DNA of 64,000 nt from assembly GCA_019058445.1 (NCBI GenBank), contig JAHPZA010000003.1, forward strand, positions 420,919-484,918, written 5' to 3'. The position numbers and the translations under genes were made by a program. The notes below the pieces were generated by a model. The model was not told the origin of the DNA, ran no database searches, and saw nothing but the letters and a program-made list of their open reading frames with translations. Position 1 is the first letter of the stretch, and the number at the start of each line of letters is the position of its first letter. Shown here one piece after another: positions 1 through 64,000 of this stretch. Origin of the DNA: Promethearchaeota archaeon (GTDB lineage: Archaea > Asgardarchaeota > Lokiarchaeia > Sigyniarchaeales > SOKP01).

Positions 1-2
1 TA

Positions 3-458
3 GTTGTGGTAGAGAAGAATGTTCATAGACTCGAAATAGCAAAGAAATTTGAACCTGATATTGCAATGAGTAAGTTAACTTTACCAAAAATTAAAAGATC
101 AAATAAGCGAGGAGTCTCTGGTGTTGATTTTGTTTTTGAATGTTCAGGAGTTCCAATTTTAGTAAATGCAGCTCTAGACGTTGTTCGTAAAGGAGGAACT
201 ATTGTGCAAATAGGATTATGGGATAAACCCCTTGAAATAAATCTTTTAAAATATGTTATGAATCAAAATCATATTATGGGGGTGTACGCATATCTTCGAG
301 AAGATTTCGAGTTTGCCGTAGATTTAGTTGCAAGGAAACTAATTAATCCAGAACCAATAGTGACAAAAATTATCCCTCTCAGCGAAATTGTTCAAGAAGG
401 TTTTGAATGTGGAATTTCTCCAGAGACTAAAGATATTAAGATCTTAGTAGAACCTTAG
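3..458 (+). CDS. Zn-dependent alcohol dehydrogenase (MDR family, butanediol/sorbitol dehydrogenase-like), C-terminal part; 5' truncated by window edge
   Basis: GVDFVFECSG, VRKGGTIVQIG, PIVTKIIPL...IKILVEP are typical MDR C-terminal motifs; the frame is open to the window start. Confidence 0.85.
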   Translation, partial: VVVEKNVHRLEIAKKFEPDIAMSKLTLPKIKRSNKRGVSGVDFVFECSGVPILVNAALDVVRKGGTIVQIGLWDKPLEINLLKYVMNQNHIMGVYAYLREDFEFAVDLVARKLINPEPIVTKIIPLSEIVQEGFECGISPETKDIKILVEP

Positions 459-623
459 TTCTCTTAATTTTTTCTAAAATTATTTTTTTTTAAAAAATTG
501 ATTTTTTTTTAATTATATTTTATTATTAAAAATCCAAGAAATTAAGCATTTATATATTCTTAGATAGAAATATTAGTTGACAAAGATACTAAAATAGATA
601 AATTTAGTTATTAAGGGGTTTTT

Positions 624-1334
624 ATGTACCAAGCAATACCTTTCTCGAGAATTGTTCAAGTTTTCATAATATTTCTAGGAGGAGGGACATTCTTTCTTAT
701 TTTATCTTTTCTTGTTCTAAGAAAAAATAATCATCGTTTAAATTTTACGATATGCGGATTTTTTATCTTTATATTTTTAGGCGGATTATTTAATGCTATT
801 TATGCTCTCTTAACCACGCATGTTGATGAGAGCACTGTCGTCTCATTACATATTTTAACTTATATTTTCTTTTGTCTTGCTCAAATGTTTTTGCTATTGT
901 TTAATCTGATACTGTGGAAATCAGAGAAAATATTTACTTTAAAAAAACAATTAATTATCTTAGGTTCATATGTCGGTTTACTACTCATTTTGTTTTTTAT
1001 TCCAGAAGGGGTGATGATCAATGAGAATACATATTATCGACCACAATGGAGCCTCCAATTTTTTATTTATGCTAATATAATATGGATTGGATGTGCGATG
1101 ATCCCTACATTATATACCTCCTTGAAGATTCTTAAGATTTTTGAAGATCCAGAGATCAAGAAACGTTGGAAGATATATATGATAGGGACGATTATGATTT
1201 ACATAGAATTATTCGGAGTTGGAGTTATGATTTTAATAAACGATCCTTTCTTGAGGCAGATATGGAATGTTTATGATGTTTCTGTATTGATTGGTGCTTT
1301 TTTTATATATTATGGTGTAGTACGCCAATTATAA
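624..1334 (+). CDS. 7-TM integral membrane protein (HisKA_7TM-like, type common in Lokiarchaeia)
   Basis: 236 aa with about 7 hydrophobic segments and no cytoplasmic output domain. Confidence 0.65.
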   Translation: MYQAIPFSRIVQVFIIFLGGGTFFLILSFLVLRKNNHRLNFTICGFFIFIFLGGLFNAIYALLTTHVDESTVVSLHILTYIFFCLAQMFLLLFNLILWKSEKIFTLKKQLIILGSYVGLLLILFFIPEGVMINENTYYRPQWSLQFFIYANIIWIGCAMIPTLYTSLKILKIFEDPEIKKRWKIYMIGTIMIYIELFGVGVMILINDPFLRQIWNVYDVSVLIGAFFIYYGVVRQL

Positions 1335-1374
1335 AGTATCAGATTTTTCGAATTTTTTAACAAAAAAGCTTTCC

Positions 1375-2034
1375 TTATTGAATTCTTTCTTTTTTCTGAG
1401 CAAATATATATCTAAGTGTGTGCGTATGCAAGCCAATTTCACCATGTTGTTCTTGATCTTCTAATATTCCTGTTTCAACAATTAAATAATCCTTAAAATG
1501 CTCAATTAAGTCCTGTTCTGAAAAATAATGAGCGGGTCTTCCTGGCTTTGATTCAAATGTATTTTTCTCAATTTCTTTTCCTTTACCAAAGCTTTTTTCC
1601 TTTTCTGAAAAGACAGTAAAAAAAACAAATCCATTAGCTCTAAGTTGCTTATAACATATTTCAAGGATTTTAATTCGATCTTCTTTAAGAAATAAATGTA
1701 ATGTATTATAACAGTAAATTGCATCATAAAAATCATCGTTAAATGGCATTTCCAATATAGAACCCAAGATAAATTGGGTTTTACTGTCATAATTTTTAGC
1801 TATATTGTAGGCTATATCAGAGATCTCTATCCCGACCACTTTAAAATTTTGGTTTGAAAATAATTTTGAATTTCTGCCATATCCTGCTCCAGGTATTAAA
1901 ATATTTTTAATCTTTTGCTTTTTGAAGAGCTCTAGGGCATACTTTGCCGTATTACTTGGTGTATGTCCCCATATTTTTCCTTCTTGAGAAAATCGATTAT
2001 TCCAATAATTCCTTGAGGTTTGGTTCGTGCTAAT
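1375..2034 (-). CDS. Class I SAM-dependent methyltransferase; probable non-canonical start (ATT 2034 or ACG 2028)
   Basis: The ORF track starts at GTG 1839, but the frame stays open upstream and encodes YWNNRF..IWG..P and the SAM-binding motif I (NILIPGAGYGRN); no ATG/GTG/TTG occurs between the upstream in-frame TGA and 1839. Confidence 0.85.
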   Translation of the reverse strand: MSTNQTSRNYWNNRFSQEGKIWGHTPSNTAKYALELFKKQKIKNILIPGAGYGRNSKLFSNQNFKVVGIEISDIAYNIAKNYDSKTQFILGSILEMPFNDDFYDAIYCYNTLHLFLKEDRIKILEICYKQLRANGFVFFTVFSEKEKSFGKGKEIEKNTFESKPGRPAHYFSEQDLIEHFKDYLIVETGILEDQEQHGEIGLHTHTLRYIFAQKKERIQ

Positions 2035-2413
2035 CTCCTTTTTTCACAATCCCATAAAATGTGTCAAATTGATTAAAAATTTTTGGATCTGTTCCTTCAA
2101 TTTTCGCGAAAATATTAACGGGAGTTGCAGCTACAGGTTTATCACCCGAACTTGCTGGAGTAGGACCAAAGAATATACAAAACCCTCTTCCATCAATCCA
2201 ATACCCCACATCTCCGACTTCACATTCAGTTTGTGAGTCTTCAATATCTATTTTCACAGGGATATTCCCATATAACTCTTCACCCCATCTTGCTAGATTT
2301 AATTCAAGTGGAAGAGCATCCCAGATAGCTTGACATGTTTTGGGATTTTTATCAATGAGTAATTTCGCTTTAACTTGACCTATTTTTTCATTTTCAATAA
2401 TTATATATTCCAT
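2030..2413 (-). CDS. Cyclophilin-like fold protein (DUF369/TM1367-type)
   Basis: NPKTCQAIWDALP, RWGEELY, VGDVGYW, FCIFFGPTP motifs. Confidence 0.8.
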   Translation of the reverse strand: MEYIIIENEKIGQVKAKLLIDKNPKTCQAIWDALPLELNLARWGEELYGNIPVKIDIEDSQTECEVGDVGYWIDGRGFCIFFGPTPASSGDKPVAATPVNIFAKIEGTDPKIFNQFDTFYGIVKKGD

Positions 2414-2656
2414 ATTAATCCCTTTCCTATTTATTGGTAATTTTTTTATAGTGCATTTTAAATTTAAAGTTTAATGTTTAGAAATCATTAATTAAAATAG
2501 ATTTTCAAGTTTAGAAAGATTCTGCCTAAAAAATAACCAAGTGAAAGAGTTGGAATAGTCTATTATAAACGAAGGCTTATAATTTATCCATGATACTTCG
2601 AAGGTTTTATATAATCGTTTATCAAAATATTTAATATTATAATATAGGTGTGAAAT

Positions 2657-4225
2657 TTGTCAGATAATTTAGATAAAGATAAAAAAAGTTTAATTGTAAT
2701 TGGTGCTGGCATAACAGGATTGAGTACTGGTTTAACTTGGGCGATGTACCATGATGTTAAAAAAGAACCAGTTCTCATTATTGAGAAAGAACCTAAAACT
2801 GGAGGGTATGTTACTTCTTATGAACGCGAAGGATTCCTTTTTGATACTTGTCAAATGATTCCAAATATTACGGAATTATTAGAATTTTTTGACATTGATA
2901 TCGAGCTCAAGGAATATAAAGGCTATTATATGAGGATTTTCTTAGTCGATACTAAAGCAAATAAAGTAAAAACTATCGATTTACCTTCTGGATTCGAAAA
3001 TTTCAAGAATGGATTAATGGAAAAATATCCAAATAATGCGGCAGAAATCGAACACTTTTTAGATTACTCGAGAGCTTTGTATTTAGAGTTATTTAATCTG
3101 AAACTTGAACCTAGTATTGTCGAAATTATTAAAACGCTCTTCACTTGTCCAAAAATCGTGAAAAATTCATCTAAAACTTTCAAAGAATATTTCGCTCAGT
3201 TTAACATTACAGAACCGGATGTTATTGAAATATTTACCATATTTGCTGAATTTAGCGGATTACCAGCAGATAGAGTTTCAGCACCGGTACCAATATCAGC
3301 AATGAATTCTCTTCTCGATGGTGCCTTTCGACCAAAAGGAGGTTTTATTGAATTTCCTAAGAAATTTGAAGAGAAATATCTCAGTTTTGGTGGAGAACTC
3401 ATGCTCAATACCAAAGTAAGCAAAATACTGGTTGAAAACGGGGAGGTCAAAGGGGTTCGATTAGAGGATGGCTCTGAAATCTATTCGGATTTAGTTGTCA
3501 CTACAGTAGATCCTAATGTTGCTATGAAAGACATGGTTGGATTGGATATAATCCGTGATCTAAATAAGAAATATGCTAAAAAAGTTGAAAATATTAAGAT
3601 GTCAACATCTTCCATGAATGTAAGCATTGGTCTTGATGATGAAATTGATCTGGGTGCATTAGGATTAGATTGCGGCTATAGTGTGATCACCACAGGAGGA
3701 GATATTTATGATAGATTATTCGATGACATGGAACAAGGGAAAATTGGCTATACTGATGAAGAATTTCGACTTGGAGTGATATGTCCCTCATTAACCACGG
3801 GCGGTAAACCAAATATCGCCTTGAGGATTGTTCCGATGGGAATTGACGATTGGACAGAATTGAGAGAAAAGGACCCTCAGAAATACAAAGAAAAAAAGCA
3901 AAAATGGGCGGATTTCTTCATAGATAAAACTGAAAAATACCTCATTCCGGACCTGCGAAAACACATTAAAGTAATTGATATTTCAACTCCTGCTACTTAC
4001 GCGAGATATTCAGGGTCTCCCTCAGGAGCAATTTACGACATGGCGCCATATCCGGATAATTTTGGAAGAACCCGACTCAAAATGAGAACTCCTGTAAAGG
4101 GGCTATTTCAACCAAAATTCATTCATAGTGTCTTTGCCACCTTACTTGCAGGTATGCAAGTGAATGACATGTTCATGAATAGAGCAATTATGGATGGTAA
4201 TGCGAGATATAAGGCTAAAAATTAA
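2657..4225 (+). CDS. FAD-dependent oxidoreductase, phytoene desaturase/retinol saturase family
   Basis: VIGAGITGL FAD motif, EKEPKTGG, RPKGG, ISTPATYARY..GAIY, RTPVKGLF; TTG start after GGTGTGA. Confidence 0.8.
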   Translation: MSDNLDKDKKSLIVIGAGITGLSTGLTWAMYHDVKKEPVLIIEKEPKTGGYVTSYEREGFLFDTCQMIPNITELLEFFDIDIELKEYKGYYMRIFLVDTKANKVKTIDLPSGFENFKNGLMEKYPNNAAEIEHFLDYSRALYLELFNLKLEPSIVEIIKTLFTCPKIVKNSSKTFKEYFAQFNITEPDVIEIFTIFAEFSGLPADRVSAPVPISAMNSLLDGAFRPKGGFIEFPKKFEEKYLSFGGELMLNTKVSKILVENGEVKGVRLEDGSEIYSDLVVTTVDPNVAMKDMVGLDIIRDLNKKYAKKVENIKMSTSSMNVSIGLDDEIDLGALGLDCGYSVITTGGDIYDRLFDDMEQGKIGYTDEEFRLGVICPSLTTGGKPNIALRIVPMGIDDWTELREKDPQKYKEKKQKWADFFIDKTEKYLIPDLRKHIKVIDISTPATYARYSGSPSGAIYDMAPYPDNFGRTRLKMRTPVKGLFQPKFIHSVFATLLAGMQVNDMFMNRAIMDGNARYKAKN

Positions 4226-4369
4226 AAATCTCCATTGTCTAAACTAATCTATCGATAAACTTACTAGTTGAAAAAGCTTTTCAATTTTTTTTATAATTTC
4301 TTTTAAATTTTAATGGTTAGAAAACATATATTAAATTAGAGTATAAATTTTGAATTAGATTTCCATACT

Positions 4370-5479
4370 ATGACAAAAAAAAAGATTGGATTAATTATCA
4401 ATCCTATTGCAGGCATGGGCGGTTCGGTAGGATTAAAAGGAACTGATGGAGATGCCTATAAAAAGGCTTTAAAATTAGGGGCGAAACCTGTAACCCCAGA
4501 AAGAATTAGTATATTATTGAATAATTTGAAGAATAAAACAAAATTGTCATTTTATACTGCTCCGGGGAAGATGGGCGCTGATTTCTTAGAAGATAAAGGA
4601 ATAGAGTTTCAAATTATTGGAGAAATTGGGGATTTAACCTCAGCAAAAGATACTCAAAGAATCGCAAAACAAATGCGTGATAAAGATGTGCAGTTGCTTG
4701 TTTTCTGTGGAGGAGATGGCACTGCGAGAGACATCTATGACGCCATTGGATTGGAAATTCCTGTTGTGGCAATTCCATCAGGTGTAAAAATGTTCAGCTC
4801 TGTATTTGCTCTTAATCCCAGAGCCGCTGCGGAGATGATTGAAGCATTCATTAATGAAACAAGTACCCTTGAAAAAGAAGTCCTTGATATTAATGAGGAG
4901 GCGTTTAGAAAAGGGAAATTAGAATCAAAGTTATATGGATATCTAAAAGTTCCCGAAGTCCAAAAATTATTACAAGCGGGAAAACAAAGTTCAAAAATGG
5001 GTAAAACTGCGGAAGAAAACAAAAGGGATATTGCAAGATATATCATAGAAAACATGGAAACTAATGTTTTGTATTTACTGGGACCTGGAACTACAGTAAA
5101 AGCAATTTCGGATTTACTGAATATTTCTAAAGCGCTTCTTGGTATAGATGCTATTTATGATAAAACTCTTGTGGCAACTGATATTAATGAGAATGGAATT
5201 CTCGAATTAATAAATAAATATACAACTACTAAAATTATTGTGTCTCCAATTGGGGGTCAAGGGTTTATTTTTGGGAGAGGAAATAAACAATTTACTCCAA
5301 GGATTCTTAAAAAAATCGGGAAGGAAAATATTCAAGTAGTAGCAACAGCGGAAAAAATGAAAGGACTGATGTGTTTACGGGTTGATACTGGAGATGAAGA
5401 AGTTGATGAAATTTTAAAAGGGTTTATTAAAGTTATTGTTGAATATAATGAAGAGTTAGTAATTGAAATAGAGTGCTAA
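4370..5479 (+). CDS. ATP-NAD kinase family protein (AcoX-like)
   Basis: NPIAGMGG, GGDGTARD, IPSGVKMFS, GGQGFIFGRGNKQ motifs. Confidence 0.85.
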   Translation: MTKKKIGLIINPIAGMGGSVGLKGTDGDAYKKALKLGAKPVTPERISILLNNLKNKTKLSFYTAPGKMGADFLEDKGIEFQIIGEIGDLTSAKDTQRIAKQMRDKDVQLLVFCGGDGTARDIYDAIGLEIPVVAIPSGVKMFSSVFALNPRAAAEMIEAFINETSTLEKEVLDINEEAFRKGKLESKLYGYLKVPEVQKLLQAGKQSSKMGKTAEENKRDIARYIIENMETNVLYLLGPGTTVKAISDLLNISKALLGIDAIYDKTLVATDINENGILELINKYTTTKIIVSPIGGQGFIFGRGNKQFTPRILKKIGKENIQVVATAEKMKGLMCLRVDTGDEEVDEILKGFIKVIVEYNEELVIEIEC

Positions 5480-5558
5480 AAAGAAAGATTTTAATAGATA
5501 TCTAATAAAAGTAAAAAAAAGATATGAGATTTAACTTGAATTAAGTTTGGATTATGCT

Positions 5559-6593
5559 TTATTTTAGCAAAGCGCTATTTTTTCTTATTGTTGCTTCCGC
5601 ATTTTTTATTATGTTTTCGATTATATCGCTTACGTCTTTAATACTATCAATTATTCCTATAGATTGACCTAGAAGTACCGCACCGTTTTCAGTATCTCCT
5701 TCATATACCTTTTGATAAGCACCCAAGTCTTTCAACATATCATCCATGGTTATGTTTTTTTCATGTTCTACCATTTCCTCTTTAGAGCCAGGCGCAGGAT
5801 GTTCTAATGCATATTTATTTTTCCATAGTCTTATAGGACCAAATGCCCCCCAATACAATGCTGTATCTTGAGGAACACCAGGAGGAATTAATGCCTTATA
5901 TTTCTCATGAAATTCACTTTGTTTTGAGGCAATAAATCTAGATCCCATAGCTATTGCTCCTGCACCAAGTGAAAGAGCTGCTGCCAATCCTTCTCCAGTA
6001 GCAAATCCACCACACGCTATTTTAGGTAAGTCAGGGTATTTCTCATTAAGTTGCTGGAGTAGTACTAGTGTAGTTACTTTCTCAAAAGATTGATGACCGC
6101 CACCTTCAGTGCCAGTGCATACTATTCCATCTACTTTGGAAGCTACGCATTTGTCTGCTAACCATACAGCTGGGGCTACATGAAAATGCTTTATCTCCGA
6201 AACCTTCCTTAATTCTTGAAAGTATTTAGACTCAGGTAGGAATCTTGAGGATCCGGCAGATGTTAGGATATACCTGCATTGTTCTTTTATTTTCGGATCG
6301 CTCATAATTAGTTTAGGGACTTTTCTAACCATATCTTTGACTCCCCGATTGTTTCGAGAAGTAAGGATATTTAGACCAAAGGGTTTATCGGTGTGTTCGA
6401 CCATATATTTCATGCTTTCCAAATGCTCTTTCGTTGGGTCGGTATTCAGTAAGTTCACATTTGATAAAACCCCCAGACCGCCAGCTTCGCTAACTGCAAG
6501 AGCCAATTCACGTGTATAGAATGGGCCCATTGGAGCGCTAAAGATTGGATGTTTTATTCCAAACATCTTAGTTATATTAGTTTCAATTACCAT
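5559..6593 (-). CDS. Nitronate monooxygenase / FabK-like FMN oxidoreductase
   Basis: HPIFSAPMG, AVSEAGGLG, EGGGH, IACGG, GAIAMGSRF; paralogue of 51953-53002. Confidence 0.85.
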   Translation of the reverse strand: MVIETNITKMFGIKHPIFSAPMGPFYTRELALAVSEAGGLGVLSNVNLLNTDPTKEHLESMKYMVEHTDKPFGLNILTSRNNRGVKDMVRKVPKLIMSDPKIKEQCRYILTSAGSSRFLPESKYFQELRKVSEIKHFHVAPAVWLADKCVASKVDGIVCTGTEGGGHQSFEKVTTLVLLQQLNEKYPDLPKIACGGFATGEGLAAALSLGAGAIAMGSRFIASKQSEFHEKYKALIPPGVPQDTALYWGAFGPIRLWKNKYALEHPAPGSKEEMVEHEKNITMDDMLKDLGAYQKVYEGDTENGAVLLGQSIGIIDSIKDVSDIIENIIKNAEATIRKNSALLK

Positions 6594-6766
6594 TTTTACT
6601 CATTTTTTTTTTGATTAGTGATGCTAGTTAATATTTAATTAAAATTATGGCTAATTTTAATACTTTTTAAAATTATATTTAAAATTAGATTTACGGAAGT
6701 AATTTTAAGAACTATAATAAAATATCTCTCAAAATAATGGTTTTGACATATATAATAGAGGAGCAT

Positions 6767-8020
6767 TTAAAGCAATGATCTTATTGTTTCGAGATTCGCT
6801 TTAGCAATTTGATATTTCCCTTGCATAAATTCGTGAGCAGCATCTTGAAATAATTTATCAGTTTTATCTGGGAATTTATCCCTTAATTGTCGTTGTTTTG
6901 AAAAAATTTTTGCGAAAGTATCAATATATTTCTCCCAAATTTCTTGATAATTATGAGGTAATCTGGGAATTCTTTCTTTTGCTTCAGGGAATGGCATAAA
7001 CTTTTTATGAGGTTCTTTTTGATACCAGTATGCTACGCTTGAATAATCGTTCTCAAAATTATTAGCATGACCATGCTCAATCGTCCATTTAATTTTTTGT
7101 TTGAACCTTATCGGATCGTGGATATACCAACGATACATTCCATTATTACCCGAATAATTAAAATTCTCTATAAGATGAAATCCTGTATACGGTCCCGAAT
7201 ATTCATGCTTGGGACTTGCTCCCCCTCCAAAAATCTCTTCTGAACCCGTTCCATGAAATGAGGGTGGCCATTTATCATCATCTATAAAAATCATATCATC
7301 TCCTTCTCCATACCATCCGCCAGCTAAGTTATCAATATTTAGTAATAATCCAACTAATTGGCCATCACCCTTTGCATCCAAAATAACATAATTATCGTCT
7401 CCGGTTAAATTTTTACCCGCCCAAGAAGACACATTCTTTTTCTTTCTTTTTAAAATTTTTTCAGAAACAGTGGTTAGATTCTCTCGATTCCAATGAGCAT
7501 GAAAATAACCTATATCTTTCGGTAAATTATCATCAAGTTTATCATAATCAATATGATACCAAAAACCAGTCATATAGCCCCCTAGAGGTGAAGGACCTTG
7601 GTTTTCTATTTCAATTTTAGCATGTTTGGAAAATGGCATTGGAAAATAAATATTGAAGCCATAGCTTCCCCAAATACCTCTATTTATGGTTATCATCAAT
7701 GAGTTAATTAATCTTAACCTACAATTACTTACACCAAAAAAATCTCCCATCGGAACCTCCACGCTTGGACTCTTTTCGTAATCCCAGTACATCCTAATTA
7801 CTGCATTGCGAAATTCTAAAGGATTTGGAAGAATAGTCGTAAAATAGAGATGTTTTATAATACCTGGCCCTTCAATATCGGCTAAAATTACAGATTCTTT
7901 ACTTTTAATGTGAAGAAAATCAAGATTCCGTCCTGTTTTATCCCAACTAGAGATACGATGACTAGAGTTATTATTTAATTTGCAAATATTTGGAAATGCA
8001 TAAAACTGAATTCTAATCAC
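6767..8020 (-). CDS. DUF2961 / glycoside hydrolase family 172 protein
   Basis: SSWDKTGRN, GPGIIKH, PSVEVPMGDFFG, PMPF, WYGEGDDMIFID, HGTGSEE, IEHGHAN, SSVAYWYQ. Confidence 0.85.
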   Translation of the reverse strand: MIRIQFYAFPNICKLNNNSSHRISSWDKTGRNLDFLHIKSKESVILADIEGPGIIKHLYFTTILPNPLEFRNAVIRMYWDYEKSPSVEVPMGDFFGVSNCRLRLINSLMITINRGIWGSYGFNIYFPMPFSKHAKIEIENQGPSPLGGYMTGFWYHIDYDKLDDNLPKDIGYFHAHWNRENLTTVSEKILKRKKKNVSSWAGKNLTGDDNYVILDAKGDGQLVGLLLNIDNLAGGWYGEGDDMIFIDDDKWPPSFHGTGSEEIFGGGASPKHEYSGPYTGFHLIENFNYSGNNGMYRWYIHDPIRFKQKIKWTIEHGHANNFENDYSSVAYWYQKEPHKKFMPFPEAKERIPRLPHNYQEIWEKYIDTFAKIFSKQRQLRDKFPDKTDKLFQDAAHEFMQGKYQIAKANLETIRSLL

Positions 8021-8201
8021 TTAAAATTTTGTTAATATTAAAAAACTCTTTTGACATAAAAATTTTAGCTCATATTTATGAAAATTATCAAATAAGTGTC
8101 ATAACGTTTATAAATATTTTAGACAAATTATTATTAATAATTTATTTAACTAAAAGCTAAATAATATAGAAAAACCAACAATTTAAGGAGATATTTAAAA
8201 A

Positions 8202-9599
8202 ATGAGTGAGATCACTAAAAGCGATTCAGGATCCGTAATATTGCATTCTAAGAAGATCCACGCATCATATGGTGCGAGTGAAATTGTTACTCACCTTATC
8301 GACATGGCTTTAATAGGTATTATAATTTTCTTCTATGAGTCAGAAGTAGGACTAAATATATGGCTCATCACTTTAGGTTACACTATATATATGGTTTGGG
8401 ACGCATTTAACGATCCTCTTGTAGGATACCTTACTGATCGCCCCTTTAAATTCACAAAGAAATGGGGACGTAGGTTTCCGTGGATGATGATAGCATATAT
8501 CCCTTGGTTAATTTCTTTTCTGCTTATATTTACCCCTCCTAGCTCAAATAATCAATGGTTACTCTTTGGTTGGCTCGTTTTTACCTTATGTTTATATGAT
8601 TTTCTTGAATCTATATTTACAGTTAATTTCTTCGCTCTTTACCCTGATAAGTTCCGTGATAAGGATGAAAGGGTGTCTGTTTCTGCGTTTATCGTTTATT
8701 TAGGCTTTTTTGGCATTATAGGTGCGTTTATAATTCCAGGTTTGGTCATTAAGTTTGGAGATATAGGAAGTTATTTTATAATGGCACTGGTGATTGTGGT
8801 TATTTGCCTAGTTTGCTTAATTTTCATGATACCAGGACTTAGAGACGATCCGGAATCTGTAGAGAAGTATCTTGCTAAATTTGAAAAAACTGAAACAGAA
8901 TCTTTTTTCAAAGTATTAAAAGAAGCACTCAGGCAAAAATCTTTTCTAGTATTTCTAATAATGTATATATGTTACCAGTCGCTCACAGCACTCATGACGG
9001 CTTCCTTATTTTATTTTGTGAGATACGTATTAGAAGGGGAAGCCATTGTAACAGTTATTCTTATGCTTGCGATGCTGGGAGGTGGAGCTATTTCAGTACC
9101 ATTGTGGATGAGATATAATAAAAAAACGGGTGACACACGTAAAGTAATGCTTGTAGGAGGCATCGTGATGGTTTGCTTCGCATCGCTGATGTCAGCATTC
9201 ACCAATCTAACATTTGTTGTAATAATTACATTATTGTGGGGAATGGGCCTTGGTGGATATTGGGTAATGTATCGAGTAATTTTTGGTGAAGTTATTGATG
9301 AGTCTGTAGTAATTAATGAAAAACGACAAGAGGGTACCTATAATGGAGTAAGAATCTTCTTTTCCAGATCTGCGGGAGTTATCCAAGTGGTTACCATAGC
9401 GGTCGTTCACGTATTTACCGGATTTGATTCAAATGTTTCAACTCAAACAGATTTAGCATTAATAGGAATTAGACTTCATATGGGACTAATACCCGCAATG
9501 ATTATGCTGGTAGGCTTGCTCGTATTTTGGAAATACTATGACATTACTCCAAGTAAAGCAAAAGAACTGAAAGATAGAATAATAGTACTAGGTTTATGA
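8202..9599 (+). CDS. MFS transporter, glycoside-pentoside-hexuronide (GPH/MelB-like) family
   Basis: WDAFNDPLVGYLTDR, WGRRFPW, EVIDE...KRQEGTYNG; about 12 TM. Confidence 0.85.
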   Translation: MSEITKSDSGSVILHSKKIHASYGASEIVTHLIDMALIGIIIFFYESEVGLNIWLITLGYTIYMVWDAFNDPLVGYLTDRPFKFTKKWGRRFPWMMIAYIPWLISFLLIFTPPSSNNQWLLFGWLVFTLCLYDFLESIFTVNFFALYPDKFRDKDERVSVSAFIVYLGFFGIIGAFIIPGLVIKFGDIGSYFIMALVIVVICLVCLIFMIPGLRDDPESVEKYLAKFEKTETESFFKVLKEALRQKSFLVFLIMYICYQSLTALMTASLFYFVRYVLEGEAIVTVILMLAMLGGGAISVPLWMRYNKKTGDTRKVMLVGGIVMVCFASLMSAFTNLTFVVIITLLWGMGLGGYWVMYRVIFGEVIDESVVINEKRQEGTYNGVRIFFSRSAGVIQVVTIAVVHVFTGFDSNVSTQTDLALIGIRLHMGLIPAMIMLVGLLVFWKYYDITPSKAKELKDRIIVLGL

Positions 9600-9721
9600 A
9601 ATAATTAATTTTAACTTTTTATTTTTTTATGATTTTAATTTAATTTACTGTTTTAAACTATAAATTTTTTTAATAAGTACTGATTTAATTTCTGTGATTA
9701 TTTATAAAAGGATGTAAAAAG

Positions 9722-10540
9722 ATGGTTAATGAAATTAAAATCGTCGCCATAATTGGTGCGGGATTTCTGGGAAAGCAGATTGCATCTCAAACAGCTTTTT
9801 ATGATTATACTATTCGGCTTTATGATGTTCGTACTGAAACACTTGAAAAATTAGTAAAAAAAATCGCTCGTAAAAAGAAGAAAAAAGGAGCGCTCGGAGA
9901 AATTACTTACCATAATAATCTTAATGAAGCAGTTTCAGATGCGGATCTTATTATTGAGGCAGTACCTGAGATATTGGAGTTAAAGAAAAAGATATTTTCT
10001 CAGATTGATGAAAATGCGCCCCCTCATGCGATTATTGCTACAAATAGTTCTTCAATCCCTGTTTCAAGAATAGAAGATGCTGTCCAACGTAAGGATAAAG
10101 TATTAAACATGCATTTTTATCATCAAGCTATTCCAATGGTAGATTTAATGAAAGGGACTAGGACAAGCGAGGAAACCTTTGAAATTGGAAAAAGATGGAT
10201 TGAAAGCATAGAATTTACTCCTATAATTGTAAAAAAAGAGAGTTTTGGGTTCGTATTTAACAGATTATGGCATAGATTAAGATTAGAAGCCCTAAAAATG
10301 TGGGCTGAGGGAATTGTTGATATTGAAATGATGGATATTGCGTGGAAAATCTTTACTCATATGGATGTAGGACCTTTTGAACTAATGGATACAATAGGTC
10401 TTGATACTGTATATAACGTTCATATGTCATATTTCAAGGAAACAGGAGATCCTAAAGAAAAACCGCCTCAAGCACTTAAAGACATGATCGACAAGAATAT
10501 GCTTGGAATGAAGACGAAGAAAGGTTTTTATGAATATTAA
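9722..10540 (+). CDS. 3-hydroxyacyl-CoA dehydrogenase family protein (atypical HFYH..PMVD active site)
   Basis: IIGAGFLG, IIEAVPE, ATNSSS, GFVFNR, GPFELMDTIGLD, LGMKTKKGFYEY. Confidence 0.85.
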   Translation: MVNEIKIVAIIGAGFLGKQIASQTAFYDYTIRLYDVRTETLEKLVKKIARKKKKKGALGEITYHNNLNEAVSDADLIIEAVPEILELKKKIFSQIDENAPPHAIIATNSSSIPVSRIEDAVQRKDKVLNMHFYHQAIPMVDLMKGTRTSEETFEIGKRWIESIEFTPIIVKKESFGFVFNRLWHRLRLEALKMWAEGIVDIEMMDIAWKIFTHMDVGPFELMDTIGLDTVYNVHMSYFKETGDPKEKPPQALKDMIDKNMLGMKTKKGFYEY

Positions 10541-10676
10541 AATCTTTAAGAGCTATTCAATTTCAACCTAAATTTCATGGTTTTTGATCGAAAAACTATT
10601 TAAATATGTGAGATTTCTCAAATTTATTTCTTATGTAGTAATTTATATCTATAATATCAATAAGTGAAATATAATT

Positions 10677-12410
10677 ATGTCCAAAAAAGATTTAGACGGA
10701 GGAGACCTCTTAGTTAGAAGCCTATTGTCCGAAGGAGTTAAATATATATTTGGGATAACTGGAGGTGAGTTATTAAGAATATATGATGCAATTTATCGTT
10801 TTGGACGTAATGAGGGACTTGATACAATTATGGTCCGTCATGAACAAAACGGAGCTCATGCTGCGGATGCATATGCGAGGGCGACAGGAGAAATCGGAGT
10901 GTGTATGGGGACTGTTGGTCCTGGAGTTATGCATCTAATACCTGCCGTAGCGTCAGCATGGGCAGATTCAATTCCCTTATTAGTGATCGGAGCTCAGGTG
11001 GCCAAGATATTTGATAATACTGGAATTATTCAGGGGTATATTGATCAGATGGCTGCTATGAAACCAATCACGAAATTACAAATCAGCCTAGAAAATCCCA
11101 GTGAAATCCCAGAAGCGATACAAAAAGCAATTAAAACGGCCTTATCTGGGAGACGAGGTCCAGTTTATCTAGAGTTTCGAGAAACCGCGTTGGTAAGGGC
11201 TGCTAGTGAAGAGGATGTAAATAAAATTCAAGGTTCGCAACAATATCGTCAGAAAGTGAGGATTAAAGCTAAAGATGAGGATATTAAAGCAATAGTGAAT
11301 CTCCTTAAAACAGCTGAAAAGCCATTGATTATTGCCGGTGGTGGTACGTTAGCTTCAGAAGCATCTGGAGAAGTGAAAAAGCTTTCTACTAATTATATGA
11401 TCCCCACAGGGACAACAGTTAATGGTATAGGGTCGATATCAAGAGATGAAAGTACCTATGTAGGATCAATGTTCACTTTAAATGCTTTAAGAACAGCAGC
11501 ATCTAAGGCTGATATTGTTTTATCATTTGGGTGTAAATGGGATTACACCACCTTATTTGGAGATGTACCTTTCTGGAATAAAAACCAAAAACTCATTCAA
11601 GTCGATATTGATTCAAAAGAAATAGGAAAGAATAGGACTGCAGAAATTGGGATTGTCGCAGATGCTAAATCTGTGCTTCGTCAATTATTATTAGAAATGG
11701 AAAAAAGCCTTCCTAAGGAAAAAATCACTGAATGGTCAGAATGGAATGATTTCCTTCAAGAGTTTTATATCGCCGAACTGGCACAGAATGAGAAGTTTTT
11801 GAAATCAGATAAAAAACCTATGCTCCCTCAACGACTAGTATTAGAAATTTACAACTTTTTTCCACCAGAAACAATCTATACTATAGATGGAGGGGATATA
11901 ATGGCATTCTCTCATATGTTTATAAGCTATTTCTCAAGATTTCCTAGAAGCTACTTATATCCAGTTGGGATGGGCCATCTTGGAGTTGGCCTGCCTTATG
12001 CCATAGGGGCAAAATTAGCGAAGCCAAATAATCCTGTAGTCGCTATTACAGGAGATGGGAGTTTCCTTTTTTCCGCTCAAGAGTTAGATACAGCAGTAAG
12101 GTTTAATTTACCAATAATATGCATAATCTCGAACAATTCTTGTTGGGGAATGATAAAAGGAAACCAATATCTTAATTATGGTAAGCGATATTGCGACACT
12201 GATCTGCCTGCAACTAATTTCGCTGAAATAGCTAAAAGTTATGGATGTTATGCTGAAAAAATAACTAATCCTGATGAGTTCCAAGGCGCGCTTCAGCGGG
12301 CTGTTGATTCAAAAAGACCCGCAGTTATAGATGTGGATGTATCATTTGAGATTAATCCCGCAAGAAGAATGTTTGATCTTTATAAAAAAAGTAAAGGTTT
12401 ATATGGATAA
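10677..12410 (+). CDS. Thiamine-diphosphate-dependent enzyme (acetolactate synthase / 2-hydroxyacyl-CoA lyase-like)
   Basis: VRHEQNGAHAADAYAR, TVGPG, GDGSF...NNSCWG ThDP motif. Confidence 0.85.
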   Translation: MSKKDLDGGDLLVRSLLSEGVKYIFGITGGELLRIYDAIYRFGRNEGLDTIMVRHEQNGAHAADAYARATGEIGVCMGTVGPGVMHLIPAVASAWADSIPLLVIGAQVAKIFDNTGIIQGYIDQMAAMKPITKLQISLENPSEIPEAIQKAIKTALSGRRGPVYLEFRETALVRAASEEDVNKIQGSQQYRQKVRIKAKDEDIKAIVNLLKTAEKPLIIAGGGTLASEASGEVKKLSTNYMIPTGTTVNGIGSISRDESTYVGSMFTLNALRTAASKADIVLSFGCKWDYTTLFGDVPFWNKNQKLIQVDIDSKEIGKNRTAEIGIVADAKSVLRQLLLEMEKSLPKEKITEWSEWNDFLQEFYIAELAQNEKFLKSDKKPMLPQRLVLEIYNFFPPETIYTIDGGDIMAFSHMFISYFSRFPRSYLYPVGMGHLGVGLPYAIGAKLAKPNNPVVAITGDGSFLFSAQELDTAVRFNLPIICIISNNSCWGMIKGNQYLNYGKRYCDTDLPATNFAEIAKSYGCYAEKITNPDEFQGALQRAVDSKRPAVIDVDVSFEINPARRMFDLYKKSKGLYG

Positions 12411-12456
12411 TAATAACTCTTTTTTCTAATTTATCGATAATTCGTTTTTTTAACAC

Positions 12457-13389
12457 TTAAATTGGTTTGAAGGCATTAATTTTATTTAGATATGATAGAA
12501 TTTTTAAATATTGCCGATCCCGCTTTTTAAGTATTTCTTCTTCACTCATACCACCATAATCGTAAAATCCTTTGCTTGTTTTTGCTCCAAGATGCCCCTG
12601 ATCCACTCTATTTTTAATAAGTGAAACTTCTATACCTTTACTCTTAGAAATATCATTAACTAAATCAAGACCTGTAAAGTCCAAAGTTTGGACTACACCT
12701 ACAATAGGAAGGCGAATGCCTAGACTATGTTTAACGGCGGCATCAATCATTTCTGGAGTTGCGATTTTTCGTAATAATAGCTCAAAAACCACTCCGCTAA
12801 TAGCATTTTGAATCCTATTCACTATAAAAGAGTCTATATATTTGTTAAGCACGACTGGTTTTTTACCCAACCTTTCTATGAGTTTGACTGACAGTTCCAC
12901 AGTCTCTTTAGAAGTTTTTCTTCCGGCAACAATCTCAACGAGTGGGATAATATAAGGCGGGGCAAACCAATGCTGAATGACTAAACGCCCAGGATTTTTA
13001 ACCTTTACGATTTTAAAAATATCTAATGATGAAGTATTACTTGCTAGTATGCAGTTTTCAGAACAATATTCGTCTAATTGTGAAAAAACCTTCTCTTTTA
13101 GATCAGGAACCTCACTCACAGCCTCTACTACTAGATCTACACCTATGGTCGCTTCTTTAAGATCATTTGACGGTTTTATACGATTTAAAATGTTTGAAAT
13201 TTCATTCTTATTAACCCATTCGAATTCTGCTAAAACGTTTAAATTTGATTTAATTAAATTCATTGCTCGATTAAGAATGTCTTGATTTAGATCAACCAGA
13301 TTTACTTCTATACCTGCAGTTGCATATACTTGGGCAATTGAATGACCCATTGTACCTGCCCCAACTACTAGAATCTTCTTAATTTCCAT
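12457..13389 (-). CDS. 3-hydroxyacyl-CoA dehydrogenase family protein
   Basis: VVGAGTMG, VEAVSE, ASNTSS, HWFAPPYIIPLVE, FIVNRIQ; ATG 13389 preferred, GTG 13398 is an alternative. Confidence 0.85.
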   Translation of the reverse strand: MEIKKILVVGAGTMGHSIAQVYATAGIEVNLVDLNQDILNRAMNLIKSNLNVLAEFEWVNKNEISNILNRIKPSNDLKEATIGVDLVVEAVSEVPDLKEKVFSQLDEYCSENCILASNTSSLDIFKIVKVKNPGRLVIQHWFAPPYIIPLVEIVAGRKTSKETVELSVKLIERLGKKPVVLNKYIDSFIVNRIQNAISGVVFELLLRKIATPEMIDAAVKHSLGIRLPIVGVVQTLDFTGLDLVNDISKSKGIEVSLIKNRVDQGHLGAKTSKGFYDYGGMSEEEILKKRDRQYLKILSYLNKINAFKPI

Positions 13390-13484
13390 TTTTAGCACTT
13401 CTCCTAAATTTTCTATTTGTAATTTATTATTTAATTAAATAAAATAAGATTTTGTATAAAGTGAAGTTTGTATAAATATAACAA

Positions 13485-14678
13485 TTAGGCTTCAGGTCCA
13501 AGATGTTTAAGCATGACAAGATTATCACATTTACTCTCATTTTTTATTTCAATACCTTCACAAGCCGCATTATAAGTAACAAAAAGCTCATCATGAGTCA
13601 TTTGCTCGAATCGAATCATTGCAGGTGATTCAACCTCTAATCCTCCCACTTTCCCATGACCTTGAATAACAATAAGTCCATATGCACCACTTTCTTTAAT
13701 AGTAATAGTCTCTTTAGGATATACAGTTAATTCCTTAGCAGAATAAAACTCGGAATTATATACAACTAAATATTCTTCATAGCCTTCTTCTTTCATTTGT
13801 TCTATGGAACTTACCGGTTTCGGTTCCAAAAAACGATTTTGAAAGAATATTGGGTCCAAATTAAGATCCCAATCTATCAAATCAACAATATAATCGAGAT
13901 CTTTTTTACTTTCTTCAGGCACATTTTTTATTAAAAGATCCCAAGGTATGTATTTATCCCATGTAAAATTTTGAAACATCGCAAACACATCTGAGGCGAA
14001 TTGTGGTTCGTAAGTTAATAGAGTACCTGGTGCGTGTAAAACTCCCGGGGGGACATCCCATCCTGTGCCTGGTTTCAGTTTATATGCTTTTGAATGATAT
14101 AAAATGGCATTATCACCTTTTTCCCAATTTTCTAAGCATTTTTTAATATCATCTCGATTAGTCCCAGGATTTAGCCCAAAATAGGTATGTGGAAAGTAAG
14201 CCGGATGGTTGTTTAGCTGTTTCGGAAAATAATACCCTTCAGGTTTTCCTTTTTGCCCAACCTTTGCCGCCTTTTCGTTATCTTGATGTAAATGGAGAGG
14301 TAAGGGTTCCATATTATCAAAAAACTTAGCATACATTGTCCAACCTCCATATTTGTCCATTATAACGCTGCTTAAAATATCATCGCCGACATTTTCAATG
14401 GCATCTTTTAACAATATTTTCTCTTTTCGAGCACCATCCTCTATATAAATATAACTAAGGCCCTCATCTTCAAGAGTTAGCGGGCCGTTATCAGCTTTTG
14501 TTGTTGAAGCAAACCATCTCTCATCGATACCACCCCTATGAGTACCAAATGAATAATAATCATCAGGGTGTAATTTCAAACGTCTTCCGGGAACACAAAA
14601 TGAACGAGGTACCCAATTAGGACATAATCGAAGAATTCCTTTACCCTTTTTCAAGGCGATATTTAAATCATCTTTCAT
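13485..14678 (-). CDS. Cupin-fold, mannose-6-phosphate isomerase-like protein
   Basis: ERWFAS, KFFD..PLPLHLHQ, KPEGYYF, VPPGVLHAPG, YEPQFASD metal-binding cupin motifs. Confidence 0.7.
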   Translation of the reverse strand: MKDDLNIALKKGKGILRLCPNWVPRSFCVPGRRLKLHPDDYYSFGTHRGGIDERWFASTTKADNGPLTLEDEGLSYIYIEDGARKEKILLKDAIENVGDDILSSVIMDKYGGWTMYAKFFDNMEPLPLHLHQDNEKAAKVGQKGKPEGYYFPKQLNNHPAYFPHTYFGLNPGTNRDDIKKCLENWEKGDNAILYHSKAYKLKPGTGWDVPPGVLHAPGTLLTYEPQFASDVFAMFQNFTWDKYIPWDLLIKNVPEESKKDLDYIVDLIDWDLNLDPIFFQNRFLEPKPVSSIEQMKEEGYEEYLVVYNSEFYSAKELTVYPKETITIKESGAYGLIVIQGHGKVGGLEVESPAMIRFEQMTHDELFVTYNAACEGIEIKNESKCDNLVMLKHLGPEA

Positions 14679-14840
14679 TGTTTATCCTTTTTTAACATTA
14701 TATCTCTATTGTTATTTTAACTTTTGAGTTTTTATATCTGTTTACATTTTATTTTCAAAATCCCAAAGATACTCAAATTTAACTTCTGAATAAGATTTAA
14801 TAAATATATGATTTAAAATTTATTAGGGCTGATTCCCTAA

Positions 14841-16226
14841 ATGGATAATAATTATAAGGTAAAAGTAAAGAAAAATTTTCACTCAATATGCATACTATAT
14901 TTAACATTTAATATATGTGGCAACCTTTATGGCGTTAATATAGAAAATTTTTTATTCGATCTTCCTGGATCTACGCTATTCAATTTAGGTTTGGCAGTAG
15001 CAATTAGTCTCATTGTTAGTACGATAAGTATATTGATGTTTGGATATTATACGGATAAAATTTCCGAAAGATTCTTTTCAAGAAAAAAGATTTTTATCTT
15101 TACTAATCTATGCTGGATTTTAGGATTTGGTCTAAGACCTTTAGCACCTAATTATTATTTTTTTCTTATTGGAGTAGTTTTTGCCGCGTTTGGCGGAGGG
15201 GCTTTTTTGCCAATTGGATATGCAATAATTGGAGATTCTTATCCCCCAGAGGAAAGAGGAAAAAGTTTTGGTGGGATATATGTTGCATTGTTAATCGGAG
15301 TAGCTACGGGAAATATCTTTGGAGGTTTAATAGGATACATTTTAGGTGCTAGTGGATGGAGGGTCTCTTATGGTCTTGCTGGTTTTCTAGGCTTATTGGC
15401 ATTATTGTATTATATTAATACAGGAATAGATCTGGAACCCGGTCGTTCAGATCCGGAGTTTGAGGATTTTGAAGGCAAAATTTTTAGTGATTATAAGATA
15501 ACTCTTGATAATCTCTTACAAATATTTAAAAAAAAATCAATACTAGGTATCCTGCTTTATCAACTTTTTATGGGAGTCACTTTCGCGGTTAGTACTTGGA
15601 CCATTTTTTATTTAAGCAGCAAGATTAATGATGACAATGCTATAATAACCGTTGTGGCTATAGTTCTTTTGGGTCAAACGGGAGCGATTGCAGGAACTTT
15701 AGTAGGGGGTAGATTAGGAGACTTTTTTTATCGTTCGGAAAAATTAAGAGGTCGTGTGGTTATCTCAGTAGGTGGCCTTATTATAGGAGGAATTATTTTC
15801 TTGATATTTTACTTAATCCCTTTTAATACATCGACTCCATCACAGTATTTTTTTTCTTTCATAATTTTCGTGATACTTCACTGGGTAGGTAGTTTTTTAA
15901 CTTCACTTTGCGTTGGAAATATATACGCAATTTATTCGGAGGTTTCCGTTCCAGAATTGAGGGGGACAGCCAATGCATTTACCGGTGTCATGGCAAATAT
16001 AGGAGGCGTAATCGGCCAGTTAATCTTTTCTTATATAATTGAACGTGATGTGAAATTATTTCCATTTGCTATTTCGTTATTCATATCCGTATTTCTTTTT
16101 GGGACTCTTTTTTGGATAATTACATATATTTATTATCCACAGGAATCAAAAGAATTAAGAAATATAATGGTTGCTAGAAGAAAGGAATTAGATGAAAAAA
16201 GAGGTTTTAATCCACCTCAGGTTTAA
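14841..16226 (+). CDS. MFS transporter
   Basis: FGYYTDK, IGDSYPPEERGK, GWR, GGRLGD, EVSVPELRGTA; multiple TM segments. Confidence 0.85.
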   Translation: MDNNYKVKVKKNFHSICILYLTFNICGNLYGVNIENFLFDLPGSTLFNLGLAVAISLIVSTISILMFGYYTDKISERFFSRKKIFIFTNLCWILGFGLRPLAPNYYFFLIGVVFAAFGGGAFLPIGYAIIGDSYPPEERGKSFGGIYVALLIGVATGNIFGGLIGYILGASGWRVSYGLAGFLGLLALLYYINTGIDLEPGRSDPEFEDFEGKIFSDYKITLDNLLQIFKKKSILGILLYQLFMGVTFAVSTWTIFYLSSKINDDNAIITVVAIVLLGQTGAIAGTLVGGRLGDFFYRSEKLRGRVVISVGGLIIGGIIFLIFYLIPFNTSTPSQYFFSFIIFVILHWVGSFLTSLCVGNIYAIYSEVSVPELRGTANAFTGVMANIGGVIGQLIFSYIIERDVKLFPFAISLFISVFLFGTLFWIITYIYYPQESKELRNIMVARRKELDEKRGFNPPQV

Positions 16227-16360
16227 GAATCTTATAAAATTAATCTTTGATAAATAAAATTTACTTATTTGTAAAAAAATCAAATTTTAATTGTTTGAGG
16301 TGCTTATCTAAGTATTATAATTAAAAATTAGTGAAATTATTCAATTAAAAAAAGGATATC

Positions 16361-17887
16361 ATGATTATGAATAAGACAGATATTATTGAAACAAAATCCG
16401 GTAAGGTTCAAGGGTATAAAAGAGATGGAATACAAATTTTTAAGGGAATCCCTTATGCAGCCTCTCCTGTTGGTTCTTTACGTTTCAGCCCTCCAGCTGA
16501 GGGAGAACCTTGGACCAATATACATGATGCCACTAAATATGGACCTTATGTATATCAAGGATATACCCCCCTTGAGGCTTTGTTCGGAAAACCGGGATGG
16601 GAAAGCGAAACGGATAGTTTAACGTTAAATATTTGGACACCTAATACCGATAATAGTATACGTCCCGTAATGGTATGGATTCATGGAGGAGCTTTTATAA
16701 TGGGGGGTGGGGCTAATCCTGTCTATGAGGGATCGGCATTAGCTAAGCGTGGTAATGTCGTTGTAGTTACTATCAATTATCGATTAGGAGTCTTAGGATT
16801 CCTGAATACTACTGGCGTAACGGCCAATATTGGGATGTTAGATCAAATCGCTGCACTTAAATGGGTACATGAAAATATTGAAGCCTTTGGAGGTGATCCA
16901 AATAATATAACGATTTTTGGTGAATCTGCGGGAGGAATTTCTGTAATAACTCTTATGGCAATGCCAGCAGCTAGGGGACTTTTTCAACGTGTTATTGCTC
17001 AGAGTGCACCAATTCTCATGCCGAAGCCAGCAAAAAGTAGCAGTAAGAATTTATTCCAAAAATTAGGTATAGAGGAGGGAGATGTCGATGCTCTTCGTAA
17101 AGTTCCTCCTGAAAAAATAATTGACGCACAAAATAAGGTCTTAGCTAAAGCTGAAAAGGAAGGAACTTCAGAACTAATGGATTTTAGACCTAGTATTGAT
17201 GGAAATAATTTACCAGAACATCCCTTAGATGCATTAAAAAATGGAACAGGGAAAAATATTGATTTACTTATCGGATGTAATAAAGATGAGTATAAAATAT
17301 GGACAGGACTAGACCCTAGATTTAAAAAGATAAAAGAAGAATCTTTTCCAGGATTAGTATCAGCACTCTTAAGTAGAATGGATATTGAAGAAAGCAAGAG
17401 CCTAGAAATCCTTAATATATATCAAGACACTATGAAAGATATGACTTCTACTAATCCAATTGAAATTTTTGATGCTATTGGTACTGATTTTTTATTTCGT
17501 ATCGCTGAAATTCGATTTGCCGAAGCTCACCAGATCCATAACTCAAGTGTATTTAATTATTTATTTACCTGGCCATCACCAGCTTTTAAAGGCAGACTAG
17601 GAACTTGCCATGCTATGGAACTTCCTTTTGTCTTTGGTACACTTGACACACCTAAAGCTGATCTCTTTTTTGGTAAAGGTCCAGAAGCAATTATTCTGAG
17701 CGAAAAGATGATGGATTCTTGGATTGCATTTGCTCACACTGGAAATCCAAACCATGAGAATATTCCTGAATGGCCTAGATATAATCTTGAAAATAGGAAG
17801 ACAATGGTTTGTGGAAAAGAATTCAAAGTGGTTGAGAGATATCTTGATAAAGAACGTAAAGCTTGGGATGGACTTTTAGAAGCATAG
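16361..17887 (+). CDS. Type B carboxylesterase (para-nitrobenzyl esterase-like)
   Basis: FKGIPYA, WIHGG, NYRLG, FGESAGG nucleophile, CHAMELPFVFG. Confidence 0.92.
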   Translation: MIMNKTDIIETKSGKVQGYKRDGIQIFKGIPYAASPVGSLRFSPPAEGEPWTNIHDATKYGPYVYQGYTPLEALFGKPGWESETDSLTLNIWTPNTDNSIRPVMVWIHGGAFIMGGGANPVYEGSALAKRGNVVVVTINYRLGVLGFLNTTGVTANIGMLDQIAALKWVHENIEAFGGDPNNITIFGESAGGISVITLMAMPAARGLFQRVIAQSAPILMPKPAKSSSKNLFQKLGIEEGDVDALRKVPPEKIIDAQNKVLAKAEKEGTSELMDFRPSIDGNNLPEHPLDALKNGTGKNIDLLIGCNKDEYKIWTGLDPRFKKIKEESFPGLVSALLSRMDIEESKSLEILNIYQDTMKDMTSTNPIEIFDAIGTDFLFRIAEIRFAEAHQIHNSSVFNYLFTWPSPAFKGRLGTCHAMELPFVFGTLDTPKADLFFGKGPEAIILSEKMMDSWIAFAHTGNPNHENIPEWPRYNLENRKTMVCGKEFKVVERYLDKERKAWDGLLEA

Positions 17888-17958
17888 ATTCCTATTTTTT
17901 ATTTATATTTTTTTAGATTGCAGAAGTAGAAAAAAAATATAAAAAAAGTTTATTTTTT

Positions 17959-18903
17959 TTAAGAACCGAACAATTCTTGAGCAATATTTGCTGAATCTGC
18001 TTTTGTTTGAACTCCTTTTAATAATTCTGATTTTACCCGTTCAGCTAAAACTTGAGGAGTAAATGGCTCCCCATTGTTATCAATTCTATTAACTGGGTGC
18101 CATCCTTGGTACACCCAAACCTTATCTCCAATGCATCTAAAAACTTCTCCAGTGATACGTCGAGCTGCATCAGATGCGAGAAATACCACTAATGGAGCGA
18201 AATGGGCGGGATTAAACACATCAAAACCAGCTTTTGTCTTCATTTTCATAAATCCCGCCATTTTGGGGGTAGCATCAGTTCTCATTCGGGTACGTGCACT
18301 TGGCACAACACAATTGACTGTAGCATATTTTTTTAATTCCTGAGCAGTAATTACTGTGAAGGCCGCGATTCCTGCTTTAGCAGCTCCATAATTTGATTGT
18401 CCCATGTTTCCAATCAAACCAGAATCTGATGAAGTATTGATAATTCTTCCGAAATTTTTTAATTTGGGATTTGCTTTACCTTGTTCTCTAAAGTAAGCTG
18501 ATGCATGACGAGTCAAGTTAAATGTTCCCTTTAAATGAACTGCTATGACACCATCAAAATCGCTTTCTGCCATATTAAAGATCATTCGATCGCGCAAAAT
18601 ACCTGCATTATTAACCACAATATCGAGCTTTCCAAATTCCGATATCGCTTGGTCAACCATAGCTTTAGTTTTGTTAAAATCAGTAACAGATTCATAATTA
18701 GCAACCGCATTTGTCCCAAGTTGCTTACATTCTTCAACAATTTTATCGATAACCTTAGTTTCCGTTCCGGTTCCATCAAACGCACCACCAATATCGTTAA
18801 GAACTAGCTGGCAACCTTCTTTAGCCATCGCTATAGCTTCCTCTTTTCCTAGCCCTCTACCAGCGCCAGTTATCAAGGCAACTTTTCCATCTAGCATTCC
18901 CAT
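17959..18903 (-). CDS. SDR oxidoreductase (MFE-2/HSD17B4-like 3-hydroxyacyl-CoA dehydrogenase type)
   Basis: TGAGRGLG, LNDIGG, NNAGILRDR, VHLKGTF, GNMGQSNYGAAK. Confidence 0.88.
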   Translation of the reverse strand: MGMLDGKVALITGAGRGLGKEEAIAMAKEGCQLVLNDIGGAFDGTGTETKVIDKIVEECKQLGTNAVANYESVTDFNKTKAMVDQAISEFGKLDIVVNNAGILRDRMIFNMAESDFDGVIAVHLKGTFNLTRHASAYFREQGKANPKLKNFGRIINTSSDSGLIGNMGQSNYGAAKAGIAAFTVITAQELKKYATVNCVVPSARTRMRTDATPKMAGFMKMKTKAGFDVFNPAHFAPLVVFLASDAARRITGEVFRCIGDKVWVYQGWHPVNRIDNNGEPFTPQVLAERVKSELLKGVQTKADSANIAQELFGS

Positions 18904-18992
18904 TATATTTTACTTTTATCTTTGATAATTTATCTTATACTAATCTTTTATCATTATTCTTTTTAATAATTTATTGTAAAGTATTTCAAAAC

Positions 18993-19793
18993 CTAAAGAC
19001 CAGCATTAATAGTAAACGCTCCATCAATAACCAATTTCGCACCTGAGATATAATCGCTAGCTTTTGATGCAAGGAAAACAATCGCTCCTTTGATATCATC
19101 TCTAGTCCCAAAGCGTTTAATAGGTGTTAAATTTAATAAAGGGGGACCTATCATTTTATACATCGGACCATCTTTATCTTGAAGGAATTCCATCATACCC
19201 TCTTGCATATTGCCTGGCAGGATTGCATTGACTCGAATATTATATTTTCCCCATTCCACAGCTAAAGATCTCGTAAGACCAATGATTCCTATCTTTGATG
19301 TGGCATAAGCAGTAAAACCCGTTGAAAATCCAACTTGACCATTCTCACTAGAAAAATTGATAATATTCCCACTTTTTTGTTTAATCATAATTTTCCCTAC
19401 TTCTCTACAACAAAGGAAAGTCCCTGTTAGATTTGTATTCATAACCTTTTTCCAACGATCTAAGCTATAATTCTTGGAGGGTGACATTTCACCTATCCCA
19501 GCATTATTTACAAGAATGTCGCATTTGCCATAATGATCCTTCATAATTTGTACCATTTCTTTTACTTCTTTTTCATTAGTGATATCACATTTTATTTTAA
19601 TGCAATTTCTTCCAGATTTTCTCAATTTTTCAACTGCTTCATCCAATTTCCCATGAATATTCCTACCGCAAATTGCCACATCTGCACCTGCTTCTACCAT
19701 TCCTTCTGCAGCAAAATATCCTAAACCTTTTCCGCCCCCGGTAACGAGAGCAACTTTTCCATCTAGATTAAATAAATCAAACACATGAGTCAT
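18993..19793 (-). CDS. SDR oxidoreductase (gluconate 5-dehydrogenase-like)
   Basis: TGGGKGLG, NNAG, AYATSK, SLAVEWG, IRVNAILPG. Confidence 0.85.
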   Translation of the reverse strand: MTHVFDLFNLDGKVALVTGGGKGLGYFAAEGMVEAGADVAICGRNIHGKLDEAVEKLRKSGRNCIKIKCDITNEKEVKEMVQIMKDHYGKCDILVNNAGIGEMSPSKNYSLDRWKKVMNTNLTGTFLCCREVGKIMIKQKSGNIINFSSENGQVGFSTGFTAYATSKIGIIGLTRSLAVEWGKYNIRVNAILPGNMQEGMMEFLQDKDGPMYKMIGPPLLNLTPIKRFGTRDDIKGAIVFLASKASDYISGAKLVIDGAFTINAGL

Positions 19794-19904
19794 AGAATTA
19801 CCTCAATAGTAAAAATAAAAACTAATGATTATTAATAACTCCTCGTTAAAAGAATTAATAAATTTTTTAAAAAAAAATTAAAAATAAAAATATTAAAAGA
19901 TAAA

Positions 19905-21182
19905 TCATGCATCAAGATTTTCAAGTACAGTCGCTACTCCTTGACCCCCACCACAACAGGCATTAGCAACTCCATATCTAGCTTTTTTGTCCTTCAAAAT
20001 TCTTGCTAAAGTACCTGTGAGTCGTATCATAGTTGATCCTAATGGATGACCGATTGCCGTGGAGCCTCCCATTATATTAACCTTTTCCCAAGGGAGATTA
20101 AACTTATCCATACAATTTAATGTAACTATACAAAATGCTTCATTGATTTCCCAATAGTCAATTTCTTCAGCTGTTAAACCAGCATATTCTAAAGCTTTCC
20201 TAGTTGCGGGAACAGGTCCACGACCCATAGTCGAAGGATCAACCCCCGCCCAACCTATAGATACAATTCGAGCCATGGGCTCAAGCCCTCTCTTTTCAGC
20301 TTCCTTTGCTTCCATGCAAACTGCAGCTGTAGCTCCAGCATTTAGAGGAGAGGAACTTCCCACTGTTATAACCCCTTCTTTTGTACCTTCCCTTTCAATA
20401 TACCCTTTTCTTCCTCCGTTTTTTTTAAGATAAAAGGGTTGGGACAATCTAGGCAATTGGGATACCTTCTCTAAGGTGGACTTTCGAGCATTCATGTCTC
20501 TATCAACTATCATTGGCTCCTCAATATTTCCTTCTACGTGTCCTTCAAGGGGAATAATTTCACCTTTAAACCAGCCTGCCTCATGATTTTTGACAGTTAA
20601 ATTATGACTTCTTACCCCAAACTTATCCAAATCTTCTTTAGTAAATGTAGGTACTTCTTCTTCATATAATTTTTGGGCCGTTTGAAGCATATTAAAAGAG
20701 GTTGGCATGTCTAAATCAGGACGGTAAAATATAGTTTTTTTATCCATCATTTTTAAGTTTGGGTATGCACCTTTGCCCCTTACGCGCGTCATATGCTCAA
20801 ATCCTGTTGCTAATACACATTTATTATGTCCGGTCATAATTTCCATAATGCCAACATGCATTCCAGACCCTGCAGATCCACATTGCCTATCAATTGAGAA
20901 TGCTGAAGATTCGACTGGAAATCCGGCTAAGAATCCGGGTATTCTTCCACCATACGTCCAATTCTCTAATACTCCTGCAGCTACACCTACAGAGATCTCT
21001 TCAATATCTTTCCTTTCAATTCCTTTATTGGCAAGTTTCTCATCAAAAAATTTTATTAGTAATTCTGCGAGTAATTCATCGCCTCTTTTCTCTCCAAAAA
21101 CATCTCTCTCAGGTTGTTTTGGTCTGGAGCGCGAAAATGCCGTCCGGGCATAGTCCATTAACCATACTTCATTCATTTCCAT
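19905..21182 (-). CDS. Acetyl-CoA C-acyltransferase (degradative thiolase)
   Basis: DRQCGS catalytic Cys, EINEAF, GHPLG, ACCGGGQG. Confidence 0.9.
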   Translation of the reverse strand: MEMNEVWLMDYARTAFSRSRPKQPERDVFGEKRGDELLAELLIKFFDEKLANKGIERKDIEEISVGVAAGVLENWTYGGRIPGFLAGFPVESSAFSIDRQCGSAGSGMHVGIMEIMTGHNKCVLATGFEHMTRVRGKGAYPNLKMMDKKTIFYRPDLDMPTSFNMLQTAQKLYEEEVPTFTKEDLDKFGVRSHNLTVKNHEAGWFKGEIIPLEGHVEGNIEEPMIVDRDMNARKSTLEKVSQLPRLSQPFYLKKNGGRKGYIEREGTKEGVITVGSSSPLNAGATAAVCMEAKEAEKRGLEPMARIVSIGWAGVDPSTMGRGPVPATRKALEYAGLTAEEIDYWEINEAFCIVTLNCMDKFNLPWEKVNIMGGSTAIGHPLGSTMIRLTGTLARILKDKKARYGVANACCGGGQGVATVLENLDA

Positions 21183-21320
21183 AGATTTATCACTTATAGT
21201 TTTTTTCAGTTTATTTTTTCTTTTACATAAGTTAGATATAATAATTTAATATGATGATATAAAAAAAATTTTAGAAAATAATAAGTTTAAAAAAAAATTG
21301 AAAAAACATAAGAAATTAGC

Positions 21321-22148
21321 TTATTTACCCTTAAATTTAGGTTGTCGTTTCTGCAAAAACGCGGATACTCCCTCCATGACATCTTTAGACACAGAGTTAA
21401 CCGCGTATCCGAGGTGTTCAAATTGAAGACCTATGTTTAATGGAACTTGAGAGCCATAATCAATGCATTTTTTAATTACAAATAGACTATTTGTGGGGGC
21501 ATTTCCTAAGCAAGATGCTTTTTCATGCACAAGTTCCTCGAATTTATCATCATCTGCTAAAAATGACACAATATTCCATTCATACATCTGTTCAGCAGTA
21601 TAATGTTCCCCAAAAAATAGCAATTCTTTCGTTTTAAATTTACCAAGATGTCTGATTAATCGCTGCGTTCCTCCATTTGCGGGAAAGATTCCTCGTTTAA
21701 TTTCGGGAAAGCCAAAACTAGATCTTTTTGACGCTATGATAACGTCGCATACCAATACTAATTCAAATCCCCCACCTAAGGCAAAACCATCTACCGCAGC
21801 AATTAAAGGTTTTGGAAATTCCTCAATTAAGTCATAATATTTATGTCTCCTATACATTGCATGACATTGATGCCTTAAATTTCGTTGGTCTAAATCAGAC
21901 GACCCTCGCGCGGAGAGATCTGCACCTGCTGAGAATGCAGGTTTTTTAGTAAAATCTTTAGTACCTCGTAAAACTACGCATCTCGCTTCTGGATCAACTT
22001 CTAAAGTTTCTAAAGCTTCTGCTATTTCTCGCAGCGTCTGATTTTGAAGCGCATTCAATTTATCTGGTCTATTTATCGATACTACAGCATAATTTCCTTC
22101 TGCTACTTTTTCTATTTTCACATGTTCAAACTTTTTTTCTTCTGACAA
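21321..22148 (-). CDS. Enoyl-CoA hydratase/isomerase (crotonase)
   Basis: NRPDKLNAL, FSAGADL, GGGFEL and FGFPEI (both catalytic Glu), GGTQRL; TTG start. Confidence 0.9.
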   Translation of the reverse strand: MSEEKKFEHVKIEKVAEGNYAVVSINRPDKLNALQNQTLREIAEALETLEVDPEARCVVLRGTKDFTKKPAFSAGADLSARGSSDLDQRNLRHQCHAMYRRHKYYDLIEEFPKPLIAAVDGFALGGGFELVLVCDVIIASKRSSFGFPEIKRGIFPANGGTQRLIRHLGKFKTKELLFFGEHYTAEQMYEWNIVSFLADDDKFEELVHEKASCLGNAPTNSLFVIKKCIDYGSQVPLNIGLQFEHLGYAVNSVSKDVMEGVSAFLQKRQPKFKGK

Positions 22149-22312
22149 TTTGTTTAAACCTTGTTTTCTTTAATTTTTATATATATATATAGTTAAAATT
22201 TTTAAGAATCTAAATTAGGTTTTTTAATAATTAAAACTAAATCATTTTTTGTATTCATTGCATTAAATTAAAATTTTAATTTTTAGTAAATAATCAAAAT
22301 CCTTGAGAAAAA

Positions 22313-23452
22313 ATGTCTGAAGCGATAGATAATAAATATAAAAAAGTTGCAAAGATTCTCACTAGTGTTCCTGGCGGATTTCCACATCCAGTATCTGATA
22401 CTTTATTGGCTATTTTAAAACATGCTATAGCAGAAGAAAACCTAAATTTTCTAATGACATTCAAAAAAAATATCTCTCAATCCATGGAACAATTGAAAGA
22501 AAGTAGTGGTCTGACTGAGGAAGAAATCTTAGAAAAAGCGGATGCATTAGCAAAAAAAGGTGTTATATTTAATCAGCCAAGCTCTAGTGGAGTTATGGTG
22601 TTTCGATTATTACCCGTTGGGAGGCAATTTGAATATACTTTCATGCAAAAGCTTGAAAAAACCAAGGAAAATATGGAGTTATCAGAATTATTCCATAAAT
22701 TAAATCAAGAAGTAGAAGATCTGATTCAAAAAAATTATGATAGATTTATCCCAGGTTTTAGTAAAATGCCTCCAGTTGATCGAACAGTACCCATTTTAAA
22801 AAACAGAGCAACAGGTAATGACCTAAATATCATCGTGAATGAGGAATTAAGAGTTCCCGAACAAGTAGTAATTCCTACTCAAAAAGTCGAAGAATTGATA
22901 AATAAGTTTGATGACATTGCTGTAGGTCATTGTTATTGCCGACAGCATAAAGAATTTTTAGGAGATCCATGTAAACAATTTGATCTCACGCCGAGTTGTT
23001 TTACTCTTGGTAAAAGTGCTCGCCATACATCTAATCATGGTTTTTCTAAATTAGTCTCAAAGGAAGAAGCACTCGAGATTTTAAAGAAAATTGAGGACGC
23101 AGGATTAGTTCATAAAGCCTATCATTTACATAGCGATACTAGCAAAGAAGAAGTAGCCATTTGTAACTGTTGTAGTTGTTGTTGTTTGACAGCACGCGAT
23201 TGTCTAATTTTCCCTGTAGCGAATGCAACCAACTACTTAGCCAGTATAGACCAAGATTTATGTATAGGATGTGGCACTTGCGTAGAAAAATGTTATAGCA
23301 AGGCTATATTTTTAAATGATGACAATAAGGCGGAAAGAATAGAAGAATATTGCGTTGGATGCGGAGTATGTGCATATTTTTGCCCCGAGAACGCGATATC
23401 TTTAATTGAAGGTCAAAGAATAGTGAGATTGAATCCCCCCCGCAAACAATAA
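22313..23452 (+). CDS. 4Fe-4S dicluster domain protein with Cys-rich central domain
   Basis: CYCR, CNCCSCCC, C-terminal CIGCGTCVEKC and CVGCGVCAYFCP ferredoxin motifs. Confidence 0.85.
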   Translation: MSEAIDNKYKKVAKILTSVPGGFPHPVSDTLLAILKHAIAEENLNFLMTFKKNISQSMEQLKESSGLTEEEILEKADALAKKGVIFNQPSSSGVMVFRLLPVGRQFEYTFMQKLEKTKENMELSELFHKLNQEVEDLIQKNYDRFIPGFSKMPPVDRTVPILKNRATGNDLNIIVNEELRVPEQVVIPTQKVEELINKFDDIAVGHCYCRQHKEFLGDPCKQFDLTPSCFTLGKSARHTSNHGFSKLVSKEEALEILKKIEDAGLVHKAYHLHSDTSKEEVAICNCCSCCCLTARDCLIFPVANATNYLASIDQDLCIGCGTCVEKCYSKAIFLNDDNKAERIEEYCVGCGVCAYFCPENAISLIEGQRIVRLNPPRKQ

Positions 23453-23561
23453 AGATTTAATTAAAATTTTATTTTTTGTTTTTTTTTGTAATTTAACATC
23501 GTAAGAAGTAGAATAATGTAAAATTAATATATCAATTTTCAAAATCCAAAAGAGAATAAAT

Positions 23562-25166
23562 ATGGATCTTAAGAGACCTAATGTTGTTATAATCCTTGCT
23601 GACGATATGGGGTATTCTGATATTGGCTGCTATGGTGGGGAGATTGATTCTCCCAATCTTGATAAATTAGCCAAGAATGGGATAAGATTTACACAATTTT
23701 ATAATACGGCACGATGTTCTCCATCAAGGGCGTCATTGTTAACTGGATTACATCCTCATCAAACGGGAATTGGGATCTTAGTAGATGATGACAGTCCTGA
23801 AGGGTATGCTGGAGATCTCAATAAAAACTGTATTACAATTGCGGAAATTCTTAAAGAAAATGGATATAGGACTTACATGAGCGGTAAATGGCACATGTCC
23901 ACCAGCACATTTACAGTCTCTGATTCTTGGCCGAATCAGCGAGGTTTTGAACATTTTTATGGTACTATTATAGGAGCAGGATCTTACTTTTATCCTCGGA
24001 CTTTAACTAGAGATAATATAAATATTGATGATGAAGCTAATGAGCCAGATTTTTACTATACTGATGCGATAAGTGCCAATGCTATAAAGTATATTAATCA
24101 ACATTATAAAAATACTCCAGAGCAGCCATTTTTTCTTTATGTTGCCTATACCGCACCTCATTGGCCTTTACATGCACATGAAAAGGATATAGCGAAATAT
24201 AAGAGACGATTTGATGAGGGGTGGGATAAATTACGTCAAGAAAGACTAAAACGAATGGTGAAAATGAATATTATTGATAAAGAATGGGAATTATCAACCC
24301 GGGATCCAAATGTATCACCTTGGGAACAGGTAAAAAATAAAGGATGGGAAGCAAGGCGGATGGAAGTTTATGCCGCACAAATTGATTCTATGGATCAAGG
24401 AATAGGGAAGATCATTTCAGCGTTAGAAAAAAATGGGCAATTACAAAATACTTTGATAATTTTTCTTTCAGACAATGGTGGATGCGAAGAGCCAATTGGG
24501 GCGCGAATGGCAAAATTGATGGTAAGTGAGGGTTCCGCTCGGGAATATACCCGTTCGGGTGAAAACGTTAAATTTGGGAATAAATATCGGATAATACCTG
24601 GGGCGGAAAATACGTATCAGAGTTATGGTGTGGCGTGGGCAAATGTATCAAATACACCCTTTAGAAAATATAAACATTGGACTCATGAAGGAGGAATCGC
24701 AACGCCGTTTATTATTCACTGGCCTGAAAAAATTAAAGCAAAAGGTGAATTAAGGAATCAACAAGCGCAATTGACAGATGTTATGGCAACAATCGTAGAT
24801 ATCACCGGATCCCAATATCCAGAAGAATATAAAGGAAACAAAATCTTACCTTTGGAGGGAACTAGTTTAGTCCCGATATTTGATAATCGCGATAATGACA
24901 AAGGAATGTTATTTTTTGAGCATGAAGGCAATGCTGCAGTACGTGAAGGAAAGTGGAAACTTGTAAAGGACTATCCTAATGAATGGGAATTATATAGTAT
25001 GGAAGATGATCGCACCGAACTAAATAATCTGATTGATAAGTTTCCTGAACGTGCAAAGAATATGATAAATGCTTATGAAGAATGGGCGAAACGTTGTGGG
25101 GTAATCCCAAGAGAGAAGATTCTTGAAATATATAAGCAAAAATATAGAAATGCTCAAATAAAATAA
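23562..25166 (+). CDS. Arylsulfatase (Cys-type, formylglycine-dependent)
   Basis: ILADDMG, CSPSRASLLTG, GKWH, TAPHWP, LSDNG. Confidence 0.93.
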   Translation: MDLKRPNVVIILADDMGYSDIGCYGGEIDSPNLDKLAKNGIRFTQFYNTARCSPSRASLLTGLHPHQTGIGILVDDDSPEGYAGDLNKNCITIAEILKENGYRTYMSGKWHMSTSTFTVSDSWPNQRGFEHFYGTIIGAGSYFYPRTLTRDNINIDDEANEPDFYYTDAISANAIKYINQHYKNTPEQPFFLYVAYTAPHWPLHAHEKDIAKYKRRFDEGWDKLRQERLKRMVKMNIIDKEWELSTRDPNVSPWEQVKNKGWEARRMEVYAAQIDSMDQGIGKIISALEKNGQLQNTLIIFLSDNGGCEEPIGARMAKLMVSEGSAREYTRSGENVKFGNKYRIIPGAENTYQSYGVAWANVSNTPFRKYKHWTHEGGIATPFIIHWPEKIKAKGELRNQQAQLTDVMATIVDITGSQYPEEYKGNKILPLEGTSLVPIFDNRDNDKGMLFFEHEGNAAVREGKWKLVKDYPNEWELYSMEDDRTELNNLIDKFPERAKNMINAYEEWAKRCGVIPREKILEIYKQKYRNAQIK

Positions 25167-25181
25167 ACGATAGTCTAACTT

Positions 25182-26057
25182 TTATTTAGCTCTTTTAAGC
25201 ATAATTCTGGATATATTTCTAGTAACTTTTTGATCAGGTTTCGGATTGGTAATTACTCGATTTAAGTACGAAAATCCATTAATAAAACGCTCTTTTAAGG
25301 AGGGTCCTATATGATCTGCTCCATATACCATCCTAAATTCATGATTTATTCCATTATCAAATAATATACGATGGATAAATTCTGCACCACGATATAATCC
25401 TAACATATCTTCAGTACCTACTTCGATATATATCTTAACATCTGATTCTCGAATTTTTTCGGCGTTTTTCATAGCAAGATATGATGGATTATTCATTTTC
25501 CAATACTCTTCATCAAAAGGCGACCCAAAAATTGTTTCCATAACTTCTTTGCTACGGTAAAACTTATCTCTTTTTTTAACCTCTTTCCATTCTACGGCAG
25601 GTTCTATTCCCGGTTCAAAAGATACAAGAACTCCAAATTTATTCGGATATTTAAATCCCATTCTTAGTGTTCCCATCCCTCCCATTGAAATACCTCCGAG
25701 ATATGTTTTCTTCGGATCTTTAAAAACTCGAAAATCTTGTAAAAGAACGGGTATTAGTTCATTAAGAATGAAAGTTTCCCATTTCTGAGAACCATCTCGA
25801 TAATCCATATAAAATGATCGGTCACAATGAGGAGTAACTATTATCATTTCTATGAGCGATTTTTGTTTCCCCATATCTCGAATAAGAGGTCTAATGTTAT
25901 TTTTAAGAAATCCACTGTACCCACCACCTCCATGAAGAAGTAACATCAATGGATATGTATTATCTGTTGATTCATAATCAGATGGATATAGTACGCTATA
26001 TTTAACTGGACTCGGTACTAATTCCGTTTCTATTTTAAAATCTTGGACTTTTACCAT
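25182..26057 (-). CDS. Alpha/beta-hydrolase esterase (S-formylglutathione hydrolase / CE1-like)
   Basis: YPLMLLLHG, SFYMD, WETFILNEL, GGISMGG nucleophile elbow, GTED, GADH. Confidence 0.82.
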   Translation of the reverse strand: MVKVQDFKIETELVPSPVKYSVLYPSDYESTDNTYPLMLLLHGGGGYSGFLKNNIRPLIRDMGKQKSLIEMIIVTPHCDRSFYMDYRDGSQKWETFILNELIPVLLQDFRVFKDPKKTYLGGISMGGMGTLRMGFKYPNKFGVLVSFEPGIEPAVEWKEVKKRDKFYRSKEVMETIFGSPFDEEYWKMNNPSYLAMKNAEKIRESDVKIYIEVGTEDMLGLYRGAEFIHRILFDNGINHEFRMVYGADHIGPSLKERFINGFSYLNRVITNPKPDQKVTRNISRIMLKRAK

Positions 26058-26098
26058 TATTTTTTTTCCCTTCTAAGTATTATTATTTATAATTTGAA

Positions 26099-27052
26099 CT
26101 ATTTAAATTTAAGTTCAGAGATTGCAATCCCCGATTCACCGGCTATTACATATAATAAGAAAATTCTCTTCTCTTCTTCATAAATAGCAGGATCGCGTAA
26201 TTGACAGACTAGTCCGATTATTGCCCCTCGTAAAGATGGTTTTGGTTCTAAATTGCCTCCTTCCCAATCCATTTCGGGATGTAAAATTTCGATTGGAAGA
26301 GAGGGTTTCCATTTCTTCCAATCATTTGTTAGTTGAATAGTTGAGAGCAAAATTCTTTCTGGAGAATCTCCAACCTGCGTCCAAAAGATCTGCAATTCAT
26401 CTCCATCTATCCTTATAGCTGAATGACGCATATTTCGGTTAAATAGCATGGGACCTTGCTCAAAATTATTAATTCCATTTTGAGATCTATAGAATATGCC
26501 CGGCATAGACATTCCATAAAACCATCCATTGTATTTAAATACTCTAAGGTAAGGAAAGGAAATAATATCTGGCTCCGCATTAAAATGGATTCCGTCTTTA
26601 GAAAGTGCAACCCTCGTCATTTGGTGTCCGGTCTTTAAAAGACCATGGTAATACATTCGAATTTCTTGTATATCATCTAGGACATGGACATCTGGAGATG
26701 CTATATGAGGCATTGACTCATCTGGACCGTTATATTTTGGATCTTGAGTGATTTTTACTATTCGATTTGAAGGAGTTGTAGGAAATAGAGATTCTTCCAA
26801 ATGAAGGGTACCCTTATTGTATATTTGCCATGGTCCCTCCAGATGATCAGCATATGCCAACCTTATATAATCTCCCTTATGTGCTGAAAAATATAGGTAA
26901 TACCTGCCAAGACACTCATCAATCCAGTTAGGCACACGAATTAATGAAGGTCCTGCTATATTTTTTCCTAAACTGTCATCCATCTCAGGGTAAATTATTG
27001 GATTATTTTTAAATCGCGTTATTTCAAATTTTATAATTTCCTTTTCCGCCAT
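26099..27052 (-). CDS. Five-bladed beta-propeller glycoside hydrolase-like protein
   Basis: NNPII, GPSLI, YYLYFS, HIASPDV, MYYHG, SKDGIHF, QLRDPAI repeats typical of GH43/32/130-like propellers. Confidence 0.6.
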   Translation of the reverse strand: MAEKEIIKFEITRFKNNPIIYPEMDDSLGKNIAGPSLIRVPNWIDECLGRYYLYFSAHKGDYIRLAYADHLEGPWQIYNKGTLHLEESLFPTTPSNRIVKITQDPKYNGPDESMPHIASPDVHVLDDIQEIRMYYHGLLKTGHQMTRVALSKDGIHFNAEPDIISFPYLRVFKYNGWFYGMSMPGIFYRSQNGINNFEQGPMLFNRNMRHSAIRIDGDELQIFWTQVGDSPERILLSTIQLTNDWKKWKPSLPIEILHPEMDWEGGNLEPKPSLRGAIIGLVCQLRDPAIYEEEKRIFLLYVIAGESGIAISELKFK

Positions 27053-27122
27053 TTTATTATCATTGATATTATGATTAATATTTAGATTTAAGAAAAATCT
27101 TATCTATCTTTTTTGATTATAT

Positions 27123-28283
27123 TCACACAGGTTTTAACGGATATTTCCTATATTTCTCAATAGCAGCTCTTAGTGATAAAATATTATCCCATGGTGCATT
27201 GAGAACATTATGACTTGGCCCAGCGAAATATCCCCCTCCTTGAGCAGCAGCACTAATACATCTTTTTACTTCTTCCTCAACATCTTTTGGAGTTCCAAAA
27301 TTTAAGATGTCAGAAGAATCTATGCCACCGATAAAGCATAAGCGATTGCCAAGTGTGTTTTTTAATTGTGCTAAATCAACTCCCGCTGCCGGTTCTAATG
27401 CCTCAACAGCATTTAAACCTGCATTAACCATATGTGTTAATAATTTATCAATATATCCACATGAATGTTGGACAATTAACATATCTCTTTTTTTACACGC
27501 ATTATATATTTTTTTATAATAAGGAAGGACGAATTCCAAAAAGTTTTGAATAGAAAAGATGGAACGCCCTTTATACCCTAAATCATCAAACATAAACGCA
27601 ATTTCAACCCCCGCCTCTCCAAAACGTTTCACAAACTCAATGTTAGTCTTTGCGTATTCTGACATGACTTCGTGGATAAACTTCGGATCTTTTTTCATGT
27701 AATATTTTGCTCTAATAATTGTCATTCCTTCAAAAAGCGCTTCGTGAGGAGCTATTGGTAAAATAGCCATAGGAAAGAAATATGGTGATAGAGTTTCAAC
27801 AAAATCTTCCCATATCTGAGGGGAATAATTTACCTTATCGTTAATCAATTCTGATGGCCTTCCAAACTTCTCCCAGAGTGTGTATCGCCGTTCTGGGGTC
27901 GTAAAATAGCCATCTACATACCACACATAATCCCATCCCGTTTCAATTTGTTTTACGTTTTTATAGATTTTACCACTAATAGGATTAATTTGGCAATTGG
28001 GATATTCAGGGGGTGCTTTTTGACGTTTAAATTTCAATTTTGAGCCAAAGGGATCCATACAGTACGTATCAACATTCCAAAACTGCTGTTCGGTGATAGA
28101 GAATTTCGCTTTCTTGAACTTAGGTTTCACCCACATAGTATTTTCCTTTCTTTCCTTGGAATTTAAATAATATTGAAACGAAGTACCACTCTGCTCAAAT
28201 CCACTATTGAAAATGGGCACTATATCAGGCTCTCCATCAAGTTCAAGCGTACGTAATACGCGTTCTCTTTTTGTTAATCCCAT
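27123..28283 (-). CDS. UroD/MtaA-superfamily methyltransferase paralogue 1
   Basis: KRERV N-terminus, DDLG, QHSCG, GGID, GTP.DVEEEV, GPSHN; ATG 28283 aligns with the starts of the other paralogues. Confidence 0.85.
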   Translation of the reverse strand: MGLTKRERVLRTLELDGEPDIVPIFNSGFEQSGTSFQYYLNSKERKENTMWVKPKFKKAKFSITEQQFWNVDTYCMDPFGSKLKFKRQKAPPEYPNCQINPISGKIYKNVKQIETGWDYVWYVDGYFTTPERRYTLWEKFGRPSELINDKVNYSPQIWEDFVETLSPYFFPMAILPIAPHEALFEGMTIIRAKYYMKKDPKFIHEVMSEYAKTNIEFVKRFGEAGVEIAFMFDDLGYKGRSIFSIQNFLEFVLPYYKKIYNACKKRDMLIVQHSCGYIDKLLTHMVNAGLNAVEALEPAAGVDLAQLKNTLGNRLCFIGGIDSSDILNFGTPKDVEEEVKRCISAAAQGGGYFAGPSHNVLNAPWDNILSLRAAIEKYRKYPLKPV

Positions 28284-28346
28284 AGTATAAGGTTTTAAAT
28301 ATTTTAATTTAAAAAATTTGACAATAAGTATTAAGACTTTCAAAAA

Positions 28347-29510
28347 TTAGTTTAATTTTAAAGGATATTTGCGGTACTTTTCAATAGCAGCTCTCATTGC
28401 GAGCACATTTTCCCAGGGCATGTTTAAAATATTGTGACTAGGTCCTACAAAATATCCGCCACCTGGAGCTGCTACTTTTATACATCTTTTTACTTCTTCT
28501 TCAACATCTTTCGGAGTTCCAAAGTTAAGAACTCGAGAAGAATCTAATCCTCCCAGAAAGCACACTCTTTCGCCTAAAGTTTCTTTTAAATGTGTCAGAT
28601 CAACGCCAGAGGCTGGTTCAAGTGATTGAATACCGCTTAACCCCGCATCGACCATATCAGGCAAAAATTCATCAATTTTTCCACATGAATGTTGGATGAT
28701 AAACATTCCGTTTTTTTTACACGCTTCATATGTTTTTTTATAATACGGTAAAACAAATTCTCGAAAACTGCTGATAGAAAAAATAGTTTGACCCTTATAA
28801 CCCAAATCATCCCCCATCCAAGCTACCTCAACGCCAGCTTCAGCAAAACGCTTTATAATTTCGATATTCGCTTTAGTATACTCTCCAATTACATCATGAA
28901 TGAATTGGGGCTTTTTACGCATATAAAATGCTACTTTTGGTATTGTTATCCCTTCGAATAAAGCTTCATGAGGAGAAATCGGCAATTCTGCAAATGGATA
29001 AAGGTATGGAGAAAGTGCTTCAACGTAACTTTCCCATATCTCTGGAGAGTAATTAATCCGATCGTTTATTAATTCTGACGGTCTCCCATATTGATCCCAG
29101 TAAGAATATAAAATTTCTGGGGTTTTGAAATATCCATCGATATACCATGAATAATCCACGCCAGTTTCTACCTGTTTTACGTTCCTATATAACCTGCCAC
29201 TAATTACGTCAAGACGACAATTTGGATATTCTGAAGGTGCTTTTCTCATTTTGTGCTTTACTTTTGAATAGCCCCAGGGATCCATATGATGAGCATCAGC
29301 ATTCCAAAATCGCTGTTCCGTTATTAAATATTTAATTTTCGTAATTTTGCATTGAACAGCTAGCTCAGACTCTTTTCTTTCTTTAGAATTTTGGAACTGA
29401 TGAAATGAATCACTGGTACGTTCAAATCCCATATTATGAATAGGGACCATATCTGGTTCTTCATCGAGTTCAAGAGTTCGAAATACTCGTTCTCGTTTTG
29501 ATAATACCAT
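28347..29510 (-). CDS. UroD/MtaA-superfamily methyltransferase paralogue 2
   Basis: SKRERV, MGDDLG, QHSCG, GPSHN. Confidence 0.85.
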   Translation of the reverse strand: MVLSKRERVFRTLELDEEPDMVPIHNMGFERTSDSFHQFQNSKERKESELAVQCKITKIKYLITEQRFWNADAHHMDPWGYSKVKHKMRKAPSEYPNCRLDVISGRLYRNVKQVETGVDYSWYIDGYFKTPEILYSYWDQYGRPSELINDRINYSPEIWESYVEALSPYLYPFAELPISPHEALFEGITIPKVAFYMRKKPQFIHDVIGEYTKANIEIIKRFAEAGVEVAWMGDDLGYKGQTIFSISSFREFVLPYYKKTYEACKKNGMFIIQHSCGKIDEFLPDMVDAGLSGIQSLEPASGVDLTHLKETLGERVCFLGGLDSSRVLNFGTPKDVEEEVKRCIKVAAPGGGYFVGPSHNILNMPWENVLAMRAAIEKYRKYPLKLN

Positions 29511-29557
29511 AGTTATAAGGATAATTTTTGTTTTAAAAAATGTTTGTATAGATTAAT

Positions 29558-30721
29558 TTAAGCTAAATTTAAAGGATATTTTCGATATTTTTCAATGGCA
29601 GCTCTCATTGCGAGCACATTCTCCCAGGGCATGTTTAAAATATTGTGACTAGGTCCTACGAAATATCCGCCACCTGAAGCTGCTGTTTTAATTCCTCTTT
29701 TTACTTCTTCTTCAACCTCTGCAACTGTTCCAAAGTTCAAAATTCTAGAGGAATCCAATCCCCCCAGAAAGCACAAACGATCTCCTAATGTTTCCTTCAA
29801 ATGCGCCAAATCAACACCAGCGGCTGGTTCAAGTGCTTGAATGCCGTTTAACCCAGCATCTACCATATCAGGCAAGAACTCATCGATTTTTCCACATGAA
29901 TGTTGTATGATATAAATTCCGCGTTTTCTACATGCCTGATAAATCTGCTTATAATAGGGAAGGATGAATTCTCTTAATTGTTTTAAGGAAAAGATAGTCT
30001 GGCCTTTATATCCCAAATCATCAAACATAAATACAATCTCAACTCCCGCTTCAGCAAAACGCTTAATAATTTCAACGTTAGTTTTTGCATATTCTGCCAT
30101 TACCTCATGAATGAATTGTGGATTCTTGCGCATATGATACGCGACCTTGGTAATAGTCATCCCCTCAAAAAGCGCTTCATGAGGAGCGATAGGAAGCCAA
30201 GCCATAGGATACAGATAAGGTGAAAGTGCTTCCACAAAAGCTTCCCAAATCTGAGGAGAATAATTGGGCCTATCATTGATTAATTCTGAAGGTTTCCCAT
30301 ATTTATCCCAATATGAATATACAATGTCAGGGGACCTAAAATATCCATCAATATACCATGAATAATCTAACCCTGTCTCAACTTGCTTTACATTCTTATA
30401 TAATCTTCCGGTTAAAGTATCAATACGGCAATCGGGATATTCTGGAGGGGCTTTTTTAATTTTTTTTTTCACTTTTCCTACTCCCCATGGATCCATAAAA
30501 TTAGCATCGACATTCCAGAATCGTTGTTCTGTTATATAATATTTTAATTTAGTTGCCTTGCTTTGAACCCATGAAAGACAATTTTTTCTTTCATCAGAAT
30601 TCTGATAGTCTAAAAAGGTTTTACTTGTACGTTCAAATCCCAACGTAAAAATTGGGACCACATCAGGTTCTCCTTCGAGCTTAACTGTCCGAAGTACTCT
30701 CTCTCTTTTTGATAATACCAT
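29558..30721 (-). CDS. UroD/MtaA-superfamily methyltransferase paralogue 3
   Basis: SKRERV, MFDDLG, QHSCG, GPSHN. Confidence 0.85.
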   Translation of the reverse strand: MVLSKRERVLRTVKLEGEPDVVPIFTLGFERTSKTFLDYQNSDERKNCLSWVQSKATKLKYYITEQRFWNVDANFMDPWGVGKVKKKIKKAPPEYPDCRIDTLTGRLYKNVKQVETGLDYSWYIDGYFRSPDIVYSYWDKYGKPSELINDRPNYSPQIWEAFVEALSPYLYPMAWLPIAPHEALFEGMTITKVAYHMRKNPQFIHEVMAEYAKTNVEIIKRFAEAGVEIVFMFDDLGYKGQTIFSLKQLREFILPYYKQIYQACRKRGIYIIQHSCGKIDEFLPDMVDAGLNGIQALEPAAGVDLAHLKETLGDRLCFLGGLDSSRILNFGTVAEVEEEVKRGIKTAASGGGYFVGPSHNILNMPWENVLAMRAAIEKYRKYPLNLA

Positions 30722-30804
30722 AGTAAAGGTTTAATTGTATTTCTTAAATAAATTTTCTTTATAATTATTCAAGAAATCACATAATTGTATAATATCCCTC
30801 TAAT

Positions 30805-31974
30805 TCAATTTATATTTAGAGGATACATGCGATATTTCTCAATTGCAGCTCGTAAAGCTAGAATATTTTCCCAAGGCGCATTGAGGATATTGTGACTTGG
30901 TCCCGCGAAATATCCTCCTCCTCGAGCAGCGGCTTTAATACATCGTTTTACTTCTTCTTCAATATCTTTTGGAGTTCCAAAGTTGAGAATATTAGAGCTA
31001 TCAATTCCACCTAAAAAGCTCAACCGATCTCCAAGTGATTCTTTTAAATGTGGTAAATCGACGCCTGCGGCAGGTTCAAGCGCTTGAATTCCATTAAGAC
31101 CTGCTTTGACCATATGAGGCAATAATTTATCAATATATCCACAGGAATGTTGAATAAAGAACATACTGTTTTTCTTAGCCGCTTGATACATCTGTGTATA
31201 ATATGGGAGTAAAAATTCCTTAAATTGCTCAATGGAGAAAATTGAGCGCCCTTTGAATCCTAAATCGTCTAGATTAAATACTATATCAACACCAGCTTCT
31301 GCTAATCTCTTAATAACTTCTAAATTTAGCTTAGTATATTCATTCAGAACTTCGTGAATGATTTTTGGATTTTTTCTCATATAATATCCTACTCGCGGAA
31401 TGGTCATCCCTTCGAATAAAGATTCAGATATAGGTACTGGTAAAATAGCCATGGGATACAAGTATGATTCAAGTGACTTTATGTAACTATCCCAAATCTG
31501 CGGGGAGTAATTTAAGTTATCATTAATCTGATCAATAGGTTTTCCATATTTATCCCAGTATTCGTGGACGATCTCAGGCGTTTTAAAATAGCCATCTTCA
31601 TACCATATATACGATAGCCCTGTATCGATTTGTTTGGTAGCCTTAAAAATTCTTCCATCAAGTGGAAACATACTCCCTTTAGGATATTCAGGAGGAGCTT
31701 CAATAATTATGAAATTAAATTTTACCCCCCATGGGTCCATTCCATGAAGATCTACATTCCAGAATCGTAATTCTGTAATACTTCCAGCCCACTGATATTT
31801 AAACCTTGAGAAATCATTTTTAATATAGGTTTTGTATTTTGTATACTCCTCAGATTTCCGGAAGTATTGATAAGAAATACCTGTTTTTTCAAGTCCTAAA
31901 TTATGTATAGGGATTATATCGGGTTCTTCAAGCTCCAGAGTCCTAATAACGCGTTCGCGTTTTGATAAAGTCAT
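30805..31974 (-). CDS. UroD/MtaA-superfamily methyltransferase paralogue 4
   Basis: SKRERV, NLDDLG, QHSCG, GPSHN. Confidence 0.85.
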   Translation of the reverse strand: MTLSKRERVIRTLELEEPDIIPIHNLGLEKTGISYQYFRKSEEYTKYKTYIKNDFSRFKYQWAGSITELRFWNVDLHGMDPWGVKFNFIIIEAPPEYPKGSMFPLDGRIFKATKQIDTGLSYIWYEDGYFKTPEIVHEYWDKYGKPIDQINDNLNYSPQIWDSYIKSLESYLYPMAILPVPISESLFEGMTIPRVGYYMRKNPKIIHEVLNEYTKLNLEVIKRLAEAGVDIVFNLDDLGFKGRSIFSIEQFKEFLLPYYTQMYQAAKKNSMFFIQHSCGYIDKLLPHMVKAGLNGIQALEPAAGVDLPHLKESLGDRLSFLGGIDSSNILNFGTPKDIEEEVKRCIKAAARGGGYFAGPSHNILNAPWENILALRAAIEKYRMYPLNIN

Positions 31975-31990
31975 GATTGATCATTATCTT

Positions 31991-33175
31991 TTAATTTAGA
32001 TTTAAAGGGTATTTCCTATATTTTTCAATAGCAGCTCTTAGTGCTAAGATATTTTCCCAAGGGGCATTTAGAATATTGTGACTCGGTCCAGCAAAATAAC
32101 CTCCACATTGAGCAGCTGCTCTAATGCATCTCTTTACTTCCTCCTCAACATCTTTTGGAGTTCCAAAATTAAGTATATTAGAACCGTCAATACCACCTAG
32201 AAACACCACACTATCACCTAAAGTTTCTTTTAAATGAGCGAGATCCACTCCTGCTGCGGGCTCAAGGGCTTGGATACCATTCAATCCCGCCTCAACCATA
32301 TGAGGTAATAGTTTGTCTATATATCCACAGGAATGTTGAATAATGAACATGCTATTTTTCTTAGCCGCTTGATAAATCTGTCGGTAATATGGCAGAATAA
32401 ATTCTTTAAATTGCTCAACTGAAAAAATAGATCGCTGTTTCATGCCTAAATCATCTTCATAAAACACGATGTCGACGCCAGCTTCTGCTAGCCTCTTAAT
32501 TATTTCCAAGTTAACTTTCGTGAATTCATTCATTACTTCATGTATAAACTGGGGGTCTTTTCTCATGTAGTAGGCTACTCTCGTTATCGTCATTCCTTCG
32601 AATAATGATTCATGCATACTAATAGGTAGCAAAGCCATTGGATACAAATAATTTGATAGTTTTTCCACAAAATTATCCCAAATATCAGGAGAATAGTTCA
32701 TTTTATTATTAATGAACTCAATAGGTTTGCCATATTTATCCCAATATTCATGTACAATTTCTGGGGTTTTAAAATAACCATTCTCGTACCATAAATACAT
32801 CAAACCAGTATTAATTTGAGGAGCAATTTTCCAAATTCTTCCGTCATATGGTAACATAACACATTCAGGAAATTCAGGAGGTGCCTTGATCGGTTTCATT
32901 TTAAATTTATCAATTCCCCAAGGATCCAATGAATGGAGGTCTGCGTTCCAGAACCGTAATTCGATTATACTCCCTGTAATTCCCATAAGTACTTTGAACT
33001 TCATTTTTAAAACCTCATTTTCTATTCCCGCTCTAATATTCTTGTATTCTTCCGATTTTATAAAATACTGGTTAGAACTTCCCGTCCATTCAAATCCTAA
33101 ATGGTGAATTGGCACCATATCGGGCTCTTCAAGCTCTAAAGTTCTGATTACTCTTTCTCTTTTTGAAAGTGCCAT
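31991..33175 (-). CDS. UroD/MtaA-superfamily methyltransferase paralogue 5
   Basis: SKRERV, YEDDLG, QHSCG, GPSHN; ATG 33175 aligns with the paralogue starts. Confidence 0.85.
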   Translation of the reverse strand: MALSKRERVIRTLELEEPDMVPIHHLGFEWTGSSNQYFIKSEEYKNIRAGIENEVLKMKFKVLMGITGSIIELRFWNADLHSLDPWGIDKFKMKPIKAPPEFPECVMLPYDGRIWKIAPQINTGLMYLWYENGYFKTPEIVHEYWDKYGKPIEFINNKMNYSPDIWDNFVEKLSNYLYPMALLPISMHESLFEGMTITRVAYYMRKDPQFIHEVMNEFTKVNLEIIKRLAEAGVDIVFYEDDLGMKQRSIFSVEQFKEFILPYYRQIYQAAKKNSMFIIQHSCGYIDKLLPHMVEAGLNGIQALEPAAGVDLAHLKETLGDSVVFLGGIDGSNILNFGTPKDVEEEVKRCIRAAAQCGGYFAGPSHNILNAPWENILALRAAIEKYRKYPLNLN

Positions 33176-33344
33176 ATGCAAATATATACCTTATGATTTA
33201 AAAAAAGTTTTTAGTCGAATGCTTGAAAAAATAGTGATTTAAAAATAATAAAAATCTATTCAAAATCCTTTTCGATAAAAAAAAAATAATTAATAATTCT
33301 TTCACTCTAAATATTATATAATCAAAAAATATCGGTTTAATATT

Positions 33345-33980
33345 ATGGATTATGAACAATTAACAGAACTTATAGTAGAATTGGAGCTCGATGATATTGC
33401 GGATGCAGTAAAGGAGGCCCTTGAGGCGGATGGGAAAGACCCATTTGATGTGTTATCCGCACTTACTGCAGGAATGGATGAAGTAGGGCGGCGATATGAT
33501 GATGAGATTTATTATTTAGCAGACTTAATGCTGGCAGCAGAGACTATGAAGGTTGCATTAGATGTTTTGAAACCGGAATTAGCTTCATCTGAAAAAGTGA
33601 AAGAGAAAGTAAAAATCGTTATCGCAACCGTTAAAGGAGATAATCATGATATCGGGAAGAATTTACTTGGAATATTATTGATGAGTGAAGGATTTGAAGT
33701 ATACGATTTAGGTAAAGATGTGGATGCTGAAGCTATTGTGGCAAAGGTAAAAGAAACAGGTGCTACAATCGTTGGTTTGAGTTCACTCTTAAGTATGACT
33801 GTTCCCCAAATTGAAGTTGTTCATGAAGCACTTAAAGCTGCGGGGTTACGAGATAAAGTGAAATTAATTGTTGGTGGAGCGCCTCTAAGTATGGATCTAG
33901 CCAAGCAATTTGGAGCAGATGATTTTGCCGAAGATACGATTAAAGGAATTTCACACATAAAAGATTTAGCTGGAATCTAA
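33345..33980 (+). CDS. Methyltransferase cognate corrinoid protein (MtbC/MttC/MtaC-like)
   Basis: Four-helix cap (AGMDEVGRRY..YLADLMLAAETMK) plus B12-binding GDNHDIGKN, DLGKDV, GLSSL, VGGAP. Confidence 0.93.
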   Translation: MDYEQLTELIVELELDDIADAVKEALEADGKDPFDVLSALTAGMDEVGRRYDDEIYYLADLMLAAETMKVALDVLKPELASSEKVKEKVKIVIATVKGDNHDIGKNLLGILLMSEGFEVYDLGKDVDAEAIVAKVKETGATIVGLSSLLSMTVPQIEVVHEALKAAGLRDKVKLIVGGAPLSMDLAKQFGADDFAEDTIKGISHIKDLAGI

Positions 33981-34121
33981 TTTTTTCATTCCTTTTTTCT
34001 TATTTTTTCTATTTTTTTAAAATCAAGGTCTTTTGAGGTTCTTTATAAACTTTCGAGCAAGATCATTATTGAATTTATAAATTAGATTAATTATTAAAAT
34101 AAAAAAAATTGATTAATTGCG

Positions 34122-35537
34122 TTAAATTACACCTTTTTCTTTAAGCATTTGTAGATATTTCGCTTCTTTTTCTTCATGTATTTTTTTTAATTCTTCTTTT
34201 TGTTTCATCCATTCGGGACCTCCGAGAGGATAAAATTTTACACAAAGTCCTCCAATTAAAAGTACTATTCCCGGAATAATAGTAAAGGCCAGCATTATAC
34301 CAAGTTGTGCGTTAGCTGTTTGAGTTGATGCATGTTCATTAAATCCAAAGGCCAATACGACCCAAATAAAAACAGCTGGTGCAATAGATATAGCTGGTTT
34401 CTGCACAAGCGCTTCTATACCGGCATAAGTTGCTTCCCTTCTTTTACCAGTCTTTAATTCATCGTAATCAACCACATCCCCAAAAACCATCTGTACCATA
34501 AGATAAAAACCTGAAAATGCTGCTCCTAATACCATTAAACCGATGAAAGCTGTTATATAGACCCAACCTATTAGAATAAATGCTGTAAAACCAATTCCTA
34601 ATATGATAAGGGAAGTCATAAACGCATTTTTAAGGCCTATTTTCAATACGACTTTATTCCACACAGGAAGGAACAAAATAAGCATCAAAAAGAATACTAG
34701 GATCGGGAGAAGAGCTAAAAGTCCTCCGACTTGAAGGACAAAATCAAGATAGTAAAAGACAGCAGTACCAAGAACTTGTTGAGCAAAATAGAAGCAGAAA
34801 TAAGGAATCAAATACAAATTAAAAGCCTTATTTTTAAAGGTGGTTTTAATACCTTCGATGAATCCCATAGGTTCTTCCATTACCGTAAATTTATTTTCTG
34901 TTATGTAATATGAACTTGCGAATAATGCTATTCCACAAATAATACCAATAATAGTCATTAATATTATTATATCAAGATTGATTCCTTTCCGTTCTGTTCC
35001 AGTGAATAGAAGTATAGGTACAGCCAGCGAAAGAAAACTAGCAATAGTAGATGCAACACCTCCATAAGTCATTAAGTTACCACGAGCTTTCGAGGATATG
35101 GCCATCTCTGCTGGAAGGAGCCATGTGATCATCAATATAATTGTTATCATTGTATCAATTGCAAAAAGAACAAATACGAAATAAAGGAACAGGGCAAATT
35201 GATCGTTAATATCGACTAATGGGATCCAACATATAATAAAAGTTAGTGCAAAAAATGGAGCACCAAATCGAATCACCGGAATTCTTCTTCCATATTTTTC
35301 GCTGTGTATTCTATCTTCTAAATATCCTATTATTGGATCATTGAGAGTATTCCATACCAAGAAAATTACCCATCCTATGGCAATCCATGTTGCTGATAGC
35401 CCTAAGATAATATTGTAATAGTATGTTATTGCGACCATTGAAATATTTCCTAAGATGCTGCCTGCTAATTGAGCACCTCCAAATGCCATTTTCGCACTTC
35501 TTGGAAGTTTCTCTTCAAATTCTTCAACAACACTCAT
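34122..35537 (-). CDS. MFS transporter, GPH/MelB-like family
   Basis: WNTLNDPIIGYLEDR, YGRRIP, GDVVDYDELKTGKRREATYAG. Confidence 0.88.
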   Translation of the reverse strand: MSVVEEFEEKLPRSAKMAFGGAQLAGSILGNISMVAITYYYNIILGLSATWIAIGWVIFLVWNTLNDPIIGYLEDRIHSEKYGRRIPVIRFGAPFFALTFIICWIPLVDINDQFALFLYFVFVLFAIDTMITIILMITWLLPAEMAISSKARGNLMTYGGVASTIASFLSLAVPILLFTGTERKGINLDIIILMTIIGIICGIALFASSYYITENKFTVMEEPMGFIEGIKTTFKNKAFNLYLIPYFCFYFAQQVLGTAVFYYLDFVLQVGGLLALLPILVFFLMLILFLPVWNKVVLKIGLKNAFMTSLIILGIGFTAFILIGWVYITAFIGLMVLGAAFSGFYLMVQMVFGDVVDYDELKTGKRREATYAGIEALVQKPAISIAPAVFIWVVLAFGFNEHASTQTANAQLGIMLAFTIIPGIVLLIGGLCVKFYPLGGPEWMKQKEELKKIHEEKEAKYLQMLKEKGVI

Positions 35538-35662
35538 TTTCAATCACTTTTGTTGTTTTTTTATGAAAAATAAATATATTAACATTTTTTTTAAAAATAT
35601 TTAAATTTATTTAATTGTCTTTTTTTTCGAAGCAATAAAATTGTTAAATGCTGATTTGAGAA

Positions 35663-36661
35663 TTAATCAAATCGATTAACGAGTTCTTGTCGAGCTACTT
35701 GTAGATTCATAGGTGGTAAACCTTTTAATAGAGCTTCCACATCGTCAGTGACCATGCGACCTATATTTCGACGTGCTTGTAAGGCAGAACCAGCCATATG
35801 GGGGGTGAAAATTATATTTTTGGCCTTGCGAACAGGATGATCCTTAGGTAATGGCTCTACAGGAAAAACATCAACAGCTGCTTTAAACCTATTATCATTA
35901 GTTAATTCTATAAGAGCATCAAAATCGATTAAATGAGCACGACTTAATAATATTAAAATAGAGTCACTTTGAATTTTTTGTAGCTTTTCGCGTGAGAGAA
36001 GAGCTTTATTTTCAGCTGATGGTATTGCTAATACAAAAATAAATTTAGACGTTTCTAAGAGGGTTTCTAAAGTGACTGAAGATACTCCTTGTTTCTTGAG
36101 ATAGCTACTTGGAAGCCATGGATCATATGCTTGAATCTTACATCGAAAGGGCTCAAGCAATGGTTTAAACGCTCGAGCGAGATTGCCATATCCAATTATT
36201 CCTACAACTTGGTCATACAGTGTAGAAACATTCATATTCTGCCACTTTTCAGTTCCTGACCTTAAAGCTCTATCTGATTCTACTATATCGCGTGCAGCAG
36301 AGATTGCCAGCCCTAATCCCATCTCTGCTACCATTGGGGCGAATGCGGGTGCACAGCTTAAAACCCGGATATTCCGTTCAAAGCAAATATCATAATCAAG
36401 TACTTTAGGTGAAGGATGTTGTCCACCAACTTCAATAATCGCTTCTAAATTTGGTGCACTCTCCTTATCGACCGACCCATAGCGCCAGAAGCCAGTAATA
36501 ATAATAGAGGCTTCTTTCTTAGCCTCTTTCCATTCTTTTTTCGGCATCTTCTTATCCTTACCCCAGATTATTTCCGCTGTGCTTTTTAATCGTTCTAGAT
36601 CTTCGGAATAAAAGATAGTATGCAAGGTACGGAAATAGGGATCTAATAGTATTTTTTTCAT
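35663..36661 (-). CDS. D-isomer-specific 2-hydroxyacid dehydrogenase
   Basis: GIIGYGNLA, YDPW, SRAHLID, DVFPVEP, TPHMAG. Confidence 0.88.
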   Translation of the reverse strand: MKKILLDPYFRTLHTIFYSEDLERLKSTAEIIWGKDKKMPKKEWKEAKKEASIIITGFWRYGSVDKESAPNLEAIIEVGGQHPSPKVLDYDICFERNIRVLSCAPAFAPMVAEMGLGLAISAARDIVESDRALRSGTEKWQNMNVSTLYDQVVGIIGYGNLARAFKPLLEPFRCKIQAYDPWLPSSYLKKQGVSSVTLETLLETSKFIFVLAIPSAENKALLSREKLQKIQSDSILILLSRAHLIDFDALIELTNDNRFKAAVDVFPVEPLPKDHPVRKAKNIIFTPHMAGSALQARRNIGRMVTDDVEALLKGLPPMNLQVARQELVNRFD

Positions 36662-36680
36662 AATTTTTAAAACTTAATCT

Positions 36681-37043
36681 TTAATTTTCTTCTATAAATA
36701 TTTTTTTTATAAAATTAGGAGCCATAAAACCAAAATAAAAGAAAATAGCACCTATTATATTAACTACTCGTGTAATAACAATTAAGAGAGATCTCGTAAT
36801 AATTATTGCTTCAAGAAATATACTCACAAATATAAAAATAAACCCTAAAAATATGAAATTCCCTTTTAAAATAGTCAAATTATTCCCGGACTTAAGACAG
36901 TTAAAAACAAATAGAAATCCGGTTATCATTATAATTGAAATATAGATTACAAAATATATGTTTATTAAGTCAAACCAAACCATATAATGACCTCTTCTGA
37001 ATTCTCCTATTGAACTAGGATTCGTGAAAAAAGTGTAATAATA
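36681..37043 (-). pseudogene. 5'-truncated remnant of a multi-pass (7TM-type) membrane protein
   Basis: Only about 3 TM remain (TGFLF..LKS..LKG.F..R..FYFGF..P.FIKK); the frame continues 20 codons upstream of ATG 36983 (IYYTFFTNPSSIG) to a TAG, with no room for an N-terminus before 37093. Confidence 0.55.
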
Positions 37044-37092
37044 GATCTAGGATTATAAATATATTATTTTTTATTTTATAATTTATTATATA

Positions 37093-38157
37093 ATGGTAAA
37101 TTCTAATATGGTAAATTCTTTAGAGTTAACACTTTCGAGCATTAAGGGCATACCAGAAATAATACCTTTTAATCCATTTATCATGCATTTAGCAGCTTCA
37201 ATTATAAATGTGGATTATAATCAAGAATATTGTAGAAATCCAGATAATTTAGTAAAAGGCCAAATAAAATGTTCTGAATTCTTCGGAATAGACCATGTAA
37301 ATGTTTCGACAGATGCTTATCGCGAGGCTAATGCTTGGGGAGTTGAAATTAATTGGGAAAGCCATACTCCTGTTGCGAATACTCATCTAAGAATCGATGA
37401 CTTTGATTCAATCGATCCTCCCGATTTAACTTCAAATATAAGAATCATGAATAGAGTTAATGCGGTAAAAAAACTAGCTCAAAAGATTGGAGGGACACAA
37501 TGTATAGTTGGTTGGATTGAGGCTCCTTTTGCCGAAATCTGTTGTTTATTTGACTTAATTAATGTTTTAAAATTATGCAGATATGATGATTGGGAAAAGC
37601 AAATTAAAAATTTAATAAATAGAATCCTTCCAATACAAAAGGAATTTGCTGAGATGCAGATTGAAGCAGGAGCTAATATAATTGGAGCTGGCGATTCGGC
37701 AATTTCTCAAATTGGGCCTAAAAGATATGAAAAATGTTGTTTATCAGATACTAAAGACTTATTCAACCACATTCAGAAGAAAGTTCCCGTATTATATCAT
37801 ATATGTGGTGATAACTCTGTAGTGGACAAGGATGGTAGAGATATGTTAAATTTAGTATCGAGCACTAATGCCGCTATATTGGATTTAGATTATCAAGTTG
37901 ATTTAAAAATGGCAAGAGAAAAAATAGGAAAAAACAATTGTATAAGAGGAAATACTAATACCCAAATATTGGGAAGTACAACTTATTCCGCGTTGGATGT
38001 AATAACCGAAGTATCTAAAACTATAAAAATAGGAAAACCGGGAGGAATGTATATGTATGCTGCAGGATGTGAATGGCCTTGGGAACCAAAAGAGATGGCA
38101 ATCCGAAACCTTAGTATAGCTAAGGCTTTAGTTGAAGAAACAGGAAAATATTCATAA
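37093..38157 (+). CDS. MtaA/MtbA-type methylcobamide:thiol (CoM-like) methyltransferase, UroD fold
   Basis: EANAWG, GWIEAPF, AGANIIGAGDSAIS, and the Zn-thiolate ligand set YHICG ... AAGCEW (HxC...C). Confidence 0.8.
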   Translation: MVNSNMVNSLELTLSSIKGIPEIIPFNPFIMHLAASIINVDYNQEYCRNPDNLVKGQIKCSEFFGIDHVNVSTDAYREANAWGVEINWESHTPVANTHLRIDDFDSIDPPDLTSNIRIMNRVNAVKKLAQKIGGTQCIVGWIEAPFAEICCLFDLINVLKLCRYDDWEKQIKNLINRILPIQKEFAEMQIEAGANIIGAGDSAISQIGPKRYEKCCLSDTKDLFNHIQKKVPVLYHICGDNSVVDKDGRDMLNLVSSTNAAILDLDYQVDLKMAREKIGKNNCIRGNTNTQILGSTTYSALDVITEVSKTIKIGKPGGMYMYAAGCEWPWEPKEMAIRNLSIAKALVEETGKYS

Positions 38158-38327
38158 AGATAATTCATCAAAGACTATGGATATATGATCATTTCGCTCA
38201 ATCTTAAATTATGATCTGAGATTACTTTCTATTAATATCAAATTTAGATTAATTATCTAAAATTCTGGTATTTATAATTCAGAAGTTATTAATTAAGATA
38301 TTATTTAAATTAAAATAGTGGTGTAAA

Positions 38328-39308
38328 ATGAATATTAGACTTGATAAAAATGAAATGCCTGAACCTCCGCCAAGAAATATCATTGAGGAGATTAAACTAA
38401 GTATTGACCAAATTAATCGGTACACTTCTCAAAAAGAGGTAAATAGATTAATTGAAATGTTATCTGAATATGCAAATGTGCCTCTAGAATCATTAATATT
38501 AAGTTCAGGCTCAGATATTCTGATTAAGGAGTTTATTTATCTTTTTTCAAAAGGACGTCAAATCATTATCGTAGATCCAACTTTTTTCTTAATTTCGAAT
38601 GCCGCTCAGAAAACATCCTCTCCGATATTAAAAGTTCGACTAAAAGAACCAAAATTTAATTTCCCTTTAGAACCTTTACTTGATGAAATTAATAAACCGA
38701 CACTGATAATTATAGATAATCCTAATAATCCGACGGGAAATTTGCTCTTAGATAAAAATAAAGTAAAAATGTTGTTGGAAAATGAGCACTTGATAATATT
38801 AGTTGATGAAGCATACTTTGAATTTTCCAGAGTTGGTGTTGCTGATTTGATAAGAAATTATCCCAATTTAGCTGTTTCTAGAACCTTATCTAAAGCTTTT
38901 GGATTGGCTGGTTCGGGAATAGGTTATTTAATCGCGGGAGAATTAGTTCAACAAAGATTCTCTGGTCTTGAAATTATGCTTCCTTATCCAAGTATAATTG
39001 CGGGAATTCAAGCTTTAAAAAATAGGGAGTATATGAAAGAATTTATAAAAGAAGTTAACCAAGAAAAGAAGAGGGTCATGAAACTATTATCTGAACTAGG
39101 AATCATTGTGTATCCAAGTTATACAAACTTTTTGTTGATAAAATCAGAAATTCCTGATTTGGCTCAAAAATTAGAGAAAAAAGGGATCTACGTTTCGAAT
39201 TTATCTCACTATTCATTAAGTGCAGAATTTATTAGAGTAAGTATTGGCTCGAAAATTGAAAATGATAATTTTGTAAATATTTTAAGAGCCATTATTGAAA
39301 ATCATTAG
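38328..39308 (+). CDS. PLP-dependent class I/II aminotransferase (HisC/CobD-like)
   Basis: IRLDKNE, DNPNNPTG, VDEAYFEF, SRTLSKAFGLAG, SYTNFLL, IRVSIG. Confidence 0.85.
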   Translation: MNIRLDKNEMPEPPPRNIIEEIKLSIDQINRYTSQKEVNRLIEMLSEYANVPLESLILSSGSDILIKEFIYLFSKGRQIIIVDPTFFLISNAAQKTSSPILKVRLKEPKFNFPLEPLLDEINKPTLIIIDNPNNPTGNLLLDKNKVKMLLENEHLIILVDEAYFEFSRVGVADLIRNYPNLAVSRTLSKAFGLAGSGIGYLIAGELVQQRFSGLEIMLPYPSIIAGIQALKNREYMKEFIKEVNQEKKRVMKLLSELGIIVYPSYTNFLLIKSEIPDLAQKLEKKGIYVSNLSHYSLSAEFIRVSIGSKIENDNFVNILRAIIENH

Positions 39309-39744
39309 CTCATTAATGCTTTCTTAATTCTCTATAAAATTCATCAGGATCATCAATTTTTAATATTAACAATTCCAATTTCTTATCGATTCCTAATTAA
39401 TTAGCAGTTTATGTGACTTTATTATTTTGGAATATCTATATTTTTGTTAAGAACAAAATCACACATTTCGAAAAAAGGTTAATTGCATCTTCTCGAGATA
39501 TATTATTCATTAATTCAATCCTACCTTTGAAATTCCTGACCATTTTCCTATATTTTTTCTTCGAATCAAATTACTTATTTGTTTGGATTTATAATTTACA
39601 TACTTCTAACGTAATATAGGAAACTTAAAGCTATTAATAGTCAATTTTAATAAATTTATAAATAATGTGTCTTTAATGAATTTCAGTCCGAAATATACAT
39701 AAATCATTAAGTGATTTTAAATCCAAATTAAATGGTGAAAAAAT

Positions 39745-40626
39745 TTGAAACTTTTAGAAGACAAAAAGTCCTTAATCACAGGTAGTGGAAGAGGGATTGG
39801 AAAAGCTGTCGCGATTGAATTCGCCTTAAATGGAGCTGATGTAGCTATTACAGCTCGCTCTGAGAATGAATTGAATCAAACTCTAAGGGAAATTGAAAAT
39901 TATGGTGTGAAGGGTCTTAGGATTCCTGCCGATCTTTCCACTATAGATGGAGTTAATCAATGTGCTAATACATATTTAAAAGAATTTCAAAAATGCGATA
40001 TTTTAGTTAATAATGCGGGATATAGTCAATATTGTTCTATTATGGATTATTCTGTTGAAGATTTTCAATATTTATTTAATCTGAATGTCATGAGTTATTT
40101 TTTGATGACAAAATGTATGCTTCCTGGTATGATTGAACAAAAGAGTGGCAAAATCATTATGACAGCTTCATCAGCAGGAAATTTGGCTTTTCCTGCAAAG
40201 AAATTTGCATATGCTGCAACAAAAGCGGCAGAATCAGCTATGGGAAAATGCCTAGATGCTGAATTAGGTGTATACAATATTCAAGTGAATACCATATGCC
40301 CAGGTCCAATCGAAACTAAATTATTGAAAGATAATAGAACATGGGGAGCTGTTTATCCTGAAGGTATGGCACCTGAAGTTATATCACCAATGTATTTATT
40401 TTTTGCAAGTGACACTATAAAACGCCCATATAGAGGAAGAGTAATTGATCAATACTTATTTTCTGAATTACTCTCAACTCTAAAAAAAGAGGTTAATAGT
40501 GATGATTTTGATATTAAGGAGCTATTAAAGTCTATGAAAGAGAAACTTAAAAAAGACTCTTATACCTTATTTAGAAAAAATCAGGAATTAGCAGAATTTA
40601 TGCTTAAATACAATAGAGATAAATAA
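39745..40626 (+). CDS. SDR oxidoreductase with C-terminal helical extension (tandem copy 1)
   Basis: TGSGRGIG, NNAG, YAATK, VNTICPG; TTG start after GGTGA. Confidence 0.85.
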   Translation: MKLLEDKKSLITGSGRGIGKAVAIEFALNGADVAITARSENELNQTLREIENYGVKGLRIPADLSTIDGVNQCANTYLKEFQKCDILVNNAGYSQYCSIMDYSVEDFQYLFNLNVMSYFLMTKCMLPGMIEQKSGKIIMTASSAGNLAFPAKKFAYAATKAAESAMGKCLDAELGVYNIQVNTICPGPIETKLLKDNRTWGAVYPEGMAPEVISPMYLFFASDTIKRPYRGRVIDQYLFSELLSTLKKEVNSDDFDIKELLKSMKEKLKKDSYTLFRKNQELAEFMLKYNRDK

Positions 40627-40662
40627 TTTAATATTAATAAATAAAACTAATAATGTGATTGA

Positions 40663-41541
40663 ATGAAATTATTAGATGGAAAAATAGCTTTAATAACTGG
40701 TGGGGGAAGAGGAATTGGAAAAGCTACGGCACTTGAATTTGCCAAAAATGGTGCAAATGTTGTAGTTGTCTCTAGAACCGAAAATGAACTAAATCAGACT
40801 GTTAAAGAAATTGAAAATTATGGTGTAAAAGGTATTGCAATTCCAGCTGATTTGTCCAGGGTTGATGGAGCTAAAGACTTAGTTAATAAATATTATAAAA
40901 CATTTGAAAGATGCGATATTTTGGTAAATAACGCTGGAATGACTCATTTTGCAAGCGTAGTTGATTATCCTCTTGAAAAAGCAGTAAAATTATTCAATGT
41001 GAATCTTATTTCCTATTATGTCATGATAAAATTGATCTTACCTGGAATGCTTGAACAAGGAGGGGGTAATATTCTATTAACCTCATCACCACAGGGAACC
41101 ATTTATTTTAGCAGTCATAAAGTGGCCTATTCTGCCTCTAAAGCTGCTGTTATGGCAATGGGAAAATGTTTACAAAATGAGGTGGGAAGACAAAACGTAC
41201 GGGTAAATGTTATCCTGCCAGGAGCAATCCATACCCAGATGATGGAAAATCTAATAGAATGGGGTCAGAATTTCCCTGAAAAGGTACCCCCAGAGAAAAT
41301 AGCTCCTTTATATCTCTTTTTGGCCAGTGAATCCTCTAAGCGAAAATACAAAGGAAAGGTTATAAATCAGTTAATGCTTAACGAAATAGTGAATACTATT
41401 CAAACTGAATTAGGAAGTAAGGAATATAAAATCAGAGAAATTATAGATCTTATGAAAGATACACTAAATAAAGATCAACATACAATGTTGAGAAAAAATC
41501 AAGAGCTTTTTGAATTTATGCTCAATTATAAAACTATATAA
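40663..41541 (+). CDS. SDR oxidoreductase with C-terminal helical extension (tandem copy 2)
   Basis: TGGGRGIG, NNAG, YSASK, VNVILPG. Confidence 0.85.
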   Translation: MKLLDGKIALITGGGRGIGKATALEFAKNGANVVVVSRTENELNQTVKEIENYGVKGIAIPADLSRVDGAKDLVNKYYKTFERCDILVNNAGMTHFASVVDYPLEKAVKLFNVNLISYYVMIKLILPGMLEQGGGNILLTSSPQGTIYFSSHKVAYSASKAAVMAMGKCLQNEVGRQNVRVNVILPGAIHTQMMENLIEWGQNFPEKVPPEKIAPLYLFLASESSKRKYKGKVINQLMLNEIVNTIQTELGSKEYKIREIIDLMKDTLNKDQHTMLRKNQELFEFMLNYKTI

Positions 41542-41565
41542 AATAAATCAAGGGTGAATAGAAAC

Positions 41566-42387
41566 ATGTCTAATGAAATAAAGAATGTAAGTGTTATTGG
41601 TATAGGTTTCTTGGGTAGATTAATTACCGAAAGAACTGCGTTATATAACTATAATGTGCGCATATATGATATAAATTCTGAGGGTCTTGAAAAATTAGCG
41701 AGATCATTAACGAGAAAAAAGAAACGAAAGAATTTATATGGAGAGGTTTCATTTCATAATACCGTTTCGGAAGCAGTGGCTGATGCTGATTTAATTATTG
41801 AGGCTGTACCAGAAAAGTTAGAATTAAAAAAGGAAGTATTTTCACAGATTGACAGGGCTGCCCCGCCTCATGCTATCATTGCTACAAATAGCTCTTCAAT
41901 ACCTGTTTCAAGGATAGAGGACGCTGTTAAACGGAAAGATAAACTATTAAATATTCATTTTTATCATCCAACAACATCACCAATGGTAGATATCATGCGG
42001 GGATCAGAAACTAGTGAGGATACCTTCAAAAAGGGTAAAAATTGGATCGAATCTCTTGAGCTTACTCCATTAGAAGTGAAAAAAGAGTGCTTAGGATTTG
42101 TGTTCAATAGAATATGGAGAGCGATCAAAAAAGAATGTCTAAAGATTTGGGCGGGAGGTTATGCTGAAATTGAAACCGTTGATAAAGCGTGGAAAATCTT
42201 CACTGGTATGGGAGTAGGACCATTTAGCCTTATGGATATGGTAGGTCTAGATGTTGTTTATGATATAGAAATGTCATACTTTAACGAAAGTGGAGATCCT
42301 AAAGATAAACCACCTCAAACTCTTAAAGATAAAGTAGATAGAGGAGAACTCGGAAGAAAATCCGGGAAAGGTTTTTATGAATATTAA
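41566..42387 (+). CDS. 3-hydroxyacyl-CoA dehydrogenase family protein (atypical HFYH..PMVD active site)
   Basis: Close paralogue of 9722-10540; ATG 41566 follows a GGGTGA SD. Confidence 0.85.
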   Translation: MSNEIKNVSVIGIGFLGRLITERTALYNYNVRIYDINSEGLEKLARSLTRKKKRKNLYGEVSFHNTVSEAVADADLIIEAVPEKLELKKEVFSQIDRAAPPHAIIATNSSSIPVSRIEDAVKRKDKLLNIHFYHPTTSPMVDIMRGSETSEDTFKKGKNWIESLELTPLEVKKECLGFVFNRIWRAIKKECLKIWAGGYAEIETVDKAWKIFTGMGVGPFSLMDMVGLDVVYDIEMSYFNESGDPKDKPPQTLKDKVDRGELGRKSGKGFYEY

Positions 42388-42443
42388 TTTTAATGTTGCT
42401 ATAAGAAAGTTCATTAATTTAAAGAATAAATAAAAAAATAAAA

Positions 42444-44240
42444 TTAAATTGGTGCTACTATATTCCTTAATTCACCATATTTTCCTTCCTTTATATTTTG
42501 ATGTAATTCTTCTGTTAGGGGTACATATTTTTTAGCGCTTGAATCCCAGAAATGAATTGGATCTTTAACAATGTTGAGATTATATATTTCTTTACGGAGA
42601 TTAGTTTTTACTATTTTAAAACTACTCGTAGTTGTTTCGAGTTCCTCCATTATACGCATAAAGATAGGAATTGAATAGCTAGGTAAAGAACTTAAAACAA
42701 ATTGAGAGAGTTCATCTATATCGAATTTAATCGAAGAATCCAATGTAAAAGCTGCCATACCGGCTTTTCCCTCGGTATTGGGAATGGCTACACCATACAC
42801 TGCACTATATTGAATCGCAGGAAAAGAATTTAAAATAGCTTCTACTTCTAAGGTAGATACGTTTTCTCCCTTCCATCGGAACGTATCGCCAAATCGGTCA
42901 ACAAAAGACACCCACCGGTCCTTGTGGACCTTTAACATATCACCTGTGTGGAAAAAAGTGTCGTTCTTTCGAAATACATTATGAATTATTTTCTTTTCAG
43001 TTTTTTCCTTATCTTTATAGCCCGTAAAAACCCCTCTTTCCTCGACTTTTATTAAACCCATCCCAATATCACCTGCTTTGCACTTTATACAATATCCTTT
43101 CTCGTTTTTATAAAATTCACCTGTATCGGGGTCGACTTTTGCGATAGAAAATCCGGCCATATTATCCCTTCCGACCATTCCCGGCACTCCATCGGCGTTG
43201 AAAAGTGGCCGATGACCTTCAGTTGAACCATAAAATTCGTAGATATTAGGAACTTGGAAGCGAGCTTGAAATTCTTCCCATATTTCTTTACGTAATCCTA
43301 AACCTAACATTTTTTTGAGTGTGTGGTTCTTATCATTTTCCGAAGGGGGTTGGTTAAGAAGATAACGAGGAATTTCACCGACATACATGAAATATGTCGC
43401 TTGAAATTTCCGGATATCATCCCAAAATTTGGTAGCAGAAAACCTCTTACTCAAGGCTATTTTTGCCCCCAGAAGATTTGCTTTCATCCAAGAGCATCCG
43501 ATTCCAACATTATGATATAAGGGAGTTGGGATATAAATGATTTCATCAGGACCCAAATCAGCAATAGCACATAAAATAGAAGCTTGAGTATATAATCGAA
43601 AGTTTTGCATGATTACAGCCTTAGGAAGTCCAGTAGTCCCCGATGTATAGATATAAAGTGCAGTTTCTCGTAATACAGAATCAAAAGTTGTTTTAGGATT
43701 TGCTGAAGATATTGATTTTAACTCGTCTGACAAGTCTGTGTACTCGTGCTTAATATTTTTAGGATTGTTTATTACAAAAATCTGATCCGGGTTATAGGAA
43801 AGATCATCAACAACGTCATTAAAGTATGGTATGCACGTTCCATCAAGAACTATCCATTTTGCTTCAGCTACATTGAAGGAATGCGTTAGAGCCTGCTTTC
43901 TCTGGTTAAAATTAATTAAAGCACTAATGCCCTGAATTTTATTTATACCCGCTACAAAAAAGAAATATTCTGGACAATTTTCCAGCATCAGAGCAACCGT
44001 ATCACCCCGCTGTAATCCTAAATCATAAAAATAATGAGCGACTCGATTACTTTCTTCGTTGAATGCCTGCCAAGTCCATGATAAATCTTCATAAAATAAT
44101 GCTTTTTCTTTCGGTTTTTCCCTTGCGTTCTTTTCAATTCTAGTGCCAATACTTTGATTTTCATTTGCCATTATATCATTCATTACACCTCGGAATTTAT
44201 CCCAGACTGCTGCTTCTTTAGGAGTCATTTTTGGAGACAT
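42444..44240 (-). CDS. Long-chain acyl-CoA synthetase, FATP/SLC27-like
   Basis: YIYTSGTTGLPK, YVGEIPRYL, EFYGSTEG, TGD, DRFGDTFRWKGENVST, EGKAGMA. Confidence 0.92.
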   Translation of the reverse strand: MSPKMTPKEAAVWDKFRGVMNDIMANENQSIGTRIEKNAREKPKEKALFYEDLSWTWQAFNEESNRVAHYFYDLGLQRGDTVALMLENCPEYFFFVAGINKIQGISALINFNQRKQALTHSFNVAEAKWIVLDGTCIPYFNDVVDDLSYNPDQIFVINNPKNIKHEYTDLSDELKSISSANPKTTFDSVLRETALYIYTSGTTGLPKAVIMQNFRLYTQASILCAIADLGPDEIIYIPTPLYHNVGIGCSWMKANLLGAKIALSKRFSATKFWDDIRKFQATYFMYVGEIPRYLLNQPPSENDKNHTLKKMLGLGLRKEIWEEFQARFQVPNIYEFYGSTEGHRPLFNADGVPGMVGRDNMAGFSIAKVDPDTGEFYKNEKGYCIKCKAGDIGMGLIKVEERGVFTGYKDKEKTEKKIIHNVFRKNDTFFHTGDMLKVHKDRWVSFVDRFGDTFRWKGENVSTLEVEAILNSFPAIQYSAVYGVAIPNTEGKAGMAAFTLDSSIKFDIDELSQFVLSSLPSYSIPIFMRIMEELETTTSSFKIVKTNLRKEIYNLNIVKDPIHFWDSSAKKYVPLTEELHQNIKEGKYGELRNIVAPI

Positions 44241-44385
44241 AAGTTTACCTCAATTTATTTAATGAAAATTTATTAGATTATATCATTTTGAATTAAATTT
44301 GATATACGATAAGGTGATATTTATTTCTTTTTCTCTCATAAATTGAGAAAATAAACAAATGGTTTTAATTTCGTTAATAAAATTA

Positions 44386-45324
44386 TCAGATCAGAAGAAT
44401 AATTAAAATCCATACCATTGCAAAACTAATTATGATCGTTAAATTAGCAATCATACTAACTAGCTTCTGATCATATTCAAATTCTATGGAAAATGGAATT
44501 ACAGCTAACCCAATAGGAAAAATCAGTGAAATAGTTAAGATAATTCGAAAAAGTAAGTTGAACTGATCAGAAGGAAGGAAAAAAAACAATAGTAAACCAA
44601 CAAGTAAACCCAAGGAATAACGAATTATAAGAACTTTTATAATTGTTGCCCATTCTGTTCTTTCAAATTTAAAGTTCAAATAAATACCTAATAAAAGTAA
44701 AGATAATGCGGTATTAGCTCTTGCGATAATATCCAACAAATCCCAGAAAAACATTGGGATATTAGGTCCAATTTCTGAAAAGTTTATGAAGAGGGCAAGG
44801 ATATAGCTCATTAAAGGAGTAGATTTTAACAAACGTTTCCCTATATCTTTAAAATCTATACCTAAATCTTCAGTATTATTATTAGGTGAGAAGATGGAAC
44901 CAATAATATAACAGAGTACGAAGATTGTAAATGCATTCCCGGCATCAATGAGTGCAATATATTGCATACCCTCATCTCCCCAAATCCCTTCAATTAAGGG
45001 GAAAGAAAAATGAGCTACATTAAACCCTATTAATGACATTAGTATGAGTCCTTTTTTATCCCTTTGATATCTTCTAAATAGAATTAATCCAATCATAGCC
45101 ATAAAAAAACCAAAAATTATAGTAACCAAAGGCAATAAGATTAGAGTTAAATTAAACTCAATTTTGCTTGTTACCTTAAGAATAACTGCTGGCAGAGTAA
45201 TATTAAATATAACTTTGGCGACTACCTTCCCATTTTCCTCTGTTAAGATTTTTAATTTCTTAACTACGTACCCTATAATTATTATAATTAATGATAAAAA
45301 GAAAATGTAATTTACATCTGCCAT
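44386..45324 (-). CDS. AEC (auxin efflux carrier) family transporter
   Basis: IFNITLP, GFNVAHFSFP, LSLLLLG; about 10 TM. Confidence 0.8.
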   Translation of the reverse strand: MADVNYIFFLSLIIIIIGYVVKKLKILTEENGKVVAKVIFNITLPAVILKVTSKIEFNLTLILLPLVTIIFGFFMAMIGLILFRRYQRDKKGLILMSLIGFNVAHFSFPLIEGIWGDEGMQYIALIDAGNAFTIFVLCYIIGSIFSPNNNTEDLGIDFKDIGKRLLKSTPLMSYILALFINFSEIGPNIPMFFWDLLDIIARANTALSLLLLGIYLNFKFERTEWATIIKVLIIRYSLGLLVGLLLFFFLPSDQFNLLFRIILTISLIFPIGLAVIPFSIEFEYDQKLVSMIANLTIIISFAMVWILIILLI

Positions 45325-45483
45325 TTTTTCAATTTTTTCCTCATTTTCAATCTTAAAATAAAATATTATAAGTAATTTATAGAAAAATTAATCCATTTCT
45401 ATTTTAACATAAAGTATAAATAAATTTATCTCTAAATTCCAATTAAACCATTTTAATTTTGAAGTTTTAGAGGTTAATAAGAA

Positions 45484-46398
45484 TTGAAACCAAATCTTCT
45501 TTCAGATGAGAAAGTAATTATTACTGCTGCTATAACTGGTGGCATTCAAGGTAAATGGGCAAATCCTGCTGTACCAATCACTGCTGAAGAGCAAGCTCAA
45601 GATGCCTTAGAATGTTATAATGCTGGGGCTAGCATTTGCCACCTTCATGTTCGTGGAGAGGATGGTCAAAATACTCCTGATTTAAAAGTGTATAATAAAG
45701 CTGTCACTCTAATCAAGGAAAAATGTCCCATTATAACACAAATAGGAAATGGTATAGGAGCCTGGGTTGAGTGGGGTACAAAAGTGAGTAGTAAAGGTAA
45801 AAAATATGGCACATCAATCCGAATGGCTACCTTGGAAGAGAGATTAAATCTTCTCAATATCGAGCCAGTACCAGACATGTATACGATAAACGCCGGAACT
45901 TTTGAATTCCGAACACGTTATGGAAGCCATCTTTTTGATAATCCTATGGATTTCAATAGAAAGTTTGTGAATAAATGCTACAAGCGAGGTTGTGGGATTG
46001 AAATTGAAGTATATGACTCAGGTCATATTAATAATATTTTTGATCTTGTAGATGTAAGCTCACTAAAGCCTCCCCTCCATTTTAGCCTTGTGTTAGGAAT
46101 CAATGGGGGAGCTCCTGCTACAGTAAGTAATTTGACTCACTTAGTTGACCAGATTCCTGAAGGTTCTATGTGGCAAGTCGTCACTGTGGGCAGATATAAT
46201 CTTACTCTTACCACTATTGCCATGTGTATGGGCGGGAATATTAGAACGGGTTTAGAAGACACACTTCACTATAGAAAAGGTAAGCTCGTTCAAAGTAATG
46301 CTCAACTTGTCGCTCGCATGGTGAGACTAGCTAAAGAACTTGGAAGAGAGCCTGCTACCGTAGATGAAGCAAAAGAAATGCTAGGATTAAAATCATAA
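45484..46398 (+). CDS. Beta-keto acid cleavage enzyme (BKACE/DUF849, Kce family)
   Basis: ITAAITG, NPAVPIT, AGASICHLHVR, EIEVYD, IRTGLEDT, SNAQLV. Confidence 0.9.
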   Translation: MKPNLLSDEKVIITAAITGGIQGKWANPAVPITAEEQAQDALECYNAGASICHLHVRGEDGQNTPDLKVYNKAVTLIKEKCPIITQIGNGIGAWVEWGTKVSSKGKKYGTSIRMATLEERLNLLNIEPVPDMYTINAGTFEFRTRYGSHLFDNPMDFNRKFVNKCYKRGCGIEIEVYDSGHINNIFDLVDVSSLKPPLHFSLVLGINGGAPATVSNLTHLVDQIPEGSMWQVVTVGRYNLTLTTIAMCMGGNIRTGLEDTLHYRKGKLVQSNAQLVARMVRLAKELGREPATVDEAKEMLGLKS

Positions 46399-46496
46399 AA
46401 GAAATTTTCACTGTGTAATTTTACTTGGTAATATCTTTTTTTTATTCACTTTAGATATTAAATATAAAAAAAATAAAAATAGAAAAAATTTTCAAA

Positions 46497-47588
46497 TTAC
46501 TCCGATTCTTTGCCAAATAAAGCTTTTACATCTTTTTCACATAGGAAGAACGCAATAGCAACTGGAAAACCAAATAAGAAAAAGGCACAGGAAGCAGCAA
46601 TAGCAAGATACCTGCAGAAATTAATCTTAAATAGCAGTCCTATTGAACCAATTAGCAACATTAACGCAATTGGACCTGCAATGAGTGCAATAATCGTCAA
46701 TGATGTGGAAATTTCAGAGGCACTCTGTTGACTATTTTTTGCTCTTTGTTGGCCTAGATAATCTGCATTGGTTATAACATAATATGCATAAAAGAGAAAA
46801 GTTAATGCTACTGCTATAGAAATAATCGATACGATATATAAAAGAGTCTCTCTTTTAATTTTAGGCATATCTGGAGTTGTTCTGGGATTATCTTGCACAT
46901 CACGGGCAGCATACATGAGCAAAAAGAGTGGGATTAAAACGTAAACTGTACCATGAACCATTACTCCGAATTCGCGTTCACCACCATATACAGCCGTTGA
47001 AACTACAAGCATTAAAAAGACTGAAAGAGCTGTAAATACTAAAAAAAATTTAAACGTTTCTTTATAGCCCTTTCTAAAATAATACATCGAAAGTAATATT
47101 GAAGCAACGACGATCATCGCTCCTAAGATCATTAAAGGATCTATGACGTGATATGCATAACCACCCCATGCGAGCATTTCATCATGTGTGAGGTCTATTC
47201 CATACCAAATATGCATTTGTTTTTCAAAATGATAAAACTGATCAATAAAAAAATGAGAAATACCACCTGCTACCGAAACAAGATAAGCATTCTTCCAGTT
47301 GACCTCTCTAATTTCCTCATCTACAAACTTTAATGGAAAAAGACCATTAGATTCCACTAATGTAAAGCGAGAGCTATATGAATAAACCAATGAAAAAGGA
47401 ATAGCAAGTATGGCATATCCGAGAATATTATGAAAGTATGGAATAGAGAAATAATGCAGTATGTCTGGACCGAATATATTGTTTGCTAGAAAAATAAAAG
47501 CGATTTTATAGCTGAATTTATCCTTGGTGTAATAAAGAATCGGGATAATTAGACATAATCCATAAAAAACGTGTCCGAAGGTTGGCAT
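46497..47588 (-). CDS. Multi-pass membrane protein with YdjM-like metal-dependent hydrolase motifs (tandem copy 1)
   Basis: MPTFGH, GPD, HNILG, SHFFID..YH motifs within TM segments. Confidence 0.6.
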   Translation of the reverse strand: MPTFGHVFYGLCLIIPILYYTKDKFSYKIAFIFLANNIFGPDILHYFSIPYFHNILGYAILAIPFSLVYSYSSRFTLVESNGLFPLKFVDEEIREVNWKNAYLVSVAGGISHFFIDQFYHFEKQMHIWYGIDLTHDEMLAWGGYAYHVIDPLMILGAMIVVASILLSMYYFRKGYKETFKFFLVFTALSVFLMLVVSTAVYGGEREFGVMVHGTVYVLIPLFLLMYAARDVQDNPRTTPDMPKIKRETLLYIVSIISIAVALTFLFYAYYVITNADYLGQQRAKNSQQSASEISTSLTIIALIAGPIALMLLIGSIGLLFKINFCRYLAIAASCAFFLFGFPVAIAFFLCEKDVKALFGKESE

Positions 47589-47644
47589 TTTTATATGATT
47601 TGTTTTTAATTTAGAAATAAAAAATTTATCAATATATATAGAAA

Positions 47645-47676
47645 TTCTCTTTTGGATTATATATAGTATATAGATT
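47645..47676 (-). promoter_or_regulatory. Conserved upstream element / TATA-containing promoter of 46497-47588
   Basis: TTCTCTTTTGgATTATATATAGTATATaGATT recurs at 48908-48939 with 2 mismatches, at a similar distance from the paralogue start. Confidence 0.55.
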
Positions 47677-47715
47677 TTATCAGATTGCTTAACTCTATTA
47701 TTTTACAAAAATGAG

Positions 47716-47731
47716 AAAAAAAAAAAAAAAA
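47716..47731 (-). terminator. Oligo-T (T16) archaeal terminator of 47750-48853
   Basis: A16 run on + strand about 20 nt downstream of the stop codon. Confidence 0.55.
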
Positions 47732-47749
47732 GAAAATAAAAATTTGAGA

Positions 47750-48853
47750 TTAAGCTTCTGATTCCTTATTAAACATAGCTTTTACGTCATTTTCGCATAA
47801 GAATAAACTGATGGCGAATGGAAATGCAAAGATTAAGAAATACATACAAATGGCAATTACAATGTAGCGGCAAATATTACTTTTAAAGAAAAGTCCAATT
47901 GAAGCAATTAGTAAAATAATTGCGAAGGTCAAATATATATACCCGATTATTGTTACTGTAATGGTCATTTCAGCGACGCTCCCTCCAAACATTTCAATAA
48001 TAAGTTCAGCAAGATACCCAGCATATGTTATTGCAAAATAAGCATATAAAGCCATAAAGAGTGCAAATAAAATAGAAATTATTGCGACGATCTTCAAAAG
48101 CGTATCCCTGTTTATTTTCGGCACATCTGGTGTTGTAATAGGATTATCTTTTACATCCCGGGCTGCATACATGAGTAAAAATAGTGGTATCAGCACATAA
48201 ACAAAACAATGCACTATCGCCCCGAATTCACGTTCAGCCCAAAATATACTTGTAGACACAAAAACCATCAAACTAACTGTAATAACGGTAGAGATTAAAA
48301 GCAACTCGAAGGATTCCTTATGGCCTTTCATGAAAGTATAGAGAGAGAGCACGATAAAGCTAATTATTGCAATATCGCCTATTATTATTAAAGGAGTGAT
48401 GTAGTGGTAGGCAGATCCCCCCCATGCAAGCATCTCGTCATGAGTAATACTGATTCCTTCCCAAATCATCATTTCTTTTTCCCAATGATAAAACTGGTCT
48501 ATAAAGAAATGTGAAATCCCTCCAGCAGCTGTAATACAGTATGCATTTTTGTAATTTACTTCACTAATTCCATCATCTACAAATTTTAATGGTAAGATCC
48601 CGTCAGATTTTTTTAAAGAAAACCTAGAGAAATATGAGTAGAACACTGCGAGTGGAAGTGCCATTATAAGAAATCCCAAAATACTATGAGTCGGTATTAT
48701 AAAGAAAAGTCCTACTAGATCAGGACCGTATATATTGTTCGCGAGAAAGATAAAAGCGACCTTGTAATTAAACGGCTTTTCATCGGTCTTTGTATAATAA
48801 AGGATCGGAATCAGAAGTGCTAAACCATAGCAAATATGTCCGAAAGTTGGCAT
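47750..48853 (-). CDS. Multi-pass membrane protein with YdjM-like metal-dependent hydrolase motifs (tandem copy 2)
   Basis: MPTFGH, GPD, THSILG, SHFFID..YH; colinear paralogue of 46497-47588. Confidence 0.6.
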   Translation of the reverse strand: MPTFGHICYGLALLIPILYYTKTDEKPFNYKVAFIFLANNIYGPDLVGLFFIIPTHSILGFLIMALPLAVFYSYFSRFSLKKSDGILPLKFVDDGISEVNYKNAYCITAAGGISHFFIDQFYHWEKEMMIWEGISITHDEMLAWGGSAYHYITPLIIIGDIAIISFIVLSLYTFMKGHKESFELLLISTVITVSLMVFVSTSIFWAEREFGAIVHCFVYVLIPLFLLMYAARDVKDNPITTPDVPKINRDTLLKIVAIISILFALFMALYAYFAITYAGYLAELIIEMFGGSVAEMTITVTIIGYIYLTFAIILLIASIGLFFKSNICRYIVIAICMYFLIFAFPFAISLFLCENDVKAMFNKESEA

Positions 48854-48907
48854 TTTTATACCTTTTATTTTGAAATTTAAATTTTTAAAATTTTTTTTAT
48901 ATTAATA

Positions 48908-48939
48908 TTCTCTTTTGAATTATATATAGTATATCGATT
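48908..48939 (-). promoter_or_regulatory. Conserved upstream element / TATA-containing promoter of 47750-48853
   Basis: Near-identical to 47645-47676. Confidence 0.55.
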
Positions 48940-49192
48940 GATTTACTCCAATATTTAACAAAAAAGGAAAAAAATGTTGGTTTTCACTAAAATAAAAATT
49001 TTGGCTTATTCTTTGTCCTTTACTAACCAATATACTAATTAATTTCAATAAAAGTATTTAACCTTAATTTTTCCATTTTTATGAACAACCCCAATATGAA
49101 ATAGTTATAAGATTTTAATTAGCAGTAATATTAATGATCATATTAAACTCTAATTTAATTTAAAAAAACTAAATCAAAAAGGATGAAAAAAA

Positions 49193-50362
49193 ATGGTTGA
49201 AATTAAAAACTTAGTGGTTGTTGGAGCTGGTCAGATGGGCACTGGTATAGGTCAAGTGGCATTAATGGCAGGTTTTAATATTACCATGGTTGATATCAAG
49301 GATGAGTATGTTGATAAAAGTTATGCAAATATAGATGAAGGGATGAAAAAACTTGAAGCAAAAGGAAAATTTAGTGAAGGAAAAACCGCTGCTGGTTATA
49401 TGGCGAATTGTAAAAAATCGATAGATATGGCCTCTGCGGTGAAAGATGCGGATATCATTATTGAAGCTGTTATTGAGGACATGAATATTAAAAAGCAAGT
49501 GTTTAAAACATGTGATGAAAATGCTCCTGCTCATTGTATCATTGCCTCAAATACTTCTACTATGTCAATTTCAGAAATGGCGACTGCCACCAATAGACCA
49601 GATAAAGTAATTGGTATGCACTTCTTTAATCCGGTTCCTTTAATGCGTTGTATTGAAGTAATCTATGGCGATAAAAGTTCTGATGAAAACATCGATGCTG
49701 CAATAGGTTTTGCTGGAAAATTGCCTTGTCTTAGGGGTGACAGATATATTGCGAAAGTATTAAAGGACAGACCTGGATTTATTGTAAACCGTATTACAGC
49801 CCCTGTTCAGATTTATCAGAATTATATTTTCGACAAAGCTGAAGCAGAAGGAAAAACTTGGGAACAACTTGACAATGATTCGGGTGGTCCAATGCCTACT
49901 TGTGTACTTGCAGATTATGTGGGTATTGATACGATATATCACGGTCTCAAATATTATGAAAAAACATTGTCCCCAGATTTTGCCCCTGGAAAAATAATAG
50001 CCAGAATGTTTAATGAGGGCAAATTAGGTGCAAAAACAGGACAAGGATTTTATGATTGGTCTAAAGGACGCCCAAAGCCAGATAAGAAAGCTGGTAAAGC
50101 TCGATTATTTAAACTTAAATATCCAATAGCAATTATGCTAAATGAAGGATGTCGAGTTTTAGAAGAGGGAATTGCTACCAGCTGGAAAGTTTGTGACGAT
50201 GCTTTAATGGCGGGGATGAACATGCCTGGCCCAATGGCTCCTAACGTGAACAATTCAGCGAAACAAGTTGAAGTGTTAAACGAACTTGTAGAATTGACTG
50301 GTAAAAAATACTTTGAACCATGTGAACTCTTAAAGTCTGCCAAATGGGTAGACATGAAATGA
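49193..50362 (+). CDS. 3-hydroxyacyl-CoA dehydrogenase with second C-terminal 3HCDH domain (tandem copy 1)
   Basis: VVGAGQMG, ASNTSTM, GMHFFNPVPLMRCIE, PGFIVNR, then NEGCRVLEEG. Confidence 0.9.
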   Translation: MVEIKNLVVVGAGQMGTGIGQVALMAGFNITMVDIKDEYVDKSYANIDEGMKKLEAKGKFSEGKTAAGYMANCKKSIDMASAVKDADIIIEAVIEDMNIKKQVFKTCDENAPAHCIIASNTSTMSISEMATATNRPDKVIGMHFFNPVPLMRCIEVIYGDKSSDENIDAAIGFAGKLPCLRGDRYIAKVLKDRPGFIVNRITAPVQIYQNYIFDKAEAEGKTWEQLDNDSGGPMPTCVLADYVGIDTIYHGLKYYEKTLSPDFAPGKIIARMFNEGKLGAKTGQGFYDWSKGRPKPDKKAGKARLFKLKYPIAIMLNEGCRVLEEGIATSWKVCDDALMAGMNMPGPMAPNVNNSAKQVEVLNELVELTGKKYFEPCELLKSAKWVDMK

Positions 50363-50634
50363 GTTACACAAACCCATATTTTTTTTTATATTTTTAATTT
50401 TAAAAAATTCAAAACTACTTTTTAGAGATTAAAGGACTAATTTTCTCAATAATTTAGGTTGTCACAGCCTTATCATTTAAGTTTTTCAATAAGTTCTGGA
50501 ATTTTTGAAGAATCAGAGAATAAGATAACAAATTTATTTTAAAAATTCTTTACAAATTATGAATAACTATTAATTTAGAGCTTAATGCTCTTACTCTTTT
50601 TAAATATAAACTAGAACAAAAAGGATGAAAAAAA

Positions 50635-51810
50635 ATGGTTGAGATTAAAAAAATTGCGTGTTTAGGAGTAGGTTTAATGGGACAAGGTATAGCTCAAGTC
50701 TCATTAATGGCAGGTTATGATGTCGTTTTAGTAGATATTAAGGATGAGTTCGTTGACAATGCCTATGAAGGTATTAATGCGGGTATAAAAAAAGTCGAAT
50801 CGAAAGGTGGCTTAGGAGAGGGAGTTACTTCGGCAGATATCATGACAAAATGCTCAAAATCGATTGATTTAGCTTCTGCAGTGAAAGAAGTTGATATGAT
50901 TATTGAGGCAGTCATTGAGAAAATGGAGGTAAAGAAAGCAGTATGTAAAACGACTATGGATAATGGCCCTGATCATATAATTTTTGCATCAAATACTTCT
51001 ACAATGAGTATTACCGAGATTGGAAAAGATTCTGGAAAACCCGCTCAAGTTTGTGGTATTCACTTCTTTAACCCCGTACCCTTAATGCGCTGTATTGAAG
51101 TAATTAAGGGTGCTAGTACCTCCGATGAGACATTTAACACAGCTATTGAAGTTGCTGGAAGACTCCCTTGTTTGAGAGGTAAAAGATATATTGCTCCTGT
51201 ACTAAAAGATCGCCCTGGTTTCATAGTAAATCGTATGAACGCTCCAGTTCAGATTTACATGAATTATATCTTCGATAAGGCTGCTGAGCAAGGTATTCCA
51301 TGGGAGCAAATCGACGCAGACGCAGGTGACCTTATGCCAATGGGTCCTACTGAATTGGCGGATTACGTTGGGTTAGATACAATGTTTCATGTTGGGAATT
51401 ACTATGCTGAAACGCTTTCTCCTGACTTCAAACCGGGAAAAGTGCTAATTAAAATGGTAGATGAATGTAATTTAGGTAGAAAAACCGGAAAAGGTTTTCA
51501 TGATTGGTCCCAAGGACGACCAAAAATTGATAAATCGAAAAAAGCGGGAATATTCAACTTAGAAAATACAATGGCTATTTTATTAAATGAAGGTTGTAGA
51601 ATTTTGGAGGAAGGTGTTGCTTCAGGTTTCAAAATCATTGATGATGCCAATATGGCTGGTATGAACACACCAGGTCCATTTGGGGCAGGGAAAAAAAATT
51701 ATGCCCAATGGGCAGAGTTGCTTGAAAAACTTGCAGATGAAACTGGGAAAGATTACTTACGACCCTGTGAACTGATGAAGTCTGGTGGCTTTACGAAAAT
51801 GCGAAAATAA
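50635..51810 (+). CDS. 3-hydroxyacyl-CoA dehydrogenase with second C-terminal 3HCDH domain (tandem copy 2)
   Basis: Colinear paralogue of 49193-50362 with the same 5' flank CAAAAAGGATGAAAAAAAATGGTTGA. Confidence 0.9.
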   Translation: MVEIKKIACLGVGLMGQGIAQVSLMAGYDVVLVDIKDEFVDNAYEGINAGIKKVESKGGLGEGVTSADIMTKCSKSIDLASAVKEVDMIIEAVIEKMEVKKAVCKTTMDNGPDHIIFASNTSTMSITEIGKDSGKPAQVCGIHFFNPVPLMRCIEVIKGASTSDETFNTAIEVAGRLPCLRGKRYIAPVLKDRPGFIVNRMNAPVQIYMNYIFDKAAEQGIPWEQIDADAGDLMPMGPTELADYVGLDTMFHVGNYYAETLSPDFKPGKVLIKMVDECNLGRKTGKGFHDWSQGRPKIDKSKKAGIFNLENTMAILLNEGCRILEEGVASGFKIIDDANMAGMNTPGPFGAGKKNYAQWAELLEKLADETGKDYLRPCELMKSGGFTKMRK

Positions 51811-51900
51811 GAGTATATAATTTAAACCAGTAATTTTTCTTTTTTTTTATAAAATTTTTTTGAATATACTTTATTAATAAATATTAATTTAGAGCAATAA

Positions 51901-51923
51901 TGATCAAAATTTTGCTTTGATCA
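51901..51923. promoter_or_regulatory. Inverted repeat TGATCAAA-N7-TTTGATCA, candidate operator
   Basis: Perfect 8-bp arms, 30 nt upstream of ATG 51953. Confidence 0.35.
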
Positions 51924-51952
51924 GATTAAAAATCAACACTATATGATTAAAA

Positions 51953-53002
51953 ATGGTTATAGAAACAAAAATTACCAAAATGTTGGGGATTAAACATCCC
52001 ATAGTTGCCGCACCAATGGGACCATTTTACACTACCGATTTAGCGATTGCTGTTTCTGAAGCTGGTGGTTGTGGAGTCATAAGTCATACGGCTTTAGTTA
52101 GCGAAATCTTAGCCGGGAGAAGTGCTGTGGAGATTATGAAAGAAGATATGATCAAAGTTGTTGAACATACCGATAAACCTTTTGGATTCAACATTAGAAC
52201 TTCGCGTAACGAACGCGAGGCTCCAGCCCTTTGTAAACGAATTCCTGAATTCATAATGAAAAACCCAAAATTAAAAGAACAATGCGTATATGCTATAACT
52301 AGCGCGGGCTCTTCGAAATCAATATATACCAGTAAATTTAAGAAATTAAGGGAAAGTGGGTCTCAAATTAAACATTTTCACGTCGCACCAGCTCGTTGGT
52401 TAGCAGATAAATGTGTCGCAACGGGAGTGGATGGAATGGTTATAACGGGAGGTGAAGGGGGTGGTCATCAATCTTATGAAAAAGTTAGTACTTTAGTATT
52501 ACTGCAACAAATTACACAAAAATATCCTGACTTCCCTATTATTGCTTGCGGAGGATTTGCCACAGGTCAGGCACTTGCAGCTGCGTTAACAATGGGAGCT
52601 GGAGCAATTGCTATGGGTTCTCGGTTTATTGCGTCAAAAGAAAGTGAATTTCACGAAACATACAAAAATGTGGTTCCACCTGCTCATGCCCAAGATACTG
52701 TATTAGTCACTGGAGCCTTAGGTCCGATAAGACTCTGGAAAAATGAATATTCCTTGCATCACGATCTGGTCCAAAGCAAGGAAGAAAAAATGGCCGAAGA
52801 ACAAGGAGTATCTATTGAAGAACTGATAGAGGACGGAAAAAAATATGAGTTGGCATATCATGGTAATATCAAGGACGGAGCTGTACTTTTAGGACAGAGC
52901 ATTGGAATTATGCATAGTATTGAAAGTGTCTCTAATATAATTAATTCAATCGTATCAGATGCTGAAAAACGTTTGAAAAACGGCGCTACGTTAGTTAAAT
53001 AA
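51953..53002 (+). CDS. Nitronate monooxygenase / FabK-like FMN oxidoreductase
   Basis: HPIVAAPMG, EGGGH, IACGG, GSRFIAS; paralogue of 5559-6593. Confidence 0.85.
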   Translation: MVIETKITKMLGIKHPIVAAPMGPFYTTDLAIAVSEAGGCGVISHTALVSEILAGRSAVEIMKEDMIKVVEHTDKPFGFNIRTSRNEREAPALCKRIPEFIMKNPKLKEQCVYAITSAGSSKSIYTSKFKKLRESGSQIKHFHVAPARWLADKCVATGVDGMVITGGEGGGHQSYEKVSTLVLLQQITQKYPDFPIIACGGFATGQALAAALTMGAGAIAMGSRFIASKESEFHETYKNVVPPAHAQDTVLVTGALGPIRLWKNEYSLHHDLVQSKEEKMAEEQGVSIEELIEDGKKYELAYHGNIKDGAVLLGQSIGIMHSIESVSNIINSIVSDAEKRLKNGATLVK

Positions 53003-53071
53003 TCCCTGAAATTTGATATAATAATCTAATTTAATTTTTTTTTTAATTTAGAGCTTGTTACTATAAGAGAT

Positions 53072-54442
53072 TTAAAATTGGGGAAGCCATTTCGCTTCAA
53101 CTTCGAATAATTCATCCACCATATCTCGAACTTCTTTCGGAGAGCATACACTCGCGGTATTAGGATCGAGTAGTACGGCATGATAAATCTTTTCTCGGTC
53201 TAAGATAAGAGCACCTTCGACAGCAGCTTTTTGGACCATAATGTTGGATGTACAAAGAGCTTGACAAATAGTTGGAAGCTCAATCCCTCCTTGAGGATGC
53301 AATCCCTGATTATCAGCAGTGACCGGGACTTCTACGCAACATTCTTTTGGTAGGTTTGTTATTAATCCTCCCTGTTTGTTTATTACGTTCCCATTAAACA
53401 TGAATGGTTTATTGGTTTCAATAGCGTTCATTATATATGAAGCGTATTCTCCTGAATGTCTTTTTTTAAACTTCAATTTCTTTCGTTTCAATTTTCGTGC
53501 AATTGTTTTGTCAACACTTTCAGAATTTCTTTTACTCATAACATAATTAAAATTATGTTCCAGATTAGCAAACAGCATGGTACCCTTATATTTTTCTAAT
53601 AAATCATCTCGTTTCCTATAGTAGGGAAGATATTCACTTAGATGTCCGGATGATTCAGTCATAAAATAACCAGTAGCCCTCATCATATCTACCCTTAGTC
53701 TTTCTAATTCTTCGAAGCTTGGATCTTCTTCCAGTTTTTTATGCAAAAGGGGATATGCATTTTTCCAAGGTGATAATTTATTTTCCCTATATAATAGTTT
53801 AAGAAACCAGGCCATATGGTTAATGCCGGCGCACAAATATGAGAAATTTTCCGACTTAAGCTTTAAAGCACTCCTAAGCCCAAAAGCTGTACCAAATACA
53901 CCGTGGCAGAGGCCGACTGTGGAATCGGGCAAAATTTTATTGCAATACCAAGTGACCATTGCCATTGGATTTGTATAATTTAAAAGCAATGGTTTGTCAA
54001 TTTCACTTCCACAGTTATATCCTACTTCTTTAATATCTTTTAAAATGGATTTCAGAACTTGGCTAGCTCTCAAAAATCGAAATACCCCACCTGGTCCTAA
54101 GGTATCCCCCACACACTGAGTTACATTGTATTTGTAAGGAATATCCATATCTAATTTATAAGCTTCATACCCTCCAACATGGATGGCATTGATAATATAC
54201 TTCGCATCTTCAATAGCTTTACGCTGATTTGTCGTTTTCTCAAAGCTAACTCCTTCAAATCTTTCCGGAAAATTCTCTTTTAACTTTAACATATCTTTAT
54301 ACATTAAATCTAAATAGTGTTCATCAATATCTTCAAGATATATGACTGTATTTTCAATGAGAGAAGGAAACATGAGTATATCCGTCAATACGGTCTCTCC
54401 AAAGACAAATGAACCCGCACCTATAAATGCTATTTTTATCAT
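53072..54442 (-). CDS. Glycoside hydrolase family 4 (NAD+/Mn2+-dependent alpha-galactosidase/alpha-glucosidase, MelA-like)
   Basis: IGAGSFVF, GDTLGPGG, LNYTNPM, GLCHGV, AGINHMAW, TESSGHLSEY. Confidence 0.9.
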   Translation of the reverse strand: MIKIAFIGAGSFVFGETVLTDILMFPSLIENTVIYLEDIDEHYLDLMYKDMLKLKENFPERFEGVSFEKTTNQRKAIEDAKYIINAIHVGGYEAYKLDMDIPYKYNVTQCVGDTLGPGGVFRFLRASQVLKSILKDIKEVGYNCGSEIDKPLLLNYTNPMAMVTWYCNKILPDSTVGLCHGVFGTAFGLRSALKLKSENFSYLCAGINHMAWFLKLLYRENKLSPWKNAYPLLHKKLEEDPSFEELERLRVDMMRATGYFMTESSGHLSEYLPYYRKRDDLLEKYKGTMLFANLEHNFNYVMSKRNSESVDKTIARKLKRKKLKFKKRHSGEYASYIMNAIETNKPFMFNGNVINKQGGLITNLPKECCVEVPVTADNQGLHPQGGIELPTICQALCTSNIMVQKAAVEGALILDREKIYHAVLLDPNTASVCSPKEVRDMVDELFEVEAKWLPQF

Positions 54443-54590
54443 TATAATTCAACTGAATTCATTCATAATTAAATTTTTTATCAATAAGTATATAGAAAAA
54501 TACATTTTACGTTAGTATTAGTTTTAGATAACTTTCTTAAGTATATAGTATTTTTATTGTAAGAAAATGGATATATTCTAAGTGGAAAAA

Positions 54591-55847
54591 ATGAGTGAAA
54601 AAGTATATATTGTTAGTGTTGGGATGATAAAATTTGGAAAATATCTTGATAAAAGTATTAAAGATTTAACTGGTGAAGCGCTCCAATCGGTCAAAAATGA
54701 TTTCGGACGGGAGTTCAGTGAAATTGAAGCTGCGTGGTTTTCTAATACGGGCTGGGGAATGAGCGAAGATTTTCAGCATTGTATTAGAGGTCAAGTAGCA
54801 CTATCTGCACATGGTATAGAAAAAATCCCGATTAACAATGTAGAAAATGCCTGCGCCAGTGGGAGTAATGCCGTGCACGGCGCATGGACCGCAATTAAAG
54901 CAGGGCTTTATGATTGTACCCTTGCTATAGGTGCTGAAAAAGTATATCATGAAGATCGTAAAAAAATGATGGAAGGATTTATAGCTGGTACAGATGTTGT
55001 GAAGACAAGGAAATTAATTGAACAACTTAAAAAAATGGAAAGAAAGCGAAAGGAAAAATTAGCCAAAAAGCAAGGAACCGAGGCTATTAAAGAAAAAAAG
55101 GGCGGTCACTCTGCATTTATGGATCTTTATGCATTAGGAGCCCGGAACCATATGAAACGGTATGGATTGACGCAGAGACAATTAGCAGTCGTTTCTGCGA
55201 AAAATCACACAAATTCATCAATGAATCCATTAGCACAATATACCTTTCCTCTAACTGTAGAACAAGTCTTAGAGGATTATGAAGTAGCTTATCCCCTAAC
55301 AAGATCTATGTGTGCGCCCGTTGGAGATGGAGCAGCAGCAGCAATTATTTGTTCAGAAGACTGGTTAAAACATCATCCAGAACTTAAGGACAGAGCGATC
55401 CTAATAAGAGCATCTGTTTTAAGATCAGGTTCATGGACCTCAGACGACATTGCAAAAAGAGCTTCGATGGCTGCTTATAAAATGTCTGGTCTTGGCCCGA
55501 AAGATATTTCAGTAGCAGAGGTTCACGATGCCACAGCTTTTGGAGAAATACATCAAATCGAACAAATGGGGTTCTGTCCTATAGGACAGGGAGGGCCATT
55601 TACAGAGAGTGGCGCCACGGCTCTTGATGGTGAGATCCCTGTTAATACTAGTGGAGGACTACTTTCACGTGGACATCCCATTGGAGCTTCAGGATTAGCA
55701 CAAATATATGAATTAGTCACACAATTACGCGGGGAAGCAGGGGATAGGCAAGTCAAGAATCCCAAATTAGCCTTGGCAGAAAATGGTGGGGGTAATATCG
55801 GTCCTGGAGAAGCCGCCATGTGTGTCCATATTTTTGAAAAAATATAA
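54591..55847 (+). CDS. Thiolase family protein, SCP2-thiolase/lipid-transfer type
   Basis: NVENACASG, GAEK, KNH, DGAAA, EVHDA, NTSGGLLSRGHPIGASG, ENGGG. Confidence 0.9.
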   Translation: MSEKVYIVSVGMIKFGKYLDKSIKDLTGEALQSVKNDFGREFSEIEAAWFSNTGWGMSEDFQHCIRGQVALSAHGIEKIPINNVENACASGSNAVHGAWTAIKAGLYDCTLAIGAEKVYHEDRKKMMEGFIAGTDVVKTRKLIEQLKKMERKRKEKLAKKQGTEAIKEKKGGHSAFMDLYALGARNHMKRYGLTQRQLAVVSAKNHTNSSMNPLAQYTFPLTVEQVLEDYEVAYPLTRSMCAPVGDGAAAAIICSEDWLKHHPELKDRAILIRASVLRSGSWTSDDIAKRASMAAYKMSGLGPKDISVAEVHDATAFGEIHQIEQMGFCPIGQGGPFTESGATALDGEIPVNTSGGLLSRGHPIGASGLAQIYELVTQLRGEAGDRQVKNPKLALAENGGGNIGPGEAAMCVHIFEKI

Positions 55848-55882
55848 TTATCTTTTTATCCTTATTCTTTTGAAGGAATATC

Positions 55883-56509
55883 TCAGATTGCCATTCTCGC
55901 TTTACCTTGTAAATCAAACTCTGCAATAGTGCCACTTCTATTAACAAATTCCCAATTTTTCCCGAAGTCGTTGTATTTCCAGAAGTGTGTATTACATATT
56001 TTAATATCCTTGAAAAAAACTTCGAAAAGGGAGTTTTGCAAACGCTGAGGATTCTTACCATCGCCTCCGGTTGTCAAAGTTAATTTCATTTCACCATAAG
56101 GCATTGAGATATGGTATGTTTTATCCTCTTGAGTTAATTTAATATCCACATATCGAGTTCCTAATATTTTTCTAAGTATCAGTCCTCCAGGTATATTATT
56201 GAAGAAAAACGGCTCTAAATATTTTCGTTGTTCTTCTGTAGTAGTATCATTGATATAAAGCCCTCCCTCGCCACCTTTTGCTAACAACTCAGCAGCTTTA
56301 TTTGAATATATATCAACCACGTTGATTGCCAACACACCGCCGATGTCAACATCACCAATCTTACCTTCTTCAATTTTAAATAATTGAAACGATTTACAGG
56401 GTTCATCTCTATCTCTACCGAAATAAAAGGAGCAATGCCCTTCTGAGGCGCATGCTTCATACCATGTACCTTTCATATTCCAATTTAATCTTACTTTACT
56501 TTTTGAAAT
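55883..56509 (-). CDS. DUF1326-family protein; probable ATT start at 56509 (ORF track ATG 56476)
   Basis: W.MKG.WYEAC, IEEG.IGDVD..G, GLYIND..T.EQR; the conserved N-terminal Trp lies upstream of the ATG, and SD GAGGTGA sits 6 nt before ATT. Confidence 0.7.
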   Translation of the reverse strand: MSKSKVRLNWNMKGTWYEACASEGHCSFYFGRDRDEPCKSFQLFKIEEGKIGDVDIGGVLAINVVDIYSNKAAELLAKGGEGGLYINDTTTEEQRKYLEPFFFNNIPGGLILRKILGTRYVDIKLTQEDKTYHISMPYGEMKLTLTTGGDGKNPQRLQNSLFEVFFKDIKICNTHFWKYNDFGKNWEFVNRSGTIAEFDLQGKARMAI

Positions 56510-56616
56510 TGATTTTCACCTCAATTTTATTACTAAGTTCTAATTATTTTAGATACTATTTAACAATTTTAGAATTAGTTTGAATCTCTAAAAATTTGGG
56601 CTAAAATGTAGCTTTC

Positions 56617-57222
56617 TTATTTTTTTTTTAAAGATTTTTTTTTCGTTAAAAGATTTAATTCTGCAATTAACCAACACAGTTCTTCGTAAGTTGATGAGGA
56701 TCTATGAATCTCTTGAGCCTTTTTTTCAATTTCTTTTTTAGTTGCTTTTGCTTTAGGTTTTAATAGATTTAATTGTATCTCAGCAAGTTGTTCACATAAC
56801 TCTTCATATGTTTTTTTTTCTTTCGAGACTTCGTGACTTGCAATAGTAATTTCTCCTTCTAAATCTGGATCAATTCCCGCCTCTATTAATTCCATGGTAT
56901 CTTCATATTGGATTTCTAATTCTGGTCTTCTTTCAATTATAGTTTCTTTTTTTAACCCTGTTTTCAAAAGATCCATAATTGCGAGGAAAGAACCATATTC
57001 TTTATTTTGAGTTATTATTTGAATATTAGATGGGGGATTTCTCTTGTCATTAATGCTATTAACTTTTTTAATGCAAAAATCTTTTCTTTTCTCTGGAATT
57101 TTTTGCCCAATCCATAGATAAAGGGTTTTAAAGTCATCTATTAGATAAACCTGATTTTCATTAAACTCAACTTTATTAATTTTTGTTAATCCGCCCCTAA
57201 CACCCATGCTATATAGTTTCAC
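56617..57222 (-). CDS. Asgard gelsolin-domain protein with C-terminal domain X (1DGelX-like), eukaryotic signature protein
   Basis: Gelsolin core F....VYLIDD..TLYLWIG...QNKE...F; C-terminal helical repeat TYEELCEQLAE / TYEELCWLIAE. Confidence 0.82.
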   Translation of the reverse strand: MKLYSMGVRGGLTKINKVEFNENQVYLIDDFKTLYLWIGQKIPEKRKDFCIKKVNSINDKRNPPSNIQIITQNKEYGSFLAIMDLLKTGLKKETIIERRPELEIQYEDTMELIEAGIDPDLEGEITIASHEVSKEKKTYEELCEQLAEIQLNLLKPKAKATKKEIEKKAQEIHRSSSTYEELCWLIAELNLLTKKKSLKKK

Positions 57223-57348
57223 TGCATTTCTCTAGATATGTAATTATAATATAGTAAAACTAAGTAACTCCATATTAATAATTTTAACTCATTCTATGAG
57301 TTTAATATTAGTAAGAAGAAAACCAAAGGTAAAGAAGTTAAGTTTTCT

Positions 57349-57657
57349 TTAAAACCTATATTTCCCATTCATAATAATCTTGTAAATTTCTTCCGTTAAA
57401 AAAATATATTCCGAGCTGTGCAGTAATAATACATAGATAGGATCGTTAGTTTTAGAAATATCAAAGCCGATTCTTTTCATCTCAGATTTTTTAATTTTAA
57501 AAGTGGAAGTCGTTTTTAATTCACGTAATACTCGAATAAATTTTGGAATTGCATATTGAGGTAGATTTTTCTGTAATAAATTTAAGAGCTCGTTAAATTG
57601 AAGGTTTTTACTATTCTCTGTAGTTTTAATAGAAGCCATTCCTGCACGCCCTTCTGA
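57349..57657 (-). pseudogene. C-terminal remnant of a FATP-like acyl-CoA synthetase
   Basis: SEGRAGMAS...LPQYAIPKFIR...LKTTSTFKIKK...DPIY aligns with the last about 100 aa of 42444-44240; in-frame stop 4 codons upstream; no AMP-binding domain. Confidence 0.8.
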
Positions 57658-58501
57658 GATTACGTTTTAGTGTTTTTGGGCTAAAAATTACTACAATTAA
57701 TGTAGAAAAAATACCAAGTATCAATGTATAATAAAAGTCAGCAGTAGTATTCTGACCGAGAGGGAATATAATTATGATTGCTAAATTGCTCATGGCATGA
57801 AAGATTGTCGCTGCTAAGAGATTTCCTTCAGTATTATTATAGATCCACGTGTATAAAATAGAAAGAAAAACGACGACAATTAAGAACCACAAAAAGGAGC
57901 CTTCTTGATGGGAGCTTCCAGCAACAAACCAAAAAGGTAGGTGCCAAAACGCCCATATTACTCCAAGCGCGATGCTAGAATATAGTGCGTTGTATTTAGC
58001 CTGTAAGCGATCAATAGCATAACCTCTCCAGCCGAATTCTTCAGCTAACCCTCCGGCAAATGTAAATAGCATGAAAAACCATAAAAGAAGTATCCACGGT
58101 TGAGATAACCAGATTAATTCAGGAATCAGTCCTTCAGTAAAAATTGCAGTTAAAAAAGCAATTCCGGATATAATAGGAAATAAGAGAAAGATCACGAGTA
58201 CCCATTTCTTTTTTATATGAAAATTCCAGAATCTTTTCCATAACTGTTTGATGCCTTCTTTTCCCTCATTTATAAAGGTTAAAGAAACAGCTCCAACTAA
58301 AGGTCCAAAATTGCCTATAATCTCTAATATTACGATGTGAAGTTCAATATTGCCAGTTGATGTACGACCACCCCCAGTTGGTGAGAGGATAGATGGTAAG
58401 TAAAATAACCAAGTCCAACCGAAAGCGATTAAAATGAATAGTATGAGGTTTCTAACTTCAAATTCTTTTATAGATTGTTCTGACTTTTTAATGTTATTCA
58501 T
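57626..58501 (-). CDS. CPBP family (CAAX/Abi) intramembrane glutamic endopeptidase
   Basis: EEFGWRG, WAFWHLP, FHAMSN motifs; multiple TM. Confidence 0.9.
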   Translation of the reverse strand: MNNIKKSEQSIKEFEVRNLILFILIAFGWTWLFYLPSILSPTGGGRTSTGNIELHIVILEIIGNFGPLVGAVSLTFINEGKEGIKQLWKRFWNFHIKKKWVLVIFLLFPIISGIAFLTAIFTEGLIPELIWLSQPWILLLWFFMLFTFAGGLAEEFGWRGYAIDRLQAKYNALYSSIALGVIWAFWHLPFWFVAGSSHQEGSFLWFLIVVVFLSILYTWIYNNTEGNLLAATIFHAMSNLAIIIIFPLGQNTTADFYYTLILGIFSTLIVVIFSPKTLKRNLRRACRNGFY

Positions 58502-58614
58502 TTTAAGAATAGAGGTTTTATCTTAATTAATCCTAAATTTCTTAAAAATCTTAATATGCTAAATATTTTCTCACGATCTCTAATTACAAAGAAAAAGAAT
58601 TAAAAAAAAAACAA

Positions 58615-60117
58615 TTAAATTTCTAACAATCCATCCCATGCGGTCCTTTCTTTATCAAATGCAGCATTTACGGCTTTACACTCATCTCCAAAAAACATCG
58701 TAGTTCTCTTTTCTGTATCGTAAGAAGACCAATCAGGAAGACCCTCATGATTAGGATTTCCGGTACGAGCAAAAGCGATCCATGCATCCATCATTTTTTC
58801 GCTAAGAGCTTTATTAGTATTTTTGCCAACAAAATTATCCATATGGGGCAGATCAAGATTTCCAAAAACAAATGGTAATTCAAGAGCGTGGCATGCGCCT
58901 AATATTCCATCTAGAACCGGCGTTTGCCAAGTAAACATATAGTTATAAGTGTTTGGTTGATGAGGGCTCTGAGCCTCAAGCAATCGGATCGTGGAAATTC
59001 GAAATATTGCATCTGTAATAAGAGCTGACATTATTTCTTTAGGATCTGTAGAATATTTTCCTTCCCTTGCTTCTTTATATGTGTTGAGTATTAATTTACT
59101 CCTGTCATTATCTATGCCTAGGGTACCCAAGTATCCGATTAATAATTTTTCCATATCAGAATCGCTTACATTGAACGCATTTGGATCAAGGGCACTAAAT
59201 AATTTGAACTCATCTAGATTAGTTCCTATCATAAAATCAAGGTGTTTACAATCACCATTTCTGAATGCTTTTAGGGGATGGATGGGTATTGTGTCTCCAT
59301 CAATCAGAGGCCTTAACGCGAGAATATCTATAGCATTTTTCTCAAAATATTTGTTTTGTCCCTCAATAATTTTTTCAGCTGGAATTTTACGCAATCCATC
59401 GATATCACCTCTTTTTAAACCGAATTCACGCATCAGTTTCTTGGTTGTTATATCGTTTATTCTTGGATCAATAAAGGGAGCGCTTTGGGCTATAACTTTG
59501 TGAAAAAGTCCTTTAGCAGCAGGCATTGCGGATAGAGTAATGACCGCATAACCACCAGCAGACTCACCAAAAATGGTCACATTATTTGGATCCCCCCCAA
59601 AAAATTCAATATTATCTTGTACCCATTTTAGTGCTAATATTTGATCAAACTGACCAACATTGATAGTTTTTCCTGGTACATATAAATATCCAAACATCCC
59701 AAGTCGATAATTTATAGTAACGACCACAACATCGCCTCTCTTTGCTAATGCTGAACCATCATATATGGGATCTATTCCTCCTCCAATTGTGAACGCACCT
59801 CCATGAATCCAGAACATTACTGGGCGCTTTTTTTTATCAGCCGAGGGAGTCCATATATTTAGATTTAAGCAGTCCTCACTTTCAGGTTGAAGCTTGCCAA
59901 ACCATTCTTCTAATTGTGAATATGCTTGAAACGCACAATGACCATATCTTGTCGCGTCGAGCACATCAGTCCATACCTTTTTTGCTACGGGAGGACGAAA
60001 ACGTAAATCTCCTAAAGAAGATTCTGCATATGGAATTCCTTTAAATATTTCCAAACCGTCTTCGGTATAACCTTGGATTTTACCTGCCTTAGTTTCAATA
60101 ATACCTGTTTTATTCAT
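58615..60117 (-). CDS. Type B carboxylesterase
   Basis: SEDCLNLNIWTP, WIHGG, FGESAGG, CHALELPFVFG; paralogue of 16361-17887. Confidence 0.92.
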   Translation of the reverse strand: MNKTGIIETKAGKIQGYTEDGLEIFKGIPYAESSLGDLRFRPPVAKKVWTDVLDATRYGHCAFQAYSQLEEWFGKLQPESEDCLNLNIWTPSADKKKRPVMFWIHGGAFTIGGGIDPIYDGSALAKRGDVVVVTINYRLGMFGYLYVPGKTINVGQFDQILALKWVQDNIEFFGGDPNNVTIFGESAGGYAVITLSAMPAAKGLFHKVIAQSAPFIDPRINDITTKKLMREFGLKRGDIDGLRKIPAEKIIEGQNKYFEKNAIDILALRPLIDGDTIPIHPLKAFRNGDCKHLDFMIGTNLDEFKLFSALDPNAFNVSDSDMEKLLIGYLGTLGIDNDRSKLILNTYKEAREGKYSTDPKEIMSALITDAIFRISTIRLLEAQSPHQPNTYNYMFTWQTPVLDGILGACHALELPFVFGNLDLPHMDNFVGKNTNKALSEKMMDAWIAFARTGNPNHEGLPDWSSYDTEKRTTMFFGDECKAVNAAFDKERTAWDGLLEI

Positions 60118-60333
60118 AATAGAGATTGAAATTTTTTATAATTTTTAAGACTTGCTTAGTATAATCTCAATAGGGAAAAGCTATGATCTAAGATCCTAAA
60201 ATTTGATTTTAAGATATAAATATAAATAGAAAACCAATCCCTATAACGCGATAATGAGTTAAAAGCGCTGCCTTGGGCATGCCTGTGGTACTAGAGATAT
60301 TATTATATTATAAAATTGCCCAATTTTCGTAAT

Positions 60334-60519
60334 TTAATATAAGACTTTCGAAGAAGATTTCAATTTTTTTAATTTGTTCTGGTAATCCGGGCAGAGCTTA
60401 TAATCTGGAAAATGACATAAGCTGTCCATTTTAGGAAGATTACATGATTGTAAGAAGGGACAAAACAAAAGTATATTCTCGAGTTTAAAATTCAATTCAC
60501 TGGTCATATTTTTTATCAT
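60334..60519 (-). CDS. Small Cys-rich protein (Cx5Cx8Cx7C)
   Basis: 61 aa isolated ORF containing CPFLQSCNLPKMDSLCHFPDYKLCPDY. Confidence 0.55.
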   Translation of the reverse strand: MIKNMTSELNFKLENILLFCPFLQSCNLPKMDSLCHFPDYKLCPDYQNKLKKLKSSSKVLY

Positions 60520-60710
60520 CTTTTGAATCTTTATATTTCAAAAATTGTATCGGTTGTGTCTATATAGAGCATCGTACCTTAATAAAAAAAGATGACTACT
60601 GAAAATTATTAATTTTTTGATAAATATGCTTGCATCCTAAAATCAAATTATTGATTTTGCTAATAAAACATTTAGAGAAATTAGAATTTGTAGAGTTTTA
60701 AAGTAAAACC

Positions 60711-61013
60711 CTATTGGAGGCCAATTAAGGGTAATGCCTCTCGTGTAGTTAATAAATGTTCTATTTTAAATCGTGATCCCTCAATATAAAAATATCCTGT
60801 AAATCTATTTGCGATAGCAATCAGCCCTTCGTGCGCCTTTTCATCTTTAACTTCATAAAGCACATAATTCTTAACTTCACTATCAAGAACCACAAACACT
60901 TTCTCTTGGGTTACAAAATCTGGCATTTTAGGAGCTTTACCTGATAAAAAGGCTTGCCCTACTTCTTTTGCCTTGTCGGGAGGATATGTAAATGACACGA
61001 GGAAATAAGTCAA
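60711..61013 (-). CDS. Small hypothetical protein (possible ferredoxin-like alpha/beta fold)
   Basis: 100 aa, TTG start after SD GAGGTGA, globular composition. Confidence 0.7.
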   Translation of the reverse strand: MTYFLVSFTYPPDKAKEVGQAFLSGKAPKMPDFVTQEKVFVVLDSEVKNYVLYEVKDEKAHEGLIAIANRFTGYFYIEGSRFKIEHLLTTREALPLIGLQ

Positions 61014-61163
61014 CTTTCTTTTTCACCTCTTTTAATTTATTTGAATTGATATTTTGTTTTTTAAATGTATTTTTCTAAATATGATTATTTATTCAATCTA
61101 CTCTTTTAAAATTGTTGAGAATTATAGAGTTATAAAATTCTATAAAATTGGGTATATTTTATG

Positions 61164-62063
61164 TCAAAAAGCATCTACATTACTCGCGTTTTCAAAATCA
61201 AAAAGCGGATTTGTTTTAATCAATGCGCCAAGATGAAATACTCCAAAAGAACCACATAAATCGCAATCTACATCATTCCCGTGGCAACAAAATGGAATTT
61301 CAAAGCCCTCATCACCTAAATAAAGTGGCAGCAAATATTTCTTTAGCGGACAATTGTTTGTAATGTCGAGTGCATTTTGAGAGAATAGCAATTCAAAAGC
61401 TAAATCCTTGTTGAGTATAAAATTTGGATATTTCTTTTTTATGGAATATGCTTTTTTTACTGCGTTATCTCGTTCTTTTAATGATTTCCAGGCAAATTCA
61501 GATGTATCATTCTTCCTTGGTACGTAAAATGAAAAAATAAAACCTCTAATAGGGGTATCATTCATTATGATCTCAACGAGTTCTTCAAATTCTTTTTCAT
61601 TCTTTTTAGTAACAACACATTGGCATTGTAAATCACCTACAAAATCATCTGGTAAATTATTTAAGTTTTTAATAACCTTTTTGAAACACCCCTTTCCTCG
61701 AATTTCATCATTTATTTCTTCGGGACCATCTAATGAAATCACCCATTTTGTTTTTGGACCCAAATTAATTAAAGGTAGTGTTCCATTAGTAGTAACCACA
61801 TTACGGGGGAAAAGTTTTACACCTAATTTTAAAACATCCTTCCTTAGAAGGGGTTCTCCTCCCATCCACACCATTGAATAGATGCCATGTCTCCTCTTAT
61901 ATCTCTTAATCTCCTTTATCATTAAGTCTGCAGGCATTTCATCCTTTAGAGGTGTATTTGGATTTCCCTCTCGAAAGACAAAACAGTGCTTACATCGTAA
62001 GGTGCACCTATTGGTTATATTAACCATTGCAAGTGGATAAAAACGTCTTCTTTCAGGTTTCAT
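61164..62063 (-). CDS. Radical SAM protein with C-terminal Cys cluster (twitch/SPASM-like)
   Basis: CTLRCKHC, GGEPLLR, TTNGT, ISLDG, IRGKG; C-terminal C...CCHGNDVDCDLCG. Confidence 0.9.
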   Translation of the reverse strand: MKPERRRFYPLAMVNITNRCTLRCKHCFVFREGNPNTPLKDEMPADLMIKEIKRYKRRHGIYSMVWMGGEPLLRKDVLKLGVKLFPRNVVTTNGTLPLINLGPKTKWVISLDGPEEINDEIRGKGCFKKVIKNLNNLPDDFVGDLQCQCVVTKKNEKEFEELVEIIMNDTPIRGFIFSFYVPRKNDTSEFAWKSLKERDNAVKKAYSIKKKYPNFILNKDLAFELLFSQNALDITNNCPLKKYLLPLYLGDEGFEIPFCCHGNDVDCDLCGSFGVFHLGALIKTNPLFDFENASNVDAF

Positions 62064-62106
62064 TCTCCTAAGAAAGATTAAGTTATAGTATTATTAAAAA
62101 ATGGAA

Positions 62107-62574
62107 TTAAATTAATTTTGCTGTATATTCTGTAATCTTCCTTAGATGTAAATCTTTCTTTATTTCCTTAGTGGTTAGTTCAAGTGTTGCGACTGGTGTT
62201 TTATCACTTAATTTAGCCATATTTTTAAAACATTTTTCTCCTCCACGTCCTCCTTCTGTGCAGAAGAAAGCGACCTTATTAAATTTCTCTTTATTCTCAA
62301 TAATATATGTTCTTATAGGAGTTGACATATTGCTTGTCCAAATAGGAGTTCCAATTCCTATTAAATCGTAAGATTCTGGATTCTTATTTATTTTTTCCAA
62401 AGTAGTTAACTTCTTCTTCATGGCATCTATAGCAGATTTTATATAACCAAAAAATCCTTTTCTGTTTTTAGTATCGAAAATCTCTTCAATGTCACAATTC
62501 AAATTTTCTGCAATTCTGTTGGCAACCCTTTTTGTCGTGCCTGTTCTAGAATAAAAAATTATTAAAATGCTCAT
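62107..62574 (-). CDS. Flavodoxin
   Basis: YSRTGTT FMN-binding loop, GIGTPIW, AFFCTEGG. Confidence 0.88.
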   Translation of the reverse strand: MSILIIFYSRTGTTKRVANRIAENLNCDIEEIFDTKNRKGFFGYIKSAIDAMKKKLTTLEKINKNPESYDLIGIGTPIWTSNMSTPIRTYIIENKEKFNKVAFFCTEGGRGGEKCFKNMAKLSDKTPVATLELTTKEIKKDLHLRKITEYTAKLI

Positions 62575-62677
62575 AGTAAATCAAATTAAACTTCAAAAAT
62601 TAATAAAAGTTATCTAAAATTCGTTAAAGTCAGAAATTTTCCAAGTTTTATATGATAAGTTAAAAATTGTACTATAA

Positions 62678-63226
62678 TTAAAACTTCAAATGTCTAAATC
62701 TATTAAGCATATAAAACATAAGCAGGGAAAATATAATAATTTGAAGTGCGAAGGAAATTTCCATTAATATTATCTTACCCCAACCCACATAACGTACAAC
62801 TTCCTTTACAATGCCTTGAACACGACTCCTAGGGATTGGGGCCGCATCTACTACTTCATTAGCGTCCCCCTTGGTTAAATAAAACCATTTACTTCCGTTT
62901 TTCCACTTATCAATGACTCGATGCACAATAGGATCTTCAGGAGCATCATCCCATAACCCACGTGCATCAAATACAATAACATCACCATCTCTATCATCTA
63001 TCGAGCCAGATTTAATTAAAGTATTATTCCTGATACCTTCAACAATTACCACATCCCCTTTATTGATATATGGTCTCATCGAATTTGATTTCACAACTGC
63101 TACTGGTTCAGAAGTGCACAGTGTAATCTTTAATATATATAAGATGATAATAGGGCTAAAAATCAAAAAAAATATGAAACAAACAATTATGCCCTTTTTA
63201 GTGATATCTCTAATTGTAATAATCAC
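62678..63226 (-). CDS. Signal peptidase I (archaeal/Sec11-type)
   Basis: VVKSNSMRP (Ser), GDVIVF, PIVHRV (His), TKGDAN...D. Confidence 0.88.
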   Translation of the reverse strand: MIITIRDITKKGIIVCFIFFLIFSPIIILYILKITLCTSEPVAVVKSNSMRPYINKGDVVIVEGIRNNTLIKSGSIDDRDGDVIVFDARGLWDDAPEDPIVHRVIDKWKNGSKWFYLTKGDANEVVDAAPIPRSRVQGIVKEVVRYVGWGKIILMEISFALQIIIFSLLMFYMLNRFRHLKF

Positions 63227-63517
63227 CTAAAATTTCTTATAAAACCCTACTATCTGAAAAAATCTCTACTTTCAACAAAATAATACAATTTCATCTTTAT
63301 AAACTTTTCAAGGTTATATATAAAATATAGGATAATATATAGGACTACATATGTATGATTTCTAATTTTCTTCTTGATAGAGGAAATAGGAATATACTTA
63401 AATCTTAAGTAAACAGGAGCTATGCACTCAGTTCCTTTATTATTTGACTTTTTAAATATGCTGCTAAAATTATAGTTATAAGCGATTAAAAACTAATGAT
63501 CTATTAAAAGAAAAAGA

Positions 63518-64000
63518 ATGCAAATCAGCAAATTGATTGAGAATAAGAGAAGTGAAAGGTTTAATTGGAATTTATTAGTTTCATTCTTTAATCAAAGAAA
63601 AGGACCTGATATTTTAATTAATCCGTATCATATCGAAGAATATCCTATTGAAGACTCTGAATTAGATGCCATTTTACAGAATTTGGATTATAATTTTGAA
63701 GAGGAGACGTTTATTTTTGGATTTCGAAAGAACGTGATACTTAACTATTTATTTAATACATATTCAGATTTCGCAAGATCCAAGCAAAATCTCCTTATGA
63801 TTTCTTATATAATCAGAGAGGAATATATTCATGAGCATAATATAGACACTCTTAGATTATTGGAAAGTAAAAAGCATATCCTTAAAGAATATGGCGAAGA
63901 ATTAAAAGAAATGGATAATCTCCCATTATTAATTCGAAAAATAGAAGATCCTGCCTGTGATATCTCAGAAGCGAAATATAATGAGTATAAAGAAGAATTT
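63518..64000 (+). CDS. Longin/uDENN-like domain protein, 3' truncated by window edge (absent from ORF track)
   Basis: ATG 63518, 161 open codons: LLVSFFNQRKGPDIL...TFIFGF..NYLFNTYSDFARSKQNLLMISYII. Confidence 0.6.
   Translation, partial: MQISKLIENKRSERFNWNLLVSFFNQRKGPDILINPYHIEEYPIEDSELDAILQNLDYNFEEETFIFGFRKNVILNYLFNTYSDFARSKQNLLMISYIIREEYIHEHNIDTLRLLESKKHILKEYGEELKEMDNLPLLIRKIEDPACDISEAKYNEYKEEF

Follow-up and report, generated by a model that had tools for sequence, protein, structure and literature searches.

The locus examined here raises the question of what five tandem UroD-fold genes, U1 to U5, do beside a stand-alone corrinoid protein and among carbohydrate-type genes. The initial annotation of the window, a stretch of 64,000 nucleotides, had proposed that they encode methyl-loading enzymes (MT1) for methylated sugars, served by one corrinoid carrier and one unloading enzyme (MT2), the latter being an MtaA-type product of a sixth UroD gene. 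With moderate confidence, we favour an explanation in which the five paralogues would be substrate-specific MT1s loading one shared carrier, with the MT2 and the activase encoded elsewhere. All the genes named previously are present at their stated positions, and the features are as follows:

22313..23452, plus strand: Fe-S protein; Fer4-type Pfam matches confined to residues 310-365 (2x[4Fe-4S], C-terminal)
23562..25166, plus strand: sulfatase (PF00884, 223.6 bits), converging on the transcription unit of the array
25182..26057, minus strand: esterase (PF00756 'putative esterase', 69.2 bits), last gene of the co-oriented run
26099..27052, minus strand: five-bladed beta-propeller protein, predicted GH43/GH130 fold (AF2 model and Foldseek)
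27123..28343, minus strand: U1 (PF01208, 96 bits; motifs DDLG, HSCG, PSHN)
28347..29510, minus strand: U2 (PF01208, 102.7 bits)
29558..30721, minus strand: U3, the modelled copy (PF01208, 105.3 bits)
30805..31974, minus strand: U4 (PF01208, 90.4 bits)
31991..33181, minus strand: U5 (PF01208, 105 bits), head-to-head with the corrinoid protein
33182..33344, no strand: AT-rich spacer separating the divergent U5 and corrinoid protein genes, read from the sequence
33345..33980, plus strand: corrinoid carrier protein (PF02607, 61.7 bits; PF02310, 78.2 bits)
34122..35543, minus strand: GPH/MFS_2 transporter (PF13347, 221.7 bits), candidate importer
35663..36661, minus strand: D-isomer-specific 2-hydroxyacid dehydrogenase (PF02826, 134.2 bits)
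36681..36983, minus strand: 100-residue ORF without a Pfam match
37093..38157, plus strand: sixth UroD-family protein, U6 (PF01208 over its full length, 135.8 bits)
38328..39308, plus strand: HisC-like class I/II aminotransferase (PF00155, 128.5 bits; TIGR01141 at 237.5 bits, short of the 276.55 cut-off)

The genes from U5 to U1, the glycoside hydrolase-like gene and the esterase form an operon-like run of seven co-oriented genes separated by 16-83 bp. The esterase, 41 bp from its upstream gene, is kept after the U1 orthologue in two other loci, L006 and L010. The Fe-S protein, whose PDB matches are restricted to the ferredoxin domain and whose N-terminal 300 residues gave no match, is conserved in synteny with the module, recurring in both loci; the sulfatase is present in L006 and absent from L010. 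As annotated, the minus-strand array diverges from the corrinoid gene, and the sulfatase converges on the esterase and propeller genes. The intergenic region at 33182..33344 is a putative shared promoter region for U5 and the corrinoid protein, and the same head-to-head layout occurs in L041 with a spacer of about 113 bp. The true starts of U1 and U5 are likely at 28283 and 33175, the extra N-terminal residues having no counterpart in the alignment. The 100-residue ORF has 26 phmmer matches in the genome, and relatives of it lie near genes of the same clade as U1-U5 in L011, L061 and L073. The HisC-like aminotransferase, within the range originally annotated and unnamed there, has no evident link to the methyl-transfer system. 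The close homologues carry the labels Promethearchaeota, Hod-, Thor- and Hermodarchaeota, which fits an Asgard host.

U1-U5, showing 63-67% mutual identity, belong to an Asgard-restricted, previously undescribed clade of the UroD/MtaA superfamily, which we named Usub. Each matches PF01208 (cut-off 23.9 bits) at 90-105 bits, in the C-terminal half only. The Pfam family name, and nothing else, speaks for true uroporphyrinogen decarboxylases (HemE), a reading whose chances we regard as practically nil: the hemE model TIGR01464 (cut-off 303) gives 25-37 bits, the N-terminal half has no match, and one genome holds 27-30 UroD-family genes. Two observations count against the favoured MT1 reading, namely that the NCBIfam MtaA and CmuA models score 64-83 bits, far under their cut-offs of 235-244, and that characterised enzymes align with Usub over the C-terminal half only.

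In the AF2 model of U3 (pLDDT 88, pTM 0.90), the N-terminal half contains an insert of some 80 residues that is rich in beta structure; among the Foldseek matches of the model, MtaA ranked first (4ay7, E 1.7e-13), ahead of UROD and MetE. Against PDB sequences, the Usub profile matched the chloromethane MT1 CdmB best (E 2.9e-10) and MtaA at 1.2e-8; U5 likewise retrieved CdmB first (9rui, E 5.9e-8) and then MtaA. Usub conserves an MtaA-like metal motif, His-x-Cys...His, that zinc-free CdmB lacks: HSCG aligns with LHICG of MtaA, and PSH with the third-ligand Cys of MtaA, where CdmB has SFQ. The residues are H274 (72 of 72 sequences), C276 (68 of 72) and H359 (69 of 72).

UroD-fold His/Cys zinc sites in the characterised MtaA, MtbA, MtsA and MetE act on sulfur, which counts against our reading. 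Usub could instead comprise thioether S-demethylases (MtsA/MtpA-like), with methylmercaptopropionate, dimethylsulfide or methylthio-sugars as donors, or MT2-type enzymes passing methyl groups from the carrier to thiols (MtaA/core-MetE-like), an alternative that we consider unlikely. It would agree with the alignment of His-x-Cys with the MtaA zinc ligands, with the ranking of MtaA and then MetE as top structural matches, and with the CoA ligase and acyl-CoA dehydrogenase in locus L007 and the ligase and hydratase in the window, genes that presumably resemble steps after methylmercaptopropionate. Additionally, non-methanogen homologues of soluble CoM methyltransferases have been proposed to function in methyl-sulfur or methyl-selenide metabolism (PMC10418091). 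Conversely, the third ligand of Usub is His, not Cys; the presence of multiple old paralogues in a genome, in catabolic settings, suits an MT1 better than an MT2; and the glycosidase-fold and esterase partners are left unexplained. Coenzyme M is also an unlikely acceptor, because ComA was not found in this 92.6%-complete genome.

In the tree, the U1 lineage is common to L006_2140 and L010_9992, U2 groups with U3, L006_860 and L007/L014_10001, and U4 groups with U5 and L007/L014_8734. On this phylogeny, the five copies represent three or more lineages older than the divergence from other Promethearchaeota genomes, rather than a recent burst. They diverge most in the inserted segment (residues 50-130), with 53% identity versus 73% in the C-terminal half. 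Old lineages with a variable insert would fit an MT1-like pattern.

The corrinoid protein has a cap domain and a Rossmann B12-binding domain, with the DxHxxG motif as DNHDIG, and scores 160.9 bits with TIGR02370, below the cut-off of 215.3. Of 67 Usub genes outside this genome, 20 have a carrier at most two genes away, in no fewer than four gene orders, which is about 20 times the baseline adjacency (1.45%, taken from this genome). Carriers adjacent to Usub form a single clade (13 rows, support 99), whose sister is the carrier beside the closest non-Usub UroD paralogue, suggesting that enzyme and carrier were duplicated together. The model of U3 with the carrier scored 0.77, compared with 0.00 for the best of three controls; 58 of 80 solved complexes and two of 110 mismatched pairs attained this mark, counts that hold only roughly since alignments were custom-made. 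The runs agreed in at least 96% of contacts, with partner pLDDT of at least 85. On the carrier side, the predicted interface involves residues 98, 100 and 103, which flank the His that ligates cobalt; on the Usub side, it involves residues 238-248 and 362-363, beside the conserved DD...K and His359. In at least 11 other genomes, the Usub-carrier pair adjoins FwdA/B/D-like genes. By linkage, carrier clade and complex model, the adjacent corrinoid protein is the predicted cognate partner of U1-U5. The annotated role of the five genes, most likely corrinoid-dependent methyltransferases and not HemE, is thereby strengthened.

Two groups of relatives lack a carrier. The nearest relatives of Usub, paralogues that share its HSCG...H motif, belong to a fucose operon, which counts against the MT1 reading, and a bacterial relative lies in a sugar operon with kinase, aldolase and isomerase genes (AP_endonuc_2, aldolase II, PfkB); therefore, corrinoid-independent sugar chemistry is possible for the wider clade. 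Likewise, the 47 of 67 Usub genes elsewhere that have no carrier within two genes count against our reading. That Usub proteins are themselves corrinoid-independent sugar-modifying enzymes, with the carrier serving something else, nevertheless appears quite improbable to us in the face of the enriched adjacency in several gene orders, the separate carrier clade and the complex score.

The proposal that U6 is the MtaA-type MT2 of the array was not supported. U6 is 21% identical to U1-U5 and contains a complete MtaA-type His-x-Cys...Cys motif (LYHICGD, AAGC). Its homologues across Asgard genomes are 74-94% identical, 347-349 residues long and found in varying contexts, defining a separate conserved family. 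The three U6 places examined had no carrier nearby and no Usub beside them, and none of the 60 Usub loci examined contained U6, which is probably outside the system of the array. A better candidate for the MT2 is a free-standing MtrH homologue, single in the genome and about 350 kb from the array; the single RamA/RACo-type activase gene is on another contig. None of the Usub loci examined had an MT2 or activase gene linked to it, which counts against our reading. The genome also holds 11-14 carriers and CdhC (acetyl-CoA synthase).

We thus propose that U1-U5 would work with the head-to-head corrinoid protein as the loading part of a corrinoid-dependent system for methyl transfer, the enzymes most likely demethylating imported compounds. 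Each paralogue would bind a different but related methylated compound at the conserved His-x-Cys...His site, probably occupied by zinc, on the C-terminal face of the TIM barrel, and would transfer the methyl group to Co(I) of the shared carrier. This would probably be unloaded by the MtrH homologue to tetrahydromethanopterin, from which the methyl group would enter the Wood-Ljungdahl pathway, while the RamA-type activase would keep the carrier reduced. The presumably co-transcribed GH43/GH130-fold enzyme and esterase, aided by the sulfatase, would probably free the substrates from imported conjugates.

The beta-propeller gene yielded no Pfam match above threshold. Its AF2 model is all-beta (pLDDT 92.4), with GH130 phosphorylases and GH43 hydrolases as top Foldseek matches (E 1.6e-9, TM about 0.6), so that the annotated propeller hydrolase is probably a glycoside hydrolase- or phosphorylase-like enzyme. 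It has more than 7,700 homologues, the bacterial ones 53-56% identical, and a few are annotated as GH43. Carbohydrate-type genes also occur at other Usub loci, one with GH3 and four MFS_2 genes and another with MFS_2 and AP_endonuc_2, and a recurrent neighbour of 711-716 residues has a sub-threshold GH31 match. The annotated carbohydrate context is upheld for this window and for some of the other loci. The linkage of GPH transporters to Usub exceeds the background by a factor of only about two, the genome having 68-100 of them. For U2-U5, orthologues in other genomes are surrounded by acyl-CoA genes, without any sugar genes, as in L007 beside the CoA ligase and acyl-CoA dehydrogenase. Of the substrate classes, methylated sugars or glycosides would be the likeliest candidates, a sugar O-methyl group being plausible at odds well below even; no report of a corrinoid enzyme linked to methylated sugars was found in the literature searched.

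The same architecture of MT1 paralogues and carrier could act on methoxylated aromatics, as a Mto/Odm-like O-demethylase set for ferulate- or vanillate-type acids from esters or phenolic glycosides, the sugar-type genes only delivering the aglycone. We regard this as rather unlikely. The characterised combinations of UroD-fold MT1, carrier and MFS transporter are aryl O-demethylases (PMC8359953, PMC8630106), and Mto homologues have been reported from Lokiarchaeota (PMC8359953). Moreover, the genome contains a separate, canonical CdmB/MtoB-like array of four MT1 genes with a carrier, two GPH transporters and a BD-FAE-type esterase; therefore, GPH and esterase genes are no proof of a sugar methyl group. 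The gene content of L007 and the PF00756 esterase, two carboxylesterases (BD-FAE matches), AMP-dependent ligase, enoyl-CoA hydratase and thiolases of the window also suit aromatic substrates. However, the CdmB-like paralogues align with CdmB over their full length (E 5.7e-31) and lack the MtaA-type metal motif, whereas Usub retains it and aligns in the C-terminal half only, and no aromatic-ring pathway genes were found next to the array.

Among known systems, MtaA/MtbA/MtsA (4ay7) share with Usub the UroD TIM barrel, as best structural match, the His-x-Cys in register and a separate MtaC-type corrinoid partner. They differ in identity (14-15%, with NCBIfam scores far below cut-offs), in the third ligand (Cys in MtaA, His in Usub), in lacking the N-terminal-half insert, and in unloading rather than, as proposed here, loading the carrier; no coenzyme M pathway marker was found in the genome. 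The aryl O-demethylases MtoB/OdmB/VdmB/MtvB and CdmB (9rui; PMC13222342), which include the best PDB sequence match, resemble Usub in their paralogue arrays beside one carrier and in N-terminal extensions inserted into the barrel. CdmB has no metal site (PMC13222342), with SFQ at the aligned residues, and aligns with Usub over the C-terminal half only. The real CdmB-like genes of this genome are those of the other array, and the CdmB-like Asgard genes reported from Sigynarchaeales are only 27-28% identical to Usub (L076).

Type 1 mlp gene clusters combine MtaA-like proteins and a corrinoid protein in non-methanogens (PMC10418091), and Usub loci similarly group several UroD-superfamily paralogues around one corrinoid protein outside methanogens. 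To count as an Mlp protein, a sequence had to exceed 25% identity to characterised CoM methyltransferases, and Asgard archaea are unmentioned in that paper (PMC10418091); Usub is more distant and Asgard-only. The Mto system of Methermicoccus shengliensis and Archaeoglobus fulgidus consists of MtoB, MtoC, MtoA (MtrH-like), MtoD and MFS transporters (PMC8630106, PMC8359953). It follows the logic proposed for Usub, with a UroD-fold MT1, a carrier, an MtrH-type MT2 acting on H4MPT, a RamA-type activase and an MFS importer. Our case departs from it in having MT2 and activase genes that are single-copy and not linked to the array, MT1s of another clade, a GPH-type transporter, and attached CAZyme-fold, esterase and sulfatase genes. 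In aerobic marine bacteria, a cytochrome P450 of an unrelated protein family demethylates 6-O-methyl-D-galactose in an oxidative, O2-requiring reaction, which would be the functional counterpart of the Usub system if the sugar reading is true.

All the genes that the initial annotation had listed are present at this locus, in a genome of 4.6 Mb that is 92.6% complete; close homologues carry the labels Promethearchaeota, Hod-, Thor- and Hermodarchaeota. The genes are arranged as follows (window coordinates, strand, product).

Genes of the methyltransferase-like locus
23562-25166, +, sulfatase
25182-26057, -, esterase (PF00756)
26099-27052, -, 317-residue protein, no Pfam match
27123-33181, -, five tandem UroD-family genes (U1-U5, U5 nearest the corrinoid protein)
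33345-33980, +, corrinoid protein (the carrier), head-to-head with the last UroD gene of the array
34122-35543, -, MFS_2/GPH transporter (PF13347, 221.7 bits against a cut-off of 27)
35663-36661, -, D-2-hydroxyacid dehydrogenase
36681-36983, 100-residue ORF, no Pfam family
37093-38157, +, sixth UroD-family gene (U6)
38328-39308, +, HisC-like aminotransferase

The seven genes from U5 to the esterase share one orientation and are separated by gaps of only 16-83 bp, and are thus likely to form one transcription unit. The 317-residue product had been described as a beta-propeller hydrolase. By sequence it reaches at best E 0.12 with Pfam GH43 and E 0.016 in a profile comparison with the PDB, but its predicted structure is all-beta (pLDDT 92.4) and finds GH130 phosphorylases and GH43 hydrolases as top structural matches, so that the description holds for the modelled fold. 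The 100-residue ORF has 26 phmmer matches in the genome, and longer relatives (243-245 residues) lie near genes of the array's clade, hereafter Usub, at loci L011, L061 and L073.

Elsewhere, the window holds a DUF2961 (GH172-type) gene divergent from a second MFS_2 transporter (6767-9599), a GH4 gene (53072-54442) and two carboxylesterases with BD-FAE matches (16361-17887 and 58615-60117). Six 3-hydroxyacyl-CoA dehydrogenase paralogues and a beta-keto acid cleavage enzyme (BKACE) occupy 9722-13398, 41554-42387, 45484-46398 and 49193-51810 and, together with thiolases, an AMP-dependent ligase and an enoyl-CoA hydratase at other places in the window, make up a dense acyl-CoA/keto-acid catabolic island surrounding the array. 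A gelsolin-repeat protein (56617-57222), a eukaryote-signature protein, is consistent with the Asgard origin of the DNA.

The five array proteins belong to the UroD superfamily, both by PF01208 (90-105 bits against a cut-off of 23.9, matching their C-terminal halves only) and by the TIM-barrel fold modelled for U3. They are 63-67% identical to each other and 21% identical to U6. In the AF2 model of U3 (pLDDT 88, pTM 0.90) the UroD-type barrel is complete and carries a beta-rich insert spanning roughly residues 50-126; a structural search with this model returned MtaA as the best match, followed by UROD and MetE, with TM values of 0.59-0.69 to MtaA/UROD. Among solved structures, the best matches in sequence are CdmB, the chloromethane MT1 (substrate-to-carrier methyltransferase; profile E 2.9e-10, over residues 190-382 only), and MtaA (1.2e-8). 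In line with the initial annotation, model scores reject HemE: against a TIGR01464 cut-off of 302.95, the array proteins reach 25-37 bits and U6 reaches 63.7. Strict MtaA/CmuA membership was likewise rejected (TIGR01463, 64-74 bits against 235.4; PRK06252, 72-83 bits against 244), and the NCBIfam model for MtbA also scored all five far under its cut-off. By these scores, the array genes fall outside both HemE and the MtaA family in its strict sense.

In alignments, an HSCG motif that is invariant in the five copies sits on the zinc motif LHICG of MtaA, and their PSH sits on the third ligand of MtaA, a Cys, where CdmB has SFQ. CdmB is reported to be zinc-free (PMC13222342). Across the 72 family members, the equivalents of His274, Cys276 and His359 are kept in 72, 68 and 69 proteins, respectively, and Asp234-Asp235, Lys239 and Asp323 are invariant. 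The full zinc set of CoM methyltransferases (His-x-Cys plus a distal Cys) is not found in U1-U5, in which His replaces the distal Cys; U6 has the complete MtaA-type His-x-Cys...Cys set. Usub keeps its metal motif, and the CdmB-like copies of the genome lack it. Further HSCG-type paralogues are encoded at C2:162141, C4:104214 and C4:105687, on other contigs of the genome.

The carrier combines cap and Rossmann B12 domains (PF02607, PF02310), with its DxHxxG motif present as DNHDIG. Across 60 other Usub loci, a corrinoid protein lies at most two genes away from 20 of 67 full-length Usub genes, as compared with 1.45% for a random gene of the genome; the adjacency is conserved. These pairs are mostly head-to-head, as in the window, and occur in at least four different gene orders. 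In the first, found in at least 11 genomes, the pair lies by FwdA/B/D-like genes, a CoA-transferase and a VWA protein; the second places two carriers and three UroD genes in one block (L007 and L014, which carry orthologues of U2-U5); the third is a window-like block (L010) and the fourth a co-directional pair (L054). The conserved block of the first order, from at least 11 Asgard genomes, comprises VWA/CoxE-like, CoA-transferase III, FwdA-, FwdD- and FwdB-like, ferredoxin and NUBPL/ParA-type ATPase genes, with a single Usub-carrier pair in each of L017, L019, L021, L031, L034, L037, L038, L040, L041, L042 and L059. A B12-binding radical-SAM enzyme and an amine-oxidase-like flavoprotein (L007:2971-4485) directly adjoin the second type of block in both L007 and L014.

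In the carrier tree, the Usub-adjacent carriers form one well-supported clade, whose sister is the carrier beside the closest non-Usub UroD paralogue (C10:685749/686984). Since the sister carrier adjoins that paralogue, the trees indicate that enzyme and carrier duplicated as a pair. Co-occurrence of carrier and Usub across genomes is a confounded measure, as genomes lacking Usub carry the C10-type sister carrier and not the cognate one. Structure prediction for a complex of U3 and the carrier scored 0.77, versus 0.00 for the best of three controls; of 80 solved complexes 58 attained this mark, as did 2 of 110 mismatched pairs, counts that are rough since our own alignments were used. Contacts agreed between runs to at least 96%, with a partner pLDDT of at least 85. 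The predicted interface sets carrier residues 98, 100 and 103, flanking the cobalt-ligating His, against Usub residues 238-248 and 362-363, which neighbour the conserved acidic pair and His359. As a prediction, the model supports binding of the carrier by U3. Adjacency, the single carrier clade and the predicted complex agree with the original proposal of corrinoid methyltransferases that share one carrier, a reading that is well supported at the level of genome comparison and structure prediction.

Full-length relatives of the array proteins, at 46% identity or more, come almost exclusively from Asgard MAGs. Clustering at 50% left a handful of representatives, beyond which identity falls below 40% and matches cover the C-terminal half only. 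In a phylum-wide sample of 121 genomes, Usub was found only in the GTDB family of the window when 15 candidates per genome were scored, and of the 27-30 UroD-family genes in the genome itself, the tandem five alone are Usub. A recent tandem burst was rejected, as in a tree of 72 members (quick IQ-TREE, SH-aLRT) the five copies are spread over at least three older lineages: U1 groups with single orthologues from two other genomes, U2 and U3 join a second orthologous set, and U4 and U5 a third. By these separate groupings, the array was assembled from old lineages, which fits functional specialisation rather than recent amplification. Identity among the copies is lowest in the inserted N-terminal segment (53%) and highest in the C-terminal half (73%). 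One sequence in the tree, from a contig binned as 'Candidatus Nanopelagicaceae bacterium' (L026, DATKTW010000155.1), is a typical Usub gene, 63% identical and nested among Promethearchaeota; the contig is probably a mis-binned Asgard sequence.

The initial annotation had assigned U6 as an MtaA-type MT2, the enzyme that unloads the carrier. U6 belongs to a family separate from Usub, 74-94% identical across many Asgard genomes, and at the three other loci examined its contexts vary and are carrier-less, with occasional UroD neighbours that are not Usub. U6 is not co-inherited with Usub and its nearness to the array is not conserved; we therefore do not count it as the MT2. No MtrH or pterin-binding gene occurs within the window or in any Usub locus examined, nor is any MT2 or activase linked to Usub at these loci. 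The single MtrH homologue of the genome (C3:100167) has no other mtr genes around it, like MtoA in methoxydotrophic archaea (PMC8359953). The only RamA/RACo-type activase gene (PF14574, RACo_C_ter, 306 bits) lies on contig C10, unlinked to the array. The genome also encodes two pterin-binding proteins and the acetyl-CoA synthase CdhC; ComA was not found in this 92.6% complete assembly.

Evidence on the substrate is mixed for the sugar O-demethylation originally proposed. In its favour, carbohydrate-type genes recur beside Usub. In both L006 and L010 the U1 orthologue is followed, as in the array's gene run, by the GH43/GH130-fold gene and the esterase, and L006 has the sulfatase as well; other Usub genes adjoin GH3 and four MFS_2 genes, or MFS_2 and AP_endonuc_2; and at nine loci or more Usub lies beside a 711-716-residue protein with a sub-threshold GH31 match and a GPH transporter. 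The 713-residue neighbour in Type B Usub loci gave no PDB sequence match and, in Pfam, only the sub-threshold GH31 one, and conserved Usub-locus neighbours of 206, 215, 426 and 429 residues matched no Pfam family. A co-oriented run of a GH29 fucosidase, a UroD gene, the fucose isomerase FucI and another UroD gene is found at C3:274318-279856; both UroD-like proteins carry the DDxG...HSCG...H motifs of the array genes and are their nearest paralogues with these motifs. A bacterial relative of Usub lies in an isomerase/aldolase/kinase operon. No corrinoid protein is encoded within 8 kb of the fucose run; the sugar-embedded relatives in general lack a nearby carrier and may therefore perform a different chemistry.

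Against a sugar reading, GPH/MFS genes lie at most two genes from Usub in 16% of cases, compared with 8.4% for a random gene of a genome that has 68-100 such transporters (68 by phmmer, 100 MFS-type by profile), and membership of the GPH (MFS_2) family does not disclose the transported solute; transporter linkage is thus weakened as evidence. The U2-U5 orthologues in L007 lie among a CoA ligase, an acyl-CoA dehydrogenase and flavoenzymes, without sugar genes, and in the window, too, beta-oxidation-type genes and carboxylesterases abound. A second array (C3:342352-351429, L078) consists of four tandem genes of about 430 residues with a full-length CdmB match (E 5.7e-31); it is accompanied by a 207-residue corrinoid protein, two GPH transporters and an HdrD-like CCG protein, and adjoins an Abhydrolase_3/BD-FAE esterase and an ADP-forming CoA ligase. 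That a canonical CdmB/MtoB-like array has GPH and esterase neighbours counts against over-reading the sugar context of Usub. A sugar substrate is a reasonable, unproven guess, and less likely than not.

The metal motif bears on the same question. In aryl methyl ethers the leaving group is a good one, and some MT1 enzymes that act on these ethers are metal-free. We infer that an alkyl methyl ether would, as methanol does, call for activation by a Lewis acid, and that the retained Usub metal motif would favour aliphatic ethers. It is conceivable, if on balance rather unlikely, that Usub enzymes are the first corrinoid O-demethylases of aliphatic (sugar) methyl ethers, in which a His-Cys-His zinc would activate the alkoxide, a poor leaving group, in a manner similar to methanol activation by MtaB. 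Thioethers are a serious alternative as substrates, since a His/Cys metal site is known to act on sulfur in characterised enzymes of the UroD fold.

Whichever the substrate, Loki-type Asgard archaea have an unusually large corrinoid methyltransferase repertoire: this genome encodes 27-30 UroD-family genes and 11-14 corrinoid proteins, with one MtrH and one RamA-type activase. Its sulfatases (21-28) and GPH transporters are likewise very large paralogue families. Given the methyltransferase repertoire, methyl groups may be a significant source of carbon or electrons for these relatives of eukaryotes. If the sugar reading is true, Asgard archaea could draw on glycans that are O-methylated, sulfated or acylated for methyl groups to supply the Wood-Ljungdahl pathway. 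The locus offers a clonable set of five enzymes and one carrier for testing that idea, and a natural series for asking how a UroD barrel changes substrate with its metal site kept. The best UroD score in the genome (209 bits) belongs to a frame of about 500-557 residues elsewhere on the contig (C3:666854-668515, L082), with a B12-binding cap, a UroD barrel and the motif IHCCG...GC, which appears to be a carrier-methyltransferase fusion.

Methylated sugars are a common decoration of algal, plant and microbial glycans. Anaerobic harvest of methyl groups is known for methanol, methylamines, methylated thiols, aryl methyl ethers, quaternary amines and halomethanes; to our knowledge it is not known for methylated sugars, and our literature search for these together with corrinoid demethylases found nothing. 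Aryl ethers and haloalkanes are known substrates of corrinoid systems that use a UroD-fold MT1. Published work reports homologues of CdmB from Sigynarchaeales (PMC13222342) and of Mto proteins from Lokiarchaeota (PMC8359953); for MtaA-like clusters of non-methanogens, methyl-sulfur compounds have been suggested as substrates (PMC10418091). The kind of system described here is already known; what sets it apart is the new enzyme clade, restricted to Asgard archaea and paired with a B12 carrier of its own.
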